A stretch of DNA of 64,000 bases from Dehalococcoidia bacterium. Its GTDB lineage: Bacteria; Chloroflexota; Dehalococcoidia; UBA2979. The DNA is taken from the NCBI GenBank assembly GCA_965219085.1, contig OZ244720.1, positions 3,146,885-3,210,884 of the forward strand, written 5' to 3'. The notes beneath the pieces are model-generated. The model was not told where the DNA came from. It was given only the letters and a program-made list of their open reading frames with translations, and did no database searches. The position numbers were made by a program, and so were the translations under genes. Position 1 is the stretch's first letter. The number at the start of each line of letters is the position of its first letter. Below, piece after piece: positions 1 to 64,000 of this stretch.

Positions 1-1256
1 CGCCGTCCGGCGACCGCCGTCCGGCGCACCGCCGGGCCGCGGGGAACCTGCCGCTCAGCGGCGTGCGCGTCACGGACTTCGGGTGGATCCTCTCCGTCCC
101 GCACTCGACGGCCTGGCTGGGCGCCCTCGGTGCCGAGGTCATCCGCATCGAGTCCGAACAACGCCTCGATCTGCTGCGCACGATGGGCATGACCCGCGGC
201 ACCGGCGGCATCCCCGGCATCGAGCGCTCAGGCCCGTTCAACGGGCTCAACTACTCGAAGCGCGGCGTGACGCTGAACATCCGGACAGACCGCGGGAAGG
301 AACTCGCGAAGGAGCTCGTGAGCCGCAGCGACATCGTCACGATGAACTTCGCCGCCGGGGTGGGCGATCGCCTCGGCCTCGGTTACGAGGACCTCAAGGC
401 CGTCAAGCCGGACATCATCATGATGTCGGGCTCGCCCCTCGGTCAGACCGGCCCGGAAGCCCACTCGACCGGCTGGGGTCCGACGACGCTCGCGTACACC
501 ATGCTGCCCCACATCACCGGCTACCCCGGTGGGACGCCGAGCTCGATGGGCGGCTCGTACCCGGACTTCATGGTCGGCGTGCACATGGCGCTCGCAATGA
601 TGAGCGCGCTGCGCTACCGCGACCGGAGTGGCCACGGCCAGCACATCGACGTTGCGATGGGCGAGTCAGTCGTGGCGATGACGCCCGAACCGCTCCTCGA
701 GTGGACGATGCTCGGCGTCGACCCGCAGATGCGCGGCAACCGGGACCCCGCCCGCGCGCCCCAGGGCGTCTATCCCTCGGCCGGCGACGACCGCTGGGTT
801 GCCGTGTCCGTCGAGGACGAGGCGATGTGGGCAGGCTTGCGCGAGGTCCTCGGCGACCCCGCCTGGGCGCGGGAACCCGAGCTCGACACCCTCCAGGGCA
901 GGCAGGCGCGCCACGATGACATCGACCGCGAGTTGAGCGCGTGGACGGCCACGCGCACGTCGCATGAGGCCGCCACGCTGCTCCAGCGCGCGGGCGTAGC
1001 CGCGGCGCCCGTGCTCGCCGGGCCGGAACTGGTCGAGGATCCGCAGTTGCGTCATCGGGGCTTCTTCGTGGACATCGACCACCCCGAGGTGGGCGTGAAG
1101 GCCTCAGCCGGCATCCCGCTTCGGTTCAGCGAGACGCAGCTCCACTACAGTTCGGCGCCGATGCTCGGTCAGCACAACCGCGAGGTGTTCACGGACCTCG
1201 TCGGCATGGAACCGGAGGAGTTCGATCGGCTCATCCGGGACTCCGTCATCGTCTAG
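1..1256 (+). CDS. Family III CoA-transferase (CaiB/BaiF-like), 5'-partial. This is the second domain of a fused double-domain paralog cut by the window edge
   Basis: ORF 63..1256 reads MRVTDFGWILSVPHSTAWLGALGAEVIRIESEQRLDLL with the GxxGP-type CoA-transferase N-terminus. Bases 3-62 encode the same Pro/Arg linker (PSGDRRPAHRRAAGNLPLSGVRV) found at 2520-2585 of the next gene, so the frame is open to position 1. About 85% protein identity to domain 2 of the 1340..3772 gene. Confidence 0.8.
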   Translation, partial: PSGDRRPAHRRAAGNLPLSGVRVTDFGWILSVPHSTAWLGALGAEVIRIESEQRLDLLRTMGMTRGTGGIPGIERSGPFNGLNYSKRGVTLNIRTDRGKELAKELVSRSDIVTMNFAAGVGDRLGLGYEDLKAVKPDIIMMSGSPLGQTGPEAHSTGWGPTTLAYTMLPHITGYPGGTPSSMGGSYPDFMVGVHMALAMMSALRYRDRSGHGQHIDVAMGESVVAMTPEPLLEWTMLGVDPQMRGNRDPARAPQGVYPSAGDDRWVAVSVEDEAMWAGLREVLGDPAWAREPELDTLQGRQARHDDIDRELSAWTATRTSHEAATLLQRAGVAAAPVLAGPELVEDPQLRHRGFFVDIDHPEVGVKASAGIPLRFSETQLHYSSAPMLGQHNREVFTDLVGMEPEEFDRLIRDSVIV

Positions 1257-1339
1257 CTGCCATACCTGCAGGGGCCTCCGCCGCCCACATACGCGCGCAT
1301 CCTCTATAACGGGAGGAGCAAACACGGCGGGAGGAACCC

Positions 1340-3772
1340 GTGCCTGACACCGCGTTGGACGATCTCCGCATCATCGAACTCGCCGAGGGGGTGGCCGGCC
1401 CCTACTGCGGCAAGCTCTTCGCCGACCTCGGCGCCGACGTCATCAAGGTCGAACCGCCCGAGGGCGACCGCGCGCGCCGCGCCGGTCCGTTCAGGGACGG
1501 TGAGCCGAACCCCGAGGGCAGCGGCGTCTTCCTCTACCTCAACACCAACAAGCGCGGCGTCACCGCCGACATCGCCACCGACGAGGGCCGCGAGGCGGTG
1601 CTCGCCCTCCTCGCCGGCGCCGACGTGCTCGTCACCGACATGTACGAGGACGACCTGCGTGCGCTCGGCCTCGACTACGCCGACCTGCGCGAGCGCTTCC
1701 CCGCGCTTGTCTTCACCTCGCTCACGCCGTACGGGCGCGGCGGGCCGCATGGGTCGTACCGGGGCAACGCGTTCACCGTGTACCACTCCAGCGGGCTCGG
1801 CTGGGAGACGCCGCCGCAGCAGGTGAGCGACCCGGCTAACCAGCCGCCACTCGCACCCGGCAACCCACAGGCCGACTACTTCACCGGTATCACGGGCGCC
1901 GCGGCGACGATGGGTGCGCTGTTCCAGCGCGAGTCGAGCGGCCGCGGCCAGCTCGTCGACATCTCCGGGCAGGAGGCGAACGCCAACCACGTGCGCCTGA
2001 CGATCTCCTCGGTCGTCCACACGCCCGACCTCGTCCCCGGGCGCGAGAAGGGCAACTTCGACTTCCTCGTGCCGGCCAGTGACGGTTATGTCTTCCTCAC
2101 TCCGTACAACCTCGACCACTGGTGGGTGCGATTCCAGCACCTCATGGGCGACCCCGACTGGGCGGCGAGCGACGCCTTCCTCACCGCCGAGGACCGAGGG
2201 CTCAACTGCGACGCCATCGAGCCGCTGGTGCACTTGTGGTCGGTGCAGTACACGCGCGCCGAGCTGTACCAGATGGCGCTCGACATCAGCATCCCGTGCT
2301 TCCCCGTCTACTCCCCCGCCGAGATGATGGAGTCCGCGCAGTTCAAGGACCGAGGGTTCCTCGAGTCCGTCGAACACCCCGAGGCCGGGTCGTACACGCG
2401 TCCGGGACCGGCCGCCGTGCTCTCCCGCACTCCCTCGAGCCAGGACGGGCCCGCGCCGCGCCTGGGCGAGCACAACGCCGAGTTGCTCTCGCAGCCAGCA
2501 GTGGAGGCCCCGCCAGCCCCGTCCGGCGACCGCCGTCCCGCACACCGCAGGGCGGCCGGCAACCTACCGCTGAGCGGCGTGCGCGTGGCCGACTTCGGGT
2601 GGATCCTCTCCGCCCCGCACTCGACGGCCTGGCTGGGCGCCCTCGGCGCCGAGGTCATCCGAGTCGAGTCCGAGCAGCGCCTCGACCTGCTGCGCACGAT
2701 GGGCCTCACGCGCGGTACCGGCGGCATCCCCGGCCTCGAGCGTTCCGGTTCATTCAACGGGCTCAACTACTCGAAGCACGGCGTGACGCTCAACCTGCAC
2801 TCGGAGCGCGGCAAGGAGCTCGCGAAGGAGCTGGTCAGCCGCAGCGATATCGTCACCGCGAACTTCGCGGCCGGGGTCATCGAGCGCCTCGGCCTGGGCT
2901 ACGAGGACCTCAAGGCGGTGAAGCCGGACATCATCATGATGTCGGGCTCGCCGCTCGGGCAGACCGGCCCCGAGAGCCACTCGACGGGCTGGGGTCCGAC
3001 GACGCTCGCGTACACCACCCTGCCCTACGTCACCGGCTACCGCGGCGGCACGCCCAGCTCGATGGGCGGCGCCTACCCCGACTTCGCCATCGGCGTGCAG
3101 ATGGCCTTCTCGATGATGACGGCGCTGCGCTACCGCGACCGCACCGGCCACGGCCAGCACGTCGACGTCGCGATGGGCGAGACGGTCGTCGCGATGACGC
3201 CCGAGCCGCTCCTCGAATGGACGATGGCCGGCATCGACCCGCAGATGCGCGGCAACCGCGACCCGGACTGCGCGCCGCAGGGCGTGTACCCGTCGGCGGG
3301 CGAGGACGCATGGGTGGCGATCTCCGTCGAGGACGACGACGGCTGGTCACGACTGCGGAGCGCCCTCGGTGATCCGCAGTGGGCGCAGGACCCTGGATTC
3401 GCCACACTCGAAGGCCGCCAGGCGCGACACGACGACATCGACCGCGAGTTGAGCGCGTGGACGGCCGGCCGCACCGCGGACGAGGCGACCGAGCTGCTCC
3501 AGCAGGCCGGGATCGCGTCGACGCCGGTGCTCAACGGCCCGGCGCTGGTCGACGACCCGCAGTTGCGGCACCGCGGCTTCCTCGTCGATATCGACCACCC
3601 CGAGGTGGGCGTGAAGGCGTCGGCCGGTATCCCCCTGCGCTACAGCGAGACGCAGCTCCACTATGGCTCGGCGCCGCTGCTCGGCGAGCACAACCGCGAG
3701 GTGTTCACGGGCCTCGTCGGCGTCGAGCCCGAGGAGTTCGAGCAACTCATCCGGGACTCGGTTATCGTCTGA
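1340..3772 (+). CDS. Fused tandem family III CoA-transferase (two CaiB/BaiF domains in one 810-aa chain)
   Basis: GTG start preceded by GGGAGGA. The N-terminal domain has IIELAEGVAGPYCGKLFADLGADVIKVEPPEGD. A second complete domain starts near 2575 (VRVADFGWILSAPHSTAWLGALGAEVIRVE). Both halves end in the conserved GxHN...EEF motif. Confidence 0.8.
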   Translation: MPDTALDDLRIIELAEGVAGPYCGKLFADLGADVIKVEPPEGDRARRAGPFRDGEPNPEGSGVFLYLNTNKRGVTADIATDEGREAVLALLAGADVLVTDMYEDDLRALGLDYADLRERFPALVFTSLTPYGRGGPHGSYRGNAFTVYHSSGLGWETPPQQVSDPANQPPLAPGNPQADYFTGITGAAATMGALFQRESSGRGQLVDISGQEANANHVRLTISSVVHTPDLVPGREKGNFDFLVPASDGYVFLTPYNLDHWWVRFQHLMGDPDWAASDAFLTAEDRGLNCDAIEPLVHLWSVQYTRAELYQMALDISIPCFPVYSPAEMMESAQFKDRGFLESVEHPEAGSYTRPGPAAVLSRTPSSQDGPAPRLGEHNAELLSQPAVEAPPAPSGDRRPAHRRAAGNLPLSGVRVADFGWILSAPHSTAWLGALGAEVIRVESEQRLDLLRTMGLTRGTGGIPGLERSGSFNGLNYSKHGVTLNLHSERGKELAKELVSRSDIVTANFAAGVIERLGLGYEDLKAVKPDIIMMSGSPLGQTGPESHSTGWGPTTLAYTTLPYVTGYRGGTPSSMGGAYPDFAIGVQMAFSMMTALRYRDRTGHGQHVDVAMGETVVAMTPEPLLEWTMAGIDPQMRGNRDPDCAPQGVYPSAGEDAWVAISVEDDDGWSRLRSALGDPQWAQDPGFATLEGRQARHDDIDRELSAWTAGRTADEATELLQQAGIASTPVLNGPALVDDPQLRHRGFLVDIDHPEVGVKASAGIPLRYSETQLHYGSAPLLGEHNREVFTGLVGVEPEEFEQLIRDSVIV

Positions 3773-3911
3773 CGGACCCGCCGCCCGGCGGGCGCAATCA
3801 GGTTCGAGCGCGGCAGCCCGCGGCTGTTACGTGTGCACGGGATCGGCAGCCGGGGGCTGCCTGAAGGCCTGCGAGGAATCCTCGCGTCCCAGAAAGGGAG
3901 TCGGGAACGGT

Positions 3912-4769
3912 ATGGAGTACCACCACATCCTCGTCGATCGGGAAGACGGCGTCGTCACGATCACGATGAACCAGCCGCAGCACCTCAACCCGTGGCTGAT
4001 CCCGATGATGGAAGAGATGATGGTCGAAATCGACCTCGTCGCGGTGAACCCGGACGACAAGGTGCTGGTCTTCACCGGCGCGGGTACCGCCTTCTCCGCC
4101 GGCGGCGACGTCCACTCGATGGGCGGCATCGACCACGCCGACCCGCACTTCATGAAGTGGCTGCCCGACCACAAGCGCGGCTTCCTGACGTACCCGACGA
4201 TGACCGCCGAGGAGCGGATGGAGAATAAGACGTTCAGCGGGACGCCGATTCACAAGAAGGTGTTCAACCTCGACAAGCCGACGATCGCGGCCGTCAACGG
4301 CGTCGCCGCCGGCGCCGGCGCGGACCTCGCGCTGACGTGCGACCTGCGCATCGCCTCGGATACCGCGCGCTTCATCGAGGTCTACATCAGGCGCGCGTTC
4401 ATCCCCCTCGACGGCGGCGCCTTCTGGGCCCCGTACCACCTGCCGCACGCCAAGGCGATGGAGATGCTGCTGACCGGCGACGCGATGAGCGCCGAGGAGG
4501 CGAAGCACTTCGGCCTCGTCAACGACGTGGTGCCGCCCGACGAGCTGATGCCTCGCACGATGGAGCTGGCGAAGCGTCTCGCTCGAGGCCCGTCGTTGGC
4601 CATCCAGTTGACGAAGCACATGGTGCGCGAGATCCACATGCGCAAGGGCTACGAGCAGATGTGGGACCTCGCGGCGCAGGCGGGACCTCAAGCGATGCAG
4701 AGTGCGGACGCGGACGAGGGCGTGCAGTCGTTCCTGGAGAAGCGCCGGCCGGAGTTCAAGGGGTTCTAG
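3912..4769 (+). CDS. Enoyl-CoA hydratase/isomerase (crotonase family)
   Basis: ATG at 3912 after AAAGGGAG. Crotonase hallmarks: VVTITMNQPQHLNPW, FTGAGTAFSAGGDV, and an oxyanion-hole region. Confidence 0.8.
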   Translation: MEYHHILVDREDGVVTITMNQPQHLNPWLIPMMEEMMVEIDLVAVNPDDKVLVFTGAGTAFSAGGDVHSMGGIDHADPHFMKWLPDHKRGFLTYPTMTAEERMENKTFSGTPIHKKVFNLDKPTIAAVNGVAAGAGADLALTCDLRIASDTARFIEVYIRRAFIPLDGGAFWAPYHLPHAKAMEMLLTGDAMSAEEAKHFGLVNDVVPPDELMPRTMELAKRLARGPSLAIQLTKHMVREIHMRKGYEQMWDLAAQAGPQAMQSADADEGVQSFLEKRRPEFKGF

Positions 4770-4788
4770 CGAGCGAAGCTCCGGGGAG

Positions 4789-5259
4789 TCAGAGCCTCGG
4801 CGCGGCTCCGTTACCACCCTCGGTGGCGAGCACGGCGTCGCGCCAATTGTCGATGTCGGCGGGGTCCAGGCGAATCACGCCCGGGATACCGTCGAACTCC
4901 CGGTCGGCGGAAACGACTCGTTCTACACGCAGGCGTCGCATCACCGCGACGTGGATCAGGTCACGGGCGCTCGCCCGGATGGCGCGGTCCGCCAGCTCAA
5001 TCGCGACGCCGACATCCTCCGCGTAGACCGGCTCTGTCCTGCCCCGCATCAGCGCGACGAAGCGCTCAAGCGTATAGCGGCCGGCGGGCCACCGCCTCGG
5101 TGTGCTGAAGCGGTGCAAGAGCTCCTGTAACACCTCGACGTTCGTGACGAAGTTTCCTGGGTGGCCCGAAGCCAGGTCGAGCACTTCGATGCACGGTCGC
5201 TTCTGTGGATGCGCACCGCCCGCCGCGTAGATCGGGACGTTGGTGTCAAGGAAGGCCAT
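4789..5259 (-). CDS. vapC: PIN-domain toxin VapC
   Basis: MAFLDTNVPIYAAGG N-terminus, plus the later acidic PIN residues (DLIHVAV, SADREFD). Start overlaps the upstream antitoxin stop by 14 nt. An alternative start lies at 5268. Confidence 0.75.
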   Translation of the reverse strand: MAFLDTNVPIYAAGGAHPQKRPCIEVLDLASGHPGNFVTNVEVLQELLHRFSTPRRWPAGRYTLERFVALMRGRTEPVYAEDVGVAIELADRAIRASARDLIHVAVMRRLRVERVVSADREFDGIPGVIRLDPADIDNWRDAVLATEGGNGAAPRL

Positions 5260-5497
5260 CGGACTCATACCGCGACTCCAACTCCCGAAAGAGGTCCTGC
5301 GGATCGTCTGGGACATCCATCTCCATCGCGGCGATCTCGCGCACGAGCTGGCGGCGCCGCTCACGCATGACGGCTTCCCATGCATCGTCGATCAGGCGGC
5401 GGACGACCTCGGAAATCGTGGCGTCCTGCTCCTCCGCGATATCGTCGAGCCGTTGGCGCTGCTCGTCGTCCAACCGGACTTCGACTCGCGAGACCAT
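5246..5497 (-). CDS. vapB: Ribbon-helix-helix antitoxin (VapB/CopG-like) paired with VapC
   Basis: 83-aa product MVSRVEVRLDDEQRQRLDDIAEEQDATISEVVRRLIDDAWE, typical of a RHH DNA-binding antitoxin. Overlaps the toxin start, the classic type II TA layout. Confidence 0.65.
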   Translation of the reverse strand: MVSRVEVRLDDEQRQRLDDIAEEQDATISEVVRRLIDDAWEAVMRERRRQLVREIAAMEMDVPDDPQDLFRELESRYESDGLP

Positions 5498-5638
5498 GGT
5501 GCCCTCCCGTCCGGCTTCTCCTGTACGGTACAGAGTGTACGGCAGAACACGTACGGCACGCACGCACCGGGGCCGCTCACCTCGCGATCTGCGATACTCC
5601 CCGCTGGCCCACGCGCACGACGGCAAGCGGAGGACACC

Positions 5639-6637
5639 ATGCAGGCGTACCAGCTCACCCCCGGCGGCGGCATCGACGGCATCACGCAGGTCGGGTTGCC
5701 CGATCCCGAGCCCGCCGCCGACGAGGTGGTGATCCGCGTCCGCGCCACCTCGCTCAACTACCGCGACCTCATGCTCGCGAGCGGTACCCGCGAGCCGATC
5801 ATCCCGCTCTCCGACGGCGCCGGCGAGGTCGTCGCCGTGGGCGACGAGGTCACCCGCTTCGCCGCCGGCGACCGCGTCACGAGCTGCTTCTTCCTCGACT
5901 GGGTCGACGGCGCCGGCACGCCCGCGAACACGCGCCGCGCACTCGGCGGTGGCGACACCAACGGCACGCTCGCCGAACTGATAGCGCTGCCTGAGCGCGC
6001 GGTCGTCGCTACGCCCGCGCACATGACCGACGAGGAGGCCTCGACGCTGCCATGCGCCGCGCTCACGGCGTGGTGCTCGATGTTCCCAGTCGCCGGGCTG
6101 CAGCCTGGGGCAAGCGTGCTGCTGCTCGGCACCGGCGGCGTCTCCATCGCCGGGCTACAGCTCGCCGCGGTCGCCGGGGTGCGCAGCTTCATTACCTCGA
6201 GTAGCGACGAGAAGCTGGCGCGCGCCCGCGAGCACGGCGCGGACCACACCATCAACTACGTCGACGATGACAACTGGGGCCGCACCGTCCGCGAACTCAC
6301 GGACGGCCGAGGCGTCGACCTCACGCTCGAGGTCGGCGGCGAGGGCACGTTCGCGAAGTCGATGACCGCGACGCGCTTCGGTGGGGACATCGCGCTCATC
6401 GGCGGGCTCGCCCGCGAGGAGTCGGACGACACGCAGGTGCCCCTCGTCGGCCGCGGGCTGCGTGCGACACGTATCTACGTCGGCAGCCGCGCGATGTTCG
6501 AGGCGATGAACCGCGCGCTGGAGCTGCGCGAGGTGCACCCCGTCGTCGATCGCGTGTTCGAGTTCGGCGAGGCGCGCGAGGCGTACCGCTACCTCGAATC
6601 GCAGGCGCACTTCGGCAAGGTCGTCATCCGGGTGTAG
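5639..6637 (+). CDS. MDR-superfamily NAD(P)H quinone oxidoreductase / zinc-type alcohol dehydrogenase-like
   Basis: ATG at 5639 after GGAGGA. Contains IRVRATSLNYRDL, a GxGxxG Rossmann region (LLLGTGGVSIAGLQLA) and a C-terminal HFGKVVI motif. Confidence 0.75.
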   Translation: MQAYQLTPGGGIDGITQVGLPDPEPAADEVVIRVRATSLNYRDLMLASGTREPIIPLSDGAGEVVAVGDEVTRFAAGDRVTSCFFLDWVDGAGTPANTRRALGGGDTNGTLAELIALPERAVVATPAHMTDEEASTLPCAALTAWCSMFPVAGLQPGASVLLLGTGGVSIAGLQLAAVAGVRSFITSSSDEKLARAREHGADHTINYVDDDNWGRTVRELTDGRGVDLTLEVGGEGTFAKSMTATRFGGDIALIGGLAREESDDTQVPLVGRGLRATRIYVGSRAMFEAMNRALELREVHPVVDRVFEFGEAREAYRYLESQAHFGKVVIRV

Positions 6638-6727
6638 CGACGCTCCGTACGGCTGACCGCGCCCGCCCGAGACGAGCATTGGGCCGCCCTCGAAGGGCGG
6701 CCCAATTCGCTGGGTTGCCGGGATGCG

Positions 6728-7939
6728 CTACCCGCGAGGCAGCCCCAGCCCGCGCGTCGCGATGATGTTGCGCTGGATCTCCGAGGACCCCCCGCCGATC
6801 GTCGAGGGGATCGAGCGGACGTAGCCGCGGATGTGCTTGCCGTTCAGCGGCGCCCTCGGGTCGCCCGGCCACAGGTCGCCGTACAGCCCGAACGTGCGGA
6901 TGCCGACGCGGTACAGCTCCTGGCCGTGCTCAGTCGAGAACATCTTGCCGATCGACGCCTCGTAGTTCGGCACCATGCCCGCAGCCTGCATCGACGCGAT
7001 GCGCATCGAGAGCTGGTAGCAGACCTCGATCGCGACTGCGCGGTCGACGAGCCGGTCGCGCAGCGCGGGGTTCCGTGCGAGCGTCGAGCGGTCGTCGTTG
7101 CGAGCCGCCTCGAGCAACTCGTTGAGGTCCTGGAGTTGCGTGACTGCGCCGGAGATGCCGGAGCGCTCGTAGTCGAGCAGCGTCATGCCGACATACCAGC
7201 CACGGTCGACCTCGCCGAGCACGTTGGCCGCGGGGACGCGCACGTCCTCGAAGAACGTCTCGTTGACGTGGTGGCCCCACGCCATGTCGATCAGCGGGCG
7301 CACGGTCAGGCCCGGCGTCTTGATGTCGTCGATGAGCAGGAACGAGATGCCGCGGTGCTTCGGCGCGTCCGGGTTGGTGCGCACGAGCGCGAAGATGGCC
7401 GTGGCCTGGTGCGCCGACGACGTCCAGATCTTCTGCCCGTTCACCACGAACTCGTCGCCGTCGCGCGTCGCGCGCGTCTGCAGCGAGCCGAGATCGGACC
7501 CGGCGCCCGGCTCCGAGTAGCCCTGCGTCCAGCGGGTCTCGCCGGAGAGGATGGCCGGCAGGTACTTCTGCTTCTGCTCGTCGGTGCCATGCACCAGCAG
7601 CGTCGGGCCGAGCAGCATCACGCCGCTGCCGCCGACGGGCGGGGCCATGGCCCTTGCCATCTCCTCGTTGAAGATGAACTGCTCCATCGCGGTCAGGCCC
7701 GCGCCGCCGTACTCCGACGGCCAGTGCGGCGCCACCCATCCGCGCTCGGAGAGGGCGTTCGCCCACTCGCGCGCGGCGTCGCGGACCTCGGCGCTGTCGT
7801 TGTGCAGGTCCTCGTACCACGTGTACATGCCGACGTCGTGCCGTGGTATGTCGGTGAGCGTCCTGGGGAGCCGGGCCCGGATGAAGGTGGCGACGTCCTC
7901 GCGGAAAGTCGCTTGCTCGGCGTTGTCGCTCCAGTCCAT
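6728..7939 (-). CDS. Acyl-CoA dehydrogenase
   Basis: MDWSDNAEQATFREDV start. ACAD motifs YSEPGAGSDL, and a C-terminal GGSSEIQRNIIATRGLGLPRG. Paralog of the gene at 60750..61979. Confidence 0.8.
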   Translation of the reverse strand: MDWSDNAEQATFREDVATFIRARLPRTLTDIPRHDVGMYTWYEDLHNDSAEVRDAAREWANALSERGWVAPHWPSEYGGAGLTAMEQFIFNEEMARAMAPPVGGSGVMLLGPTLLVHGTDEQKQKYLPAILSGETRWTQGYSEPGAGSDLGSLQTRATRDGDEFVVNGQKIWTSSAHQATAIFALVRTNPDAPKHRGISFLLIDDIKTPGLTVRPLIDMAWGHHVNETFFEDVRVPAANVLGEVDRGWYVGMTLLDYERSGISGAVTQLQDLNELLEAARNDDRSTLARNPALRDRLVDRAVAIEVCYQLSMRIASMQAAGMVPNYEASIGKMFSTEHGQELYRVGIRTFGLYGDLWPGDPRAPLNGKHIRGYVRSIPSTIGGGSSEIQRNIIATRGLGLPRG

Positions 7940-8019
7940 AGTGTGCCTCCATTCGCAGCCGGCGCGCTCGCGCCGTGCCGCGACTATACCCAAACGTGGT
8001 CGATCGCGGCGTCCGGCGC

Positions 8020-8547
8020 CTATCCGCCGAGGCGATCCGCGAACTCGGCGGCGGTGAGCACCGTCGCCTGCCGCGGGAACACCTTCTCGGTGAGCACGCG
8101 GTGCACTTCCTCGTCGCCGTCGTCGCAGCCGTCTTTCACGACGACGATTTGGTAGCTGATGTCGGCGCCCCAGCGCAGCGTCGAGAGCACGCAGCCGCTG
8201 GTGGCGACGCCCATCAGCACGAGGGTGTCGCGACCGTCCTCGCGCAGGATCGCGTCGAGGCCCGTCGTCGAGAACGAGCCGGCGCGCACCTTGCGGATGA
8301 TCTGCTCACCCTCGACCGGCGCGACGCCGGGGTGGATCTCCACGTCGGGCGAATCGGCCTCGAACTGCGCGCCGCGGTGCACGATGTAGAAGACGGGTAT
8401 GCCCGCCCCTCGCGCCGCCGCGAGCGCCGACGCTGCGCGTTCGACGACCCCTTCGGGGTCGCTGGCGTAGGGCCCGACGATCCCGACCTGGAAGTCCATG
8501 ATCACGACTGCCGTACGTCCGGGGTCGATCGTCGCTTCCTGTGTCAC
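8020..8547 (-). CDS. Isochorismatase-family cysteine hydrolase
   Basis: GTG start (VTQEATIDPGRTAVVIMDFQ) preceded by GGAGGAGG. Has the catalytic-region motifs MDFQ and VATSGCVLST. Confidence 0.7.
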   Translation of the reverse strand: MTQEATIDPGRTAVVIMDFQVGIVGPYASDPEGVVERAASALAAARGAGIPVFYIVHRGAQFEADSPDVEIHPGVAPVEGEQIIRKVRAGSFSTTGLDAILREDGRDTLVLMGVATSGCVLSTLRWGADISYQIVVVKDGCDDGDEEVHRVLTEKVFPRQATVLTAAEFADRLGG

Positions 8548-8594
8548 GTTGTCCTGCCTCCTCCGTTGCCGCCCTGAGCGCGCACATTGCGCGC

Positions 8595-9308
8595 TCACCA
8601 GGCGAGCGTGCCTCCGTCTACCGTGCGGAACGTGCCGGCATCGTCGGGCCCCGCGCCCAGCACGAGGTCGGCGAGCCGGCGCGCCGACTCCTCGGGCGTC
8701 AGCGGCGCCGCCGAGCCGCCCATCGAGGTCGAAACCCAGCCCGGGCTCGCCGAGAACGCGACGATGCCGTCGCGCCGCACCGTCGCCGCGAGCTGCTTTG
8801 TGAGCGCGTTCTGGAGCGCCTTCGCCGGCGCGTAGTACGTCGACCCCGCGTTCATGTCGGCGATGCTGCCGAGGCTGGACGAGATGCTCACGGCGACCGC
8901 ACCACGCCCCATCAGCGGCAATAGCGCCCGCGTCACGCGCAGCATCCCGACGCCGTGCACCTGCAACTGGTACTCGAGGTCCTCGATCGGGGCGGTCACG
9001 ATCGAAGGGCCGTCCGCGGAACCGATGCCGGCGTTGTTCACGAGCAGGTCGACGCGGTCGAGGTGCTCCGTGCACCAGCGCCCGAACGCCGCGACCGATG
9101 CGTCCGAGGTCACCTCGACCTGGGCCGCGAGCACGTCGGGGTCCGCGTCCGCCGCTTCGAGGAGTGCGCGGGCGGTGGCGGGGTCGCGGTACGTGCCGGC
9201 GACGGGCGCACAGCCGCGGGCGCGCAACTCGTGCACGAGCGCGAGTCCGATGCCGTCGGCGCGGTTCGCGCCGGTCACGACGGCTGTGCGCGGCGCGTGT
9301 GCGGTCAT
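8595..9308 (-). CDS. Short-chain dehydrogenase/reductase (SDR)
   Basis: TAVVTGANRADGIG (TGxxxGxG), NNAG, and a YxxxK region (YYAPAKALQ). Confidence 0.8.
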   Translation of the reverse strand: MTAHAPRTAVVTGANRADGIGLALVHELRARGCAPVAGTYRDPATARALLEAADADPDVLAAQVEVTSDASVAAFGRWCTEHLDRVDLLVNNAGIGSADGPSIVTAPIEDLEYQLQVHGVGMLRVTRALLPLMGRGAVAVSISSSLGSIADMNAGSTYYAPAKALQNALTKQLAATVRRDGIVAFSASPGWVSTSMGGSAAPLTPEESARRLADLVLGAGPDDAGTFRTVDGGTLAW

Positions 9309-9472
9309 CGGCGCCTCCGCGGGCAGTCTAGCGCGGACCGGCGCGCGGGGTCAGCGGCGTGGTGGCCCCGGTGCGTGGTACGTTGCCGCCGCCAGCCTGT
9401 CTGGCACTCCCGCCCTGGTGTGCGCCGAGGCCGCCGGCCGGGACACGGCGGCTGCTTTGAACGGAGGACGAG

Positions 9473-10885
9473 ATGAGCGGCACGCCCAGCTTCCTCTCCA
9501 GCGTGATGGAGCAGTTCGACCGGGCCGCCGCCTACTCGAACCTGCCGCCGGGCCTGATCGACCAGGTTCGCTCGTGCAACGCCGTCTACCACGTGCGCTT
9601 CCCGGTCGAACTCGAGGACGGCACCATCGAGGTCATCGAGGCGTACCGGGCGGAGCACAGTCACCACCGGCTGCCCACGAAGGGCGGCCTCCGCGTCAGC
9701 CCCGACATCAGCGAGGACGAAGTGACGGCGCTCGCGGCGCTGATGACCTTCAAGTGCGCCGTGGTCGAGGTCCCCTTCGGCGGCGCCAAGGGCGGCATTC
9801 GCTTCGACCCGAACGCGCCGGAGGCCGTGCGCCGACGCGTGATCCGTCGCTACACCGCCGAGCTGATCGCGAAGAACTTCGTGGGTCCCGGCGTCGACGT
9901 GCCCGCGCCGGACTATGGCACGGGCGAGCAGGAGATGGCGTGGATCGCCGACACCTACCGCGCGCTCCGCGGCGCGGACCTCGATGCCTGGGGTTGCGTC
10001 ACCGGCAAGCCCGTCACGCTCCACGGCATTCCCGGACGCGTCGAGGCAACCGGCCTCGGCGTCTACTACGGCATCTCCGAGGTGGTGGCCGACGCCGACG
10101 AGATGGCGAAGCTGGGCCTGACGCCCGGCACCGCGGGCAAGCGGGTCATCGTGCAGGGGCTGGGTAACGTGGGCTCGCACGCCGCACGCTGCCTACAGGA
10201 CCAGGGCGGCGCGAGCATCGTCGGCGTCGCGGAGATCGACGGCGGCATCTACAACCCGGACGGCCTCGACATCGAAGCTGTGCTGGCCCACCGCGGCGAG
10301 CGCGGCTCGATCCTCGACTTCCCCGGCGCGACCAATATGTCGACGTGGCAGGACACGATCGAGATGGACTGCGACATCCTCGTGCCCGCCGCGGTCGAAG
10401 GCGCCATCACCGCGGAGAACGCGTCCCGCATCAAGGCGCGCATCATCGCCGAGGCGGCGAACGGTCCCGTCTACTCCGACGCCGAGCCGATCCTCGCCGA
10501 GATGGGCACGCTGCTCATCCCGGATGTCTGGCTCAACGCAGGCGGCGTCACGGTCTCCTACTTCGAGTGGCTGAAGAACCTCTCCCACGTCAGCTTCGAC
10601 CGCATGTACAAGCGCTACGAGGAGATCTCGACGCGTCGCCAGTTGGAGGCGACCGAGCGGCTCGCCGGCATGGAGTTCCCGCCCGACGAGATGAGGATCC
10701 TCACCCGCGGCCCGTCGGAGATCGACTTCGTCCGCTCCGCCCTCCAGGAGACGATGAGCGAGTCGTACCGGCAGATCTACGAGAAGTGGCGGTCCGAGGA
10801 CTTGCCCGACCTGCGCACCGCCGCGTTCCTGATCGCGATCGAACGCGTAGCGGCGAACTACGTCGCGCTCGGCATCTTCCCCTGA
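9473..10885 (+). CDS. gdhA: Glutamate dehydrogenase (Glu/Leu/Phe/Val dehydrogenase family)
   Basis: Family signatures throughout: KGGLRVSPDISEDEVTALAALMTFKCAVVEVPFGGAKGGI, the NAD-binding GxGNVG (QGLGNVGSHAA), and a 470-aa length. Confidence 0.85.
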   Translation: MSGTPSFLSSVMEQFDRAAAYSNLPPGLIDQVRSCNAVYHVRFPVELEDGTIEVIEAYRAEHSHHRLPTKGGLRVSPDISEDEVTALAALMTFKCAVVEVPFGGAKGGIRFDPNAPEAVRRRVIRRYTAELIAKNFVGPGVDVPAPDYGTGEQEMAWIADTYRALRGADLDAWGCVTGKPVTLHGIPGRVEATGLGVYYGISEVVADADEMAKLGLTPGTAGKRVIVQGLGNVGSHAARCLQDQGGASIVGVAEIDGGIYNPDGLDIEAVLAHRGERGSILDFPGATNMSTWQDTIEMDCDILVPAAVEGAITAENASRIKARIIAEAANGPVYSDAEPILAEMGTLLIPDVWLNAGGVTVSYFEWLKNLSHVSFDRMYKRYEEISTRRQLEATERLAGMEFPPDEMRILTRGPSEIDFVRSALQETMSESYRQIYEKWRSEDLPDLRTAAFLIAIERVAANYVALGIFP

Positions 10886-12681
10886 TCGGGTTCCCCTGAT
10901 TGGGAAGCAAATGGCGTCGGCAATCCCTGCGGCTGTTCGTCGACGGCCTCGATCCACTCGCCGGTTGCCCCGGTGAAGTCGCCGACGGTCGACGAAGCGA
11001 GCGCTCCGCTGATCCCGGAACGAATCGCGGCCGCGTCGAGACCCAGCAGGCGCAGCACCCACGCGGACATCTCCGTGCCGCCCTCGAGCTCCTCGCAGAC
11101 GACCTGGGCGGCGCCCAGCGCCAAGAGCCCGTCGCGCTCGGCGACGTATCGGGTCCGGACGAGGATCGGCACGTTCGGCCACTCCGCGTGCGCCGTGGCG
11201 ATCGCGCGGCGCGCGGCAGGTGGGTCGCTGATCAGCAACACGAGCACGCGTGCGTGGCCGAGGCGCGCGTGCGCAAGCGCCTCCGGACTGGTGACGTCGC
11301 CGTAGTACACGTGCGCGTACTCGCGGCGAGCCTCGCGCACGGTCTCGGCGTTGAGTTCGAGGATCACGTAGGGGATCTGCGCCTGCGCGAGCGTCCGGGC
11401 GAGCAGCCGCCCGGCCACCCCATAGCCCGCAATCACCACGTGGTCCGTCAGGAACGCGTCCTGCGCGGTGGGCTCATCGATACCACGGGCGCGGAGCAAC
11501 CGCTCCAGGGGCCGCAGCAGCGCCTCACCGGCGTGCAGCCCGCCGGTCCAGTGCATCAGCGCCCGCGACAGCACGATGCTCAGCACGCCGGTGGTGACGA
11601 CGAGGCGGAGCTCGGAGGAGGTGATGAGGCCCTCGCTCGCGCCGAGCAGGAGCACCACGTAGCCGAACTCACCGAACTGTGCGAGGTACACGCCGGAGCG
11701 CCACGCGACGCTCGCCGGGTTGCGCATCGCCAGTGCCGCCAGCGAGGCGACAAAGGCCTTGCCGAGCACGAGGCCGGCCACGATCAGCACGGCGAGCACC
11801 GGCTCGTCGGTGAAGACCCGCCAGTCCACGAGCATCCCGAGCGAGATGAAGAAGAAGCTTGTGAACGCGTCGCGCAGCGGGATGATGTCGCTCGTCGCGC
11901 GGTGGCTGTAGTCGGTGTCGGCGAGGAGGACGCCCGCGAGGAACGCGCCGAGGGCGAACGAGAGCCCGATCTGGTTCATGAGCCACGCCGAACCCAGGGC
12001 GATGGAAATCACGGTCAGCAGGAACACCTCGCGCGTGCGAGTGGTGTCCACGGCGTTGAACAGCCGCGGGACCAGGAACCGGGCCACGAAGAGCACAGCG
12101 CCAATCGCCAGCGTGGCGCGCGCCAGCGCCCACGCGACCTCGAACATGAAGCCGCTGCTGTCACCACTGGCGAGTACCGGCACGAGCAGCGTGAGCGGAA
12201 CCACGAGCAGGTCCTGGAAGATCAATGCGCCCACGATGAACCGACCGTGTGGCGCATCGATCTCGCCTCGGACATCGAGCACGCGCAGCACCACGACCGT
12301 GCTCGACAGCGCCACGACGAGCCCGAAGACGATCCCGCGCTCCACCGTGTCGCCCATCACCACGAGGATGGCGAGCGCGGCGAGGGTCGTCACGCCTACT
12401 TGCAGGGAGCCGCCGATGGCGACTGCCCTCCAGATGAATCGCAGGCGCGAGAGCGAGAACTCGAGCCCGATGGCGAAGAGCAGCAGGATGACGCCGATCT
12501 CGGCGATCTGCGTGATGTGCTCGGTGTCCCCGACGAGCCCGAGGCCGTGTGGTCCAGCCAGGGCGCCGGTGATGAGGAACCCGATGGTCGAGGGCAGGCC
12601 GAAGCGGTGCAGACCGACGGTGGTCGCCACGGCTAGCGCGCCAATGACGGCCAGCTCGCCGAAGAGCTCTTGTTCCGCCAC
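10858..12681 (-). CDS. CPA2-family K+/H+ antiporter (Kef-type) with a C-terminal TrkA-N (RCK) domain
   Basis: Multi-TM Na+/H+ exchanger-fold N-terminal portion, then VIAGYGVAGRLLARTLAQAQIPYVILELN (Rossmann RCK domain). 3' end overlaps the gdhA 3' end by 28 nt (convergent). Confidence 0.75.
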   Translation of the reverse strand: MAEQELFGELAVIGALAVATTVGLHRFGLPSTIGFLITGALAGPHGLGLVGDTEHITQIAEIGVILLLFAIGLEFSLSRLRFIWRAVAIGGSLQVGVTTLAALAILVVMGDTVERGIVFGLVVALSSTVVVLRVLDVRGEIDAPHGRFIVGALIFQDLLVVPLTLLVPVLASGDSSGFMFEVAWALARATLAIGAVLFVARFLVPRLFNAVDTTRTREVFLLTVISIALGSAWLMNQIGLSFALGAFLAGVLLADTDYSHRATSDIIPLRDAFTSFFFISLGMLVDWRVFTDEPVLAVLIVAGLVLGKAFVASLAALAMRNPASVAWRSGVYLAQFGEFGYVVLLLGASEGLITSSELRLVVTTGVLSIVLSRALMHWTGGLHAGEALLRPLERLLRARGIDEPTAQDAFLTDHVVIAGYGVAGRLLARTLAQAQIPYVILELNAETVREARREYAHVYYGDVTSPEALAHARLGHARVLVLLISDPPAARRAIATAHAEWPNVPILVRTRYVAERDGLLALGAAQVVCEELEGGTEMSAWVLRLLGLDAAAIRSGISGALASSTVGDFTGATGEWIEAVDEQPQGLPTPFASQSGEPDQGKMPSAT

Positions 12682-12794
12682 GGCGCGCCCCCGGCCGATG
12701 AACCCCCGCTCGCGCAGGCCCCGTGCTGGTTGAGGTTACGTCTACCGGCGCGGCACGGTCAGCGCCGGCAGACGGCCGGCCGGGGCGCTCTCGC

Positions 12795-13937
12795 CTAGCC
12801 GCACCCCGATTCGTAGAGCGCGCGCTCGAGTGCGGCGACTTCGTCGTTGAGCCGGTGCTCGCGTGCGGGCAGCGCGATGCCCACGTCGCCCTCCGACAGC
12901 GCCTGGATGCGGGCGAGCTGGCTGCGAGCTGTGTCGGCGGCGTGGCGCAGCCGCGTGCAGTACTCGTCCCGGGCGGCCGGGTTGTCGGACGGCGCCTGGT
13001 ACGCGATGACGTGATCGACCGGGATGTCCAGCCGGCGCTCCACCTGGTGCGCGGTGTCCATGCGGACCCAGCGCGACATCCCCGGCGGGAATGTGCACAG
13101 GATCACCGTGTCGTACACGTCCGGGTGCTCGTGCAGTTCATCCTCGATGGCGAGCAGCGGCGTCGGGTCGCCCACCTTTGCGGTGGCGAGTTCGATGCCG
13201 GCGTCGCGCAGCACGGCCCGCGTCTCGACAACCGCGGACTCCGCACTCGCCACGTCGTCGCTCGAGTCGCCGAGCAAGCCCGAGGAGTGCGTCGCGGGAA
13301 TCAGCAGCGTGAACGTCGCACGCGTGTCGTTCATGGCGATGTCCGCGAGGTGGTCACGCAGCTCAATGCTGCGGGCGGTGTCGTGCGCAACGACCAGGTA
13401 GTGGGCGCCGGGCTGCATCACGGAGCCCTGGTGGACGACGAAGACCGGGATGCGCGCGTGGCGAATCACCTCCTCGGCGACGCTGCCCTCGAGGACACGG
13501 CGCAGGCCGCGACGGCCGTGCGTGCCGATCGCGATCATGTCCGCGCCGTAGTCCGCGGCGGCGTCCAGGATCGCCTCCGGCACGTCCTCGGAACCCTCGA
13601 CGGCGACGTTGAAGTCCCCGCTGAGATGCCGGTTGCCGAGCACCTGGAGCGACACTATCCGCTCGTTGCGGATGCGTTCGATCATCTGCGAGCGGTCCTC
13701 GTTGCGGTGCTGTCCTTCGTCGTAGTCCACGGGCGCACGGGCCCAGCTGTCGGAGGTCACGACCGGGTCGCCAACGACCAGGTCCTGGGGATGCTGTGGC
13801 GCCTCGGGGTGAGTGCGCTTCGAGTCCCACACCATCATCAGGCGCGCCTCGGCGCCCGCGGCGGATAGCCACGGGGCGAGCGCCTCGACGACCTCGTCGG
13901 CAAGTTCGCTGTCGTCCAGCGCAGCCAGCACACGCAT
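12795..13937 (-). CDS. Universal stress protein, tandem UspA domains
   Basis: Two USP-like halves with MIAIGTHGRRGLRRVLEGSVAEEVIRHARIPVFVV and a second similar block. Confidence 0.8.
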   Translation of the reverse strand: MRVLAALDDSELADEVVEALAPWLSAAGAEARLMMVWDSKRTHPEAPQHPQDLVVGDPVVTSDSWARAPVDYDEGQHRNEDRSQMIERIRNERIVSLQVLGNRHLSGDFNVAVEGSEDVPEAILDAAADYGADMIAIGTHGRRGLRRVLEGSVAEEVIRHARIPVFVVHQGSVMQPGAHYLVVAHDTARSIELRDHLADIAMNDTRATFTLLIPATHSSGLLGDSSDDVASAESAVVETRAVLRDAGIELATAKVGDPTPLLAIEDELHEHPDVYDTVILCTFPPGMSRWVRMDTAHQVERRLDIPVDHVIAYQAPSDNPAARDEYCTRLRHAADTARSQLARIQALSEGDVGIALPAREHRLNDEVAALERALYESGCG

Positions 13938-14206
13938 TGGTGGCTCCCCTCATCTTCAGTCAGGCTTCCGGCCATCCGCTTCAGTCAGGCTTCCGGCCAT
14001 CCGCCGGTGGTTCCATGGTACAGACTGCCCGCGTATCGAGGCAGATCCACATTCGCGATTGCTCCACCGTGGCCCGCGGAGCCGCTGCCGCCGTGAGGCA
14101 TGCCGTCGCGCGCTCTCGGCCGGCTGCAACGGCTCTCGCTGTGCGGGGCTACGTCTCGGCGGGACCCGGCCGCAAGGATCACCTTCGCTGCGCCGATGTA
14201 CCTCCC

Positions 14207-15382
14207 GTGACGCTCACAGCCGCTGTGCTCATCGTTCTGGGCCTGCCCTCAGCACAGCCTGCGCTCGCGTGCGGTGGCTTCTTCTGTACGAACAGTCCCG
14301 TCGATCAGAACGCGGCGCATCATCTTCGCGCAGAACGACGATGGAACCGTGTCAGCGTACGTGCAGATCGAGTACACGGGCTCGGCGCCGGACTTCTCAT
14401 GGATACTGCCGCTGCCCGAGGCCATCGGCGTCGAGGACGTCGAGGCGCCCGAGGCCGCCATGGCGGCCTTCCGGGAGCTCGAGATCGCCACCGTCCCGGT
14501 GTTCAGGCTGCCTCCCGAACCTGAGTGCGTACGATCGAGACTGATGATGACCACCACCTCATCCTTCAGCTCCGTGGATGTCGTGGCGAGCGGTGAGGTG
14601 GGGCCCTACGGATTCGATGTGGTTCACTCGGACGATCCGGACGCCCTGGTCGGGTGGCTCCGCGAGTACAACTATCGCGTCACCGCGGAGATGGAGCCGC
14701 TCATCGACCTGTACGTAGACGACGGATTCGTACTCCTTGCCATGAAGTTGCGCCCCGGCCAGGGGGTTCAGGACGCGGCGCCGGTCAAGGTCACGTACCC
14801 CTCGAGTGCGCCGATGATCCCGCTGCGCCTGACTGCCGTGGCGGCCAATCCAGACATGGCGGTCATGGTCTGGATCTATGCCGACGCACAGGCGACCCCG
14901 ATCAACTACGACAGCATGGAAATCCCGAGTGAAGATCTCGTCTTCTCCCCCTTCGGCGGGAGTGGGAACTATCGACAGCTGATGGCGGTGCGGCCGATGA
15001 GGATGGAGGCCAGGCTTTCATTACCGAGTACGCGGGACCGACGACCGACCTCGCAGTGACGCATCCCCTGCTCCGATCCCTGGGCGATCGCTTCAGCTGC
15101 GTGACGCGCCTCAACACGGTGATCTCGCCCGAGGAGATGACCGTCGATCCGGTCTTCGGCTACGACCGCGACCTCGACGACGTATCCAACGTGCGCAACC
15201 TGGGAGAGATGCGAGGCGTGTACGGCTGCGAGGACCAGAGGTCCGGCAGGCTCGCGGAGCGCCCGGCGATGATCGCGGAGGCAGGCTTCTGGGGAGTTAC
15301 GGTCGTCGCGGTGCTGCTGATCCTGGTGGCGGCGTCCGTGGTGTGGCGCCGCAGCGCCGCCCGGCGGCGCCGTGATTCCTGA
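14207..15382 (+). pseudogene. DUF2330-like secreted/membrane protein gene split over three frames by two frameshifts
   Basis: GTG near 14207 gives a signal peptide plus ACGGFFC motif (frame 2). A +1 shift near 14315 continues into IIFAQNDDGTVSAYVQIEYTG...WILPLPEA (ORF 14274..15059). A second shift near 14960-14995 leads to ADEDGGQAFITEYAGPTTDL...C-terminal TM anchor (ORF 15056..15382). Either genuine decay or assembly indels. Confidence 0.45.
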
Positions 15383-15490
15383 GTCAGGTCGCCGCACGGA
15401 TGGAGCGCCGCAACCGGCCGAACGAGCGCGGCGCAACGCCCCCTGCGTTGCCGTCGGCGCGACCGCGCCCGTACTATTGGTGACGGTCCG

Positions 15491-15565
15491 GCGGAAGTAG
15501 CTCAGTGGTAGAGCGCCTCCTTGCCAAGGAGGAGGTCGCGGGTTCGACCCCCGTCTTCCGCTCCA
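15491..15565 (+). tRNA. tRNA-Gly (anticodon GCC), CCA encoded
   Basis: GCGGAAG acceptor stem, anticodon loop TTGCCAA, TPsiC arm GGTTCGACC. Cloverleaf folds by hand. Confidence 0.9.
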
Positions 15566-15639
15566 CTCCACCATCCCCCGAGTACGCGTCGACGCGCCCG
15601 CTTGAGGGCGGCGCGCGGTCGCGCGATGCTGTGAGCCGG

Positions 15640-15728
15640 GCCGAAGTGGCGGAATGGGTAGACGCGACGGTCTCAAACACCGTTGGGGTTAATGCCCCGT
15701 GTGGGTTCGAGTCCCACCTTCGGCACCA
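15640..15728 (+). tRNA. tRNA-Leu (anticodon CAA), long variable arm, CCA encoded
   Basis: GCCGAAG/CTTCGGC acceptor stem, anticodon loop CTCAAAC, variable arm GGGGTTAATGCCCC, T-arm GTGGGTTCGAGTCCCAC. Confidence 0.9.
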
Positions 15729-15914
15729 GTGTTCTCAACGGTTTCCCGGAATCGGGCCTCGGCGAATTGTACTCACCAGGGTGATCAGTTGTGGCCATCT
15801 TGTGGCCATCGTTGGATCGCACGGCGCGCGCGGCCGTGCGAACTGCGGGATCTCACCCGCGCGATCGGCTCCGCGGGGTCACGCTTCTGTCGGATCGCCG
15901 TCGCTTCTCGCGGC

Positions 15915-16370
15915 TCATTCTCGGCCTTGCGAGACCCGCGCCCTGTAGGCACGCTGCTTCTCGGCATTCAGGCACTGTTTGCTGCAGAACCGGGTGTTCA
16001 CTCGGACGGCTCGGAACATCCTTTTGCAGGAGGCGCGCTCACAGAGTCGGAAGTCGTGCCCTGCCGCAAGGTCGTTAGCAGCCATGATGGCGAGGCCAGC
16101 GAGCGCAGAGGGCGCCGACCATCGAAGCGAGGCCCGTCTCCCGTCGCTGCTCGGCGACAAGGCCTGCCGAGCGGGGGCCTGGAGGTGATTGAGCGGCACG
16201 AAGGCCCGGACCTGCTCCTCGACCGACCGGCCCGACTCGATGCCCCACTTCGCCGAGTGGAGGGCCGTGCGGAACGCTAACGCCGCAGCCATGAAGTCAG
16301 GTACGCATTCGCGATATGACGCACGAAACTCAGCCCTGCCGGGCTCGGGCCATTCCCTCTCGAGCATCAC
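15915..16370 (-). CDS. CGNR zinc-finger (ABATE-like) putative stress-responsive regulator
   Basis: C-terminal CERASCKRMFRAVRVNTRFCSKQCLNAEKQRAYRAR resembles the zf-CGNR motif (C..C..F.D.SrN..r.wCs..C.NraK). Confidence 0.5.
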   Translation of the reverse strand: MMLEREWPEPGRAEFRASYRECVPDFMAAALAFRTALHSAKWGIESGRSVEEQVRAFVPLNHLQAPARQALSPSSDGRRASLRWSAPSALAGLAIMAANDLAAGHDFRLCERASCKRMFRAVRVNTRFCSKQCLNAEKQRAYRARVSQGRE

Positions 16371-16421
16371 CGAGGCCTCAGGGTCCAGTGGTTTTTGTGA
16401 GACGCGGAGATGCGGATCCCA

Positions 16422-16904
16422 CTAATGTAGGTCGCGCCACAGGCGCGGGAAGAATCTCCACCACGTTTGCGTCATGGTCTCACGGCTCAGTCTGTCGTCC
16501 CACCCTATCGTCGAATCGAGCTTGCGTAGCAAGACATGCGGCTTCGAACTAGAAGTCTGCGCGAGCCATCCGTCGCCGGCCCACCGATAGAGCGTCCCCT
16601 GCGGCAGCGTGACCTCAGCGGTACGTTGCAGGAGTACCCCCGTCGGTCCGTAGCGATCTGACCACTCGATGATACGCTTAGCTTCGAGGGCAGTGGGCGG
16701 CGTGAATTCGCTCTCACGGTCGGGATCAGGGACGTCCGCGATGTCGACGTATGCCGGATTCCGCGTGCGGCTCTTCGCGCCGTCCGGGTCCTCCCTCCAC
16801 AGGTCGAACCGCAAGGGGGCCTGTCCTTCGCTTACTGGCACCACATAGCCGTCACGGATCGTGTACTGATCGAACCGCCACCACGGGAAAGCGTGTAGAT
16901 CCAT
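16422..16904 (-). CDS. Hypothetical protein (160 aa), no recognisable domain
   Basis: Coding-like composition and length only. Confidence 0.35.
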   Translation of the reverse strand: MDLHAFPWWRFDQYTIRDGYVVPVSEGQAPLRFDLWREDPDGAKSRTRNPAYVDIADVPDPDRESEFTPPTALEAKRIIEWSDRYGPTGVLLQRTAEVTLPQGTLYRWAGDGWLAQTSSSKPHVLLRKLDSTIGWDDRLSRETMTQTWWRFFPRLWRDLH

Positions 16905-17007
16905 ACGTTACCCTATCGTTACTCTGTAAGAGTAACGCAGGCGAGCCTACTCTGCAGGCGTAGCAGGCCTTCACCCGAGGGCCGCCGCAGTCCGAATCGA
17001 GAAGACA

Positions 17008-17421
17008 ATGTCGCTCACCCCGGAGCCGAGTGACGCGAATGCCACCAGCATTCGTGTTGGCATCTACGTCGACGGCCCCAATCTCTACGGAGGCGCGCGG
17101 CGCCTCACTGGTGATGGCCGTCTCGAGATCCCTGCCCTGGTGCGGTCGATCGCGAGAGGCCGGGAGATTACGGACATGTGCTTCTGGACCGGGGTCCTGA
17201 ACCAGGCTCAGGGACCAGAAGCCTACGCGAAGCAACGGCGCTTCTTTGCCAACATCGAACGCCGAGTTCCCAACGGGAGGATCGGGCGCGCTACGATTCG
17301 GGACCGCGGCACTCGACAAGTAGAGAAGGGTGTCGATGTTGGGATCGCACTCGACCTCGTCATGGGCGCCTACGAGGATAGGTGGGATGTCGTCCAAGTC
17401 GCGATGTATCTGAGCACTTGA
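17008..17421 (+). CDS. NYN/LabA-like domain protein, possibly 3'-truncated
   Basis: IRVGIYVDGPNLYGG and GVDVGIALDLVMGAY match NYN (PIN-like) RNase motifs. The ORF ends where LVSGDSDF would be expected, about 30 nt before an IS5 remnant. Confidence 0.6.
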   Translation: MSLTPEPSDANATSIRVGIYVDGPNLYGGARRLTGDGRLEIPALVRSIARGREITDMCFWTGVLNQAQGPEAYAKQRRFFANIERRVPNGRIGRATIRDRGTRQVEKGVDVGIALDLVMGAYEDRWDVVQVAMYLST

Positions 17422-17452
17422 CCTGGTGTATGACGAGGTTGCCCGATACCGC

Positions 17453-18254
17453 TAGGGATGGTCTGATCAGGTGGCGTGTCGGGCGCGGTGGGTATCGATC
17501 AGCGGGCCGAGCCGCGCTGTGGGGGCCCGATACCGCGGTCCATGGGTGGTCTCGCCTCCATGTCGCTCCGGAAGCGCTCCGGCGGGCGATTCGGGACGCA
17601 CGGCTCCCGCGATCACGCGAGCTGAGGCTCAGCTCGCAACAGGTTCGTGAAACCGAGCAGCAGCATGAGACGCTGGCGGTTCTTCTCAAGACCCCGGTAG
17701 CGCACCTGCGCGTACCCGAAGTGCCGCTTCACGTAGAGAAACGGATGCTCAGCCTTGGCGCGCACCGAGGCCTTGCGCCGCTCCGCCTGCGCCTCCTCGC
17801 CCCCCGGCGCCAGCTGCCGCCTGAGACCCGGGCGCAGCGCCACCTGCCAGCAGGTGGCGGAAGTTGAGGATCGTCGTCTCATCGGGGATCGGCTCGGAGA
17901 GGCTGAGACCGGCGAACTCGAGCATCGAGCGGGAGTCGTAGAGTTCCTGCTCCATGCCGGGGTCGCTGAGGTTGAACCAGAGCTGCAGGCAGTGGATGCG
18001 CAGCATCACGCGCAGCGCGTAGGGGCGGCGTCCGCGGCCGCGCTTCGGGTAGACGGGCGCGATGCGCTGCTCCAGCTCAGCCCAGGGGACGAGCCTGTCC
18101 ATGCGCTCGAGGAACGTCTGCCGCCTCGTCTTGACCTTCTTGTGCTCGTACTCGACGCTGCCGAACGAACGCTGCTGCATGGGGCGCCCCTCTCCGGGTC
18201 GCCCCATGATCGCATCTGCTCACCCGCTCAGGCGAGTTGTTCAGACCATCCCTA
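17453..18254. mobile_element. IS5-family element, internally deleted derivative (802 bp) with intact inverted repeats
   Basis: Terminal inverted repeats TAGGGATGGTCTGAnCA at 17453-17469 and (reverse complement) 18238-18254. The interior holds only N- and C-terminal fragments of an IS5 DDE transposase. Confidence 0.6.
17613..18207 (-). pseudogene. IS5-family transposase fragments. The N-terminal 105 aa and C-terminal 75 aa are kept; the DDE core is deleted
   Basis: ORF 17749..18207 reads MQQRSFGSVEYEHKKVKTRRQTFLERMDRLVPWAELEQRIAPVYPKRGRGRRPYALRVMLRIHCLQLWFNLSD (IS5 N-terminus). ORF 17613..17882 reads AEHPFLYVKRHFGYAQVRYRGLEKNRQRLMLLLGFTNL (IS5 C-terminus). Confidence 0.65.
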
Positions 18255-19638
18255 AACCTGAGCACGCAGCCTGGTAGAGTGCTGAAAGTTTCTGGCACCG
18301 AAGGCCGTAGTTGTCTGGTCCAGGGCGATCTGGCCACGCCCTATGGTTCGTCGATGGTTGTCCGCTGCCACGGCGGCCTCGCGCAGCACGAGCGCGGGCA
18401 ACTCCGGGATCGCTACAGCGACGGCTGACTCGGCGTGGATATCTAGCGACGAGCGCGCGTCTGTAGTCAGTGTCGACGTGCAGCGATTCTGTCAGTCCAA
18501 CGGAGCAGCGACTTTGTCAGTACCGCGCTGGCCGCCGGAGGGTGCCGACCAGGACGCTCAGGCGGCGCTACTTCGCTCTCGCCGGACGGCTCACCCACTC
18601 GGCACGGCGCTGGACCCTGCACCTCCCGAAGCGCTGGCCCTCGGCCGGGCAGCTGGCAGCCGCGCTCGCGCGACTACGGGCGATACCACTCCCGGCCTGA
18701 CGCGCTCACAGCGCCGGCCCGGGTCCGAGCCTCGCGCCAGCATGCCGCGCACGCCTCGCGCTCCCCAGCTCCCGCGCCCTCAGCGCCCCCGAGCTACGCT
18801 GAGCGACGGCTCATGGCTCCGGCCCGCCCCTGGCACCGCCCGGCGAACGCCGGCACGCCCGCCGAACTCTCCGGCAGCCCGGCACCCCGTCCCCTCAAGC
18901 TTCGATCGGTGGATCCGAGATAAGGACGGTGCACTGTGACACCACCTTGCGCGAGTGCGCCCTGAAGTCGAAGGACGGTGCGGGATGACCTGAGTCGTCT
19001 GGAGGCATGCTCGTCGTCGCCAGCCGGTGCAAGTCCGGTCCGGGTAACTGCCAGGAGGCCCGGTAGCAGATCGGCGGCTCGGACCGGAAACGGTCCGGGT
19101 CGAAGCCCGATGTCGAAAGCCCTTGTAGGGGGAGCGACCACACGGTCCGCAGCATGAAGCGAAGCCTGCCGCGTCGTTAGGGTGCCCGCCGTAGCGCGGG
19201 GAAGAGGAGGAGCCGAGCCCAGTCCCTCGGGGTGAAGGCCATGGAAGGGGTGAAGCACCTGGAAGCAACCCCGAAGAACCTCCCGGCGTAGGGGGCGTGG
19301 AACGTGTGGAAGGTGGCGACGGGAACAGGGGAGGCCCTCCCCGGCCCGGCACGACTGCGGAGTGGTGCTGGAGCGGGGCGTCCTATAACCGGTGAGTAGC
19401 CGGGAAGTGGGCGGCCAGCCGGGAGGGAGTCGTACCGCGCCAATCCCTTACCCGACCGTGACCCCGGACGGGGTACGACCTCGCAACGAGGCGGCACGAC
19501 CGGCAGGTGGAACCTCTGGGTCTGACCGGGTAGCGTGCTACGGAGCTACGCCGACCTCCCCGAGCAGCCCCAGCACCTTCTGCCCACTCACAGCGCGAAC
19601 CACCCTCTCACTCCGGGCCTGGATCCGTGCCCGGTCAC

Positions 19639-20992
19639 GTCCCTGCAAGTGGTGTAGCAGTGCACCATCCTGATCATTTGCTAGCTGGCAGCTTGCAGCA
19701 GCACCTCCTCGCCTGAGGCGACCTCGGCCACGGCCGCCGGCAGCGACTGCAGCATCGTCATGTAGCGCCTCCCCTCCGCCCACTCGTCGTGCTGCTCGGC
19801 GAGCACGGCGCCGACCAGCCGCACGACCGCGGCGCGGTTGGGGAAGATGCCGACGACGTTGGTGCGCCGCCGGATCTCCTTGTTGAGGCGTTCCAGCGGG
19901 TTGTTCGACCAGACCTGCCGCCAGTGCTGGGACGGGAAGGCCGTGAACGCCAGGATCTCGGGTCCGGCGTCGGCGAGCAGCGCCGCGGCCTCGGGGAAGC
20001 GCTCGGCGAGCTGCTCCACCACACGGGCGTGCTGGGCCTGCACCTCGGCCGCAGAGGACTGCTCGTAGATCGTCCGCACCGTCGTCGCCACCAGCTTCTC
20101 GGCGCTCTTCGGCACCCGGGTGAGCAGGTTGCGCATGAAGTGCGTCCTGCAGCGCTGCCAGGAGGCGCCGGCGAAGACGGTCGCGATCGCGTCTCTGAGC
20201 CCCTGGTGGGCGTCCGAGGTCACCAGCTCGACCCCGGACAGACCGCGCGCCACGAGCCCGCGCAGGAAGCTCAGCCAGAACGCCCCGTCCTCGGAGGTAC
20301 CGACGTCGATGCCCAGCAGCTCGCGCTTGCCTGTCGCGTTGACGGCGGTGGCGACGACCACGCTCACCTGGACGACGCGGCCCTCCTCGCGCACGAGCTG
20401 GGTGAGCGCGTCGAGCCAGAGGTAGCGGTAGGGGCCCGAGTCGAGCGGCCGCTCGAGGAAGCTCTCCACGACCTCGTCGAGCTCGGCGCAGATGCGCGAG
20501 ACCTGGCTCTTCGAGATGCCATCACAGCCGAGCGAGCGCACGAGGTCGTCGACGCGGCGCGTCGAGACGCCCTCGACGTAGGCCTGCGTGACCACGGAGA
20601 GGAGGGCGCGCTCCGAGCGCCGCCGCGGCTCGAGCAGCGAGGGGAAGTAGCTGCCCTCGCGCAGCTTCGGGATGCCCAGTTCGATCGTGCCCACGCGCGT
20701 GTCCCAGCGCCTGGGCCGGTAGCCGTTACGCCGGGTGAGGCGCGTCTCGCTGCGCTCGCCGTGGGCGGCGCCGATCTGCGCCGAGACCTCGGCGTCCATC
20801 ACCGCCTGGGCGAGCACCGCGACCGCCTCGCGCAGGAAGTCAATGTCAGCTCCGTCCGCCTGCTTGCGAAGCAACTCCAACAAGTCCACGCTCTCCTTGA
20901 CCACCGTAGTCCTCCTTCACGTGACTGTTTCCTGTGTGAAGGATGGCGCGGTGGTCTCCTACGTCCACCTCTGTGACACCACTTCCTGGGAC
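19639..20992. mobile_element. IS256-family insertion sequence, apparently intact
   Basis: Imperfect terminal inverted repeats GTCCC(T/A)G(C/G)AAGTGGTGT..CAG at 19639-19660 and 20971-20992, flanking a full-length mutator-type transposase. Confidence 0.7.
19681..20904 (-). CDS. IS256-family (mutator-type) transposase, 407 aa
   Basis: Family N-terminus VDLLELLRKQADGADIDFLREAV, plus DDE core motifs (LWLDALTQLVREEGRV, SDAHQGLRDAI, CRTHFMRNLL). Confidence 0.85.
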   Translation of the reverse strand: MVKESVDLLELLRKQADGADIDFLREAVAVLAQAVMDAEVSAQIGAAHGERSETRLTRRNGYRPRRWDTRVGTIELGIPKLREGSYFPSLLEPRRRSERALLSVVTQAYVEGVSTRRVDDLVRSLGCDGISKSQVSRICAELDEVVESFLERPLDSGPYRYLWLDALTQLVREEGRVVQVSVVVATAVNATGKRELLGIDVGTSEDGAFWLSFLRGLVARGLSGVELVTSDAHQGLRDAIATVFAGASWQRCRTHFMRNLLTRVPKSAEKLVATTVRTIYEQSSAAEVQAQHARVVEQLAERFPEAAALLADAGPEILAFTAFPSQHWRQVWSNNPLERLNKEIRRRTNVVGIFPNRAAVVRLVGAVLAEQHDEWAEGRRYMTMLQSLPAAVAEVASGEEVLLQAAS

Positions 20993-21183
20993 GCTACCCC
21001 GTGCCCCCGCCCGTGGTCCGGCGAGGGCAACTCGCGCGCGCTGTCCCGACTGCCAACGACGCCACGGCCGATCGGCCTGCGTCGCTACAGCCGCTCCCCG
21101 TGCGGACGCAAAGCCGTGGGCGTTCGAGCGCGCCGCTGGCGCTAGAATCCGGCCGAAGCCAATTCCTATCCCGGGGGGTCACG

Positions 21184-22284
21184 ATGGAGATCAAGGCGGC
21201 GGTCCTCTACGAGGCGAACACCCCACTGGTCGTCGAGCGTGTGCAGCTCGACGGCCCGAAGGACGGCGAGGTCCTCGTGCGCATCGCCGCCTCGGGCGTG
21301 TGTCACTCCGACTACCACGTGATGAAGGGCGAGTGGACGCCGCCGCTGCCGATGGTGCTCGGCCACGAAGCCGCGGGCGTCGTTGAGCAGGTGGGCGCGG
21401 GAGTCGGGCGGGTGCGGCCAGGCGACCACGTGATCCTGAACTTCCGCCCGAACTGCGGCTGGTGCGACCACTGCAGCCGCGGAGAGCCGGTGCTCTGCAA
21501 CGGAGCGGACAGCGAGCGCTGGCTGCTGTTCGACGGCACCACACGGCTGCACACCAGCGGCGGCCGGGACCTCCATCACTTCGCGCGAGTCGCCTCGTTC
21601 GCGGAGTACGCGGTCGTCCCCGAGTCGGGCGCGGTGCCCGTGCGCCGCGACGTGCCGCTCGACAAGGCGGCGCTCATTGGCTGCGCGGTGATGACCGGGG
21701 TCGGTGCGGTCATCAACACGGCGCGCGTCGAGGCCGGCAGCTCAGTGCTGGTGATCGGCTGCGGTGGAGTGGGCCTGAACTGTATCCAGGGCGCCGTGCT
21801 TGCGGGGGCAGAGCGGATCATCGCCGTCGACGTGAAGGCCAACAAGCTCGAGTACGCGAAGCAGTTCGGCGCGACCGACCTCCTCGGCCCGAGCGAGGGC
21901 GACACCGCGGCCCGGGTGATCGAACTGACGGGCGGAGGCGTGGATTACGCGTTCGAGGCGATCGGCTTCTCCAAGACGATCGTCGACTGCTACGAGTCAA
22001 CGCGGCCTGGCGGCACAACGGTGGTCGTGGGTATGGGGCCCGAGGACGACATGATGACTATCCCCGCGCTCTCGCTGCCGCGCACGGAGAAGGTGCTCCG
22101 CGGCTCGTGGTACGGATCCGCCCGCCCCTGGATCGACCTCCCGAAGATGGTCGACCTCTACCTGGGCGGCCGCCTGCAGGTCGATCCGCTCCTCAGCCGC
22201 ACCTACCCGCTCGATGAGATCAACGAGGCATACGCGGCTCTCGATCGCGGCGACGTGGCGCGCAGCCTGCTCCTCATGGACTGA
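21184..22284 (+). CDS. Zinc-dependent alcohol dehydrogenase (class III / MDR family)
   Basis: MEIKAAVLYEANTPLVVERVQLDGPKDGEVLVRIAASGVCHSDYHVMKGEW and GHEAAGVVEQVG are Zn-ADH signatures. GxGxxG present (VIGCGGVGLN). Confidence 0.8.
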   Translation: MEIKAAVLYEANTPLVVERVQLDGPKDGEVLVRIAASGVCHSDYHVMKGEWTPPLPMVLGHEAAGVVEQVGAGVGRVRPGDHVILNFRPNCGWCDHCSRGEPVLCNGADSERWLLFDGTTRLHTSGGRDLHHFARVASFAEYAVVPESGAVPVRRDVPLDKAALIGCAVMTGVGAVINTARVEAGSSVLVIGCGGVGLNCIQGAVLAGAERIIAVDVKANKLEYAKQFGATDLLGPSEGDTAARVIELTGGGVDYAFEAIGFSKTIVDCYESTRPGGTTVVVGMGPEDDMMTIPALSLPRTEKVLRGSWYGSARPWIDLPKMVDLYLGGRLQVDPLLSRTYPLDEINEAYAALDRGDVARSLLLMD

Positions 22285-22367
22285 GCAGCGCACACAGCGG
22301 GATATTCGTCGACGCGCGGTTCCGCCGACGGGTGATCCATGACGAGGTCGAGCGCCGGCCAGGGTCG

Positions 22368-23450
22368 CTACGCCAAAGGCAGGCGATCCTCGAGGCCGAG
22401 TTCGGCCAGGATGCCGCGGAACCACTCGATCACCTCGGGGTGGTAGGGGATGCCGAGCTCGCGGCGGGCGGCCTCCTCCTCGTGCTCGGGCAGGCCGGCG
22501 TAGTAGACGCGCTCCTCGCCGGGCGCCGTCTTCGCATCACGCAGGCGCCGCAGGTAGGCGTCCATGTCGTCCTTGAACTGCTCGAGGTCGGTGAACGCAT
22601 CGATGCGATAGGCGAGCAGGTGGTGCGCCTGGCGTGCGCGGCGGTCCGGCCCTCCCGCGCCGCCCGAGAGCAGACTCGTCAGCACCTCGACCATCACCGC
22701 GAGGCCGTACCCCTTGTGCGAGCCGATCTCACGCGTGCCGCCCAGGGGCAGCATCAGGTACGGCTCGGGGATCGGTCGCTCCTCCATGATCGGCGCACCG
22801 TCCTCGCCGGCAATCCAGCCCGGCATGGTGTCGCGGCCGAGGCGCTGCACGAGCCGCACCTTGTTGCCGGCGATCGAGCTCATCGAGCCGTCGAAGATGA
22901 ACGGCGGCTCCTCGCGCGTGGGCACGGCGATCGCGATCGGGTTGAGGCCGACGAGCGGCTCGGCGCCGAAAGTGGGCGTCACGCTGACGCCGCCGGCGGT
23001 CATCGAGACGCCGATCATGTCCTCATCGAGGGCCATCGCGGCGGTGTAGGCGGCGGCGCCGTAGTGCCCGCCGTTGTAGACGGCGACCGAGCCGATCCCG
23101 TACTGGCGCGCCCGCTCGATCGCGATGCGCATCGCCTCCGGCCCGATCACGCCGCCGTGCGCGCCGTCCGAGTCGATCGTGCAGGCGGCCGGGCTGTCGT
23201 GGGTGATGCGCCAGCGCGCCTGGAGGTTGATGCCGCCGTCGCGGATCGCGTCCACGTAGTAGCGCAGCATGTTCGAGACGCCGTGCGAGTCGATGCCGCG
23301 GATGTCCGCATACAGCAGCACGTCCGCCGACTGCTCGGCGTGGCCGCGTGGCATGCCGAGGGCGACGAAGAGCTCTTCGACGGCGCCGCGCATCACCGCA
23401 GGGTCGACTCGCACCTCGATCTCCGGGGGGACGTGGAAGCGTTCGAGCAT
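22368..23450 (-). CDS. Ldh_2-family (malate/L-lactate dehydrogenase type 2 / AllD-like) oxidoreductase
   Basis: Start at MLERFHVPPEIEVRV. Family blocks GIDSHGVSNMLRYY and AGNKVRLVQRLGRD...GSHKGYGLAV. Confidence 0.7.
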   Translation of the reverse strand: MLERFHVPPEIEVRVDPAVMRGAVEELFVALGMPRGHAEQSADVLLYADIRGIDSHGVSNMLRYYVDAIRDGGINLQARWRITHDSPAACTIDSDGAHGGVIGPEAMRIAIERARQYGIGSVAVYNGGHYGAAAYTAAMALDEDMIGVSMTAGGVSVTPTFGAEPLVGLNPIAIAVPTREEPPFIFDGSMSSIAGNKVRLVQRLGRDTMPGWIAGEDGAPIMEERPIPEPYLMLPLGGTREIGSHKGYGLAVMVEVLTSLLSGGAGGPDRRARQAHHLLAYRIDAFTDLEQFKDDMDAYLRRLRDAKTAPGEERVYYAGLPEHEEEAARRELGIPYHPEVIEWFRGILAELGLEDRLPLA

Positions 23451-23591
23451 TGGAACCGCCTTACTGCCCGAGAGCCCTTGCTGTTCGGCCCGCGCGCCGG
23501 GGTACCGGGCGATGGTACGACTACTGCCGTGAGGGTCCGCCGCGCCGGGACAGCGCGGTGGGATAGGAACTAAGCGCGGGCAGGACCAGCC

Positions 23592-23984
23592 ATGACTACG
23601 ACCGTGAAAGCCACCCACGCCAGCGGCGTACTCACGCCCTCGGAGCCCCTCGACATCGAGGAAGGCACGGAGGTGACGCTGTCGATCGAGGACGCGGGGT
23701 CGCCGAAGCGAGGGCTGGCCGGCATCGTTGAGGCAGTCCAGGAGCTTCACAGGACCATCCCGCCGGACGCGTGGGACGTTCTGCCGACGGACGGCGCGAA
23801 GAACGACAACCACTACCTGTACGGCAGCCCGAAGGAAGAGGACTCATGCGAGTGGCCTACGCGGACGCGGGCTACCGGATCGCGCTGTGGAATTCCCGGG
23901 ATCCGCTGCACCAGCGGCTGTTGGCCGTCGCTGGAACGTGGCGGCGGCTGCCGTCGTGACCACACAGATTGTCCGGTTGAGTAG
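23592..23984 (+). CDS. DUF104-type antitoxin-like protein. The native stop appears lost; the meaningful domain runs to about 23850
   Basis: MTTTVKATHASGVLTPSEPLDIEEGTEVTLSIE and ...NDNHYLYGSPKEED match the small AF2212/DUF104 antitoxins partnered with PIN toxins. The ORF then reads through 45 codons of out-of-context sequence. Confidence 0.5.
   Translation: MTTTVKATHASGVLTPSEPLDIEEGTEVTLSIEDAGSPKRGLAGIVEAVQELHRTIPPDAWDVLPTDGAKNDNHYLYGSPKEEDSCEWPTRTRATGSRCGIPGIRCTSGCWPSLERGGGCRRDHTDCPVE
23846..23959 (+). pseudogene. Remnant of the cognate PIN/VapC toxin (37 aa left)
   Basis: ATG overlaps the antitoxin end (GAGGACTCATGCG). MRVAYADAGYRIALWNSRDPLHQRLLAV resembles a PIN N-terminus and then stops; the remaining roughly 100 aa are absent. 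Confidence 0.3.
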
Positions 23985-24391
23985 CTGACGGCAGCAGGGG
24001 CGTGAGATACGGCATCGGGCGGGAAGCCGCCGAGCGAGCAGCGCCGATAGCATCTCACGTGCGCCGCCCGCATCCGGTGCCCGATGGTTGGTGGCGAGGC
24101 CCACTACGGCAACCCCGTCATTGCGTGCCAGGTTGTGCGCAGCGCAAGGCGGCACCAGCCCACCGTGGTTTCGCCAACTGGCCCCGTAAGTTCCTTCATC
24201 GGTGCCCGACCCGAAGCGCGCCGCACACCCTCCGATGGCACGCTGCCTGCCATATGGCGCTGATCTCGCAGCACAGGCGCAGAGGTCACAGCGTGCGGAC
24301 CATGATCTGATGCCACTCGAGCGGTTCCGATAATCCAGCGATCGGTGGTCCGGGGATCGAGCCTCCCGCGGCGCCCGCCTGCGGGCGAAGG

Positions 24392-24805
24392 CTACGAGGC
24401 CGACAAGACACGCCGACCGTCAAACGGGCGGGGGGGCTTCACCCGGTCTTCGAGCCAGCTCACCAGCTCCGCGAACCGGAACGCGTTGGTCTCGAACAGC
24501 TTCATGAAGAACTCGTGGGCTGCACGGTCGTCGCAGTCGATGAAGTGGCCATTCCCGCGCAGGAAGACATCCGTGACGAAGAAGGCCACTCGCTTGTTCC
24601 CGTCCACGAAGGGGTGGTTCACGGCAAGGCTCTCCATGAGTGCCGCCGCCTCCTCGGTCAGGCTCTCCTAGTACCCGAGTTGCGGCCGCATCACTGCCGC
24701 CGCGAGGGCGCCTTCATCACGGATCCCAGCACTGCCACCGAATTCGTCGATCAGGACGACGTGCATGGCCACGACTTCCTCGATCGTCGGGAAGTCGTGG
24801 GTCAC
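24392..24805 (-). pseudogene. doc: Doc (Fic/Doc-family) toxin with an in-frame amber codon at codon 46
   Basis: GTG overlapping the antitoxin TGA. VTHDFPTIEEVVAMHVVLIDEFGGSAGIRDEGALAAAVMRPQLGY, then TAG (plus-strand cta at 24668-24670) where Tyr is expected. The same frame continues ESLTEEAAALMESLAVNHPFVDGNKRVAFFV (Doc motif HxFxDGNKR). Confidence 0.7.
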
Positions 24806-25029
24806 TTCGCCAAGAGCTCACCAAGGAGGCGATGTCGCTCGACACTCGCCCGGAAGTGCTCGATTATCTCCGGGCGGATCGTCTGGCGGGCCTTCTTCTC
24901 GAGATACCCACTCATCGCGTCTTCGAGCACTGCCTGGAAATGACGCCCTTCTTCCCGGGCAGCCGCTCGCAGCGCGGCCAGTAGCTCGGGCGATGCCTGG
25001 CTGGAAAACTTCTGGCGCGTCTGAGCCAT
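24802..25029 (-). CDS. Antitoxin of the Doc module (RHH/Phd-functional analog), intact
   Basis: 75 aa, MAQTRQKFSSQASPELLAALRAAAREEGRHFQAVLEDAMSGYLE. Stop overlaps the Doc start (GTGA). Confidence 0.6.
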   Translation of the reverse strand: MAQTRQKFSSQASPELLAALRAAAREEGRHFQAVLEDAMSGYLEKKARQTIRPEIIEHFRASVERHRLLGELLAK

Positions 25030-25170
25030 CGCGCACCCCCCTCGCTGGTTGCTGTCCCTATTGTCGCGTCGGGCGATCCCGTGTCAAGAACCAGCTTGAC
25101 GCCACGAGCTCATCGAGGACATCGGCGAGTGTGAAGGAGTCACCCCCGCAGCGTAGCCCCGATTCGGCGG

Positions 25171-25443
25171 TTACTTGCGTCGGCGCTCGGTCCAGGTCGC
25201 GTGCCGCGGCTGACCGGCTTCGCGGACACGATCGCGAAGCCGCCCGAAGTAGTCCGCATCGGCGGTGACTGCCTGCGGCGACGCCGCGCCTTCGAGGAAC
25301 GGGCCGCGTAGGCGCTGGCGATCCCGGTCCTTGCGGATTAACTCACCGACGTACTCGCTTGACGAGCTGTAGCCGCGGGCGCTGACCTGCTGGTCCACGA
25401 AGGCCTTAAGGGCCGCGGGGAGCGATATGTTCATCGTGCTCAT
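25171..25443 (-). CDS. parD: ParD-family antitoxin, orphan (no ParE downstream)
   Basis: MNISLPAALKAFVDQQVSARGYSSSSEYVGELIRKDRDRQ matches the ParD/COG3609 signature. Only 140 nt separate it from the next gene, too short for a ParE. Confidence 0.65.
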   Translation of the reverse strand: MSTMNISLPAALKAFVDQQVSARGYSSSSEYVGELIRKDRDRQRLRGPFLEGAASPQAVTADADYFGRLRDRVREAGQPRHATWTERRRK

Positions 25444-25654
25444 GATGCAACGCTCGCAGGTTTGGCAAGCGTTGCCAATACGCCCCTCGGGCCTTGCACT
25501 GCGGATTCCCGGCGGAGGTCGCCAGCGCTACCCGACGGTGGGGCCAGGCGATCCGGTTGAACCGGCCGTCCTGCTGGAGATGCAGCGCCTGCTGCTCGCC
25601 CGGCACGCCGCTCGAGGAGCACGGCGGGCGCCTGCGAGACCAACAGAACTAGAT

Positions 25655-25950
25655 CGGAGGCTCCGGGTACAACCCGTGCGCGGCGGCGTTCGTGCCGCCA
25701 CCCCCGGAGGTCGTGGAGGACCTGTTCGACGACCTCTGCGCCTTCGCCAGCACCGATGCGTGGCCACCGCTGGTCCAGGCAGCGATCGCGCAGGCGCAGT
25801 CCGAAACCATCCACCCGTTCGTGGACGGCAACGGGCGCGTGGGCCGTGCCCTGATCCATTTGGTGCTGCGGCGCCGCGGGCTGGGGCTCCGGGTCCCACC
25901 ACCCATCTCGCTGGTGCTGGCGACGTGGCCGTCGGCCTACGTACGTCGGG
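25655..25950 (+). pseudogene. Fic-domain fragment (core motif only), N-terminally truncated
   Basis: ETIHPFVDGNGRVGRALIHLVLRRRGL carries the Fic motif HPFxDGNGR. The open frame begins right after a TAG near 25650 and runs into the IS110 copy. Confidence 0.5.
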
Positions 25951-26169
25951 CCGCCCGACAGCGCCGGAGCGCGCGACGGCTTCGAGCACTGGGTGGAGCT
26001 CGCCGCCGCGGCGTGCCTGCGTGCGGCGGGCGATGCCGCACGTTTCGAGGAGCGGGTGCAGGCGCTCCAGGCGGAGTGGCTCGACCGTATGGAGTGACCG
26101 GCTCCGAGTTCGCAAACTCGCGGGTTACAGACGCGAGGCATGCAGAGCCGCATGCGAAAGGAGCCGGTC

Positions 26170-27282
26170 ATGGAGATGACTACCACATACGCAGGGATGG
26201 ATGCACACGTGCGGGCGATCCACGTGGCGGTGCTGGCGCCGGGGGCCGAGCGGCCCGAGGAGTGGCAGTTGACGAACGAGTCGCGCTCGGTGAAGCGGCT
26301 CGCGCAACGCCTGAAGCGCATGGCGCCGGGGCCGGTCGTGGCCTGCTACGAGGCCGGTCCGGGCGGCTTCGCGCTGCAGCGCCAGCTCGAGGCCGAAGGC
26401 ATCGAATGCCAGGTGATCGCGCCAGCGCTGATCCCCAGGCGGCCCGGCGACCGCGTCAAGACCGACCGTCGCGACGCACGGAAGCTCGCCGAGCTGCTGC
26501 GCGCGGACCTGCTCACGGCGGTGCATCCCCCCACCGTCGACCAGGAGGCGGTGCGCGACCTCTGCCGGGCGCGCGAGGACGCCGTGACCGACCGCACCCG
26601 CGCGCGCCACCGCCTGGCGAAGCTGCTGCTGCGGCGCGGCATCGCCTACGACGGGCGGAACTGGACGAAGCGGCACCGCAACTGGCTGCTGACGCTGCGC
26701 TTCGAGCACCCGGCCGCGCAGGCCACCTTCGACGACTACCTGCGCGCGCTCGAGGGCGTGGAGGAGCGGCTGCGCGCGCTGGAGCAGGAACTGGCCGCGT
26801 GTGCCGCCGGCGACGACTACCGCGAGGCGGTGGGGCTGCTGCGCTGCTTCCGCGGCATCGACACGGTAACGGCGCTGACGGTGCTGGCCGAGCTCGGCGA
26901 CATCACCCGCTTCGGCAGCGGGCGGCAGTTGATGTCGTACCTCGGGCTCACGCCCAGCGAGTACAGCAGCGGCGCCCGTCAGCGGCGGGGACCGATCACC
27001 AAGACCGGCAACGCCCACGTGCGCCGGCTGCTCGTAGAGAGCGCCTGGCACTACCGCCACCCACCACGGGTGGGGGTGGCGCTCCGCAAGCGGCGCGAGG
27101 GCCAGCCGGGCTGGGCGGTGGCGCTGGCCGACCGGGCGCAAGCCCGGCTCCACCGTCGCCACCGGCGGCTGATCGCTCGCGGCAAGCCGTCGGTGGTGGC
27201 GAACGTCGCCGTGGCGCGCGAGCTCGCCGGCTGCCTGTGGGCGGTGCTGCACAACAGCGCGGAGCAGCGCGCGGCGGCCTGA
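26170..27282 (+). CDS. IS110-family transposase
   Basis: YAGMDAHVRAIHVAVL N-terminal DEDD region, and a C-terminal IS116/IS110/IS902 block (GIDTVTALTVLAELGDITRF...LTPSEYSSG). Confidence 0.8.
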   Translation: MEMTTTYAGMDAHVRAIHVAVLAPGAERPEEWQLTNESRSVKRLAQRLKRMAPGPVVACYEAGPGGFALQRQLEAEGIECQVIAPALIPRRPGDRVKTDRRDARKLAELLRADLLTAVHPPTVDQEAVRDLCRAREDAVTDRTRARHRLAKLLLRRGIAYDGRNWTKRHRNWLLTLRFEHPAAQATFDDYLRALEGVEERLRALEQELAACAAGDDYREAVGLLRCFRGIDTVTALTVLAELGDITRFGSGRQLMSYLGLTPSEYSSGARQRRGPITKTGNAHVRRLLVESAWHYRHPPRVGVALRKRREGQPGWAVALADRAQARLHRRHRRLIARGKPSVVANVAVARELAGCLWAVLHNSAEQRAAA

Positions 27283-27493
27283 TGCAACGCGCCGCGGCGA
27301 AGGCGGAGACGGTGATACGCCGCTCCGGGGCTGGAGCGGATGGATGAGCGAGGACACGCTCAGGAGGATGCGCGGAAGCACTGTGCGGCAACGGCGCCTG
27401 GCGCCGCCAACCCGCGACATCAGACGGCGAACCCTCCCGGCGAAGCACGGTCATGCGGCAAGGCCCCAGGCAACCCGACGTTCCTATAGAGAG

Positions 27494-28753
27494 TCAAGGG
27501 AGCGATCCGGCAGCCTCCCGCGCGGCGTGAGCGGCGAGGCGATTCGGGACAGAGGGATGCCCCGCTTCCAACCCCGCCCGCGCTGATCCGGGATCCGTGG
27601 ATGCCCGTGTTGGCTGCCGTGGGTGCTCGCCGTCCACAGACGCGGGGGGCCCGCCCTCACAGGCGCGGGGGGCGCCGGGAGTCGAGCCGGGCGACAGCTG
27701 CGTGGCGTATCGCGCCAGATCGGCAGTGAGCGTTCGATAGAGCTGGCGAGCGACATAGCGCTTCAGGCAGCGGATGATCTCGCGTTTGGACTTACCCTCC
27801 GCAGTGCGCTTCGCCACGTAAGCCCTGGTGCGGGCGCAATAGCGCAGGCGGACGAGCACGATCCGGTACAGCGCGCTGTTGGCCTGCCGGTCGCCGCCCG
27901 GGTTCAGGCGATGTCGCTGCGTGCGCCCGGAGGACGCCTCGAGGGGCGCGGCGCCGCAGAGCCGTGCGAAGGCGGCCTCGCTCGACAGCCGTCCGATGTT
28001 CTCGCCGGGGGTGACGAGTAACTGCGCGGCGTTCACGATGCCGACACCGGGCAGTGCGAGGGAGCCGGGTGCGACCCTCTCCACAAGTGACCGCAGCGCC
28101 TGGTCGAGATCGGCGACCTCGCGGTCCAGCTCGGCGACGTGGTGAGCGACGCTGCGCAGCGCGAGCTTCGCGGCCTGTAGTGGTTGGTCGAGCCGGGCCC
28201 TGTCCGGACGGAATCGCGCGCACTGCCGCGCCTTCGCGGGCAGGGTCTGCTGCGGCAGCGCCTCGCGGAGTTCCGCCGGCGCCGTGGCGATCAGGTCGCG
28301 CAGCTGCAGCAGCGCCGCACTGCGGGCCTTGACCGCGGCTGAACGAGCATTTGCGAGGGTGCGGATCGACTCGACGACACCGTTCGTGGCCTTGGGCAGC
28401 ACCTGCGCCGTACCCGCCAGCACCTGCCTCGCGGCGGCCTCGGCGTCGATCGGGTCTGACTTACCCTGGCGCCGGCGCGTGTGCCGGTGCGGCTGGCTGA
28501 CCTCGCGCACATCCAGCCCCTGTGCGAGCAACCAGCGTGTGAGCCCGGCCCCGTAGGACGAGGCGCCCTCCACGGCGATCGTCGCGATCGTGCCGAACGC
28601 CTCCAGCCACTGGTGCAACTCCCGGTAGCCCCGCGCGGTCGCTGGGAACTCGGCATCCCCGAGTCTCTCTCCTCGATCGTCGAGTGCGACTGCGTGGTGC
28701 GTGCGGGAGTGGGTATCCACCCCTCCGATGACACCGCTCCGCGTTTCCGGCAT
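27494..28753 (-). CDS. IS110-family transposase (second, divergent copy), with a C-terminal run-on extension
   Basis: VIGGVDTHSRTHHAVALD and LPGVGIVNAAQLLVTPGENIGRLSSEAAFARLCGAAPLEASSG match IS110/IS1111. The last roughly 80 aa are low-complexity, suggesting a mutated native stop. Confidence 0.75.
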   Translation of the reverse strand: MPETRSGVIGGVDTHSRTHHAVALDDRGERLGDAEFPATARGYRELHQWLEAFGTIATIAVEGASSYGAGLTRWLLAQGLDVREVSQPHRHTRRRQGKSDPIDAEAAARQVLAGTAQVLPKATNGVVESIRTLANARSAAVKARSAALLQLRDLIATAPAELREALPQQTLPAKARQCARFRPDRARLDQPLQAAKLALRSVAHHVAELDREVADLDQALRSLVERVAPGSLALPGVGIVNAAQLLVTPGENIGRLSSEAAFARLCGAAPLEASSGRTQRHRLNPGGDRQANSALYRIVLVRLRYCARTRAYVAKRTAEGKSKREIIRCLKRYVARQLYRTLTADLARYATQLSPGSTPGAPRACEGGPPASVDGEHPRQPTRASTDPGSARAGLEAGHPSVPNRLAAHAAREAAGSLP

Positions 28754-29100
28754 GCTCGCCGTACCTTCCTGCGGGGAGGTGTGTGACCGGGTCGTGGTGG
28801 GCGGACAGAACAGCGATGAGGCAACTCTGAGCCAGGTTCCTATGAGGTCACGCCACCCGCGGCCCGGTCACTTGGTGGATGCGAGGAGGGCGGAGCCGAC
28901 ACGTCGGATTGAGGACACCGCTCGCGGTGGGTCAGCGAATATCTAGGTCAGGCTCCGTCCTTCTCGCTGTGAGTATCTTCGCTGCGAATATCAGAGTGAC
29001 ACGTCGTCGAAGCAGCGCCCTCGTTCGTCCATCTCCCCCCGTTCCGGAGCCGGATCGCCACGACCACCGCCGGTGCTGCTTGACAGCCGGTCACTCCATA

Positions 29101-29864
29101 TCAGCTGTACGTCGCGAAGAGCGCGAGCTGTGAGCCGGGCGTCGGCTTCACGCGCCGCACGATGAGCCGCACCGCGCTGGCGTCCGCCATGTGCTGGAAC
29201 GGCGTGTACGTCGTCTCGGCGACAGCGGCGCCGCCCGGCAGCCAGTACGGGATCGGCGTCCAGTCCGCTTCCGGTATCGCCTCGATCAGCGTGCGTACGT
29301 TCGGCTGCTGGCGAATCGTGACCGAGAAGCGGACGTCCTGCTTGCGGCAGGCGGCGACGACCCCGTGGTTGTAGAAGCCGCTGTCGGCTCGCATCGTGAG
29401 CTGCCCGCTCGCCCCGGCGTCGCGGACCCGCGCCACCGTCTCACGCAGGAAGTGGGCGGCGCCGCGCCGGGTCCCGCTCCGGCCGCCCATGCGCGGGCGA
29501 GCAATGCGCGGCTGAGGCGGTCGAGCTGGCGGACGTGGCCCCAGCGGAAGCTGCGCAGGAAGGTCCCGAGGGTGGACGGCGCCTTCACGGTGCAGCCGAG
29601 CACGCGCCCGGCGCCGCCGGCGCGCATCGCATCGGCGTCGTCGATGCAGTCGCCGCCGGCGAGCGCCGAGGCGACCAGGGTCAGCAGCTTGTCGCCGGCG
29701 TTCGCCCGCCCCGGCGCGTCACCGAGGTCGAGATAGCGCTCGGCAAGATCGGGGAGACCGAGACGACCGGCGAGCGTGGCGGGGAGCAGCAGGCCCGCGT
29801 GGTCCACGAGGCGGTCGTCGTCGAAGGCGATGTCTATCCGGTCGGGGCTGCTCGCTGCTAGCAT
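29101..29864 (-). pseudogene. IS1380-family transposase remnant. Two frames; C-terminal half missing
   Basis: ORF 29286..29864 reads IDIAFDDDRLVDHAGLLLPATLAGRLGL (IS1380 N-terminus). ORF 29101..29490 reads LTMRADSGFYNHGVVAACRKQDVRFSVTIR (middle region). Confidence 0.5.
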
Positions 29865-30079
29865 CGAATGGTTGCTCCCTGTGGCTCGGACGTGATTCGT
29901 ACAAAACCATTGTCCCAGCTACAGCGAAGCACCCAACCTCAGCCGCTCATGAGCTCTTCTTCGGTGGATCAGGGGTAAGCAGCATTGCCTATGGCCGATC
30001 GAGGTCGCAGTCGCCCAGTCCCTGAGGCGGGGGGCCTTCGCATCGGCCTCCGACGAGGCGACCATCACGTCGCGGCTGT

Positions 30080-30571
30080 CTAGTCTCGGTGCAACCAGCG
30101 CAACGGCAGAAGTACGCCGCCCGCCTGGAACTCGTGGCCCTCCGGCGGTCGACGCTCGCCTGGCGTAACCGCGGTCCGGTCGACGTATACCTCGCCATCG
30201 CGGACCTCGACGGCAAGGCGATCGAGACCGCGCGGCAAGGAAACGCGCGGGTGCGTTTCGTGGCCCGCCAGGTCGTACGTGAACGGCCGGCATGTGTCGA
30301 GACACCAGCCCGTGCGGCCGTGGAGCGAGAAGTCCGGGCGGTACGCCACGACGCACTCAGGGTCGGGATGGGGAACCCTGGCGACCAGCGCTGGGAGCTT
30401 GCCGGCGTCAACACGAACGACGTGAAACGCCAACGGCTCGACGGCGTCGCCGAAGGGCGTGACCGAACCCGGAGGGAAGTCCTCGATGGAGCCCACGTCG
30501 ACCCATGGATCCTTGCCTATCCACACGACGTTCCAGACCGGCGCCCTGGCTGAGGCGGTGAGCAGGCGCAT
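30080..30571 (-). CDS. Hypothetical protein (163 aa), upstream of the NfeD-flotillin pair
   Basis: Coding-like ORF. Weak resemblance to small Rieske/NirD-like beta proteins but no Cys/His motif. Confidence 0.35.
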   Translation of the reverse strand: MRLLTASARAPVWNVVWIGKDPWVDVGSIEDFPPGSVTPFGDAVEPLAFHVVRVDAGKLPALVARVPHPDPECVVAYRPDFSLHGRTGWCLDTCRPFTYDLAGHETHPRVSLPRGLDRLAVEVRDGEVYVDRTAVTPGERRPPEGHEFQAGGVLLPLRWLHRD

Positions 30572-30659
30572 ATCGTCTGAGCAGAAATGCTGCCGGTGTC
30601 GCTACACTGGATGCCCAGCAACGACACCGCCCGGTGTCTGTCACACAAGGACGGCAGAG

Positions 30660-31217
30660 ATGGCCGAATGGTGGGAGGGGCTTACTGGCCCCCTCCAGGC
30701 GTTCTACATGATCGGGCTCGTCGCCGCCGCGTTGCTGGCCCTGCAGCTCCTGCTGCTCGCCTTCGGGTTCGGCGGCGATTTCGAGCTGGGTGACGATGCC
30801 GGACTCTCCGGGGCTGTGTCGTTCCGAGGGCTGACCGCGTTCTTCTTCGTGTTCGGCTGGGTCGGCGTGCTCATGGAGGAGACGAACGCGCCGCTCCCCG
30901 CCTCCGTGGCCGTTGCCGGCGTGGCCGGAGCGCTGGCCATGGCGGGTGCGGTCATCATGTGGCGCAAATTCGCCAGCCTCGAGGCGGACGGCTCTCTCGA
31001 CTACGCCACTGCGGTTGGAACCGTTGGGAGTGTCTACGTCACTGTTTCCGACGAACGCGCCCGCCCGGGGAAGATCATGGTCATGGTGCAGGGCCGGCTT
31101 CGGGAGGTGGCCGCCTTCGCGGAGCCAGGCAGTGGCGCAGTGGCGCCCGGAGCGCGCGTCGAAGTCGTCGACACCATCGACCCGTCCACCGTGCTGGTTC
31201 GCCCGCTCTCGGGTTGA
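30660..31217 (+). CDS. NfeD-like membrane protein (short form, OB-fold C-terminus), flotillin partner
   Basis: Three hydrophobic helices (LQAFYMIGLVAAALLALQLLLLAF..., LTAFFFVFGWVGVLM...), then a beta-rich tail GSVYVTVSDERARPGKIMVMVQGRLREVAAF. Sits immediately upstream of the flotillin. Confidence 0.7.
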   Translation: MAEWWEGLTGPLQAFYMIGLVAAALLALQLLLLAFGFGGDFELGDDAGLSGAVSFRGLTAFFFVFGWVGVLMEETNAPLPASVAVAGVAGALAMAGAVIMWRKFASLEADGSLDYATAVGTVGSVYVTVSDERARPGKIMVMVQGRLREVAAFAEPGSGAVAPGARVEVVDTIDPSTVLVRPLSG

Positions 31218-31270
31218 CGAGCCAAAACGTCGTCTCAGTCTGTGCGCACAGACACAGAAAGGAACCTCCT

Positions 31271-32731
31271 GTGGAAACTATCGTATTAGTGAGCGGGCTT
31301 GCCGCGATCGTGCTGATCGCCGTGCTATCCATCGCGTCGCGCTACAAGCGTTGCCCGTCAGACCGCGTGCTCGTCATCTACGGGCGCGTAGGCGAAGAGG
31401 GCGAATCGGCACGCTGCCTCCACGGCGGGGGCGCGCTGGTGTGGCCGATCGTTCAAGGGCACGAGTTCCTGGACCTCACCCCGCTGCCCATCGAGATCAA
31501 GTTGGAAGGCGCGCTGTCCCAGCAGAATATCCGGGTCAACACGCCGGCCACGTTCACTGTCGGCATCTCCACCGAGCCCGGCGTGATGCAGAACGCCGCC
31601 GAGCGGTTGCTGGGACTCGGATTGGATGATATCGAGAGCCTGGCCCAGGACATCATCTTCGGTCAGATGCGCGTGGTCATCGCCACGATGAACATCGAGG
31701 AGATCAACGCCGACCGAGAGAAGCTGATCACCAACATCACCGAATCGCTCGAGGTCGAGCTGGCCAAGGTCGGATTGCGCCTCATCAACGTCAACATTCA
31801 GGACGTGACCGACGCATCCGGCTACATCGACGCCCTTGGCCAGGAAGCTGCGGCGCGTGCCATCAATGACGCGAAGGTCAGGGTCGCCGAGCAGGAGCGC
31901 GACGGCGAGATCGGCGCCGCCGAAGCACATACCGCGCGCCGCGTGCGGGTCGCCCAGGAGAACGCGACCGCCACTGAGGGAGAGAACGAATCGCGAGTGG
32001 TTGTCGCCAATTCGGATAGTGCGCGCCGCCAGCAGGAGGCGGACGCCGAGCGGGGCGCGGTCGCTGCTGAGCGGGTGGCATCCGCAGCTGCCGAGGAAGA
32101 GTCGTTTGCCGCCGAGGCCACTGCCGAGGAAGCCCGCGCCGCGCGCGACAGGGCCACGCAGCACGCGGACTCCGTCGTTCCCGCTGAAGTGGAAAAGGAG
32201 CGGATTCGCGTCCTCGCCGAAGCCGCCGCCCTGCGTGTCAGCATCACCCAGGAGGGTGAAGCCACAGGCAACCTCAAGCTCATGGAAGCCGAGGCCGACG
32301 GCCAGAAGGCGATCCTGTCCAAGCGCGCCGAAGGCATCAAGGACCTCGTCGCGGCGGCGGGGAACAACCCCGGGGATGCCGTTCTGCTGCTGCTGGCCGA
32401 ACAAATGCCGGCTCTGGTGGAGCACCAGGCGAAGGCGATCTCCGGGATCGACATCGACAAGATCGTCGTCTGGGATAGCGGCGCATCCCGTGGCGCTGGC
32501 GCCAACGGCACCACCGCCGACTTCCTGCGCAGCTTCGGCGCCATTCTTCCCCCGCTCCACGAGCTCGCCGCGAGCGCCGGCATGGAACTGCCCGCGTTCC
32601 TCGGATCCGTCGCGCCGACCGATGGCGTCAATCCGCACGATCTCGCGGGAGCAGCGGACGGCGAAGGCGCCGACGGACCGGATGGCGACGACACGCTTGA
32701 TCGCATGGGAGCCGCGGACAACGACCAGTAG
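31271..32731 (+). CDS. Flotillin / SPFH (band 7) domain protein
   Basis: GTG start after GGAACCTCC. N-terminal TM region, an SPFH core (QQNIRVNTPATFTVGISTEP...IIFGQMRVVIATMNIEEINADREKL), then a long Ala/Glu-rich coiled-coil typical of flotillin/YqiK. Confidence 0.8.
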   Translation: METIVLVSGLAAIVLIAVLSIASRYKRCPSDRVLVIYGRVGEEGESARCLHGGGALVWPIVQGHEFLDLTPLPIEIKLEGALSQQNIRVNTPATFTVGISTEPGVMQNAAERLLGLGLDDIESLAQDIIFGQMRVVIATMNIEEINADREKLITNITESLEVELAKVGLRLINVNIQDVTDASGYIDALGQEAAARAINDAKVRVAEQERDGEIGAAEAHTARRVRVAQENATATEGENESRVVVANSDSARRQQEADAERGAVAAERVASAAAEEESFAAEATAEEARAARDRATQHADSVVPAEVEKERIRVLAEAAALRVSITQEGEATGNLKLMEAEADGQKAILSKRAEGIKDLVAAAGNNPGDAVLLLLAEQMPALVEHQAKAISGIDIDKIVVWDSGASRGAGANGTTADFLRSFGAILPPLHELAASAGMELPAFLGSVAPTDGVNPHDLAGAADGEGADGPDGDDTLDRMGAADNDQ

Positions 32732-32941
32732 ACAGCGTGCATCCATTTGCGTAGCCCCCTGCCGTGGTGTCTTCGCGGCAGGGCTACGCGAATCCCCTCG
32801 ACGAGCGATGACGCCGAGAGGCGCAATCCCGCGGGCGGGCCGGCCGAGCAAAGGCATCCGTAAGGCGGACCATCGCACCACCTCGGTCCACCAAAAGACC
32901 GGCAGCGACGGCGCACCAAGACCGGCAGCGACGGCGCACCG

Positions 32942-33140
32942 CTACCGGCTCCCTGTCGCAGCGCTTGGCTTACCTCCAACCGCCCAGAGGTCGTGGAAGT
33001 CCTTCATCCGTGTGTTCGTGATGGCCAGGCGGACCATCGTCTCGAACTTCTCGGCCGCGACCGTCTCGCGTGGGGACGTCCTCAGCCGTGGGGCGGGAAA
33101 GTCGAGGAGTGTTGGGAATTCGGCCTCGATCGCGCTTGGA
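32942..33140 (-). pseudogene. C-terminal fragment of an AbiEii-type nucleotidyltransferase toxin
   Basis: PSAIEAEFPTLLDFPAPRLRTSPRETVAAEKFETMVRLAITNTRMKDFHDLWAV matches the AbiEii C-terminal block (..AEKl.al..R...RDlyDL). Upstream frames are noise. Confidence 0.4.
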
Positions 33141-33735
33141 GTCACGCCGGATCGTTCTCCACCGCGGCGAGGCTCGCCGCACGGCCGCGCTCGGCCCGGC
33201 CACACCGCTACGATCACCGCCACTGTCACGCCGCCATCGGAGGCCTTCCTCCCATCAGCCGTATCGACAACCCGCCAGAGCACCCGCCCAGGGGGCGACC
33301 TCCTCCTCGATGAGATCGTCGGCGATGCCGGCGACGCCACTGATGAACCCGGCATCGGCCCCGCCGGGCGCCGCCGGGCGCATACGCTATTGCCCGCTGG
33401 CGGTGCGGCAGCGGCTCCATCGCCCCACCGGCGGCGGTCTCGGCCGCGGCCGTGAGTCCACAACCAGCCAGATGAGCGGGCGCTCGCGCCTGTCATCGAT
33501 CCCAGCGATGAACGCTCAGGCGCCCACGAGGAACGAGAGCGCCACTGTCACGAGACATACAAGGAATTGCCGGGACCAGCGATCCGTGAACGTCTGCTGA
33601 GCTTTCGCTGCGGCGCGCGGGTGCAGACCCCACTCGATGTCGAGCATCGCCTTCACGTCCACTGATGCCGCGCCTTGACGCGCACTCGGCGGCTTTGTCT
33701 GCGGCCCGGCCGGGGGGCCGCTCCGATCAGCCGGA

Positions 33736-34280
33736 CTACGGGAGCCGGAAGGACCGTATTTCGATGGTCACGACCGCACCATCGCGATAGCCGTAGATCT
33801 CCATGAAGCCGGAAGTCACGTCTCCTGCGGCGTTCCAGTCGAGCGGGGTTGCTGCGCCCTCGTAGTTGATGTGCTGGCCGCTCCGGACAGCGTTGAGAGC
33901 AGCCTGGACGCCTGCGGCATCGGCTATGAACACGCTGCCCGGAGGCCCTGAGATGCGCACAAGCTGGTCGCGGATGGCGGCGCCGTCAGTCGAGCCCGCG
34001 GCCTCGGCGGCGAGGGCGATCGCGACCACGGCAGCGACCCCTTCCAGCCAGACATCTCCTTGGCGGTCCAGTCGCCATAGATGCGGCGCGTTGTCACGGT
34101 GCCGTACTTGGCAGCCCCGGCCAGCACGTGCTCCACGGACCAGTGCGATACGAGGATGACCCCTTCGAAGTTCTTTCCAAGGAACCGCCCGAGGCTGACA
34201 GCGACCGCCTCGGCGTCGATACGGCCGCTCAAGCCGAGGTCTTGCCGCAGCGCGGCGCCCCGTTGCTGCGCCCGGTTCAT
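33736..34280 (-). pseudogene. Fragments of a LivJ-like branched-chain amino-acid ABC substrate-binding protein
   Basis: ORF 33736..34029 reads TDGAAIRDQLVRISGPPGSVF...INYEGAATPLDWNAAGDV (type I periplasmic binding-protein C-terminus). ORF 33924..34280 holds the preceding region in another frame. Confidence 0.45.
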
Positions 34281-34359
34281 CCCGCGCCTCGCGGCTTCCA
34301 GTCGTCGGGATCCGTTGCGCGGAACTCGATGATAGCTGCGGTCACGTCAGTCCGTGCGC

Positions 34360-35767
34360 TCAGTGCACACGGTCTCTGCGCCGCGGAGTCACCGATGCCC
34401 GCGCAACCCATTGGGCGACCGAGTTCTCGGCGCCAGCGTCCCCGCCTGCGTCGACTACAGGCGGCCCGTCACTCCTGGCGACTAACGGCGCCATGGGGGG
34501 CAGACCGTCGGCAAACAGCTCGATGAATTCGCGATTCACGAAGTCCGGCGCTCCGAGGATGTAGGACACCCACTCCCCCTCGGCGAGGGCATAGAGGGCC
34601 GAGACGCCGAGCGCAGTCCTCAAGTGACTCGATGCTGCCGCCCCCGTAGACGACGAAGCTGAAGCCGATCGTGATCTCGCCGTGCGGGCAACTCGACCCC
34701 CGCAGGATCACGCGCTCCTTGTCGGTGACAGCGCCGGTGAAGGGATCCGCACTTGGAGGCCCGTTGCTCCCGGCGATTAGCGGCGTCACGGGCGGGATAC
34801 CGTCCGCGTACAGCTCGCGGAAGTCCGCGTTCACGAAGTCGGGCGCGCCGACGATGTAGGGCGCGTAGACGCCGTTATCCAGCACATAGACGGCTACGAC
34901 GTACCTGTTCACGGCGCAGACCACGAAGTCCTCAAGGCCGCCCCCTTTGTAGATGCCAAGACTGAAGCCCTCGAGCACATCGCCGCGGAAGCAGTCGGAG
35001 GCGGGGTCGCCAGGCGCTTCGTGCGCTGGACCGCACACGGTAGACACGCGTGCGATTCCCGTCGGCCGAGGTCACGGTGACGGTGATCTCGGAGCCCGCC
35101 GCCAAGGGCACCTGGTGGCCGTTCTCCGGGTCCTGGTCGGCATCCGAAGGTCTGATCACGACCGTCGCCCGGCGCTGCGTTGCCTCTGCCTCCACCGTCG
35201 TGGAGGACCCGATCGTCCGGAACGGCCCGTCCCCGCAAGTTGTGACGTACCGCATCCAGTTGCGCCGGCGTCCGAATCTCGATCAGCCCATCCCCGTCAC
35301 TGTCGTAGTCCTTACCCACGGTCACGGTGAATCGCTGCGTTGCGCTCGAGTTGGACCCGCTCGCGTCTGTCGCCGAGACCGTGATGATCGACCGGCCCGC
35401 GGCGCCCGGCGTGATCGTGACCATCGAGATCGACACGCTCACCGTGGCGACGGAGGTCGAGGATGACGACGCCGTGTACGTCAGTGCGTCGCCGTCCGGC
35501 CCCTGAACGCGGCCGACACGTCCACCACGACCGCGCTGGCGCCCAGAAGGAGCGTGCGGTCAGGCGGCCGCCGCTCAACGAAGGCCGCGGTCCGAACCCG
35601 ACGACACAGCTCCCCGTGCTCCCAGAATCACCGGTGGTGGTTGTGGGCGGCACCGAGCCACGTCTGCCGGGCCTCCGTGGTCGTCGCCAGCCCTGAGCGT
35701 CGCTGCGCCCGTTCGTCATGCCATCGACATTGGGCTGGTAGCCGCGGTTGAGTAGAGCGCTGCTCAC
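34360..35767 (-). pseudogene. Fragmented surface-protein gene: Ig-like domain, a DSDGDGLIEI motif, and two copies of the unclassified C-terminal module shared with the giant adhesin
   Basis: ORFs 35312..35767, 34909..35442, 34469..35047 and 34360..34623 carry successive pieces in different frames. Examples: ISMVTITPGAAGRSIITVSATDASGSNSSATQRFTVTV; CFRGDVLEGFSLGIYKGGGLEDF...VYAPYIVGAPDFVNADFRELYADGIPPVTPLIAGSNGPP. Confidence 0.4.
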
Positions 35768-36630
35768 GGCGTCCTAGCAGAACAAGAGCGTGCGAACGCC
35801 TGAGGGTGTCCGCCTCGCGGGCGCGGCCGACACAGTGGTTCCCCCGATTGTTGCGATCGCGCGTGGCCTGGCACCGGGGGTAGGTTCGCCGGCATTGTGC
35901 GTCCGAATCCGGTCGACGCTGCCGAGCAGGGGCTCGGGGCCGCCATCGGGCGCCCGGCGCTGATTGCGGACGAGCTCGCGCAGGGGGTGCTGGTTCCCGT
36001 GCTCGAGCAGCAGGCCGACGCCCCCGAGCGCTGCTGCCTCATCACCACCGCAGGCCCGCGGCGCAAACCAGAAGTCCAAGGCGTTCCGCCGGTGGATCAT
36101 CGAGCAAGCCCAATCCCCGACGCATCCAACGCGAGCACCTGTAGCCCGCAGCCCAGCACCCCGCCGCACCCCCAACGCAGTCCGCCAGCTGACACCAGCC
36201 CGCGATACGAGCCGACAGCCAAGTAGGCACCCGTGCGGGGCGCGGGCGCCGCGGTGCAGCTCTCCCGGGCTCGATGATCTCCCTTGTTCGCGGGAACTCG
36301 CTCGTCTCGCTGGCCAAGGCTGCATTGGCCTGTGACCGATATATCTTATGTCATTGACCACGCGCATGTCCTCCTGTCCGATTCCTTCCGCGCAAGCGTT
36401 CCTGCGGGCCGAGTCGTGGAGGTTCCAGAGGTGCGTTCCAGGCGAACCCCGACCTGGGGCCTACCTCAGAAAGCGGGGTCAGCGGCAGCGCGTCCAGCGC
36501 CACCGTGCCTGCCGCCTGTAGCAGGATCAGTGGGTTGGCCGCACAGGATTTGAGCGACCCGAGCCGGCAATGCGCGACCTGTCTGTCCTGAGCTTCACCG
36601 ACTACCCCAGCGGCTCTGCTGTGCTAGTCG

Positions 36631-38610
36631 ATGATTCGGCGATCCAGATCATCACGACTGAACCAGGACCCACCTAATGGGCCAACCATCTTTGCGGGAG
36701 ATTATGCGCACATCAACTCCGTCCAATTGATCGATGGCCAGATCGTCACCTCGCTGCGTGGGTGTTCGAAGGTGCTGGGTATCGATGCGGAAAGCGGTGA
36801 CGTGTTATGGCGGGTCGGCCGGAGCAACCTGAGCGAGGAGAAATGAGTCGCTCGCGACATCGGCCCAGCGTCGCTGTCCGTCGTCAACGATCCCGTGGGC
36901 GACTTCTGCGGACAGCACGCGGCCCAGATTCTGCCAAACGGCAACCTCCTGCTGTATGACAACGGTGTTGAGTGCGTGTTCAGTCCATGGACGTTCGTTA
37001 GGATTGGCCGGGAGGGTAATGAGTACAGCCGGGCCGTGGAGTACGCGCTGGACTTCGTACACAACGAAGCCGTCTTTATGAGGGAGCACTCTCAGGACGG
37101 GGCGAAGAGCTACCTCGGATATTCCTCGGGCGGGGTCTCTGGGTTGCCCAATGGAGACTGGCTGATCCACTGGGGGTGGGTGGCGCCGAACGTCACCAGA
37201 TCGGCAACAGCGGTCACCCAGGTCGATCCTGCGACGGGCGAAGAGGAAGTTCGAGCTCCGGATCACCGACGCGAGCATGGACGAGCGAGACCGTCAGGCC
37301 GTTTCCCGCACGCCCGCCGAAGCACTGGCGCCGCAGCCGCAGCCGCTCGGGGCGACGCTGCCCCCGAGCGCTTTCACTTCGGTCTTCCACACCGGCACGA
37401 GCGACTCGCCGCAGGTCGCGGTCGCTTTCAACCGGCCCGTGGTCGACTTCGCCGCCGCCACGCCGTCGGTCACGGTCAGCGGCGCGAGCGTCAGCTCCCA
37501 CGTCGTGGTCGGCGAAGCGGCCAACGCCTACATCTTCACGCTGACTCCAACGGGCAGTGGCGACATCACCTTCAGCCTGGTCGCGAACACGCCCTGCGAC
37601 CCTGACGGCATCTGCACCGCGGACGGCGCGGTGCTTTCCGAGGTTCCCGCGCCCCTGGTGATCCAGCCGCAGCCGACACTGAGCCTGACGGCCGATAGCA
37701 CCGCAATCGCAGAGGCCGACGGGGGTGTAGCCGCGATCACCAACGGCATCACCCCCCCGACCCGCAGCAGATCGTGCTCTCCTTATCGGGCAGCGCCACG
37801 GCGGGCAGGGACTTCACCTTCACCGACGCTGGGGGCCGGACGTTCACGAACCCCTTCTTGCTCAAGCTGCCGAGCGGGCAGAGCTCAGTCACGGGCGTCA
37901 TCACCGCCGTCAACGACAGCCGCGACGAGGGCGATGAGACGATCAGCGTCGAGGCCACCTACGCGGGGGCCACGATCGGCTCTGCGGTCACCGTGACCGC
38001 CAGCGACGATGACGCTGCGCCGGGGCCCGAGTTGGAGTCGCTCGCAGTTACGACGCCCTCGAGCCGGTCACTGTATCCGTCGTTCGACCCCGGCGTGCTC
38101 CACTATGCGGTTGGCTGCGAGAGTGTGGACCACGTTCTGCAGCTGAGCCTGTCGGCGAAGGACGCCGCTGTGCGACTCGCCGTCGACAGCATCCAGAGCG
38201 CGAGCCGCGATGCCACGGTCAGGCGAAGCGGCCTGCACGCTGAGAGCGACATCGTGATCAGCCTCAGCGATGGTAGTGGCCAACATCGGACATACACGGT
38301 GCACTGTCTCGACGACGACTTCCCCCAGGTCCGAGTGGAGAGACAGCCGCGAGCCTGGGACGGATTGTTGATGGGGACGTATGGCCCAGGCAGGAACGCC
38401 AGTTGGGCGTACTTGTGGATGATGGACAACAACGGCGTCCCCTGGCTTCGCCAGCGGCTTCCGAGCAGCCACGGCAGCCAATTTCAATTATCTTGGGAAC
38501 GGTACGTATCCGTACGGGTACGTCGCCCGGGACACTACCACCGGTCTTCACGCGCAGTTGCTGGACGAGCATCTGCAACCTGCGGTCAAGGTGACGACGG
38601 GTGATGGGCA
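36631..38610 (+). pseudogene. Frameshifted 5' portion of a giant surface adhesin-like gene. The domain set is duplicated after the IS3
   Basis: Arylsulfotransferase-like beta-propeller piece: ILPNGNLLLYDNG. Ig-like: NRPVVDFAAATPSVTVSGASV...FTLTPTGSGDITFSLVANTPCDPDGICTADG. Calx-beta: SGSATAGRDFTFTDAGG...NDSRDEGDETISVEATYAGATIGSAVTVTASDDD. Cadherin-like beta sandwich (PF12733-like): LESLAVTTPSSRSLYPSFDPGVLHYAVGC...TYTVHC. Ends with the N-terminal half of another propeller cut by IS3. Pieces lie in ORFs 36631.., 36895.., 37277.., 37774.. Confidence 0.45.
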
Positions 38611-38641
38611 TGTGACCGGACCCCCTTCGCGAGTCCACCGC

Positions 38642-39466
38642 TTATGAGAGTCCAGCGTGTAGCTGAGTCTCCCAGCGCTCGGCGTAGGCAGCCGGAGCGA
38701 GCCAGCCCAGGCTGCTATGCGGGCGCTTCGTGTTGTACTCGATCCGCCAGTCCTCGAGCAGCACCTGCGCCTCAAGCAGGCTGTCGAACTGCTCGACCGC
38801 CAGGAACTCGTCGCGCAGCCGGCCGTTGAACGACTCCACGTATGGGTTCTCCCACGGCGCACCGGGCTCGATGTAGCTGCTGCCCGTGCCGCTGAACCGG
38901 CACCAGTCGCGCAGCGCGTTGGCCGTGAGCTCGGGCCCATTGTCGCAACGGATGTACCCAGGCGCCGTCCCGCGCCGGGCGACGATCCCGTCGAGCGTTG
39001 AGGCCGTGGCGTCGGCGTTGATGCTCCTGGCGGCCACGATCGCCAGCGCCTCCCGTGTGTGCTCGTCGACGATGTTGAGCAGCTTCAGGACCCGCCCGTC
39101 CGCGGTCTGGTCGAACTGGAATTCCAGCGCCCAGACGTGGTTCGGCCGCTCAGCGCGCAGCCTGGCGGCGGGCACCGCCGAGTCCCCCAGGCGCTGACGC
39201 TTGCGTCGTTTCACCGGGACGCGCAGCCCTTCCTCACGCCAGAGCCGTTGCACCCGCTTGCGATTCACGCCCCATCCCTCCTCGCGTAAGGTCGCCCAGG
39301 CCCGGCGGTAGCCCCAGCGGGGGTGGCCACGCGAGAAGGCGTGGAGTTCCGCGCGCAGCGCGTCGTCGCCGCGGCCGCGCGTCGGGAGGCGGCGCTGTGT
39401 GGAGCGGTGCTGGCCGGTGACCCGGCATGCCCGCCGTTCCGACAACTCGAGGCGGTCCTGCAACAT
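38642..39466 (-). CDS. IS3-family transposase OrfB (DDE integrase catalytic domain)
   Basis: HVWALEFQFDQTADGRVLKLLNIVDEHTREALAI...YIRCDNGPELT...RPHSSLGWLAPAAY matches the rve-domain D, D(35)E pattern. Overlaps orfA in the -1 frame. Confidence 0.85.
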   Translation of the reverse strand: MLQDRLELSERRACRVTGQHRSTQRRLPTRGRGDDALRAELHAFSRGHPRWGYRRAWATLREEGWGVNRKRVQRLWREEGLRVPVKRRKRQRLGDSAVPAARLRAERPNHVWALEFQFDQTADGRVLKLLNIVDEHTREALAIVAARSINADATASTLDGIVARRGTAPGYIRCDNGPELTANALRDWCRFSGTGSSYIEPGAPWENPYVESFNGRLRDEFLAVEQFDSLLEAQVLLEDWRIEYNTKRPHSSLGWLAPAAYAERWETQLHAGLS

Positions 39467-39495
39467 GCAGACTGCCTCGCGCCGGCGCGACGGGC

Positions 39496-39774
39496 TTACC
39501 AGTTTCCCCGGGCGATCTCCTTGAGCGCGTCGATCTCGAGTTCCTTGTCGGCGACGATCCGCTTCAGCCGGGCGTTCTCGCGTTCCAGCTCGCGCAGCCG
39601 TTTGGCGTCGTCGGCCTTCATCGCGCCGTACTGGTTGCGCCAGCGGTGGTAGGTCTGCTCCGAGATCTCGACCTGCTTCGCCGCCTCGGCGATCGTCTGC
39701 CCCTCACCGAGCAGCCGCTCCACCTCGCGCAGCTTGCGCACGATCTGCTCGGGCGTGTGCCTGCGTCGTTTCAC
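39496..39774 (-). CDS. IS3-family transposase OrfA (HTH)
   Basis: MKRRRHTPEQIVRKLREVERLLGEGQTIAEAAKQVEISEQTYHRWRNQYG, then a leucine-zipper coiled coil. Confidence 0.8.
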   Translation of the reverse strand: MKRRRHTPEQIVRKLREVERLLGEGQTIAEAAKQVEISEQTYHRWRNQYGAMKADDAKRLRELERENARLKRIVADKELEIDALKEIARGNW

Positions 39775-39855
39775 CGTGATGTCCTCCTCTGCCCACTTTC
39801 ATGGGCCAAAGGACTCTCATCAACGGTGGTCCCGTTTCAAGGGGTCGGGTCACAT

Positions 39856-42800
39856 GACTTCGAACACCCCGAGGGCGACTCGATCTTCACTCTCGTCGTG
39901 AACGGGCAGGCTGTCGAGCGCGACTTGAGCGCCCTGACCATCAACGCCCCAACCCCTACGGCGCCACTGAAGAGTTGCAGGACCAGCTCGTCTACCGGGT
40001 GACGCATCAAGAGGGTCAGGCGGACGTCCTGAACTCCAAGGAACACGAACTCCTGTGGAATTCCTGAGACCACATGGCGGTGGAAGGCTGCACCCAGCAT
40101 CACTTCGCCGGCGATCCTGATACACCGACTGTTCCTGGTTCAACTCGATCAAGGCAGTCGATGGCGACTACCTGCTGTCGATGCGTGGATGCGCGAAGGT
40201 ATTGCTGATCGACGGCGAGACCGGCGATGTGATCTGGCGAATGGGCCGGACCAACCTGACCGATGCAGAGTGGGCGGCGAGCGGTACGGACATCAGCCCG
40301 ACGACCGGCCCTGCGCCGCTCACCATCATCGATGATCTCTGGGCGAATTCTGTGGGCAGCATTCGGCGAGGATCCTCGGCAACGGCAACCTCCTGCTCTA
40401 TGACAATGGCAGCCATTGCGCGATAAACCTGGAGGACGGCAGAACCTGGCGAAGAAATAATCAGTTCACCCGGGTCGTGGAGTATTCCCTTGACCTTGAG
40501 CAGGGCGAGGCCACTTGGCTGCGTCAACACACGCTGCGGGGCCAGGAGAATGCGTTCTCTACCTCGAGCGGCTCTGTCGCGTCGGTTCCCAACGGGAACT
40601 GGCTGATCAGCTGGAGCAGACCCGCTGGCGGCTAGCAGCCACACGTCTGTGTTCAATCCCGGCGCGCCGCAGGTGGTGGTCGCCTTCAACCGGCCCGTGG
40701 TTGACTTCGCCGCCGACACGCGCTCGGTTGAGGTCAGCGGAGCGACCATCGACAAGCGTCAGCCCACGCATCGTCGCCGGGGAAGTGGCGAATGCCTACA
40801 TCTTCACGCTGACTCCGGAGGGCAGCGGCCACATCACGTTCCGCCTGGTCGCGAACAAGCCGTGCGCGGACGGTGGCATCTGTGCGGCGGACGGATTCCT
40901 GCTCTCCGTCGGCCTCTCCGTCACCACCTCCGCGGCGAACACGCCCGGAGAACGCGCTGGGGACGCCGTTCACCTACGCCGGTGGTGACGAGGTTGCAGG
41001 GCCCGAGTCGGGCGCCGCGACGAAGCGGAGTGCGCCCCAGGATCGCGAAGCAGGAGAACTTCTCAGGCACGCTCGACACCTACACGGCGACCGACCCCGA
41101 AGGGGTGACGACGTTCACGTGGTCGCTCGAGGGTGACAATGCCAGCGACTTCACGATCGGCGAGAGCACGGGCGTGCTTCGGTTCATGGCTCCGCCCGAC
41201 TTCGACATTCCCGGGGACAGCGATCGGAACAACATCTACCTGCTGGCCGCGAAGGCGAGCGACGGGACCATGACGGGCGAGTACGCGGTGAGCGTGGAGG
41301 TCACTGGGGCCGACGAGCGTCATGGACTTCCCGGAGAACAGCCCCAGGACGAGGGTCGTCGGCCGCTACTCCGCGAGCGACCCCGAGCGCGAGGGGGTCA
41401 CGTGGTCGGATCTTTCCGGGGCCGATGCGGGCAAATTCGAGCTCAACAACACCGGCCTGCTGACCTTCATGAACTCCCCGAACGACGAGGAGCAGCCGGA
41501 GTACGAGGTCACGGTCAACGCCTCCGACGGCGGCTTCACGGGCAGCCTCGACGTAACCGTGACTGTGAGCGATGTCAACGAGCCGCCAGTGGTCACGCGG
41601 CGGACGAACACAGGCGCGTTCAGCGTCGTCGAGCACAGCGGGACCTTGATCGGCGCCTTCAACGCCACGGACCCCGAGGGCGACGCGGTCAGGTGGTCGC
41701 TGACGGGGACCGACGCCGCCGACTTCGCGATCAGCAATGGCCCCGGCACGCCTGGCGAGCTCAGCTTCCGGGGCGCCTCCGGACTACGACAATGCGATCG
41801 ACTCCAACAAAGACAACGAGTACCACGTCACCGTGCAGGCCACGGAGGCGGACGACACCGACCCGCTGACTCGCGAGCTGACGGGCAGCCTGCCCGTGAT
41901 CGTCAGGGTCACTGACATCGACGAAGTGCCAACCGTCACGGGGAATCTGACACCCAACGTGGCAGAGAACACGACCGCGGTCACGACCTACAGGGCCAGC
42001 GACCTCGACGGCGTCGAGATCACGTGGTCACTGGAAGGGGCCGGCGCCAGCAGCTTCACGATCAGCGGCACGGGCGCACTCTCGTTCCGGAGCCTCCCGA
42101 ACTACGAAGCCCAGACCCGGCACAGCGTGACCGTGCGCGCATCTGACGGGACCAACAACGTCGACCGCGCCGTCACGGTCACCGTCACCGACGTGGATGA
42201 GCTGGAGAAGCTCGTGCTCATGCCGCGCCGGCCGCTCATCGGCATCGACTACACGGCTGCCTTCCAGGAGGGGACGGGCGATGTCGTGCAGTCGGCGACG
42301 TGGGTGTGGGAGCGCTCCACCAACCACAACAGCGGCTGGACGACCATCAGCGGGGCGACGGCGGCGACGTACCGTCCGGTGGGCGCCGACCGCGACCACT
42401 ACCTGCGCGTGACCGCCTTCTACAACGATGGGCACAGCGCGAAGACCCTGCTGGCGACCTCGGAGTTGAAGACGGCGCCGGACAGCACCACGAGCACCGC
42501 GCCGACGTTCCCGAGCCCGCTGTTCGCGGGCGGCGTGACCGGCCTCTCAGTCCGCGAGAACGCCGCCGCCGGCACCGACGTCGGGACCGCGCTGCCCGCG
42601 ACCGACGCGCAGAACAGCCGCTCAGCTACTCCCTCGCGGTCACGGGCTTCACCAGCGATCCGCCGTTCGAGATCGACGAGCACACTCGGCAGATCACCGT
42701 CGCGACCGGCACCGTGCTCAACCATGAGGGGCAGGAGACGTACGGCGTCACGGTGACGGTGCAGGACGACTTCAACGCCACCGCCAGCGCCACGTTCAAC

Positions 42801-45021
42801 ATCGCCGTCGAGGACGTGAACGAGCGGCCGGTGGCGGTCCCAGACATCCCACCGGCGACCGACGAGGACACGGGCGACCACCTTCGCCGTCCTCGCGAAC
42901 GACGAAGACCCCGACGACGGCGACACCCTGGAAGTGACGCTGACGAGCAGCCCGGACCCCGGGCGCGTCGCGCTGGATCCGAGCACGCAAATGGTGACCT
43001 ACACACCGGCTCAGAACGACCACGGGACGTACACGTTCCGCTACACAGCCTCGGACGGGGTCCTTACCAGCGCCCCCCTGGTCACGGTCACGGTCAACCG
43101 GGTGAACGACGCGCCCGTGTCACCGAGTCGGCGCCCGCGCGATCCGTGTCTGAGGACGCCGAGGCCGACGCACCCGTCGGCGAACGTGTCGAGGCGACAG
43201 ACGCCGACGAGGGCGACACGGTCACGTACAGCCTCTCGGGTGCTGATGCGTCCCTCTTCGAGATCGACGCCGACGGTCAGATCACCGTCTCGAACAGCGC
43301 GATCCTCAACGCGACCACCGACGCCACCGCCATGCTCATGCTCACCGTCACCGCCGATGACGGGAACGGAGGCGAGGCGACAGTCGAGGTGACCATCACC
43401 GTCACGGCCGGGCCGGTAGGACCACCGATCATCATCGGCGGTGGTGGTGGCGGCCCCTCCGGGCCCAGCCCGAGCGATGTCGACTTCGAGTGGAACGTGA
43501 CGCGCGACATCGATGATCTCGCCGGCGGGCAACACCATGGCGACCGGCCTCTGGTCGGACGGCGAGACGCTGGGTGGTCGACAACGCCGACGGCGCCGGC
43601 GACGCCGTCTACGCCTACGACCTCGCGACGGGCGAACGCCTCGAGCAGCGCGAGTTCGAACTCGACAACGCCAACCTCGCGCCTCGCGGCCTCTGGTCCG
43701 ACCCCAGCACCATCTGGATCTCCGACAGCGGCAAGGACAAGCTCTTCGCACACGACCTCGCGAGCGGCGAACGCCTGCCCGACTCCGACCTCGCACTGCA
43801 CCCCGACAACAACGACCCACGCGGCATCTGGTCCGACGGCTCGACCATGTGGGTCCTCGGCGACCACGACGACGCCCCCTTCGGCTACGACCTCGCGACC
43901 GGCGAGCTGGTCGCCCGGCACGCCCTCGACTCCGCCAACGACGACCCGCGCGGCCTCTGGTCGGACCGCGTCACGGTCTGGGTCTCCAACCACGACCCCA
44001 AGCGCCTCTTCGCCTACCGCCTCGAGGACGGCGAGCTCGTGCGCAACAGCGACGGGGAGTTCGGGGATCTGAGCAGGGCCAGCAACAGCAGCCCGCGCGG
44101 CCTCTGGTCGGACGGCGACGTCATGTACGTCGCCGACAAGAGCGACGACAAGGTCTACACCTACAACATGCCCGACGCCATCGACGCCCGTCTCACCTCG
44201 CTCACCCTCAGCGGCATCGACATCGGCGAGTTCCTGCCGGGTCGGACGGAGTACGAGGGCGTCGTCGCCGAGGGCGTGACGGAAACCACGGTCGAGGCCG
44301 AGCCCGCGCAGGACGACGCGGGCGCTCCCACCCACCCGCCCGACGCCAACGAGGAGGCCGACGGCCACCAGGTGGCGCTGGACGGAGTCTCCGAGATCAC
44401 CGTCACCGTGACCTCGGCGGACGGCAGCCGCGAACGCGTCTACCGCGTGGGGCTCGGCGATCCGGAGCGGGCAGCCACGAGCGAGCCCGGATTCGGCTGC
44501 TTCCGCGGCGATGTCGCCGTCGGCTTCAGCCTCCTCGTCTACGCAGGGGCAGCATCGAGGATCTGGAGGCTTGCGCGCGGGACCGGCACATCGTGGCCCT
44601 CTACGCGCTGCACGGCGGCGTCCACGTCTCCTACATCCTCGAAGCGCCCGAGTTCGTGTACCAGCCCTTCGTCGAGCTGTTCGCGGACGGCGTGCCCCCG
44701 GTCACACCGCTGACCGTCAGGAGCGACGGGCCGCCCTCAGCGGACCCGAACCCGGGCGCCGGCGACATCGTGGAGCCTGGGCAGGACTGCATGAGTGGCG
44801 ACATCGTCGAGGGCTTCAGCCTCGTCGTCTACGAGGGCGGGAGCGTCGAGAACCTCCGGGCCTGCGCGCGGAGCCGGGGCGCCACAGCCCTCTACACGCT
44901 CGACGGCGGCGAGTTTGTCTCGCTCATCCTCGGTGCGCCGGACCTCGTCGACGACCCCTTCCGCGAGCTGTTCCCCGGCGGGCTCGCCCCGGTCACCCCG
45001 CTGATCGTCAGGAGCAACTGA
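39856..45021 (+). pseudogene. Giant adhesin-like gene continuation: propeller half, Ig-like, at least 6 cadherin repeats, a 5x blade-like repeat, cadherin-like beta sandwich, and a tandem unfamiliar C-terminal module. Broken by several frameshifts
   Basis: Cadherin repeats with DVNEPPV/VTVTDVDE (for example WSLEGDNASDFTIGESTGVLRFMAPPDFD, LSYSLAVTGFTSDPPFEIDEHTRQITVATGTVLNHEGQETYGVTVTVQDDFNATASATFNIAVEDVNERPV). The reading frame hops between ORFs 40181, 40649, 41322, 41737, 42300, 43574, 43513 and 44511. One example: near 43570 CTGGGTGG where CTGTGGGTGG is expected. Confidence 0.5.
43537..44190 (+). repeat. Five tandem 45-48 aa blade-like repeats (consensus PRGLWSDGxTxWVxDxxxxKLFAYxLxxGERL) within the adhesin
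   Basis: Protein-level periodic repeats beginning GLWSDGETLWVVDNADGAGDAVYAYDLATGERL, GLWSDPSTIWISDSGKDKLFAHDLASGERL, GIWSDGSTMWVLGDHDDAPFGYDLATGELV, GLWSDRVTVWVSNHDPKRLFAYRLEDGELV, GLWSDGDVMYVADKSDDKVYTYNMPD. Confidence 0.5.
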
Positions 45022-45288
45022 CTTCCGGCAGCGAGGTCCAGCCAGTGACGTCACGGCGGACTGTCGGGGGAAGCGCGTACTGCGCTCCCCCTTCGCGCGC
45101 CAGGCAAGAGCCACGCTCAGGAGCAGCGGGACGCGCACGGTCATGTCGTCCTGGAGCAGCGACACCGATCACGAGCTAGATCTCGGCCGCGAAGCCCGCG
45201 ACCACGAGCAGCGCGCGCCGGGCCCAGTCACCTCGCCCACCGCGGCGCGCCATTACCTATGATGGCCGCGCCGTCGAGGGGGTGGGCG

Positions 45289-46092
45289 ATGCCCGAGTTC
45301 GAGACGATTCGCTTCGAGGTCGAGGGGCCGCGCGCGACGATCACGCTCAACCGCCCGGAGCGCATCAACGCCTTCAACGGCGCCATGGAGCGCGAGATGC
45401 GCGACGCCTGGACGATCGTGCGCGACAGCGACGCGATCCGCGTCGTGGTGCTGACCGGCGCAGGCGATCGCGGCTTCTGCTCCGGCGTCGACCGCCGCGC
45501 CGAGGACGGCGAGCGCCTCTCCCAGCAGTTGGCGACGAACCTGTGGAACCGCGAGGATGCCGGCGCGTTCCTCGGGCCGAAGAGCAACCGCGTCTACAAG
45601 CCGGTCATCAGCGCGGTCCACGGCATCGCCTGCGGCGGCGCGTTCTACATGCTCGGCGAGTCCGACATCATCGTCGCCTCCGAGGACGCCACCTTCTTCG
45701 ACCCCCACACGACGTACGGTCTGACCGCGGTCTTCGAACCAATCCTCGCGCGGCAGTGGCTCCCCTACGGCGAGGTGATGCGCATGGTGCTGCTCGGCAA
45801 CGACGAGCGGATCAGCGCACGGCGCGCGCTCGAACTCGGGTTCGTGACCGACGTCGTGACCCGCGAGCAGTTGCTGCCGGCCGCCTACGGACTCGCCGAG
45901 CGCATCGCCGCGAAGCCACCGGCCGCCGTGCAGGGCAGCATCTACGCGCTCTGGGAGAGCCTCTCGCTGCCGCTCGGCGCCGCGATCCAGCAAGGCATGC
46001 CGCTCACCGACATCGGCAACGCGGCGGTACGTCCCGAGGAGGTCACGGCCACCTTCGGGGCGGGCGCGGACCGTACGTTCCGCGTGCGCTGA
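45289..46092 (+). CDS. Enoyl-CoA hydratase/isomerase (crotonase family)
   Basis: MPEFETIRFEVEGPRATITLNRPERINAF, LTGAGDRGFCSGVD and KPVISAVHGIACGGAFYMLGESDIIVASEDA are canonical crotonase blocks. Confidence 0.8.
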   Translation: MPEFETIRFEVEGPRATITLNRPERINAFNGAMEREMRDAWTIVRDSDAIRVVVLTGAGDRGFCSGVDRRAEDGERLSQQLATNLWNREDAGAFLGPKSNRVYKPVISAVHGIACGGAFYMLGESDIIVASEDATFFDPHTTYGLTAVFEPILARQWLPYGEVMRMVLLGNDERISARRALELGFVTDVVTREQLLPAAYGLAERIAAKPPAAVQGSIYALWESLSLPLGAAIQQGMPLTDIGNAAVRPEEVTATFGAGADRTFRVR

Positions 46093-46207
46093 GGACAGCG
46101 TGATTCGGCAGGCCGGCGGCGACGGCTCGCTGCGTCGCCGCACATCGATGTGAGTTCGCGGCTGTCGCGAAGGGCGGACACCGTCCGCGGGTACGCAGGG
46201 GGACGCA

Positions 46208-47116
46208 GTGGTCACGATCGGCGACATGTTCCACGTCATCCACATCTACGACGAGCTCCAGCCGCTCGACGACTGGTACGACAGGATCTTCGCGCCCAGG
46301 CGCTCGATGCTGGGCAACTACAGCGCGACCGAGAAGCGCGACGCCTCGCTCTGCTACATCAGCGACTTCTGCATGGAGACGATGGCCCCGGCGCACCGGG
46401 TCGCGGGCGCGGCGGACATGCCGGTCGGCCGGTTCCACCGGCGCTTCGGCAACCACCTGCACTCGATCGCGTGGTTCGTCAGCGACGGCATGCCCGAGCT
46501 CTTCGGGCGGTTGCAGGACGCCGGCGTGAGGCTCTTCACCGACGGGGGAGGCGCCGCGACCGACATCTCGCAGCTCGCCGCGGCGGCGTTCACGCACCCG
46601 CGCGACACGAAGCGCCAGTGGGAGCTGATGGCGGCGACGGGCGACCAGGCGGATCCGACCGCGCGCATCGGGGGCTGGTCCGTCGAGTTCTGGCGCGACG
46701 AGCACCCGATGGGCATCCTCCCCTCGGCGTGGCACATCACCGTCAGCGTGCGCGACCTCGACGAGGGCGCCGGTCTCTACGAGCGGCTGCTCGGCGCCCA
46801 CGTCGTACACGAGGAGGAGGACGCCGCGAAAGGCGCGCGCAGCCGCTACCTCAGCGTCGGCCAGAACACGCTGATCGAGGTGGCGACCCCCACCGGGTCC
46901 GACAGCCTGCTGGCACGCGACCTCGACAGCCGGGGCGAGATCATCCACGCCGTCACATTCCGCACGAGGGACCTCGCCGCCGCGCGGCAACACGTCCTTG
47001 CGCAGGGCGTCGGCGTCGAGGAGGTCTCGCCCGAGACGTTCCTGATCAGCCCCGACGACTCGATGGGCGCCACCCTCTACATCAGCGAGCGGGCAATCCC
47101 CGGAGACCCTCGGTGA
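46208..47116 (+). CDS. VOC-family (glyoxalase/bleomycin-resistance/dioxygenase) two-domain protein
   Basis: Two beta-alpha-beta-beta-beta-like halves (FHVIHIYDEL..., WHITVSVRDLDEGAGLYERLLGAHVVHEEE). Coupled by a 19-codon mini-ORF to the downstream CoA-transferase. Confidence 0.65.
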   Translation: MVTIGDMFHVIHIYDELQPLDDWYDRIFAPRRSMLGNYSATEKRDASLCYISDFCMETMAPAHRVAGAADMPVGRFHRRFGNHLHSIAWFVSDGMPELFGRLQDAGVRLFTDGGGAATDISQLAAAAFTHPRDTKRQWELMAATGDQADPTARIGGWSVEFWRDEHPMGILPSAWHITVSVRDLDEGAGLYERLLGAHVVHEEEDAAKGARSRYLSVGQNTLIEVATPTGSDSLLARDLDSRGEIIHAVTFRTRDLAAARQHVLAQGVGVEEVSPETFLISPDDSMGATLYISERAIPGDPR

Positions 47117-47171
47117 TGCACGGCCCCGCGCTCGCGGCGCGGCTGCGGACGGCAATGGCGAGGGGCGACGC

Positions 47172-49680
47172 GTGACGCTGACGCTGCCGCTCGACGGGCT
47201 CCGCATCGTCGACCTCACGCAGGAGGCGATGGGGCCGTTCTGCACACGGCTGCTCGCCGACTACGGTGCGGAGGTCATCAAGATCGAGCCGCCGGCGGGC
47301 GATCCGGCGCGGGCGCTGCCTCCGTTCGCCGCCGACACGCCCGGACCGGAGCGCAGCGGGACGTTCCTGTTCCTCAACACCAACAAGCGCAGCGTGGTCC
47401 TCGATCTCGAGCTCCCGGCGGACCGTGAACGGCTGCTCGACCTCGTCGCCGGCGCGGACGCGGTGGTGGAGAGTTTCGCGCCCGGCACGCTTGACGCGCT
47501 CGGGCTGGGCTACGAGCGGCTCGCGGCGGTGAACCCCCGGGTCGTGCTGACCTCGATCACGCACTTCGGGCAGGACGGCCCCTACCGCGACTGGCAGGCG
47601 ACCGACCTCACCGTCTACGCGATGGGCGGGCCGATGCTCACCACCGGTCACATCGACCACGAACCGATCCGGGTCGCAGGCCGCATGGCGAGTTACCAGG
47701 TCGGCTACATGGCGGCGCTGGCGACCGCCGTCGGCCTGCACGCGGCGGAGGCGCGCGGCACAGGCGAGCACCTCGACGTGAGCGCGTTCGAGGCGCTCAC
47801 GGACTCGATCGACACACGCCTCACGCGGTTGCAGGGCTACCAGTACTCCGGCAGCCTCGCGCAGCGCGGTTCGCTCGCCCGGGGCGTTGGCATGGGCACG
47901 TATCCGTGCGCCGATGGCTTCGTGACGCTGTCCGGCGGATTGCCGGCGCAAATCCCCCGGCTCTTCCGCATGCTCGGCGTCGAGCACCTGCTGGAGCAGC
48001 CGGAGTGGAGCGCACCGGGCATGGCGTTCGACCCGGAGCGCGTCGACGCGTTCGCCGCGTACCTGCTCCCATGGACGCTCGCCCGCACGAAGCGCGAGGT
48101 TCGCGAGGCGTGCCAGGAGTACGGCGTGCTCGGCGCGCCGATCTCGACCGTCGCCGAGGTCCTCGACGACCCGAGCTTCGTCGAGCGCGGCTTCTTCCAG
48201 GAGATCGACCACCCGGAGACGGGCGCGGTCCGCTACCCCGGATACCACTTCACGCTGCATAGCGAGGACGGCCCGATGCCGCCGCGGCGCCGCGCACCGC
48301 TGCTCGGCGAACACACCGACGAGATCCTCGGCGCCCTGCCCGAGCGCCGGCCTGCCGGCCGCCGGGGCGAGGACCGCCTCGGCGATCGGCTCCCGCTCGA
48401 GGGCATGCGCATCCTCGACTTCACCGTGGTGTGGGCGGGGCCCTACGCCACGATGCTGCTCGCCGACTGGGGCGCGGAGGTGATCCGCATCGAGTCCCGG
48501 CAGCACTTCGCGCCGAACACGCGCGGCTTCATCGCCCACATGACGCGCGAGGTGGTGGCCGGCAATCCGGCGCTCGCATCGTTGTATCCGGACGGCGATC
48601 CGGGGGACGAGGCGTGGAACCGCAACGCACTGTTCAACGGGCACGGGCGCGGCAAGCGCTCGATGACGCTCGACCTCACGCGCCCCGAGGGCCAGGAGCA
48701 GTTCGAGCGGCTGGTCGCCATGGCCGACGGCCTGATCGAGAACAACCTGCCACCGAACATCGAGAAGCTCGGCATCACGTGGGAGCGGCTGTCGCGCATC
48801 AACCCCCGGCTCGTGCTGGTGCGCATGCCGGCGTTCGGCGTGAACGGCCCGTATCGCTCCTACCGGACGCTCGGCAACCACATGGAGTCGATTGCGGGGC
48901 ACCCGCCGATCCGCGCCTACCCCGACCTCAGCCTCGAGTACGCGCCGACCGGCGTACCGGCCGACGCTGCCTCCGGGATCGGCGGCGCGCTCGGGTTCCT
49001 GCTCGGCCTTCGCCACCGCGAGCGGACGGAGCGCGGCCTGATGGTGGAGCTCGCGACAGCGGAGAACATGGTGCCGTTCCTCGGCGAGTTCGTCATGGAC
49101 TACGTGCTCAACGGCCGCGAGTGGGAGCACATGGGCAACGACCACTGGTGGCTCGCGCCGCACGGCGCCTACCCGTGCGCCGGCGGCGACCGCTGGATCG
49201 CGATCGCGTGCCGCAACGACCAGGAGTGGCGGGCGCTGTGTGACGTGATGCTGCGCCCCGAACTCGCCGGGGACGTGCGCTTCGCCTCGATGGAGCAGCG
49301 CTACGCGAACCGCCGCGAGCTCGATCGCGAGATCGCCGCGTGGACGGCCGACGTCGAACCGACGTGGCTGATGGGCCGCCTGCAACGTGCCGGCATTCCC
49401 GCCGGCGTGCTGATGAACGAGCACGACCTGTTGCACGACGAGCAGCTTCGCGCGCGACTTCTTCCAGTGGATCGACTCGCCATCGACCGGCCGCCAGCTG
49501 CACCCGACCCGGCCATGGCGGGCCAGCCGCACGCCGGTGCGCCCGGTGCGGCACGCGGCGCGGCTCGGCGAGGACAACGAGTACGTCTACCGCGAACTCC
49601 TCGGCTTCACCGAGGAGCAGTACCGCCGCTTCGAGGAGCTGGGCCACATCGGCGCCGACTACGACCCCTCGGTGCCCTGA
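47172..49680 (+). pseudogene. Third fused double-domain family III CoA-transferase, with a 1-nt frameshift about 75 codons before its true end
   Basis: GTG start overlapping the mini-ORF stop. Domain 1 reads LRIVDLTQEAMGPFCTRLLADYGAEVIKIEPPAGD; domain 2 starts near 48400. Near 49455 the frame must shift by +1 (CGCGCGCGACTTCTTCCAG) to recover DFFQWIDSP...RLGEDNEYVYRELLGFTEEQYRRFEELGHIGADYDPSVP*, ending at 49680. The annotated ORF instead runs on to 49955 in a wrong Arg-rich frame. Confidence 0.6.
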
Positions 49681-49757
49681 TCACCGGCTCACTCGGGAGG
49701 CAGTCAGGGAGATCGCGCGCTCTGAGGCGGCTCACGCCGGCGCCAGCGCCATCACGC

Positions 49758-51683
49758 TCACGGCGGCCAGACGAGCAGGATCAACGGTACGGCGACGACT
49801 GTGATCACGGCCTCGAGGGGCAGCCCCAGCCGCCAGTAGTCGCCGAAGCGGTAGCCGCCCGGGCCCATCACCAGCAGGTTCGACTGATGACCGATCGGCG
49901 TCAGGAACGCGGCCGAGGCGCCGACGGCGACGGCCATGAGGAAGGGGTCGGGTGAGGCGCTGAGCCCGCCCGCGACACCGAGCGCGATCGGCGCCATGAG
50001 CACGGCTGCCGCGGTGTTGTTGACCAGGTCCGACAGGAACATCGAGATCATCAGCACTGCCGCGACGCTCATCCAGAGCGGCAGGTCGGCGCTCACGGCG
50101 ACGAGCGCCTCTGCAACCTGCGCCGCCAGGCCGGTGTCCTCGAGCGCGCCGCCCACGGGGATCATCGCGCCGAGCAGCACGATCACCCTCCAGTCGATCG
50201 CCTCGTACACCTCTTTCGGCGAGACGAGCCCAACGAGTCCCATCACTGCCGCGGCGCCGGCCATCGCCACCTGGATCGGCAGCAGCCGGAGCGCGGCCGC
50301 CGTCACCAGGGCGCCGCCGAGGATCGACACGGCGAGCAGCGCACGGCGCTCTTGCCTGCCGATGCTGAGACCGCGTTCCGCAAGCGGTAAGCACTTCAGC
50401 GCATCGAGCACGGCCGGGAGTTCGCCGCGATTCGCCTGCAGGAGCAACACGTCGCCGACCTCGAGCAGTGTCTCCCGCATGCGCATGCGGGACTGCCGGC
50501 CGCGGCGCGAGACTGCCAGCACGTTCACGTGGTGGCGCCGGCGCAGATCAGCCTGCACCACCGTCCTGGCTCGCAGCGGGGAGTCGGGCATGACCACGGC
50601 CTCGGCCAGGACGACGTCGCCGCCAGCGAGTTCGTCCACGACGTTCGCTCTCCCGCTCGGGGTCTCCAGGCCCGCGTCGGCGACGAGCGCCTCAAGCGCA
50701 TCGCCGCTGGCTTCGACGACGAGCACGTCGCCCGCGCGCAGGAGCTCGAAGCTCGAGGGAAGCGCGATCCTGTAGTCGCTCCGCACGATCGCGACCACGA
50801 CGAAGTCCGCCTGGGACCCTCTGCCGATCTCGAAAATGCTGCGGCCATCCGTGGGGGATCCCTCCGGGATACGGAGCTCGAAGAGGTAGTCACTGATCTC
50901 GAACAGGCGTCCGCTCGCCCCTGCCTCCCGGCGTGGGATGAGCCGCCATCCGACCAGGGCGATGAACGCCAGGCCCGCGACCGCGACGCCGAGTCCGACC
51001 GGTGCGAAATCGAACATCGCGAACGCCTCGCCGGAAGCTTCCGCGCGGAAGGTGGCGATCACGATGTTGGGCGGAGTTCCCACGAGCGTGACCAGGCCTC
51101 CGAGGAGCGAAGCGAAGGCGAGCGGCATGAGGACGGCCGACGGGCCAGCCCCGCCCTGGCGGGACATCCGGATCGCCGTGGGCATCAGGACGGCCAGCGC
51201 CCCGACGTTATTGATGAACGCCGACAGCCCCGCGGCCAGCCCGGAGGTCGCGGCTATCTGGCGAGTGGGCGAGGTTCCCGCGCTCGTGAGCCAGCGGGCC
51301 AGGAGATCGACGGCTCCCGAGTTCTCCAGGCCCCGGCTGGCAACGAGCACGGCTGCGACGGTCACGACCGCCGGGTGGCCAAAGTCGGCAAACGCCTGTT
51401 CACCGGGAATGACGCCGCCCAGCACGAGCGTCAACAGCGCGAGGAGCGCCACCGCGTCGTATCGCCACCGCCCCCACACAAAGAAGACGAACGTGACGGC
51501 GAGCACGAGGACGACGAGCAACTGATCGGTACCCACGGGTGCGTAGGATAGGCGATCGCTCGTCGGCTGTTCGGTCGCTCCGGCCGAGCCCGAGCCCCGA
51601 GCACCGTCGGAGTTCACGCCCGTGCGGGTCCCAGTCCTGCTCCTCGAAGCGGCGGCGGCCACTGCGCCAGGCAACTCAGACAT
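49758..51683 (-). CDS. DASS/SLC13-family anion transporter with two internal TrkA-C domains
   Basis: Roughly 12 TM segments flanking two TrkA-C-like cytoplasmic modules (SDYLFELRIPEGSPTDGRSIFEIG..., DVVLAEAVVMPDSPLRARTVVQADLRRRHHVNVLAVSRRG). The annotated start overlaps the tRNA-Leu repeat, so the true start may lie downstream. Confidence 0.75.
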   Translation of the reverse strand: MSELPGAVAAAASRSRTGTRTGVNSDGARGSGSAGATEQPTSDRLSYAPVGTDQLLVVLVLAVTFVFFVWGRWRYDAVALLALLTLVLGGVIPGEQAFADFGHPAVVTVAAVLVASRGLENSGAVDLLARWLTSAGTSPTRQIAATSGLAAGLSAFINNVGALAVLMPTAIRMSRQGGAGPSAVLMPLAFASLLGGLVTLVGTPPNIVIATFRAEASGEAFAMFDFAPVGLGVAVAGLAFIALVGWRLIPRREAGASGRLFEISDYLFELRIPEGSPTDGRSIFEIGRGSQADFVVVAIVRSDYRIALPSSFELLRAGDVLVVEASGDALEALVADAGLETPSGRANVVDELAGGDVVLAEAVVMPDSPLRARTVVQADLRRRHHVNVLAVSRRGRQSRMRMRETLLEVGDVLLLQANRGELPAVLDALKCLPLAERGLSIGRQERRALLAVSILGGALVTAAALRLLPIQVAMAGAAAVMGLVGLVSPKEVYEAIDWRVIVLLGAMIPVGGALEDTGLAAQVAEALVAVSADLPLWMSVAAVLMISMFLSDLVNNTAAAVLMAPIALGVAGGLSASPDPFLMAVAVGASAAFLTPIGHQSNLLVMGPGGYRFGDYWRLGLPLEAVITVVAVPLILLVWPP

Positions 51684-51684
51684 C

Positions 51685-51728
51685 GTTGGGGTTAATGCCC
51701 CGTGTGGGTTCGAGTCCCACCTTCGGCG
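51685..51728 (+). repeat. Direct repeat of the 3' 44 nt of tRNA-Leu(CAA); putative att site of the island
   Basis: CGTTGGGGTTAATGCCCCGTGTGGGTTCGAGTCCCACCTTCGGC is identical to 15681-15724. Followed by GCCA rather than ACCA, and by about 100 nt of roughly 75% similarity to the sequence after the real tRNA. Confidence 0.75.
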
Positions 51729-52028
51729 CCAATGTTCGCAACGGTTTTCCGATCGGCCTTCGGCGAGTTGTCCTCAGCAGGGTCATCAGTCGTGGCAATC
51801 CTGTGGCTATCTTCGGATCAGGTGTCGGCCAGGGCCGCCGACCGACTCCTGCACACCACGATCTTCACGTGTGCGCCGGCGCCGCGGCCCGCCCGCTCCA
51901 TCTCCGGGATCGCGTACTTGCAGGCGCAACCTCCGACTTCCGTAGCGACCGCAACGCCGTCGGCGCCCGTCGGCGCCCGGCGGCGCCGACGGGAGTCCGC
52001 TTCGCCGGGCCGCGACGCCGACCGGCGC

Positions 52029-53486
52029 TCAGCGATGGCGCCAGGAGAGGAGCGGGAGCAGCTCCGTCACGTCGGGCTGCTCCTCGAGCGCCCAGACGCG
52101 GCGCTCCACCTCGCTGACGCGCGCGTCGTCGAGGAGGCCGCTGGCGCAATCCTCGAACTTCTCCTCGACCTGCCGATCGGTCAGGGGGTTGTCGGGGCCG
52201 CCGCGGTAGGCCTCCCTGGCCTCGCGCTCGAAGCGACGGCCGTCCCGGGTCTCGAGCACGAGCCGTGAGCGAATCTTGTCGACGCCGCGGGCCTCGATCC
52301 CGGCGTCGTGGGCCGTCTCGACGCGGCGCTGCATCTCCTGGACGTCGGGCCTGTTCACGAAGTCGTCGGTGAACTCGTGCTTCCCCGCGCGCCCGGCGAT
52401 GGCGATCGCCGAGAGCAGGAACGCCATCGAGAACTTCCCCTCGAGCTCGGTCGTCGCGACCCGGTAGCGGATCGGACCGAGGATGTTGTTGCCGGCGTAG
52501 AGGGTGATGCGGTCGATGTCGCCGGAGGAGAGCCCCTCGTCCTGCATCAGCGCCAGGAGCGCGTCCATCGACGGGTGTGTGAGCACGCCGCAGGGGTAAG
52601 GCTTGATGGAGACGCCGGGGCTCTCGATGGAGAGGGGCGCGCCGAAGCGGCCGCGCACGAGCTCCGGCTCGGCGCCTCGGCCGGCGACGGCGAGGTAGCC
52701 CCACCGGCCGTCGATCGCCTCCTCGTGCGCGGTGAAGCCCTCGCTCGCGAGGAGCGCCGCCGTCACGCCGTTCTCGGCGGCGCGGCCGACGTGCAGCGGC
52801 TTGGTCATCGTCCCGAAGTTCACGCGGATCCCCGATGCCATCGAGGCGGCGATCCCGATGGTCCGCGCCGTCGTGGTCGCATCGAGCCCGAGCAGCTTCG
52901 CGGCCGCGGTCGCCGCGCCGAGCGTCCCGAACGTGCCGCTCGAATGGAAGCCACCGATGTAGTGATCCGGCGTCACCGCCTCGTTGAGCTTGCACTCCAC
53001 CTCGAATCCGGCGACGAAGGCGGTGAGGAAGCGGCGGCCGCCGACGCCGCCTAGCAGTTCTGCCACGGCGAGGCAGGCGGCAAGCGGCGGCATCGTGGGG
53101 TGTGTGAGCAGCCCGTAGAGCCGCCCCTCCCCCTCGGAAAGCTGCGTGTCGTCCCAGTCCATCGCGTGGCCTGCCGTCCCGTTCCACAGCGCCGCGAGGT
53201 GGGCGGGGAGGCGCACCGATGCGTCGCCAATGACGCGCGCCTGCGGTGCGCCCCCGACCTGCTGCACGTAGCGGGACAGCACCTCGATTGCGGGCTGCTC
53301 CGAGCCGGCGAGGGCGACGCCGAGCCCGTCGAGGATGCAGCGGCGCGCGATCCGCAGCGCCTCGGGCGTGATCTGATCGAAGGTGAGGCCGGTGGCGAAC
53401 TCGACGGCCTCCCGCGTCAGCCCCTCGCTCGGCTCTCCGCGCGCCCTCCAGCCCGCGTCATCCCGCGCCGTGGTCTGCTGCGTCAT
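52029..53486 (-). CDS. MmgE/PrpD-family protein (2-methylcitrate dehydratase-like)
   Basis: Length of about 485 aa, with family blocks GLGVALAGSEQPAIEVL, GHAMDWDDT, GGFHSSGTFGTLGAA and KPYPCGVLTHPSMDA. Confidence 0.8.
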   Translation of the reverse strand: MTQQTTARDDAGWRARGEPSEGLTREAVEFATGLTFDQITPEALRIARRCILDGLGVALAGSEQPAIEVLSRYVQQVGGAPQARVIGDASVRLPAHLAALWNGTAGHAMDWDDTQLSEGEGRLYGLLTHPTMPPLAACLAVAELLGGVGGRRFLTAFVAGFEVECKLNEAVTPDHYIGGFHSSGTFGTLGAATAAAKLLGLDATTTARTIGIAASMASGIRVNFGTMTKPLHVGRAAENGVTAALLASEGFTAHEEAIDGRWGYLAVAGRGAEPELVRGRFGAPLSIESPGVSIKPYPCGVLTHPSMDALLALMQDEGLSSGDIDRITLYAGNNILGPIRYRVATTELEGKFSMAFLLSAIAIAGRAGKHEFTDDFVNRPDVQEMQRRVETAHDAGIEARGVDKIRSRLVLETRDGRRFEREAREAYRGGPDNPLTDRQVEEKFEDCASGLLDDARVSEVERRVWALEEQPDVTELLPLLSWRHR

Positions 53487-53671
53487 CTGGCGCGCCCCTC
53501 CCCCGCGGCCCGGACCCGAGCGCCGATCATACGTGAGCCCTTCGGGCTGGCCCCCCGGCGAGGTCAAGCAGCCCCCGGCCTCCTCCGACCCCATATGAGA
53601 CACGAATCAGCGCGGATGACTCGACCGCAAGGAACGTGCCGGACTGCCGATCGATCCCGTACCCTCGACGC

Positions 53672-54016
53672 ATGACCGACTCATCGGGAGCCGCCCGGAC
53701 AGCGACCGTCGTGACCGTGTACCCCATGACCGGCCGGCAGCTCTTCTTCAACGTCCCGCACGCCATCTGCGAGGAGTGCGACCTGACCGTCCGCCTCGTC
53801 CAGCGTGTCGCCTCCGACCTCCCCTATGTCGAGGTTCGTATCAAGCCGTGGTTCAACCACCTCTTCGACGCCCTGCGCCGTGGCGGCTGGCACCCGCCGG
53901 TCGTGACGATCAACGGCAGGATCACCACCCAGGGGGTCGTCCCTGACGAGGACCGGCTCCGCCACGCCCTCGAGCGCGCCGCGCCTACCACGGTCGCCGG
54001 CGCCGATGACGCCTGA
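53672..54016 (+). CDS. Small thioredoxin/glutaredoxin-like protein (CxxC = CEEC)
   Basis: TVVTVY...HAICEECDL...YVEVRIKPWFNHLFDAL...PPVVTINGRITTQG is arranged like glutaredoxin-like DUF836 proteins. Weak. Confidence 0.4.
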   Translation: MTDSSGAARTATVVTVYPMTGRQLFFNVPHAICEECDLTVRLVQRVASDLPYVEVRIKPWFNHLFDALRRGGWHPPVVTINGRITTQGVVPDEDRLRHALERAAPTTVAGADDA

Positions 54017-54914
54017 CGACGCCCCCGCTGCCACCGAGGCTCGACGCACCCTCCTCGGCGGGCAGCTCGCGGTCGGCTCCACCCGCGAGTGGCTTCGGGC
54101 CTGGGCAGCCATCCTCATCCTGCTCGGTCCCGCGAGGCTCGTCCTTCGCCTCGCCGCGGCACTGCCGGACCGGGGCCCCGCGGGCATCCGTGGCCGGGCG
54201 GCCGTACGGGGCGCCGAGCGCTGGTGGGCTCGGCTCGCCGCCCGCTTCATCGGGCTGCGCCTGCACATCAGCGGCCTCGAACACATCGACCCGGACGAGC
54301 GATACGTCGTCGTCTCCCTCCACGAGGGCTTCGCCGACGGCCTCGCCCTCCTCCATCTTCCCCTCTCGCTCACCGCCGTCGCCCGCGACGAGCTCGCCAC
54401 GTTCCCGTTCCTCGGCGGCCAGCTCGCGCGCGGGCGACACCTCTTCATCCGCCCCGAGCGCCCGCTCAGTGCCGCCCGCACGCTCCATCGCGGCGCCCGC
54501 GCTGCCATCGAGGCCGGCGACAGCGTCCTCTTGTTCCCGCAGGGCTCGATCCTCGGCATCGAGATCGCGTTCCAGCCTGGAGCGTTTCGCCTGGCGGGCC
54601 GCCTCGGCCGCCCGCTCCTCCCGATCGTCGTCACGGGCGGGCACCGTGTCTGGGAGCACCCCTTCACCCCCACCCTGCGCGCCAACCAGTCCATGAGCGT
54701 CGCCGTGCTCCCGCCCGTCCCGCCCGGCGAAGCCGTCTCCCGGCGAGCCCACATCGAGCGGTGCATGAGACAACTTGCGCTCGCCAGCGCCACGCCGCCT
54801 CGGCACTTCGACCCCAGCCGCGACGGCTACTGGGACGGCTACCGCTACGAGATCGACGACGCCTTCGCCGACCTCGCCCAACGGATCGCCAGCCATCGCC
54901 GCGGCGTCACCTGA
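54006..54914 (+). CDS. Lysophospholipid acyltransferase (PlsC/LPLAT family)
   Basis: HxxxxD motif in VVSLHEGFADGL, an FPQGS-type block LLFPQGSILG, and an N-terminal membrane helix. Confidence 0.65.
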   Translation: MTPDDAPAATEARRTLLGGQLAVGSTREWLRAWAAILILLGPARLVLRLAAALPDRGPAGIRGRAAVRGAERWWARLAARFIGLRLHISGLEHIDPDERYVVVSLHEGFADGLALLHLPLSLTAVARDELATFPFLGGQLARGRHLFIRPERPLSAARTLHRGARAAIEAGDSVLLFPQGSILGIEIAFQPGAFRLAGRLGRPLLPIVVTGGHRVWEHPFTPTLRANQSMSVAVLPPVPPGEAVSRRAHIERCMRQLALASATPPRHFDPSRDGYWDGYRYEIDDAFADLAQRIASHRRGVT

Positions 54915-54935
54915 CGGCCTGTGTTCAGCGCCCCG

Positions 54936-55757
54936 CTAGCTGTCGCCGGCGAATCGCGGCATCACCTCGGTGGCAAAGGTCTCCAGGTTCCTCAGCGATT
55001 TGCTCAGCGGAATCCCCATGTGTGAGAACTCGACAAGCAGGTAGTCCAGGTGGCATATCTCCCGTAGCTCCTGGATCTTCTCCGCCACGTCATCAGGGGA
55101 ACCGACAAGCAGGCTACGCGGCTCCAGGAAGTCCCAGTCGAGCTTCACGTCGTCGCCCAGAACCTCGCCGGGGTTGGTGAACACCTGCCTGCCGCGAAAC
55201 GGATCGTTGAAGATGAATGCGGACATGATGCGTGCTTCCGCATCCCGCCGTGCCTCTTCCATCGAGGAGGCGACATACATGGATCGCATGACCGCCTGGT
55301 CTTCTCCCAGGGCGAAGGGTCGCCCCTCCCGCTTTGTCCTGACCTGGGCGTAGAGTTCCATCCGCTCCCTGATCCTGAGCGCAGGGGGCTGCCAGTAGCA
55401 CGCCTTCAGTCCGAGCTCGGCCGCAGTCGTCACGGATCGGTCCGTGGAGACGGTCATCCACAGCGGCGGGTGGGGTTTCTGGTAGGGCCTCGGTGTCACC
55501 CGAAGCTTCGTGACCCGCTCCCCGTCCTGCCATTCAGGGTTCGGCGGATACAGCGGATGGGAGAAGACGGTGCCGTCGGCACGGAAGCTGTAGTTGGTTC
55601 CCTGGTATGAGAAGTACTCGTTGGCCCAGATCCCCCTCGCTATCTCCACCGTCTCCTGGAAGAGCTCCCTGTTCTCCTTATCCAGGCGAGGGTCCGCGTT
55701 GGGATGGAACTGTGGACCCTCGTACGGCCAGACTCCCCTGCCGAAGCCGACCTCCAC
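54936..55757 (-). pseudogene. LLM-class (luciferase-like) flavin-dependent oxidoreductase lacking about 85 N-terminal-region codons
   Basis: The 273-aa ORF begins inside the conserved AEDVAILDNLTRGRVEVGFGRG block. A perfect start (AGGAGG-8 nt-ATG, MKFAAFTTVAAS) lies at about 55845 but is in a different frame and only about 30 codons upstream. This implies an internal deletion plus frameshift. Confidence 0.5.
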
Positions 55758-56188
55758 GCGTCCGCGGGTCAGGTTGTCCAGGATCGCAACGTCTTCGGCG
55801 AGCCGTATCGGATGCCGCCACGGTCGTAAACGCCGCGAACTTCATGCCTGGAACCTCCTGTGTGACGGGGCCTTGAGCGCCTCTGAACAGGTCGTGCCCG
55901 GCCTCCGGACCGCGACCTGCCGGTGGGCCCGCGCGTACTGTACTGCGAACGTTCGAGTGGGCGGTGGCGTTGTAGCTGGCGGCACGCTCACGTCGCCCCG
56001 GCAGTGGGCTCACGCCACGTCGGCGTTGAGCGCATGACCGCCCCTTCGCGAAGGGCGCGGCGGGCGCCCCCGCCGGGCGGTCGCTGCAACCGGCTTCCGG
56101 CACGAAGTGCGGTCCGACGAGTGTGCGCAGGCGAACCCGCGTGAGACTGACCGCGGTCCACGACGTGGGCGTAGTACTCCAGGGACGG

Positions 56189-57241
56189 TCATGCGAGAGC
56201 GAGGATGTTGGCCGGGTTGTCCTCCGTAATCGCCCGAATCTCATCTCCCGAAAAGCCCTTGCGCCGCATCGTGGGAACGATGTTCTCGAGGATGTGGCCG
56301 TAGCCGTGCCCGCCGTACGTCACCAGCCGGTGCTTCGTGAAGATGTCCTGCCCCATGACGACCCTGTCGGAGTAGCCCGCGTCGGCGATGCGCTTGATGA
56401 CGTCCAGCCGCTGGGCGTCGCTGGGCATGTCGAGTGCGGCCTGGGGATAGTAAGATCCCTCATTGCCGAACAGATCCCATTCGAGGTAGCAGCCCGACTC
56501 GGCGATGCTCCGAAGCGCGTCGAACTCGAACACCGTGCGGTCCAGATGTCCCATGATTACCCGGGAAATGTCCGCGCCGCTGTTCGCCAGCAGTTCCAGT
56601 ATCTGGGCGGGCGCATCCTGATTTCGTCCCGGATGAATCAATATCGCCGCGCCTGTCTCCCGCTGCGCAATGGCCGCCGCCGCAAGCGACTTGCGCTCGT
56701 TCGTCGTGAGCGGCCAGCTGCAGCCGACCTCCCCGATGATGCCCGCCTTGATGCCGGTGCCGTCGACGCCTTCCGTCAGGTCGGCGGCAATCTCGAGCGC
56801 AAGATCCTCCGCACTCCGCTGATCCATACCCACGGGATGGACCGCGTCCACGTAGAAGCCGGCGCCCATGATGATGTGCACTCCCGATTCGCGGGAGACG
56901 CGGGCCAGCACGGCGGGGTCGCGCCCGATGCCCGCTGTCGTCGCATCTACGATCGCGCCGCCTCCGACGTCTCTGTACATCCTGACTTCCCGGATGGCGG
57001 TGTCCGGGTCCATCAAGTGCAGATTGGATTGGTTGCTGTAGTAGTTGCGCCGTATCCATCCCAGGTTATTCAGCGCTATGGGGGCGTCCTCCAGTTCCCG
57101 GGACGCCGAGAACTGGGCAGGGCGAAACAAGAACGAGAGGTCGGCATGGAGGTGCTCATGAGTCGTGGCGGGACCAAGCTTCGATGGTGGCACGGGACCC
57201 AAGACGGTCTGGATGAGACCTTGATTCTCTCTTCGTGGCAT
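56189..57241 (-). CDS. Phosphotriesterase-family metal-dependent hydrolase (PTE / lactonase-like)
   Basis: Start MPRRENQGLIQTVLGPVPPSKLGPATTHEHLHADLS (G.t.HEHL signature). Further amidohydrolase His/Asp positions (ILIHPGRNQ, MGHLDRT). Confidence 0.75.
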   Translation of the reverse strand: MPRRENQGLIQTVLGPVPPSKLGPATTHEHLHADLSFLFRPAQFSASRELEDAPIALNNLGWIRRNYYSNQSNLHLMDPDTAIREVRMYRDVGGGAIVDATTAGIGRDPAVLARVSRESGVHIIMGAGFYVDAVHPVGMDQRSAEDLALEIAADLTEGVDGTGIKAGIIGEVGCSWPLTTNERKSLAAAAIAQRETGAAILIHPGRNQDAPAQILELLANSGADISRVIMGHLDRTVFEFDALRSIAESGCYLEWDLFGNEGSYYPQAALDMPSDAQRLDVIKRIADAGYSDRVVMGQDIFTKHRLVTYGGHGYGHILENIVPTMRRKGFSGDEIRAITEDNPANILALA

Positions 57242-57802
57242 GGGGTTGATCCTCGTGTAGCGTGCTCCACAAGTCCAACATGACCCGTTCAGCCGCGCAA
57301 GACTTCGCCTCTCGAGTCCGAGGTCGCGTCGGTCACTGGCGATCCCGCCCGAGGGCCGCAGGACGTAGTTGAGCACCAGCAGCATCGCGCCCTTCCGCCA
57401 CCCTCGGGAGGTCGAGCGCCGCTCCGATCACGTCAACTCGGCGCGGACGGAATAATGGCGACGCACAGCCTCGAGACGAAGTACGCCAGGCGGGATCTCG
57501 CAGTGGCTTACCTGACGCCGGCAGGTCTCCACTGCTCTCCGCGCGTGGCCGCGATATCTGACGCCGTGCTCTGGAGCAGCGACACCCGTGCACAGACGAG
57601 GCCCCCACCACGCGACGCGACATGACCCCCTCGGCGTTCCCCGCTAGCAAGGTGCTGAAAAACCCCTGAAGGCGCGGAAACGGAGCGCTTGGAGCGCTGC
57701 GGAGCTACAAGAACCCCTTTAAAACAAAGGGTTTCGCGTGAGCCGCAATCAGCCGATTCAGGGCCGAGACCGCCCGGGAAGACTTTTTCAGCAGCCTGCT
57801 AG

Positions 57803-58402
57803 TTAGTCCTGTCCTGACGCCGTGGTCCTTGCGGCCGCGCGGATCGCCTCCATGAGCGAGCTTCGCAAGTCCTCGCCCGTGCGGAACCGCGCGGGGTGCG
57901 CCTCGGACTGCTCCGCCCGCGCTTCTGTCGACTCGTCGGTGTCGCGGTCGTCCTCGGCGGCCCGTTCCGGCGTCTCGCCGTCGTTGAGCTGGTGGAACCA
58001 CGCGTGCGGGGCCGGCAGTGCTGTTGCGGTCCACGGCTCCGCCGGGCCGTAGACGAGGAAGATGTCCCAGGCGGTCTGGTGCTTCCAGCCCAACCGGCGC
58101 GCCATCGCGCGGCCGAGCCGCTGCTCGGGATCGTGGAACGCCGCCATCCGGGAATCCGCGACTCGCGCGGCCTCTTCGCGCGCGGCTTCGAGGTTGTCGG
58201 CCGGCAGCATGTCGATGAAGACCCGCGCCATGCGGAAGTCCAGCCCGGGTTCGTTGAGGAGCGGTTCGAGTGCCTCCCGGGCACCACTGACGCAGCGCTC
58301 TCAGGTCGCCGAGTTGATCGCCACGAGGCGAGCAGAATCGCTGTGCGCGTTGAACCACTGTCGCAGCGGTTTCAGGCTGCCCGAGAGGTCGTGGACCATC
58401 AT
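57803..58402 (-). CDS. Thioredoxin/glutaredoxin-fold protein with in-frame TGA at codon 34, forming a UxxC (U-E-R-C) motif: candidate selenoprotein (alternatively a nonsense-disrupted gene)
   Basis: AGGAGG 8 nt upstream of ATGATG at 58402. MMVHDLSGSLKPLRQWFNAHSDSARLVAINSAT, then TGA (plus 58301-58303), then ERCVSGAREALEPLLNEPGLDFRMARVFIDML. The beta1-UxxC-alpha1-beta2 order matches the Trx/Grx fold. A stem-loop (GAGCG...GTGCC CGGGA GGCAC...CGCTC) starts right after the TGA. The track only annotates the 142-aa 3' part (57803..58231). Confidence 0.4.
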
Positions 58403-58642
58403 GTCTGCGCCTCCTGCACGAACTGTAGCAACGCTCGCACCCTGCGTGCTCATCCTTCGCCGTCACTCCTGCTTCGCCCGGCGACCCCTCGTGAGCCGCG
58501 ACCGGTCGTACGCTCCCGTTATGTCGGTTCGGGCAGCAGTTCCGAGCAGCCTGCACACCCGAAGGCGCTGTATGGGCACGCGCCCTCCCCAGCCGGCATG
58601 GCATCATGCGCAGGATCGCGGCAGGCGAGAAAGGAGCCCGAC

Positions 58643-59470
58643 ATGTCCGATTGGGAATTCATCGAGGTAGAGCGGGAAGGGCGCGTCGGGATCGTGCGCT
58701 TCAACCGGCCGGATCGGATGAACGCGATGGGCGCCGAGCTGGGCTCCGAGGTCTACCACGCGCTCGAGGAGTTCAACGCCGACCCCGGCATCGGCGCGAT
58801 CGTGACGACCGGCAACGGTCGCGCGTACAGCTCCGGCGCCGACCTGAGCGCGCGCATGGGCGGCGACTTCGACACCACGCGGCCGCCGACGACGAACGTG
58901 AGCCCATGGGAGCCCGAGTTCCTCGCGCTCAGGTGCAAGCCGCTGATCGCCGCGGTCAACGGGGTCGCGCTGGGCGTCGGCATCACCTCACTCCTCTGGT
59001 ACGACTCGATCGTCGCTTCAACCCAGGCGCGCTTCTCGATGCGCTTCGCGGCGATTGGCCTGACGCCCGAGCTCGGTTCGGCGTGGGCGCTGCCTCGGCT
59101 GATCGGCCTCCACAACGCTAAGCAGATGATGCTCACGGGGCGGATCTACAGCGCGCAGGAGGCCTTCGAGTTCGGTCTGGTGCACCGGCTGGTCGAGCCC
59201 GACCAGCTCATGCCCGAGGCGGTCGCGCTCGCGCAGGAAATCGCCGCGAACCCCACGTCGACGTTGCGCACGATCAAGGAGCTGGCGTTCCGGGAGCTGT
59301 TCGCGCCCAGCCTGGAAGCGACGGAGCAGCGGTCCACCTCGACATTCAATGCAGCGCTCGAGACGCCCGAGCACCGCGAGGCGATCCGCGCGTTCGCGGA
59401 GAAGCGCGCGCCCCGATTCCACGACGCTGAGCGCATGCGCGAGGTGGTCGAGGAGATGCGCGAGGGCTAG
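58643..59470 (+). CDS. Enoyl-CoA hydratase/isomerase (crotonase family)
   Basis: ATG after AAGGAG. IVRFNRPDRMNAM, TTGNGRAYSSGADL and KPLIAAVNGVALGVGITSLLWYDSIVAS are crotonase blocks. Confidence 0.8.
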   Translation: MSDWEFIEVEREGRVGIVRFNRPDRMNAMGAELGSEVYHALEEFNADPGIGAIVTTGNGRAYSSGADLSARMGGDFDTTRPPTTNVSPWEPEFLALRCKPLIAAVNGVALGVGITSLLWYDSIVASTQARFSMRFAAIGLTPELGSAWALPRLIGLHNAKQMMLTGRIYSAQEAFEFGLVHRLVEPDQLMPEAVALAQEIAANPTSTLRTIKELAFRELFAPSLEATEQRSTSTFNAALETPEHREAIRAFAEKRAPRFHDAERMREVVEEMREG

Positions 59471-59473
59471 CCG

Positions 59474-60661
59474 TTGGCGCAGCTGCCCGCATCCGCGCTG
59501 ACGCACTTGGAGTGCTCGATCTGCGGCGCGCGCCACGAGTGCGACGAGTTGCAGACGATCTGCCGTGAGTGCGGCCGCGTGCTGTTCGCGCGTTACGATC
59601 TCGACGCCGCGAGGGAGACCCTGACACGCGAGGCACTGCGCGGACGCGAGGCCTCGATGTGGCGCTACGCCGAGGTGATGCCCGCGAGCGAGCTTGCAGG
59701 CTCGGTGTCCCTCGGCGAGGGCATGACCCCGCTGCTTGCCGCACCGCGGCTCGGGGCGGAGCTCGGTTGCAGCGATCTGCTGGTGAAGGACGAGGGCGGT
59801 AACCCGACCGGATCGTTCAAGGCGCGCGGCACTGCCGCCGCGATGGCCATGGCGGGGCGCCTCGGCGTGACCGACATCGGCATGCCGACCGCCGGAAACG
59901 CCGGCTCAGCCGCAGCCGCCTACGCCGCGCACAGCGGCATCACCGCCCACGTCGCGATGCCTGCCGACACCCCGGCGGCGATCATCCAGGAGGTGCTGAA
60001 CCTCGGCGCCGATCTTCAGCTCGTCGACGGGCTGATCACCGACGCCGGACGGCTCATCGCCGAGCGCTGCCGCGAGCACGGCTGGTTCGAGATGTCGACG
60101 CTCAAGGAGCCGTACCGCGCCGAGGGCAAGAAGACGATGGGGTACGAGCTCTGGGAGCAACTCGATGGCGAGTTACCGGACGTGGTGCTCTATCCGACCG
60201 GCGGGGGGACCGGGCTGATCGGGATGTGGAAGGCGTTCGAGGAGCTGGAAGCGATGGGGTTGATCGGCAGCGAGCGGCCTCGCATGTGCGTCGTGCAGTC
60301 CGACGGCTGCGCACCGATCGTGCGCGCCTGGAGCAACGGCGACGATCGCGCCGAGCCGTGGCAGGACGCGGCGACGGTCGCGCCCGGCATCCGCGTGCCC
60401 GCCCCGTTCGCCGACGACCTGATCCTGCGCACCCTGCGCGAGAGCGGTGGCGCGGCCATCGCCGTCCCCGACGAGTCGATCGTGCCCGCGATGCGCCGCT
60501 TCGGCCGCACCGAGGGCATCGACGCCTGCCCCGAGGGCGCATCGACGCTCGTGGGGCTCGAGATGCTGCTCGTGGCAGGGACGATCCAGCCCGACGAGCG
60601 GATCGTGCTGTTCAACACTGGCACGGGTCTCAAGCACCCGGAACTGCGCCCGGAAGTCTGA
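59474..60661 (+). CDS. thrC: Threonine synthase (short form with N-terminal zinc ribbon)
   Basis: Cys4 ribbon (CSICGARHECDELQTICRECG). PLP lysine motif in GGNPTGSFKARG, and a glycine-rich PLP loop (PTGGGTGLIG). TTG start immediately after the upstream stop, so start choice is uncertain. Confidence 0.8.
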   Translation: MAQLPASALTHLECSICGARHECDELQTICRECGRVLFARYDLDAARETLTREALRGREASMWRYAEVMPASELAGSVSLGEGMTPLLAAPRLGAELGCSDLLVKDEGGNPTGSFKARGTAAAMAMAGRLGVTDIGMPTAGNAGSAAAAYAAHSGITAHVAMPADTPAAIIQEVLNLGADLQLVDGLITDAGRLIAERCREHGWFEMSTLKEPYRAEGKKTMGYELWEQLDGELPDVVLYPTGGGTGLIGMWKAFEELEAMGLIGSERPRMCVVQSDGCAPIVRAWSNGDDRAEPWQDAATVAPGIRVPAPFADDLILRTLRESGGAAIAVPDESIVPAMRRFGRTEGIDACPEGASTLVGLEMLLVAGTIQPDERIVLFNTGTGLKHPELRPEV

Positions 60662-60749
60662 TGGGCCGCGTGCACTCTCCAGGCACGCAAGAGACCGGGC
60701 CCACCGCATATGCGGCAGGCCCGGCCTTGTGGTCGCTACCGATTGGCCG

Positions 60750-61979
60750 CTAGCCGCGCGGCAGCTGCAGTCCGCGCGTCGCGATGATGTTGCGCTGGAT
60801 CTCGGACGAGCCGCCCGCGATCGTCATCACCACCGAGTGCACGTTCGTCTGCGTGAACTCCCCGTACTGCGCTGCGTGCGGGCTGTCCGGGTCCCAGACG
60901 TTCGAGTAGAGCCCGTACGTCTTGATGCCGGTCCGCGAGACGCGCTGCATCAGCTCGGTGTTGAACATCTTCGTCGTCGACGCCTCGTAGTTCGGGATGA
61001 GGCCCCGTGACTGCAGCGAGATGACGCGGAACGAGAAGTTGAACATCACTTCCGTGTCGATGTAGTGCTGCGCGATGTCCAGACGCTGCCGCTGCAGGCC
61101 GCCGTGCTCGATCTGCGACATGCCGTGCTCGCTCTGCACGTTCTCGCGCAGGCGGTCGAGCTGCTTGCGGATCGCGATCGCGCCGTCCACGAACGAGCGC
61201 TCGTAGTCGAGCAGCGTGACGCCGACGTACCAGCCGCGGTTCTCCTCGCCGATGAGGTTCTCGGCGGGGACGTGCACGTCCTCGTAGAACGTCTCGTTGG
61301 TGGCGTGCTCCCAGCCCATCGAGATGATCGGGCGCACGTTGATGCCCGGCGTCGCCATGTCCATCACGAGGAACGAGATGCCGCGGTGCTTCGGCGCCGA
61401 GGGGTCGGTGCGGAACATGCCGAAGATCCAGTTCGACTTGTGCGCCGTCGACGTCCACATCTTCTGGCCGTTGATGACGTAGTCGTCACCGTCGCGCACC
61501 GCGCGCGTCTGTAGCGATGCGAGGTCGGAACCGGCGCCCGGCTCGGAGAAGCCCTGCGCCCACAGGATGTCGCCGGCGAGTGTCGGCGCCAGCAGCTGCT
61601 CCTTCTGCGCATCGGTGCCGTGTACAAGCACGGTCGGTCCGAGCAGGCTGAGACCGGAGCCACCGATCTTCGGCGCCTCAAGCTCGGCCATCTCCTGATT
61701 GAAGATGAACTGCTCCATCGTGCTCAGGCCGCCGCCGCCGTACTCCCTGGGCCAGTGCGGGGCGGACCAGCCACGCTCGAGCAGCGCGTCGGCCCATTCC
61801 TTGGCGGCCTGCTTGGCGTCGTCGTCGCCGTGGACGATGTCTTCCTGCCAGTCACCTTCGAGGCCGGCCGGGCGAGGATCGTCGCCCCTGGCCCGGTAGA
61901 ACTGCGGCAGGTTCTGCTGGATGAATGTCCGCACGCCACTGCGGAAGTCTGCCTGCTCCTGAGAGTCGGCCCACTCCAT
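60750..61979 (-). CDS. Acyl-CoA dehydrogenase (paralog of 6728..7939)
   Basis: MEWADSQEQADFRSGV start. FSEPGAGSDL, and the shared C-terminus GGSSEIQRNIIATRGLQLPRG. Confidence 0.8.
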   Translation of the reverse strand: MEWADSQEQADFRSGVRTFIQQNLPQFYRARGDDPRPAGLEGDWQEDIVHGDDDAKQAAKEWADALLERGWSAPHWPREYGGGGLSTMEQFIFNQEMAELEAPKIGGSGLSLLGPTVLVHGTDAQKEQLLAPTLAGDILWAQGFSEPGAGSDLASLQTRAVRDGDDYVINGQKMWTSTAHKSNWIFGMFRTDPSAPKHRGISFLVMDMATPGINVRPIISMGWEHATNETFYEDVHVPAENLIGEENRGWYVGVTLLDYERSFVDGAIAIRKQLDRLRENVQSEHGMSQIEHGGLQRQRLDIAQHYIDTEVMFNFSFRVISLQSRGLIPNYEASTTKMFNTELMQRVSRTGIKTYGLYSNVWDPDSPHAAQYGEFTQTNVHSVVMTIAGGSSEIQRNIIATRGLQLPRG

Positions 61980-62243
61980 GGTTGGTCTCCTTCGATGCTG
62001 CCGACGCCGAACCCGTCTCGCTGGCGTCGTGCGCACTATGCCAGACGCAGCCCCGGCCGTGCGAATGACGGCGACGCCACGCGCGCGGTTCGCCCGGGCG
62101 CGCATCGGCTACGATGCAGCCTCGCACCCGTCCCCGCGCGTGCACCTGCGCGCGGGAAGCCGGCCGGCGGGCCGTTGGAAGGCCGTCCAGTGGTAGCGGG
62201 TGTCCGCGACCCCATCGAGATAGCCGTCCTCTCGCACGACGGC

Positions 62244-63608
62244 ATGCAGGACGTCGCGCCGGGCGTGGCGGCCCTCGCGGGCATCACGCCCGCGGCGGCC
62301 GCGGCCTCGCCTGCGCGAGGGCGTCCGCGCTTCTTCTACGGCTACGCCATGCTCGGCTCGCTGATGGGCATCCACTGGTACATGAGCGCCGCGTTCGTGT
62401 ACGGCTTCGGCGCGCTCTTCGTGCCCATTCTCGATACGTTCGGATGGAGCCGCGGGATCGGCTCGCTCGCGGCTTCGTTCCGGCAGCCCGTGGGCGGCGC
62501 GATGGGGCCACTCGTCGGGATGTTCGTCGACCGCTACGGGGCGCGGCCGGTCGTGATCTCGGGCGTGCTTATCACGTCGTTCGGGCTGGCGTCGCTGAGC
62601 TGGATACAGTCGCTGTGGATGCTCTTCGCGTCGTTCGGGATCATCTCGCTCGGCATGAGCGCGACGCTCGGCGTCGGCTTCAACTCGGCGATCGTGAACT
62701 GGTTCGTGCGCAATCGAGGGCGGGCACTCGGCATCGGCTACTCCGGCGCCATCCTGAGCGGGCCGTTCGTCGGCGTCGTCGTGTGGATGGAGTCGACCTA
62801 CGGCTGGCGCGACACGGCGTTCATGACCGGGGTCGGGATGCTGCTGCTCGGCCTCCCGCTCTCGCTGATCGTGCGCACCCGCCCGTCCGACATCGGCCAG
62901 CTCCCCGACGGCGACGACCCGTCCGACCCCGCGGCCGTCGAGGCGCAGCGGGTAGCCCAGTCCGGACCGCAGTCGAGCGCGGGCGAGGCATTGCGGGACC
63001 GCAACCTGTGGCTGCTCGGGCTCGTCTTCGGGCTGCTCTCGATGGGCGTCTCGGGGTTCATGCTGCACCAGATCCCGTACTTCGAAAGCCTGGGCTTCAG
63101 TCGCGCCGCGGCGGCGAGCACGCTGGCGTACTTCACCATCCTGAGCGTGGTCGGCCGCATCGGCACCGGCTTCGTCATGGACTGGATGGGGCGACGCGGC
63201 CTCGATCTGCGGCTCGTGCCTGCGGGACTGCTCGCGATCCAGGCAGTCGCGCTGTTTTATGTAGCGCACGTCCAGACCTACTGGCAGATGATCCCGTTCA
63301 CGCTGCTGTTGGGCATCTCATTCGGTGGCGGCATTCCGGCGAGGCCGATCCTGATCACACGCGTCTTCGGCCTGCGCCAGTACGGCACGATCCAGGGGAC
63401 GCTCAATTTCCTCGTGATCCCGTTCTCGGTCGTCTCGCCCATGCTGCTCGGGCTGTTCTACGACTGGCGCGGCAACTACTACGCCGCGGTGATGCTGCTG
63501 GCCGTGCTCACGACGGCCGGCATCGCCTCGGCGTTCCTGCTGCGGCTCCCGCCCGCGCCGGGTGAAGCGAGCGAGGCAACGGAGGACGGCGCGCCGAGCG
63601 CTGCCTGA
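62244..63608 (+). CDS. MFS-superfamily transporter
   Basis: 12 predicted TM helices with the MFS loop-2/3 motif region (GMFVDRYGARPVVISG). The start codon choice (MQDV...) is approximate. Confidence 0.7.
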   Translation: MQDVAPGVAALAGITPAAAAASPARGRPRFFYGYAMLGSLMGIHWYMSAAFVYGFGALFVPILDTFGWSRGIGSLAASFRQPVGGAMGPLVGMFVDRYGARPVVISGVLITSFGLASLSWIQSLWMLFASFGIISLGMSATLGVGFNSAIVNWFVRNRGRALGIGYSGAILSGPFVGVVVWMESTYGWRDTAFMTGVGMLLLGLPLSLIVRTRPSDIGQLPDGDDPSDPAAVEAQRVAQSGPQSSAGEALRDRNLWLLGLVFGLLSMGVSGFMLHQIPYFESLGFSRAAAASTLAYFTILSVVGRIGTGFVMDWMGRRGLDLRLVPAGLLAIQAVALFYVAHVQTYWQMIPFTLLLGISFGGGIPARPILITRVFGLRQYGTIQGTLNFLVIPFSVVSPMLLGLFYDWRGNYYAAVMLLAVLTTAGIASAFLLRLPPAPGEASEATEDGAPSAA

Positions 63609-63632
63609 GCGCGGCACGCCATCCCGTGGCGG

Positions 63633-64000
63633 CTACCGGCGCCACTCCGCGATGTTCCACAGCTCGCTGTCCCACGCGTTGATGCGCACGCCTTGCAGCG
63701 TGTCGAGGTGGGCCGACACGAATCCTCGAAGGACCAGCGGGATCTCGGCGTAACCCTGCACGAGCAGGTCGTTGAGCTGGCGGATGAGTGTCGCTCGCTG
63801 GCCTTCGTCCGTGGTCTGCGTGAGCGCCTCGAAGACCCGGTCGTACGCCGGGTCGCACCAGCGCGGGATGTTGCCGTCGGCCCAGTTGTTGTCGCGCGTT
63901 GCGATGTGGCCGCAGCGCAGGCCGGACAGGTACTCCTGCGGGTCGATACCCGGCCCGGTGGTGTACATCTGCACGTCCGCGAAGAACCGCCGGTAGGTCG
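63633..64000 (-). CDS. ABC transporter substrate-binding protein (family 5, peptide/nickel type), C-terminal part; 5' end beyond the window
   Basis: NNWADGNIPRWCDPAYDRVFEALTQTTDEGQRATLIRQLNDLLVQGYAEIPL matches the SBP_bac_5 C-terminal consensus. The ORF is open to the window edge. Confidence 0.6.
   Translation of the reverse strand, partial: TYRRFFADVQMYTTGPGIDPQEYLSGLRCGHIATRDNNWADGNIPRWCDPAYDRVFEALTQTTDEGQRATLIRQLNDLLVQGYAEIPLVLRGFVSAHLDTLQGVRINAWDSELWNIAEWRR

What the first reader, a model, noticed from the sequence alone, without database searches (positions are those of the whole stretch)
15640..51728. About 36-kb island-like segment bounded by tRNA-Leu and an exact copy of its 3' half, with no integrase and heavy IS/TA decay
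A complete tRNA-Leu(CAA) (15640-15728) and a 44-nt perfect direct repeat of its 3' end (51685-51728) bracket a region very unlike the flanks. It holds six IS elements or remnants, four decayed toxin genes, an NfeD-flotillin pair and a shattered giant adhesin. This is the classic attL/attR signature of a tRNA-targeting integrative element. No tyrosine or serine recombinase is present anywhere in the interval, so the element looks immobilised and partly overwritten. The homology continues at about 75% identity for roughly 100 nt past the repeat on both sides, which is longer than a minimal att core. The right third (45-51.7 kb) carries crotonase, VOC, fused CoA-transferase and DASS-transporter genes that resemble the core flank genes, so the true ancestral boundary may be nearer 45 kb. 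Alternatively the island captured core-like metabolic cargo
Basis: partly seen in the sequence, partly recalled or inferred. Interest (0 to 1): 0.7.

Follow-up and report, generated by a model that had tools for sequence, protein, structure and literature searches.

The report
Decayed tRNA-Leu genomic island, composite
A real tRNA-Leu gene and a displaced copy of its 3' half bracket 36 kb of insertion-sequence-scrambled DNA in an uncultured Chloroflexota genome; this is an ordinary, old, integrase-less relic of site-specific integration, not one intact mobile element.

Summary
tRNA-Leu(CAA) lies at 15640-15728. A 44-nt exact direct copy of its 3' part lies at 51684-51727, one base off the reported coordinates. 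Similarity starts in the anticodon loop and runs about 95 nt past the tRNA end at 81%. No tyrosine or serine recombinase was found.

This tRNA is an integration hot spot. In three related genomes synteny runs through it and stops about 90-110 nt downstream, followed by different DNA in each. One relative has a tyrosine integrase there.

The 36 kb is not one element.
- ADH/Ldh_2 (20-24 kb) and the right third (44-52 kb) have native composition.
- The transporter, CoA-transferase, VOC and flotillin genes sit together, rearranged, in a 94%-identical relative with no tRNA fragment beside the transporter. That relative's adhesin is only distantly similar.
- No empty site was found.
- An older, degenerate tRNA-Leu fragment (51602-51637) sits beside the perfect one and is shared with relatives.
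- Another relative has a disrupted attR-like remnant about 6 kb from its MmgE/PrpD gene.

Best reading: an old, composite plasticity zone anchored on tRNA-Leu. It was built by integrase-mediated events and then scrambled by insertion sequences. It is an ordinary, known kind of feature.

The parts
15491..15565 (+). tRNA-Gly(GCC), core gene just upstream of the anchor tRNA
   Evidence: ARAGORN; Rfam; conserved in L001, L085 and L087
15640..15728 (+). Intact tRNA-Leu(CAA), the attL-side anchor
   Evidence: ARAGORN; Rfam 60.3 bits
15672..15819 (+). attL-side att homology unit: anticodon loop to about +91 nt past the tRNA end. Exact core 15681-15724. Contains tandem TTGTGGCCATC x2.
   Evidence: nhmmer 167 bits. 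Synteny with L001, L085 and L087 ends at 15815-15838.
15915..17421 (.). Atypical-composition ORFs next to attL: weak CGNR zinc finger (15915-16421, -), an unknown ORF (16422-16907, -), and a weak NYN-like match (~17053-17394, +). No integrase.
17453..18254 (-). IS5-like remnant (DUF772 / DDE_Tnp_1 fragments) bounded by 26-nt inverted repeats
   Evidence: (I13)
18515..18685 (+). DDE_Tnp_1_4 transposase C-terminal fragment
19021..19157 (+). Group II intron D1-D4 fragment, with no reverse-transcriptase ORF detected nearby
   Evidence: Rfam RF02003, 104 bits; six-frame Pfam
19642..20998 (-). IS256-family element (Mutator transposase 19681-20916)
   Evidence: E 3e-134; similar copies in L092
20977..23843 (.). 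Zn-alcohol dehydrogenase (+) and Ldh_2 malate/lactate dehydrogenase (-), both with native-like composition
24392..25868 (.). Toxin-antitoxin debris: Doc/Fic with an internal stop (~24392-24800, -), RHH/ParD-like antitoxins (for example 25210-25434, -), and a truncated Fic (25611-25868, +)
   Evidence: The antitoxin and Fic match L083 and L092 at 86-94%.
26080..28867 (.). Two IS110-family elements (transposases 26098-27282 + and 27494-28867 -)
   Evidence: 89% copy in L085
28984..29918 (-). Frameshifted DDE_Tnp_1_4 (IS1380-like) remnant
   Evidence: 94-99% matches in L085 and L087
30426..32731 (+).
   Evidence: 80% nt match to L083 16910-18892
32978..34346 (-). AbiEii toxin fragment (32978-33148) and a weak NYN-like ORF (33924-34346)
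34469..38604 (.). Adhesin debris: a C-terminal-like fragment on the - strand (34469-35122), an ASST-like fragment (36697-37254, +), and cadherin-like fragments (+)
   Evidence: (I1-I3)
38642..39798 (-). IS3-family element (HTH_Tnp_1 + rve). Absent from the near-identical strain L082, together with 36427-42349.
40340..45021 (+). Fragmented cadherin-like adhesin. Its 3' part is 72% nt identical to the tail of an intact >4200-aa adhesin in L083 and L085.
45049..49955 (+). Native-composition metabolic block: enoyl-CoA hydratase, VOC/glyoxalase, and a fused CoA-transferase III. The last appears frameshifted near its 3' end (relatives are 836 aa and end at about 49680).
49758..51536 (-). SLC13/CitMHS transporter with TrkA-C domains. 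It is called from ATG 51683 in public annotation; GTG at about 51536 is the more likely start.
   Evidence: orthologues at 94% (L083, L092) and 85% (L131, L132)
51602..51637 (+). Older, degenerate copy of the tRNA-Leu 3' half (29/37 identical). It is conserved upstream of the transporter in L082, L083, L084 and L092.
   Evidence: (score 20 vs a background maximum of 15 in 2556 windows)
51675..51820 (+). attR-side copy of the att unit: anticodon-loop-like CTCAGAC, exact core 51684-51727, G at the discriminator, then about 92 nt at 81% to the attL flank
   Evidence: 152 bits. Identical in L082.
51821..51995 (.). About 175 nt of unmatched DNA between the att copy and the point where homology with the MmgE blocks of relatives begins
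52029..53489 (-). MmgE/PrpD gene, first gene of the right flank. It belongs to a 5.3-kb block (51996-57321) conserved in L088 and L093.

Best explanation
The duplicated tRNA-Leu(CAA) 3' segment is most likely a relic of tyrosine-integrase site-specific integration. The crossover fell in or just 3' of the anticodon loop, and the att homology unit is about 148 bp. This tRNA has been hit repeatedly in the lineage.

The 36 kb between the intact tRNA (attL) and the displaced fragment (attR) is not a single element. It is an old, composite plasticity zone. The integrase module or modules have been lost. IS256, IS110, IS3, IS5-like and IS1380-like elements, toxin-antitoxin debris and a group II intron fragment have accumulated. 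IS-associated inversions and deletions have shuffled in, or kept, genes that belong to the lineage: ADH/Ldh_2, NfeD-like/flotillin, the adhesin, and the crotonase-VOC-CoA-transferase-SLC13 transporter block.

The zone can no longer excise on its own.

Shown directly: the repeat, its boundaries, the absence of a recombinase, the hot-spot behaviour in relatives, the conservation of 'cargo' in relatives, and the second older fragment.

Inferred: that an integrase made the repeat, the order of events, and that IS elements caused the rearrangements.
For: 1. Signature. There is an intact tDNA plus a 3' fragment in direct orientation. The 44 nt are exact (0 expected by chance) and similarity begins in the anticodon loop. 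This is the commonest sublocation for island attachment sites: 2083 of 3919 Islander islands (PMC4383910).

2. The right end of attL/attR similarity (about 15819 / 51820) coincides with the point where L001, L085 and L087 each lose synteny with the window (15815-15838). This is what a shared att homology unit would give.

3. L001 carries a Phage_integrase gene plus a PIN module 2.4 kb from the same tRNA. L087 has a GmrSD/IS defence island there. L085 has IS110, TIR and an adhesin.

4. The flank is 19% diverged while the 44-nt core has no differences, including the window-specific variable-loop bases. This argues that the two copies came from different molecules rather than from uniform decay of a duplication.

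5. A second, degenerate fragment lies 38 nt to the left and is shared with 94% relatives. L093 has a disrupted attR-like remnant between its adhesin/IS DNA and its MmgE side. Together these indicate serial, old events.

6. Composite content.
- Tetranucleotide profile and GC3 are native-like at 20-24 kb and 44-52 kb and atypical elsewhere.
- L083 holds the transporter, NfeD-like/Band_7, VOC and CoA-transferase within about 22 kb, in a different order and orientation. It also holds an intact giant adhesin whose tail is 87% nt identical to L085's but only about 72% to the window's fragments.
- The near-identical strain L082 differs by a 5.9-kb IS3-containing indel, an extra IS110 and a 425-bp deletion. 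Turnover is therefore still going on.
Against: - No integrase or excisionase remnant was detected, so integrase involvement is inferred only from anatomy and from a relative.
- No empty site or circular form was seen.
- The flank next to the intact tRNA resembles the relatives' flanks slightly more than the attR flank does (81-88% vs 74-82%). This fits the simple attL = B-O-P' model only if relatives also carry element-derived flanks, or if the attR flank belongs to an older element.
- The core identity could partly reflect general tRNA conservation, since relatives differ at only 1-4 of the 44 positions.
- I could not see where tRNA-Leu lies relative to the transporter/adhesin region in the 3.5-Mb relative.
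- Some apparent pseudogenes may be long-read indel errors.
Confidence: 0.62

Rival explanations
1. Single 36-kb integrative element. One island carrying all of 15.7-51.7 kb, metabolic cargo included, integrated into tRNA-Leu. It later lost its integrase and collected IS elements.
For: attL and attR bracket the whole interval in direct orientation. Much of the interior is IS-, TA- and adhesin-rich and compositionally atypical. The same-species strain L082 has the same right end.
Against: Composition is native-like at 20-24 kb and 44-52 kb. The transporter, VOC/CoA-transferase, flotillin and antitoxin are present at 80-94% nt identity, in a different arrangement, in L083 and L092 with no perfect fragment; the adhesin tail matches at only about 72%. 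Homology with those relatives stops 10-20 nt before the fragment. No relative shows an empty site. An older fragment lies inside the right end.
Confidence: 0.12
2. Non-integrase origin. The 3' half of tRNA-Leu plus about 95 nt of its downstream flank was copied or translocated by IS-mediated or homologous-recombination rearrangement in a highly rearranged, paralogue-rich genome. It only mimics an att pair.
For: The fragment lies exactly at synteny breakpoints on both sides relative to L083/L092 (51665/6) and L088/L093 (51996-52015). The genome region is demonstrably IS-scrambled. No recombinase remains.
Against: The left boundary sits at the anticodon loop and the right boundary at the same point where all relatives diverge. 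The copies are in direct orientation. Flank divergence of 19% against a perfect core does not fit a recent local copy. No IS abuts the fragment. An integrase sits at the same tRNA in L001. A second fragment and the L093 remnant fit serial att use.
Confidence: 0.12
3. Tandem accretion. The copy at 51675-51820 is the junction between a younger island (left) and the P' arm of an older, mostly deleted island (right). The true chromosomal flank then lies further right or has been lost.
For: The attR flank carries degenerate versions of the same tandem 11-mers (TCGTGGCAATC, CTGTGGCTATC) seen next to every intact tRNA copy. It is the most divergent of the five copies, with 8 unique differences. About 175 nt of orphan DNA follow it. 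Two fragments lie side by side. Tandem arrays are known: 125 in Islander.
Against: No third fragment and no integrase were found within the window to 64 kb. The MmgE side looks like ordinary metabolic DNA. This rival overlaps largely with the best explanation and differs only in which flank is ancestral.
Confidence: 0.1
4. Assembly artefact or chimeric MAG join at a repeated tRNA fragment.
For: The related records have contig names with coverage tags that look like long-read metagenome assemblies. That platform attribution is my inference. Some genes look frameshifted.
Against: An independent assembly from another sample reproduces 34.9-55.8 kb, including the transporter-fragment-MmgE junction, at 98.6-100% identity. 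The left flank through tRNA-Leu is syntenic with three other genomes.
Confidence: 0.02

Closest known systems
tRNA/tmRNA-integrated genomic islands as defined by Islander (Hudson, Lau & Williams 2015, PMC4383910)
   Same: There is an intact tDNA regenerated at one end and a displaced 3' tDNA fragment in direct orientation at the other. The fragment starts at the anticodon loop, the 'A' sublocation (2083 of 3919 islands). Tandem and serial use of one tDNA is also known.
   Different: There is no integrase gene inside, which is a required Islander filter. The interior is partly native-composition DNA shared with relatives. Similarity extends about 95 nt beyond the tRNA at only 81%.
E. coli leuX (tRNA-Leu) pathogenicity islands and other tDNA hot spots (review PMC7545054)
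   Same: A tRNA-Leu gene serves as a recurrent integration hot spot that carries different islands in different strains. Typical features are direct repeats, IS elements, adhesins and mosaic decay. That leuX carries the CAA anticodon is from my own knowledge and was not checked here.
   Different: The phylum is different (Chloroflexota MAG). There are no virulence genes and no P4-type integrase is retained. Homology is limited to the general principle.
Proviruses flanked by tRNA-Leu and a 31-nt 3' fragment in IMG/VR
   Same: The same T-arm/acceptor sequence (GGGTTCGAGTCCCACCTTCGGC) occurs as a full tRNA plus a partial copy on five viral contigs.
   Different: The repeat there is only 31 nt (T-arm crossover) and nothing beyond the tRNA is homologous. 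The window has no phage genes.
Integrase-bearing element at the orthologous tRNA-Leu(CAA) in MAG CBDBPS010000001.1 (L001)
   Same: It has the same tRNA, the same about 148-bp att unit (160+ bits with the profile), and variable DNA starting at the same point.
   Different: It retains a Phage_integrase gene (E 1e-23) and a PIN module. It shares no cargo with the window, and its far end was not seen.

Membership tests
tDNA-integrated genomic island (Islander criteria) | Intact tRNA gene plus a cognate displaced fragment on the same replicon in direct orientation | tested here: met
   15640-15728 and 51675-51731, + strand, 44 nt exact, 0 expected by chance
tDNA-integrated genomic island (Islander criteria) | The fragment begins at a recognised crossover sublocation (anticodon loop or T-arm) | tested here: met
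   similarity starts at the 7-nt anticodon loop (CTCAAAC / CTCAGAC) and nothing upstream aligns
tDNA-integrated genomic island (Islander criteria) | Tyrosine (PF00589) or serine integrase gene inside the interval | tested here: not met
   Pfam on about 30 ORFs, six-frame scans of 11 kb of unassigned DNA, and tblastn with the L001 integrase gave no hit. Only DDE/DEDD transposases were found.
Horizontally acquired genomic island (general definition, PMC7545054) | [quoted passage not shown] | tested here: inconclusive
   atypical at 14-20, 24-30 and 34-44 kb (r 0.91-0.95), but native-like at 20-24 and 44-52 kb (r 0.975-0.986). Only 27 kb of flank was available as reference.
Horizontally acquired genomic island (general definition) | Absent from close relatives, which show an empty site | tested here: not met
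   No empty site was found in L001, L085 or L087 (left flank) or in L002, L088-L093 or L135 (right flank). Several interior genes are present in L083 and L092.
Integrative conjugative / mobilisable element | Relaxase, coupling protein or type IV secretion genes | tested here: not met
   No such Pfam family appeared among the ORFs and six-frame scans
Prophage | Phage structural, packaging or lysis genes | tested here: not met
   Pfam and PHROGs on 10 unassigned ORFs gave only one weak hit, of unknown function
Active att pair (excision-competent) | attB or attP junction sequences detectable in populations | not testable with these tools
   Needs raw reads. The only same-species contig (L082) shows the integrated state.

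The most novel reading that the evidence does not exclude
The about 148-bp unit (anticodon loop to +95 nt, with tandem TTGTGGCCATC repeats) may be the attachment site of an uncharacterised family of tRNA-Leu(CAA)-targeting tyrosine-integrase elements in high-GC Dehalococcoidia-class Chloroflexota. Serial integration at this site, seen as two nested fragments, may have drawn native metabolic genes (the SLC13 transporter and the CoA-transferase block) into a zone that could be mobilised.
Probability: 0.15. Interest if true: 0.4.

Novelty: new member of a known kind. Interest (0 to 1): 0.22.

Why it matters
The practical value is for annotation and method. A tRNA-plus-fragment pair is reliable evidence of a past integration event. 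It is not reliable evidence that everything between the two sites arrived together. Here much of the 'cargo' is lineage DNA that IS activity has reshuffled.

The locus also documents a tRNA-Leu(CAA) hot spot, a long (about 148 bp) att unit, and heavy IS-driven turnover in a poorly studied, uncultured Chloroflexota lineage. No new mechanism is implied.

Tried and rejected
- **Empty-site search.** I used the left-flank Usp protein against genome contigs and the right-flank MmgE/PrpD against metagenome contigs. The first gave one relative and the second gave 80 loci. None had tRNA-Leu next to MmgE.
- **Exact-protein lookup of the window's GDH.** Not on record.
- **Integrase remnants.** tblastn with the L001 integrase and other relatives' island proteins found nothing relevant. 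Six-frame Pfam scans were also negative.
- **Origin of the 175-nt orphan DNA at 51821-51995.** There was no match in any fetched locus at DNA or protein level.
- **Viral-contig scans for the att core.** The 30-mer gave nothing. The 22-mer gave 37 stretches, but only the tRNA part was homologous.
- **Structured RNA or Rfam family in the conserved about 95-nt downstream segment.** There was no Rfam hit and no covariation, with 0 compensatory pairs.
- **Similarity of the attR upstream (TCGAAGCGGCGG) to the tRNA 5' end.** Rejected as part of the duplication, because that stretch is conserved in L083 and L092, which lack the fragment.
- **Using flank divergence to decide which flank is ancestral.** The differences were too small to be decisive.
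- **Full reconstruction of the ancestral gene order.** This was not possible with 10-kb flanks and the lookup caps.

Full report
**1. Observation**

ARAGORN and Rfam place tRNA-Gly(GCC) at 15491-15565 and tRNA-Leu(CAA) at 15640-15728. Direct reading and alignment show a 44-nt exact direct repeat, 15681-15724 = 51684-51727. A 22-mer from the repeat occurs exactly twice in the window, against zero in 100 dinucleotide shuffles.

To the left, similarity continues for only 9 nt, into the anticodon loop (CTCAAACAC vs CTCAGACAT). Further upstream nothing belongs to the duplication. To the right, the copy has G where the gene has the discriminator A. Similarity then continues for about 95 nt at 81% (76/94) and ends near 15819 / 51820. 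That flank contains two tandem 11-mers, TTGTGGCCATC. They are degenerate in the right-hand copy.

**2. Content of the interval**

Pfam on the GC3-supported ORFs, plus six-frame scans of the unassigned stretches, gave the following.
-:
  - Weak CGNR and NYN matches next to attL.
  - An IS5-like remnant with 26-nt inverted repeats (17453-18254).
  - A DDE_Tnp_1_4 tail (about 18.5-18.7 kb).
  - A group II intron D1-D4 fragment (19021-19157).
-:
  - IS256 (19.6-21.0 kb).
  - A Zn-ADH and an Ldh_2 dehydrogenase.
  - Doc/Fic and antitoxin debris (24.4-25.9 kb).
  - Two IS110 copies (26.1-28.9 kb).
  - A frameshifted DDE_Tnp_1_4 remnant (29.0-29.9 kb).
-:
  - A Band_7 gene with an unassigned upstream ORF.
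  - An AbiEii fragment.
  - Cadherin-like and ASST-like adhesin pieces on both strands.
  - IS3 (38.6-39.8 kb).
-:
  - Crotonase, VOC and a fused CoA-transferase III.
  - An SLC13/CitMHS transporter whose start faces the tRNA fragment.

No Phage_integrase, Resolvase or Recombinase domain appeared anywhere. tblastn with a relative's integrase found nothing. PHROGs found nothing phage-like.

The exception is the 'NfeD' label, which got no support.

**3. The left side in relatives**

The genome scan with the flanking Usp protein found one relative, L001, labelled a Dehalococcoidia MAG (about 84% nt identity). Homologue and exact-contig lookups added L085 (about 90%) and L087 (about 87%).

In all three, synteny with the window's left flank runs through tRNA-Gly and tRNA-Leu. 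It stops at window 15815-15838, which is 90-110 nt past the tRNA. After that point every genome is different.
- L001 has a PIN/DUF7662 pair and a tyrosine integrase (Phage_integrase E 1e-23).
- L085 has an unknown ORF, IS110, a TIR gene and the 3' end of an intact adhesin of more than 4280 aa.
- L087 has GmrSD, two transposases and restriction-type genes.

This tRNA is therefore a true hot spot for variable DNA. At least one relative keeps the enzyme expected to produce a tRNA-fragment repeat. The point where the relatives diverge coincides with the point where attL/attR similarity ends. This defines an att homology unit of about 148 bp.

**4. The right side in relatives**

With MmgE/PrpD as the query, the metagenome scan gave 80 loci and none had tRNA-Leu nearby.

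The closest relatives found through the protein database share only a 5.3-kb block with the window (51996/52015 to 57321). This block holds PTE, a luciferase-like monooxygenase, an acyltransferase, a small ORF and MmgE. Beyond the MmgE stop codon they differ.
- L088 continues with an acyl-CoA dehydrogenase and a CoA-transferase.
- L093 continues with peroxidases, an FMO and an esterase.

More distant MmgE homologues (87-89%) sit in yet another, stable context. No empty site of the type 'tRNA-Leu then MmgE' exists in the data I could reach.

**5. The 'cargo' in relatives**

The transporter has a 100% match and several close homologues.

L082 is an independent assembly of a near-identical strain. 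It reproduces 34.9-55.8 kb, including the transporter-fragment-MmgE junction (100% over 51600-52040). It lacks 36427-42349 (IS3 plus adhesin repeats) and 46717-47141, and it has an extra IS110 near 43075.

In L083 (94%), the transporter lies within about 22 kb of several of the same genes.
- An intact giant adhesin. Its tail is 87% nt identical to L085's, but only about 72% nt identical to the window's adhesin fragments.
- An antitoxin that matches window 25.2-25.4 kb.
- The NfeD-like/Band_7 pair (80% nt).
- VOC plus the fused CoA-transferase (94.6% nt).

The order and orientation differ, and no tRNA fragment lies beside the transporter: homology stops at window 51665.

L092 (94%) has the transporter among IS3, IS110 and IS256 elements and TA genes, plus an intact Fic. 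Homology again ends at 51666. The 85% relatives keep the transporter in a plain metabolic neighbourhood.

Tetranucleotide profiles agree with this picture. The windows at 14-20, 24-30 and 34-44 kb are atypical. The windows at 20-24 and 44-52 kb are as native-like as the flanks.

Much of the interval is therefore lineage DNA that has stayed together while being reshuffled. It is not freight delivered by one element.

**6. Older att relics**

A local-alignment scan with the tRNA 3' half found one further hit in the window, at 51602-51637. It has 29/37 identity and a score of 20, against a maximum of 15 in 2556 background windows. It lies 38 nt left of the perfect fragment. This degenerate copy is conserved upstream of the transporter in L082, L083, L084 and L092.

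L093 carries a 17-nt exact match to the anticodon-loop/variable-arm segment. About 470 nt further, on the same strand, it has the downstream motif (nhmmer E 2e-4). These lie between its adhesin/IS DNA and its esterase-to-MmgE side, in the same relative orientation as in the window.

The lineage has therefore used tRNA-Leu-type att sites more than once. An attR-like boundary near the MmgE side probably predates the split of these strains.

**7. Mechanism**

The anatomy matches the textbook case. An element's attP contains a copy of the tRNA's 3' part. Integration regenerates the gene and displaces the original 3' part to the far end (PMC4383910; PMC7545054).

The perfect core amid 19% diverged flanks argues that the two copies came from different molecules. 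I therefore assign the repeat to tyrosine-integrase integration (inferred). The loss of the recombination module and the later IS-driven inversions and indels are partly shown by the L082 and L083 comparisons.

Which flank is ancestral remains open. The attR flank is the most divergent of the five copies, with 8 unique differences. This fits either a foreign attP arm or an older island's arm (tandem accretion).

A purely IS- or homology-driven copy of the tRNA half is less likely. The reasons are the boundary positions, the direct orientation and the absence of any IS abutting the fragment.

**8. Caveats**

- The related records have contig names that look like long-read metagenome assemblies. 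That platform attribution is my inference.
- Apparent frameshifts could be sequencing errors. Examples are the CoA-transferase tail, DUF2330, Doc and parts of the adhesin.
- Only 10-kb flanks of relatives could be read, so the full path from tRNA-Leu to MmgE in other genomes is unknown.

**9. Verdict**

The finding is real but ordinary. It is a degenerate, integrase-less, composite genomic island or plasticity zone anchored on tRNA-Leu(CAA) in an uncultured high-GC Chloroflexota genome. It is a new member of a well-known kind, and I score its interest as low.

Noticed in passing
window 14050-15429: A 1.4-kb insertion carrying a DUF2330 gene lies between the Usp gene and tRNA-Gly. The gene is apparently split over two frames (14211-15059 and 14933-15382). 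L001, L085 and L087 have only about 30 nt here. GC is lower here (about 0.66).
   Followed up: partly
window 19021-19157 (+): There is a strong Rfam match to the group II intron D1-D4 region (RF02003, 104 bits). No reverse-transcriptase/maturase ORF and no domain V/VI hit lie nearby. It is probably truncated by the adjacent IS256.
   Followed up: partly
window 47172-49955: The fused CoA-transferase III reads 927 aa here but 836 aa in L082 and L083. An alternative frame ends at 49680. This suggests a frameshift (real, or a long-read indel error) near the inversion breakpoint with the convergent transporter gene.
   Followed up: partly
window 36427-42349, 43075 and 46717-47141 vs L082: The near-identical strain lacks a 5.9-kb segment (IS3 plus adhesin repeat copies). 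It has an extra IS110 at about 43075 and a 425-bp deletion, flanked by a 15-nt repeat, that truncates its VOC gene. This shows ongoing structural turnover within one species.
   Followed up: partly
window 15790-15815 and 51792-51817; L001, L085, L087: Two tandem 11-mers (TTGTGGCCATC), flanked by GATCAG and GGATC, are conserved about 60-90 nt downstream of every tRNA-Leu copy. They may be integrase arm-type binding sites. No RNA structure or covariation supports an RNA role.
   Followed up: partly
window 1-8305 vs 47046-49955 and 60750-62108: There is heavy paralogy of CoA-transferase III, acyl-CoA dehydrogenase and enoyl-CoA hydratase genes on both flanks (repeat families D1-D5, D9, D13 at 66-87%). 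Expansions of MmgE/PrpD and luciferase-like monooxygenase genes add to this. Such paralogues could provide substrates for homologous rearrangement.
   Followed up: no
L083 9470-9782 vs window 59168-59479: In the 94% relative, a 313-nt fragment resembling the 3' end of the window's right-flank crotonase (79%) lies directly upstream of the transporter. This hints at an older adjacency, or at a paralogue fragment at the breakpoint.
   Followed up: no
L092 485-1282: A truncated large serine recombinase (Resolvase + Recombinase domains, 265 aa) lies about 9 kb from the transporter in a 94% relative, within an IS-rich region.
   Followed up: no
window 54000-58000: A second dip in GC (0.65) and in tetranucleotide similarity covers the luciferase-like monooxygenase/PTE part of the right flank. 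This block is nevertheless conserved in L088 and L093.
   Followed up: no

Follow-up and report, generated by a model that had tools for sequence, protein, structure and literature searches.

An unnamed tandem C-terminal module of giant secreted proteins in Dehalococcoidia and its possible role in envelope anchoring

Two divergently oriented genes in the window (the whole 64-kb stretch of DNA analysed here) end in the same repeated unit of about 80 amino acids, which raises the question of what this unit is and what it does at the end of the proteins that carry it. The four module peptides were compared with the 64 kb using tblastn, which revealed exactly four copies, 50–63% identical to one another with E values of 1e-16 to 1e-30, while the next matches scored E > 0.1. 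The resemblance is therefore far beyond chance. The copies and the adjoining tail were located as follows:

34742–34996, minus strand: module A1, first of the minus-strand pair; frame unbroken (tblastn)
34450–34693, minus strand: module A2, second of the minus-strand pair; frameshift near 34598–34606 (tblastn match split between frames -1 and -2)
34360–34449, minus strand: read-through tail 3' of A2 up to the stop codon, exceeding the usual tail of 0–17 aa (translation)
44495–44748, plus strand: module B1; frame broken at 44545 by a 1-base deficit, the tract being G4 and the frame requiring G5
44785–45018, plus strand: module B2; frame unbroken, last residues ...VRSN, stop directly after at 45019–45021 (tblastn)

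The sequence-only reading had described a tandem pair in each of two divergent genes. The four copies and the divergent orientation could be confirmed, although A2 and B1 proved to be frameshifted. The span it had assigned to the minus-strand modules, 34360–35047, does enclose A1 and A2, but its ends lie outside the module, being the read-through tail on one side and a linker (34997–35047, minus strand) on the other. With both frameshifts bridged, all four copies aligned over their full length to the family described below and belong to it. Their scores against an HMM built on 175 modules of intact proteins were 119–135 bits (10th–45th percentile), with A1 at 120.5 bits (11th percentile). Near-invariant positions were changed in two copies, which read EAPEFVY in B1 and GAPDLVD in B2. 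The A2 frameshift was also present in contig L003, and the G tract at 44545 was G4 in the window, G4 in L003 and G6 in L004, homopolymer differences that could be individual read errors.

Both pair-carrying genes of the window are decaying pseudogenes, marked by an IS3 insertion, at least seven frame changes and shortening. Upstream of the modules the following remains were distinguished:

35034–35201, minus strand: Cadherin-like beta-sandwich remnant upstream of A1, in another frame than A1; it shares the motif EITVTVTSADGNRTRVYRV with the PF12733 domain of the plus-strand gene (translation)
35236–35499, minus strand: Ig-like remnant; further upstream the coding look is lost (translations, coding-frame model)
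36855–38608, plus strand: upstream part of the plus-strand pseudogene, with ASST-like, Ig-like and Calx-like segments and frame changes (PF05935 at 6e-8)
38609–39856, minus strand: IS3-family insertion sequence, orfA/orfB (Pfam rve, rve_3, HTH_21), with terminal inverted repeats at 38609–38624 and 39841–39856
41030–43557, plus strand: passenger region with cadherin and Big_9 repeats in six frame segments (Pfam Cadherin 3e-31, Big_9 2e-26; stitched translation)
43422–43499, plus strand: Gly-rich hinge PPIIIGGGGGGPSGPSPSDVDFEWNV, start of the conserved C-terminal stem; the same hinge occurs in P0123, P0132, P0133 and P0148
43601–44173, plus strand: four 'PRG(I/L)WSDG' repeat motifs of the conserved stem, also present in intact homologues (translation)
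44183–44449, plus strand: Cadherin-like beta-sandwich domain PF12733, directly upstream of the module pair (Pfam E 7e-6, 26.8 bits, cut-off 24.2)

The flanking translations showed that the IS3 element splits the ASST-like domain of the plus-strand gene, and between 41030 and 45018 the coding-frame model required eight frame segments. The giant adhesin that had been read on this strand is thus not an intact gene. An intact homologue of the minus-strand gene, at least 2193 aa long, could be found in L005, with 76% DNA identity over 34422–35201. The other genes of the window were unbroken, and several of the lesions recurred in a 99%-identical contig that is structurally distinct, having different IS insertions and a deletion of 5.9 kb; a general assembly error behind the frameshifts could therefore be ruled out. 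DNA identity between the plus- and minus-strand loci was only about 68–70%, so that they represent old paralogues and no recent duplication. A shufflon-like inversion had been considered because the two pairs lie inverted at a distance of 9.5 kb and because a serine recombinase is located near a homologue in L001; it was ruled out by the same level of identity and by the absence of a recombinase between the window copies; across 78 homologous loci no conserved recombinase neighbour was present. Carriage as mobile-element cargo was rejected likewise, since plasmid and phage collections gave no tblastn match.

Beyond the window, the module is a real, widespread and hitherto unnamed domain family. 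It was defined as 'CLRG-GGS-GAPxFVN' by a length of about 80 aa, Cys2 and Cys27, a GF(S)L(V)VYxGGS strand-loop, the (I/L)GAPxFVN segment, a TPL strand and its occurrence as a C-terminal tandem pair. The consensus of 174 modules, xCLRGxxxxGFSLVVYEGGSVeeLxaCAxxxxxxALYaLxxGexVSYILGAPxFVNxxFreLFadGlPxxTPLvaxSxGPP, agrees with the one given by the sequence-only reading. A profile search recovered 845 cluster representatives at E ≤ 1e-3, with 172 at E ≤ 1e-30, so that a purely local duplication, named beforehand as an outcome that would speak against the module, did not apply. The conserved Cys pair was borne out in 363 of 365 modules, and the module was acidic (median pI 4.3). All 78 retrieved genomic loci came from Tepidiformaceae, Dehalococcoidia or Chloroflexi MAGs, the only sources among these loci of the Cys-containing form, and the best-sampled genomes held 9–11 loci each. 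Tepidiformaceae are reportedly frequent in marine sponges, and the sponge origin of the MAGs is taken from the literature and from MAG naming. Systematic gene breakage across genomes had been suspected because a homologue search with the window pair gave only fragments of ≤275 aa; this was ruled out by an exhaustive search of the representatives, which returned mostly intact proteins, the fragments reflecting a bias of the word-indexed search.

As the sequence-only reading had held, no named anchoring or sorting domain could be recognised in the module. For the four window modules, Pfam returned no family at E ≤ 1 and NCBIfam one 12-bit chance match only. Scans of both collections at E ≤ 10 with 34 homologues and 10 distant relatives lacking the Cys pair yielded nothing recurrent, and neither NCBIfam, searched over the module in the tandem protein P0006 and in intact proteins, nor the PDB sequences gave a match. 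Profiles of SLH, the LPXTG anchor, PEP-CTERM, Por_Secre_tail and dockerin all failed to match the module. Among 101 large homologues, none had a hydrophobic run of ≥15 residues in the last 60 aa and only three had an LPXTG-like string in the last 80 aa, which sets the module apart from the LPXTG/Gram_pos_anchor class; no transmembrane segment, lipobox or LPXTG signal was identified on the carrier proteins. The PEP-CTERM class was likewise not recognised, with no C-terminal hydrophobic segment, no CTERM model in NCBIfam or Pfam and no conserved neighbour at the 78 loci. Co-occurrence with a dedicated sortase or exosortase, which had been suggested as a check, was not seen: none adjoined the 78 loci and none was present in the annotated syntenic contig.

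Several known systems nevertheless resemble the module in part. SLH domains (PF00395) likewise form terminal tandem repeats on surface proteins that monoderm bacteria secrete. One anchor serves many cargoes there, and attachment is non-covalent and sortase-free, which is proposed here as a functional analogy for the module pair. However, SLH consists of three helical repeats of about 55 aa with a TRAE motif, whereas the module occurs as two alpha/beta units of about 80 aa, built of strands and helices and marked by two conserved cysteines and by GGS and GAPxFVN segments, and there is no sequence match to PF00395. The CWB2 repeats (PF04122) of the Clostridioides difficile Cwp proteins are alpha/beta tandem repeats of about 90 aa which stand at the protein terminus and bind a wall polymer as one unit; the module pair is similar in its small alpha/beta repeats and in their terminal tandem position. 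SPOR domains (PF05036), of about 70–80 aa and b-a-b-b-a-b order, are often C-terminal and bind peptidoglycan, and the SPOR domain of E. coli FtsN is disulfide-stabilised. The module shares their length and strand order and could not be assigned to this class, which is defined by a PF05036 match and by an RNP-like fold superposable on the SPOR domain of FtsN or CwlC; Pfam gave no match. The T9SS C-terminal domain (Por_Secre_tail, PF18962) is also a folded unit of about 80–100 aa with which many otherwise unrelated secreted cargoes of one lineage end, but it is a single beta-sandwich of diderm Bacteroidota with dedicated machinery, whereas the module has two helices, occurs in two copies in a monoderm lineage and has no Pfam match. 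Dockerin, with duplicated Ca-binding EF-hand-like segments of 22 aa (PF00404), differs in length and secondary structure and was not matched in Pfam.

The suggestion that the module is a folded unit was supported by AF2 prediction, which gave a pLDDT of 91.8 for the single module A1 with the order b-a-b-b-a-b. Each predicted module comprised four main strands, two helices and, at the N-terminus, a further short strand, and the conserved GGS and GAPxFVN segments fell at strand-to-helix junctions. The predicted fold is small and of the alpha/beta type, probably stabilised by a disulfide that links the two conserved Cys residues, and the near-invariance of this pair fits what is expected of an extracellular disulfide. 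For the tandem pair, a pLDDT of 88.3 and a pTM of 0.76 were obtained, the latter of which suggests a fixed orientation of the two modules to each other.

The Cys-containing form belongs to a wider superfamily. For the Cys-less 'GG(S/T)...GAPDFVN' modules of P0244 and P0249, hhalign established homology with the module of the window at a probability of 99.3% (E 5e-20); neither the two cysteines nor the CLRG strand at the N-terminus is present in them. The lineage specificity proposed earlier thus holds for the Cys-containing subfamily but not for this Cys-less branch. In contrast to the terminal tandem pair, these relatives carry five copies dispersed between Ig-like units, the last of which forms the protein end in P0244 and P0249, and their partner domains differ (Kelch in P0249). 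The Cys-less modules are likewise unannotated, and a word-indexed homologue search with them gave a single match.

Intact carriers of the Cys-containing form shared one architecture. Most were proteins of 900–5146 aa with the module pair at the extreme C-terminus; exactly two modules were present in 134 of 144 representatives, and about 115 stopped within 17 aa of the second module. The very last residue was Asn in 67 of 193, and about 24% ended in R (the ...GGR ending). A signal-peptide-like N-terminus was found in 63 of the 101 large proteins. The passengers varied (cadherin, LRR, fn3, Calx-beta, Big_9), whereas the stem and pair were conserved, in the order Gly-rich hinge, WSD repeats, Cadherin-like beta-sandwich and module pair. 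Three to four WSD motifs per protein occurred in 74 of the 101 large proteins. These 'PRG(I/L)WSDG' repeats are probably beta-propeller-like, the propeller matches all being sub-threshold; no family model reached threshold over them. Neighbouring giant proteins in L001, examined for other anchors, lacked the pair and ended simply in fn3 or cadherin-like domains. The pair is therefore not a universal anchor, since other giant adhesin-like proteins of the same genomes end without it.

Varied passengers set against a conserved stem and pair are the pattern expected of a shared anchor. Cell-surface attachment and dimerisation, the roles suggested by the sequence-only reading, are both putative. 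We tentatively propose, with slightly less than even confidence, that this unclassified domain of about 80 aa acts as a tandem pair which anchors giant secreted proteins non-covalently on the cell envelope. The large protein would be exported via its N-terminal signal peptide, with the variable passenger of eukaryote-like, adhesion-type domains preceding the stem; the two modules would form one compact unit, and this pair would hold the exported protein on the envelope without a covalent bond, as the SLH or CWB2 repeats of Firmicutes do. The S-layer, peptidoglycan or an associated polymer would be the likely target. Cultured Tepidiforma is monoderm, with peptidoglycan and a tetragonal S-layer, and Tepidiformales are without outer-membrane genes (PMC10284905); there would thus be no outer membrane for the pair to insert into. 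Three observations count against anchoring. The modules are acidic, unlike many wall-binding domains for anionic polymers; the pair, as noted, is missing from other giant adhesin-like proteins of the same genomes; and the five dispersed copies of the Cys-less relatives fit a general binding or structural repeat equally well.

Such dispersed copies lead to the first alternative, that the pair is a lectin-like or matrix-binding head for sponge material or other cells, by which the protein, or the whole bacterium, would become attached, and does not itself hold the protein on its own envelope. Up to five copies among Ig-like units are typical of binding repeats, the carriers bear adhesion-type domains, which are enriched in sponge symbionts (PMC8163846), and the junctions at which GGS and GAPxFVN stand are often sites for small anionic groups in alpha/beta domains, which may apply here too. 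However, ligand binding is more obviously a task of the variable passengers at the N-terminus, a conserved and strictly C-terminal pair on very different cargoes better suits a common, self-directed function, and retention on the cell would then be left without any identified element, given the lack of a transmembrane segment, lipobox or LPXTG signal. A host-binding role is considered unlikely.

The almost invariant two-copy rule and the tandem pTM, which suggests mutual packing of the modules, would also suit an oligomerisation module in which each unit dimerises, either as an intramolecular pseudo-dimer or through inter-chain swapping, with fibres or lattices of bundled giant proteins as the result. 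Self-packing is predicted equally by a two-lobed binding unit, however, and the strict terminal position is left unexplained, which makes this role distinctly improbable.

More doubtful still is a role in C-terminal sorting or secretion analogous to that of the T9SS domain, in which an export or attachment machinery would recognise the pair and might also remove it. The extreme C-terminal position conserved over many cargoes, the frequent terminal Asn and the ...GGR ending hint at a constrained terminus, but the terminal residue is variable, Sec-type signal peptides are already present in a lineage that is monoderm (PMC10284905), no machinery gene was conserved in the neighbourhood of the 78 loci, and the two helices per module exclude a beta-sandwich of the T9SS type. 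Chance, local duplication or an assembly artefact without any biological unit has a negligible probability: two of the four window copies are frameshifted in a region rich in frame changes, but the E values between copies, the 845 representatives and 78 loci with hundreds of intact homologues from independent assemblies, the confident predicted fold and the unbroken genes elsewhere in the window already refute it.

Envelope anchoring by the tandem pair can also be put in a broader form, to which we give noticeably less credence and which must be regarded as rather doubtful. The pair would be an envelope-docking device, new in fold and specific to Chloroflexota, with which sponge symbionts among the Dehalococcoidia, being monoderm and bearing an S-layer, display a large repertoire of eukaryote-like adhesins (cadherin, LRR, fn3), and would form an anchoring class of its own beside SLH, CWB2, LysM and sortase signals. 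Cryo-ET has revealed unexplained, regularly spaced complexes on Tepidiforma S-layers (PMC10284905), to which the pair might correspond.

In the genomes of sponge symbionts, genes encoding cadherin, fibronectin-III and leucine-rich-repeat domains are over-represented, while classical secretion systems are encoded by few of their lineages (PMC8163846). Locally, the window holds two decaying remnants within an IS-rich region. Across one such lineage, many adhesin-like proteins carry a common unannotated C-terminal stem and module pair, with 9–11 such genes in each of the best-sampled MAGs, and the module HMM provides a marker by which the surface-displayed repertoire can be listed. As a small and well-folding domain, the module is tractable for tests of envelope and host binding, and both Pfam and structural work could take it up as a candidate new family and fold.

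Searching the window by tblastn with the four module peptides, together with translation of the intervals concerned, revealed exactly four copies of the ~80-aa module:

34996-34742, minus strand: module A1, in one frame
34693-34450, minus strand: module A2, split by a frameshift near 34598-34606
44495-44748, plus strand: module B1, split, with a base missing from the G tract at 44545
44785-45018, plus strand: module B2, in one frame, with a stop at 45019-45021 directly after

The copies shared 50-63% protein identity (E-values 1e-16 to 1e-30), and no other match in the 64 kb had an E-value below 0.1, so that the repeat is real and chance can be dismissed by a wide margin. Both the repeat and the divergent orientation described in the sequence-only reading could thus be confirmed, the two genes pointing away from each other. 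The two loci are old paralogues, as their DNA identity was only ~68-70%; the G+C content of the window was ~69%. With frameshifts bridged, the window copies scored between the 10th and 45th percentile of modules from intact proteins, and the changes at near-invariant positions (EAPEFVY in B1, GAPDLVD in B2) would fit a recent loss of constraint. The B1 tract at 44545 reads GCAGGGGCAGC in the window, and GCAGGGGGCAGC would give the reading ...VYAGGSIE.... The final residues of B2 (45016-45018) were ...VRSN.

The coding state was assessed using a GC3 frame plot and a simple coding-frame Viterbi model, in which most window genes appeared as long unbroken frames and 41030-45018 was broken into eight frame segments. 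When stitched, the plus-strand frame encoded, in order, cadherin repeats (Pfam, 3e-31), Big_9 (2e-26), a Gly-rich hinge, 'PRG(I/L)WSDG' repeats, a Cadherin-like beta-sandwich (PF12733) and two modules. The giant adhesin proposed earlier was thus recovered in its domain order with the terminal pair, but not as one intact gene, being interrupted by frame changes and by an IS3-family element inserted in the arylsulfotransferase-like domain of the plus-strand pseudogene:

38609-39856, minus strand: complete-looking IS3-family element (Pfam rve, rve_3, HTH_21; orfA/orfB)
39502-39789, minus strand: orfA of this element
38726-39501, minus strand: orfB of this element

The element carried 16-nt terminal inverted repeats at 38609-38624 and 39841-39856, and the frame change between orfA and orfB was of the kind usual for IS3. 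The arylsulfotransferase-like segment occurred twice on the plus strand (36855-37750 and 39857-41029), each time followed by an Ig-like domain ('AFNRPVVDF...ANAYIFTLTP...PC..GICTADG') which was also present at the start of the homologous protein P0123; this doubling suggests that decay began from either a single very long gene or two paralogues in tandem. The minus-strand gene was down to ~1.1 kb, with an Ig-like piece, half a Cadherin-like domain and the module pair left, and lost its coding look upstream of ~35500. In a Tepidiformaceae MAG (locus L005, in OZ246422.1), an intact homologue of this remnant was found; its ORF spans 2193 aa or more and matches 34422-35201 at 76% DNA identity.

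A 214-kb ENA contig (L003) was syntenic with the window and 98-99% identical to it over 31.4-52 kb, and had the frameshifts at 34600, 43557 and 44545 in common with it. The structure of the region is not stable from one close strain to the next: L003 carried a DDE transposase (DDE_Tnp_1) inside module A1 at ~34778 and an IS110 element at ~43075, and lacked window 36423-42350 (5.9 kb). At 44541-44548, the window and L003 both had a G4 homopolymer and a third contig (L004, 96% identical) had G6, G5 placing B1 in frame; at 34494-34500, the homopolymer was G6 in the window versus G7 in L003. The 44545 and 34494 differences may reflect either real slippage or long-read consensus error, and single homopolymer differences may be read errors. 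Based on the frame changes, the IS3 insertion, the truncation, the comparison with L003 and L004, and the intact L005 homologue, both window genes were concluded to be pseudogenes in decay, lying in a structurally unstable region rich in IS elements.

Directly beside the decayed region, an intact-looking membrane-protein gene, which we take to be NfeD-like, was followed by a flotillin/Band_7 gene (30692-32728, plus strand), and this gene pair was also kept in L003. A DDE_Tnp_1_4 transposase remnant (Pfam, 6e-10), itself frameshift-split, lay at 29106-29850 on the minus strand. Rfam revealed a group II intron D1-D4 fragment (104 bits) at 19021-19157, within the region of weak coding signal from 15.3 to 19.7 kb, as well as tRNA-Gly(GCC) and tRNA-Leu(CAA) at 15491-15565 and 15640-15728, all on the plus strand. 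Protein P0063 of a Tepidiformaceae MAG (L001/L002, 2418-3554 and 9472-9720) shows that remnants of the module family also occur elsewhere; this lone shortened pair adjoined a large serine recombinase, an SNF2-like gene fragment, a DDE transposase and LRR/fn3 giant genes.

Of 1.84 billion cluster representatives, 845 proteins matched a profile built from 34 single modules (alignment A1, distinct from module A1) at E <= 1e-3; 355 of them did so at E <= 1e-10 and 172 at E <= 1e-30. The module is thus a real, widespread, unannotated domain family and not a local duplication in two genes. A fragment-only picture (<=275 aa) given by a word-indexed search was a bias of that search, and the profile search gave large proteins. 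Among the best 150 of the 845 matches, 144 sequences were newly returned: 134 had exactly two modules, approximately 115 ended no more than 17 residues after the second module, and 101 were at least 600 aa long (maximum 5146 aa). The intact examples P0132, P0133 and P0141 began with a signal peptide. The N-terminal adhesion domains, or passengers, varied (cadherin, LRR, fn3, Calx-beta, Big_9), and all passenger types had a common C-terminal stem of G-rich hinge, WSD repeats, PF12733 and module pair. The stem repeats ('PRG(I/L)WSDG.T.WV...D.L.AYDL..GE', ~45-50 aa each) were conserved in window 43601-44173 (plus strand), P0123, P0132, P0133 and P0148; as no Pfam or NCBIfam model matched them at threshold, they look like a second unannotated element, probably a beta-propeller.

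The four window copies matched no Pfam family at E <= 1 and gave just one NCBIfam match, of 12 bits and at chance level. No recurrent family emerged when 34 diverse and 10 distant modules were each scanned singly at E <= 10, NCBIfam was silent over the module in intact proteins, and all matches in profile searches of PDB sequences had E > 0.8. By these searches, the module belongs to no curated family, the named anchoring and sorting domains included, in agreement with the sequence-only reading.

AlphaFold2 predicted the fold of module A1 confidently (34-sequence alignment; mean pLDDT 91.8, pTM 0.79), without a close solved counterpart, as strand 10-16, helix 21-30, strands 33-40 and 43-48, helix 53-62 and strand 71-77. 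The model of the tandem pair (P0006 and 53 homologues, alignment A3) reached pLDDT 88.3 and pTM 0.76, the latter suggesting, for a two-domain chain, a defined mutual packing. Invariant or near-invariant positions were C2, G5, G10, F11, L13, G18, G19, S20, L24, C27, A28, A35, Y37, G42, I48, A51, P52, V55, N56, F59, L62, G66, P72 and L73. Of 365 full modules, 363 had both cysteines, the conserved pair noticed earlier, whereas a Cys-less branch had neither; being kept or lost together fits a putative disulfide that would link the N-terminal strand to helix 1. Cys-less copies (GG(S/T)...(I/V)GAPDFVN) were scattered along proteins P0244 and P0249, five in each with the last forming the chain end, and these proteins were unannotated except for Kelch repeats in P0249. 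The Cys-less profile (alignment A2) matched alignment A1 with an hhalign probability of 99.3% (E 5e-20), and a follow-up search for further such relatives gave one match. GGS and GAPxFVN, the best-conserved polar/glycine motifs, lay at the two strand-to-helix junctions, which in alpha/beta domains are a common binding site for small, often anionic, groups; a similar site may be present here. Mean identity was 0.61 among first modules, 0.57 among second modules and 0.56 across positions, which points to weak differentiation. The modules were acidic (median pI 4.3).

Two conserved peptide patterns, which sample the Cys-containing subfamily only, were scanned across GTDB with one genome for each species and revealed 176 module-encoding stretches. 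All 78 kept loci were in MAGs titled Tepidiformaceae, Dehalococcoidia or Chloroflexi bacterium, and the best-sampled genomes (OZ253575.1, OZ246422.1 and OZ253555.1) had 9-11 loci each, partly as tandem gene arrays. No plasmid or phage record searched encoded the pair. A sponge origin of particular MAGs can be inferred from 'SB06xx_bin' names also used for sponge Poribacteria bins (PMC7883664), and sponge symbionts are enriched in cadherin, fn3 and LRR genes (PMC8163846). Cultured Tepidiforma has a monoderm envelope made up of cytoplasmic membrane, peptidoglycan and a tetragonal S-layer, on which unexplained complexes sit at regular intervals (PMC10284905).

ORFs were called and clustered 6 kb each side of the 78 loci. 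The adhesin family was the sole gene family at more than seven loci, a further 37 of its paralogues lying downstream; next in frequency came IS110-type, IS630-type (DDE_3) and DDE_Tnp_1 transposases. Other frequent neighbours were a Replic_Relax protein, a helix-turn-helix protein with Pfam HTH domains only (possibly an IS21-type transposase) and, by eye, a histidine kinase/response-regulator-like protein. Within 10 kb in the annotated L003, only metabolic genes, the flotillin gene and IS elements were present. The co-occurring sortase or exosortase envisaged earlier was found neither at the 78 loci nor in L003.

The role of the pair could tentatively be read as docking, the likeliest of the readings considered. 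After export by the N-terminal Sec-type signal peptide, the C-terminal stem would hold the adhesion domains on the cell, and the disulfide-stabilised pair would form one two-lobed unit that docks non-covalently on an envelope component. This reading draws on the Sec-type signal peptides, the conserved terminal pair on many cargoes, the lack of a hydrophobic tail (0/101 large proteins) or covalent-anchor signal (LPXTG-like string in 3/101, about chance level), and the monoderm envelope with peptidoglycan and S-layer of cultured relatives of the lineage. The proposed likeness to SLH and CWB2 concerns the way of working; the pair is a member of neither family. The acidic charge, the giant proteins of the same genomes without the pair and the way copies are scattered in the Cys-less branch count against an anchor; a host- or ligand-binding head is an unlikely role for a pair carried at the end of so many different passengers, and an oligomerisation module, despite the suggested packing of the two lobes, is more doubtful still. 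A sorting domain for machinery yet to be recognised, faintly suggested by terminal Asn in 67 of the 193 homologues ending just after module 2 (35%; ...AN, ...SN, ...GN) and by R in another 24% (mostly ...GGR), is very improbable.

The description that suits the module best is a new domain family whose role is a familiar one, that of an accessory or anchor domain at the C-terminus of surface proteins. The module is tied to the repertoire of eukaryote-like adhesins in a Chloroflexota family that reportedly is common in sponges, and provides a handle on adhesin display by these symbionts and a target for structural work and Pfam curation.
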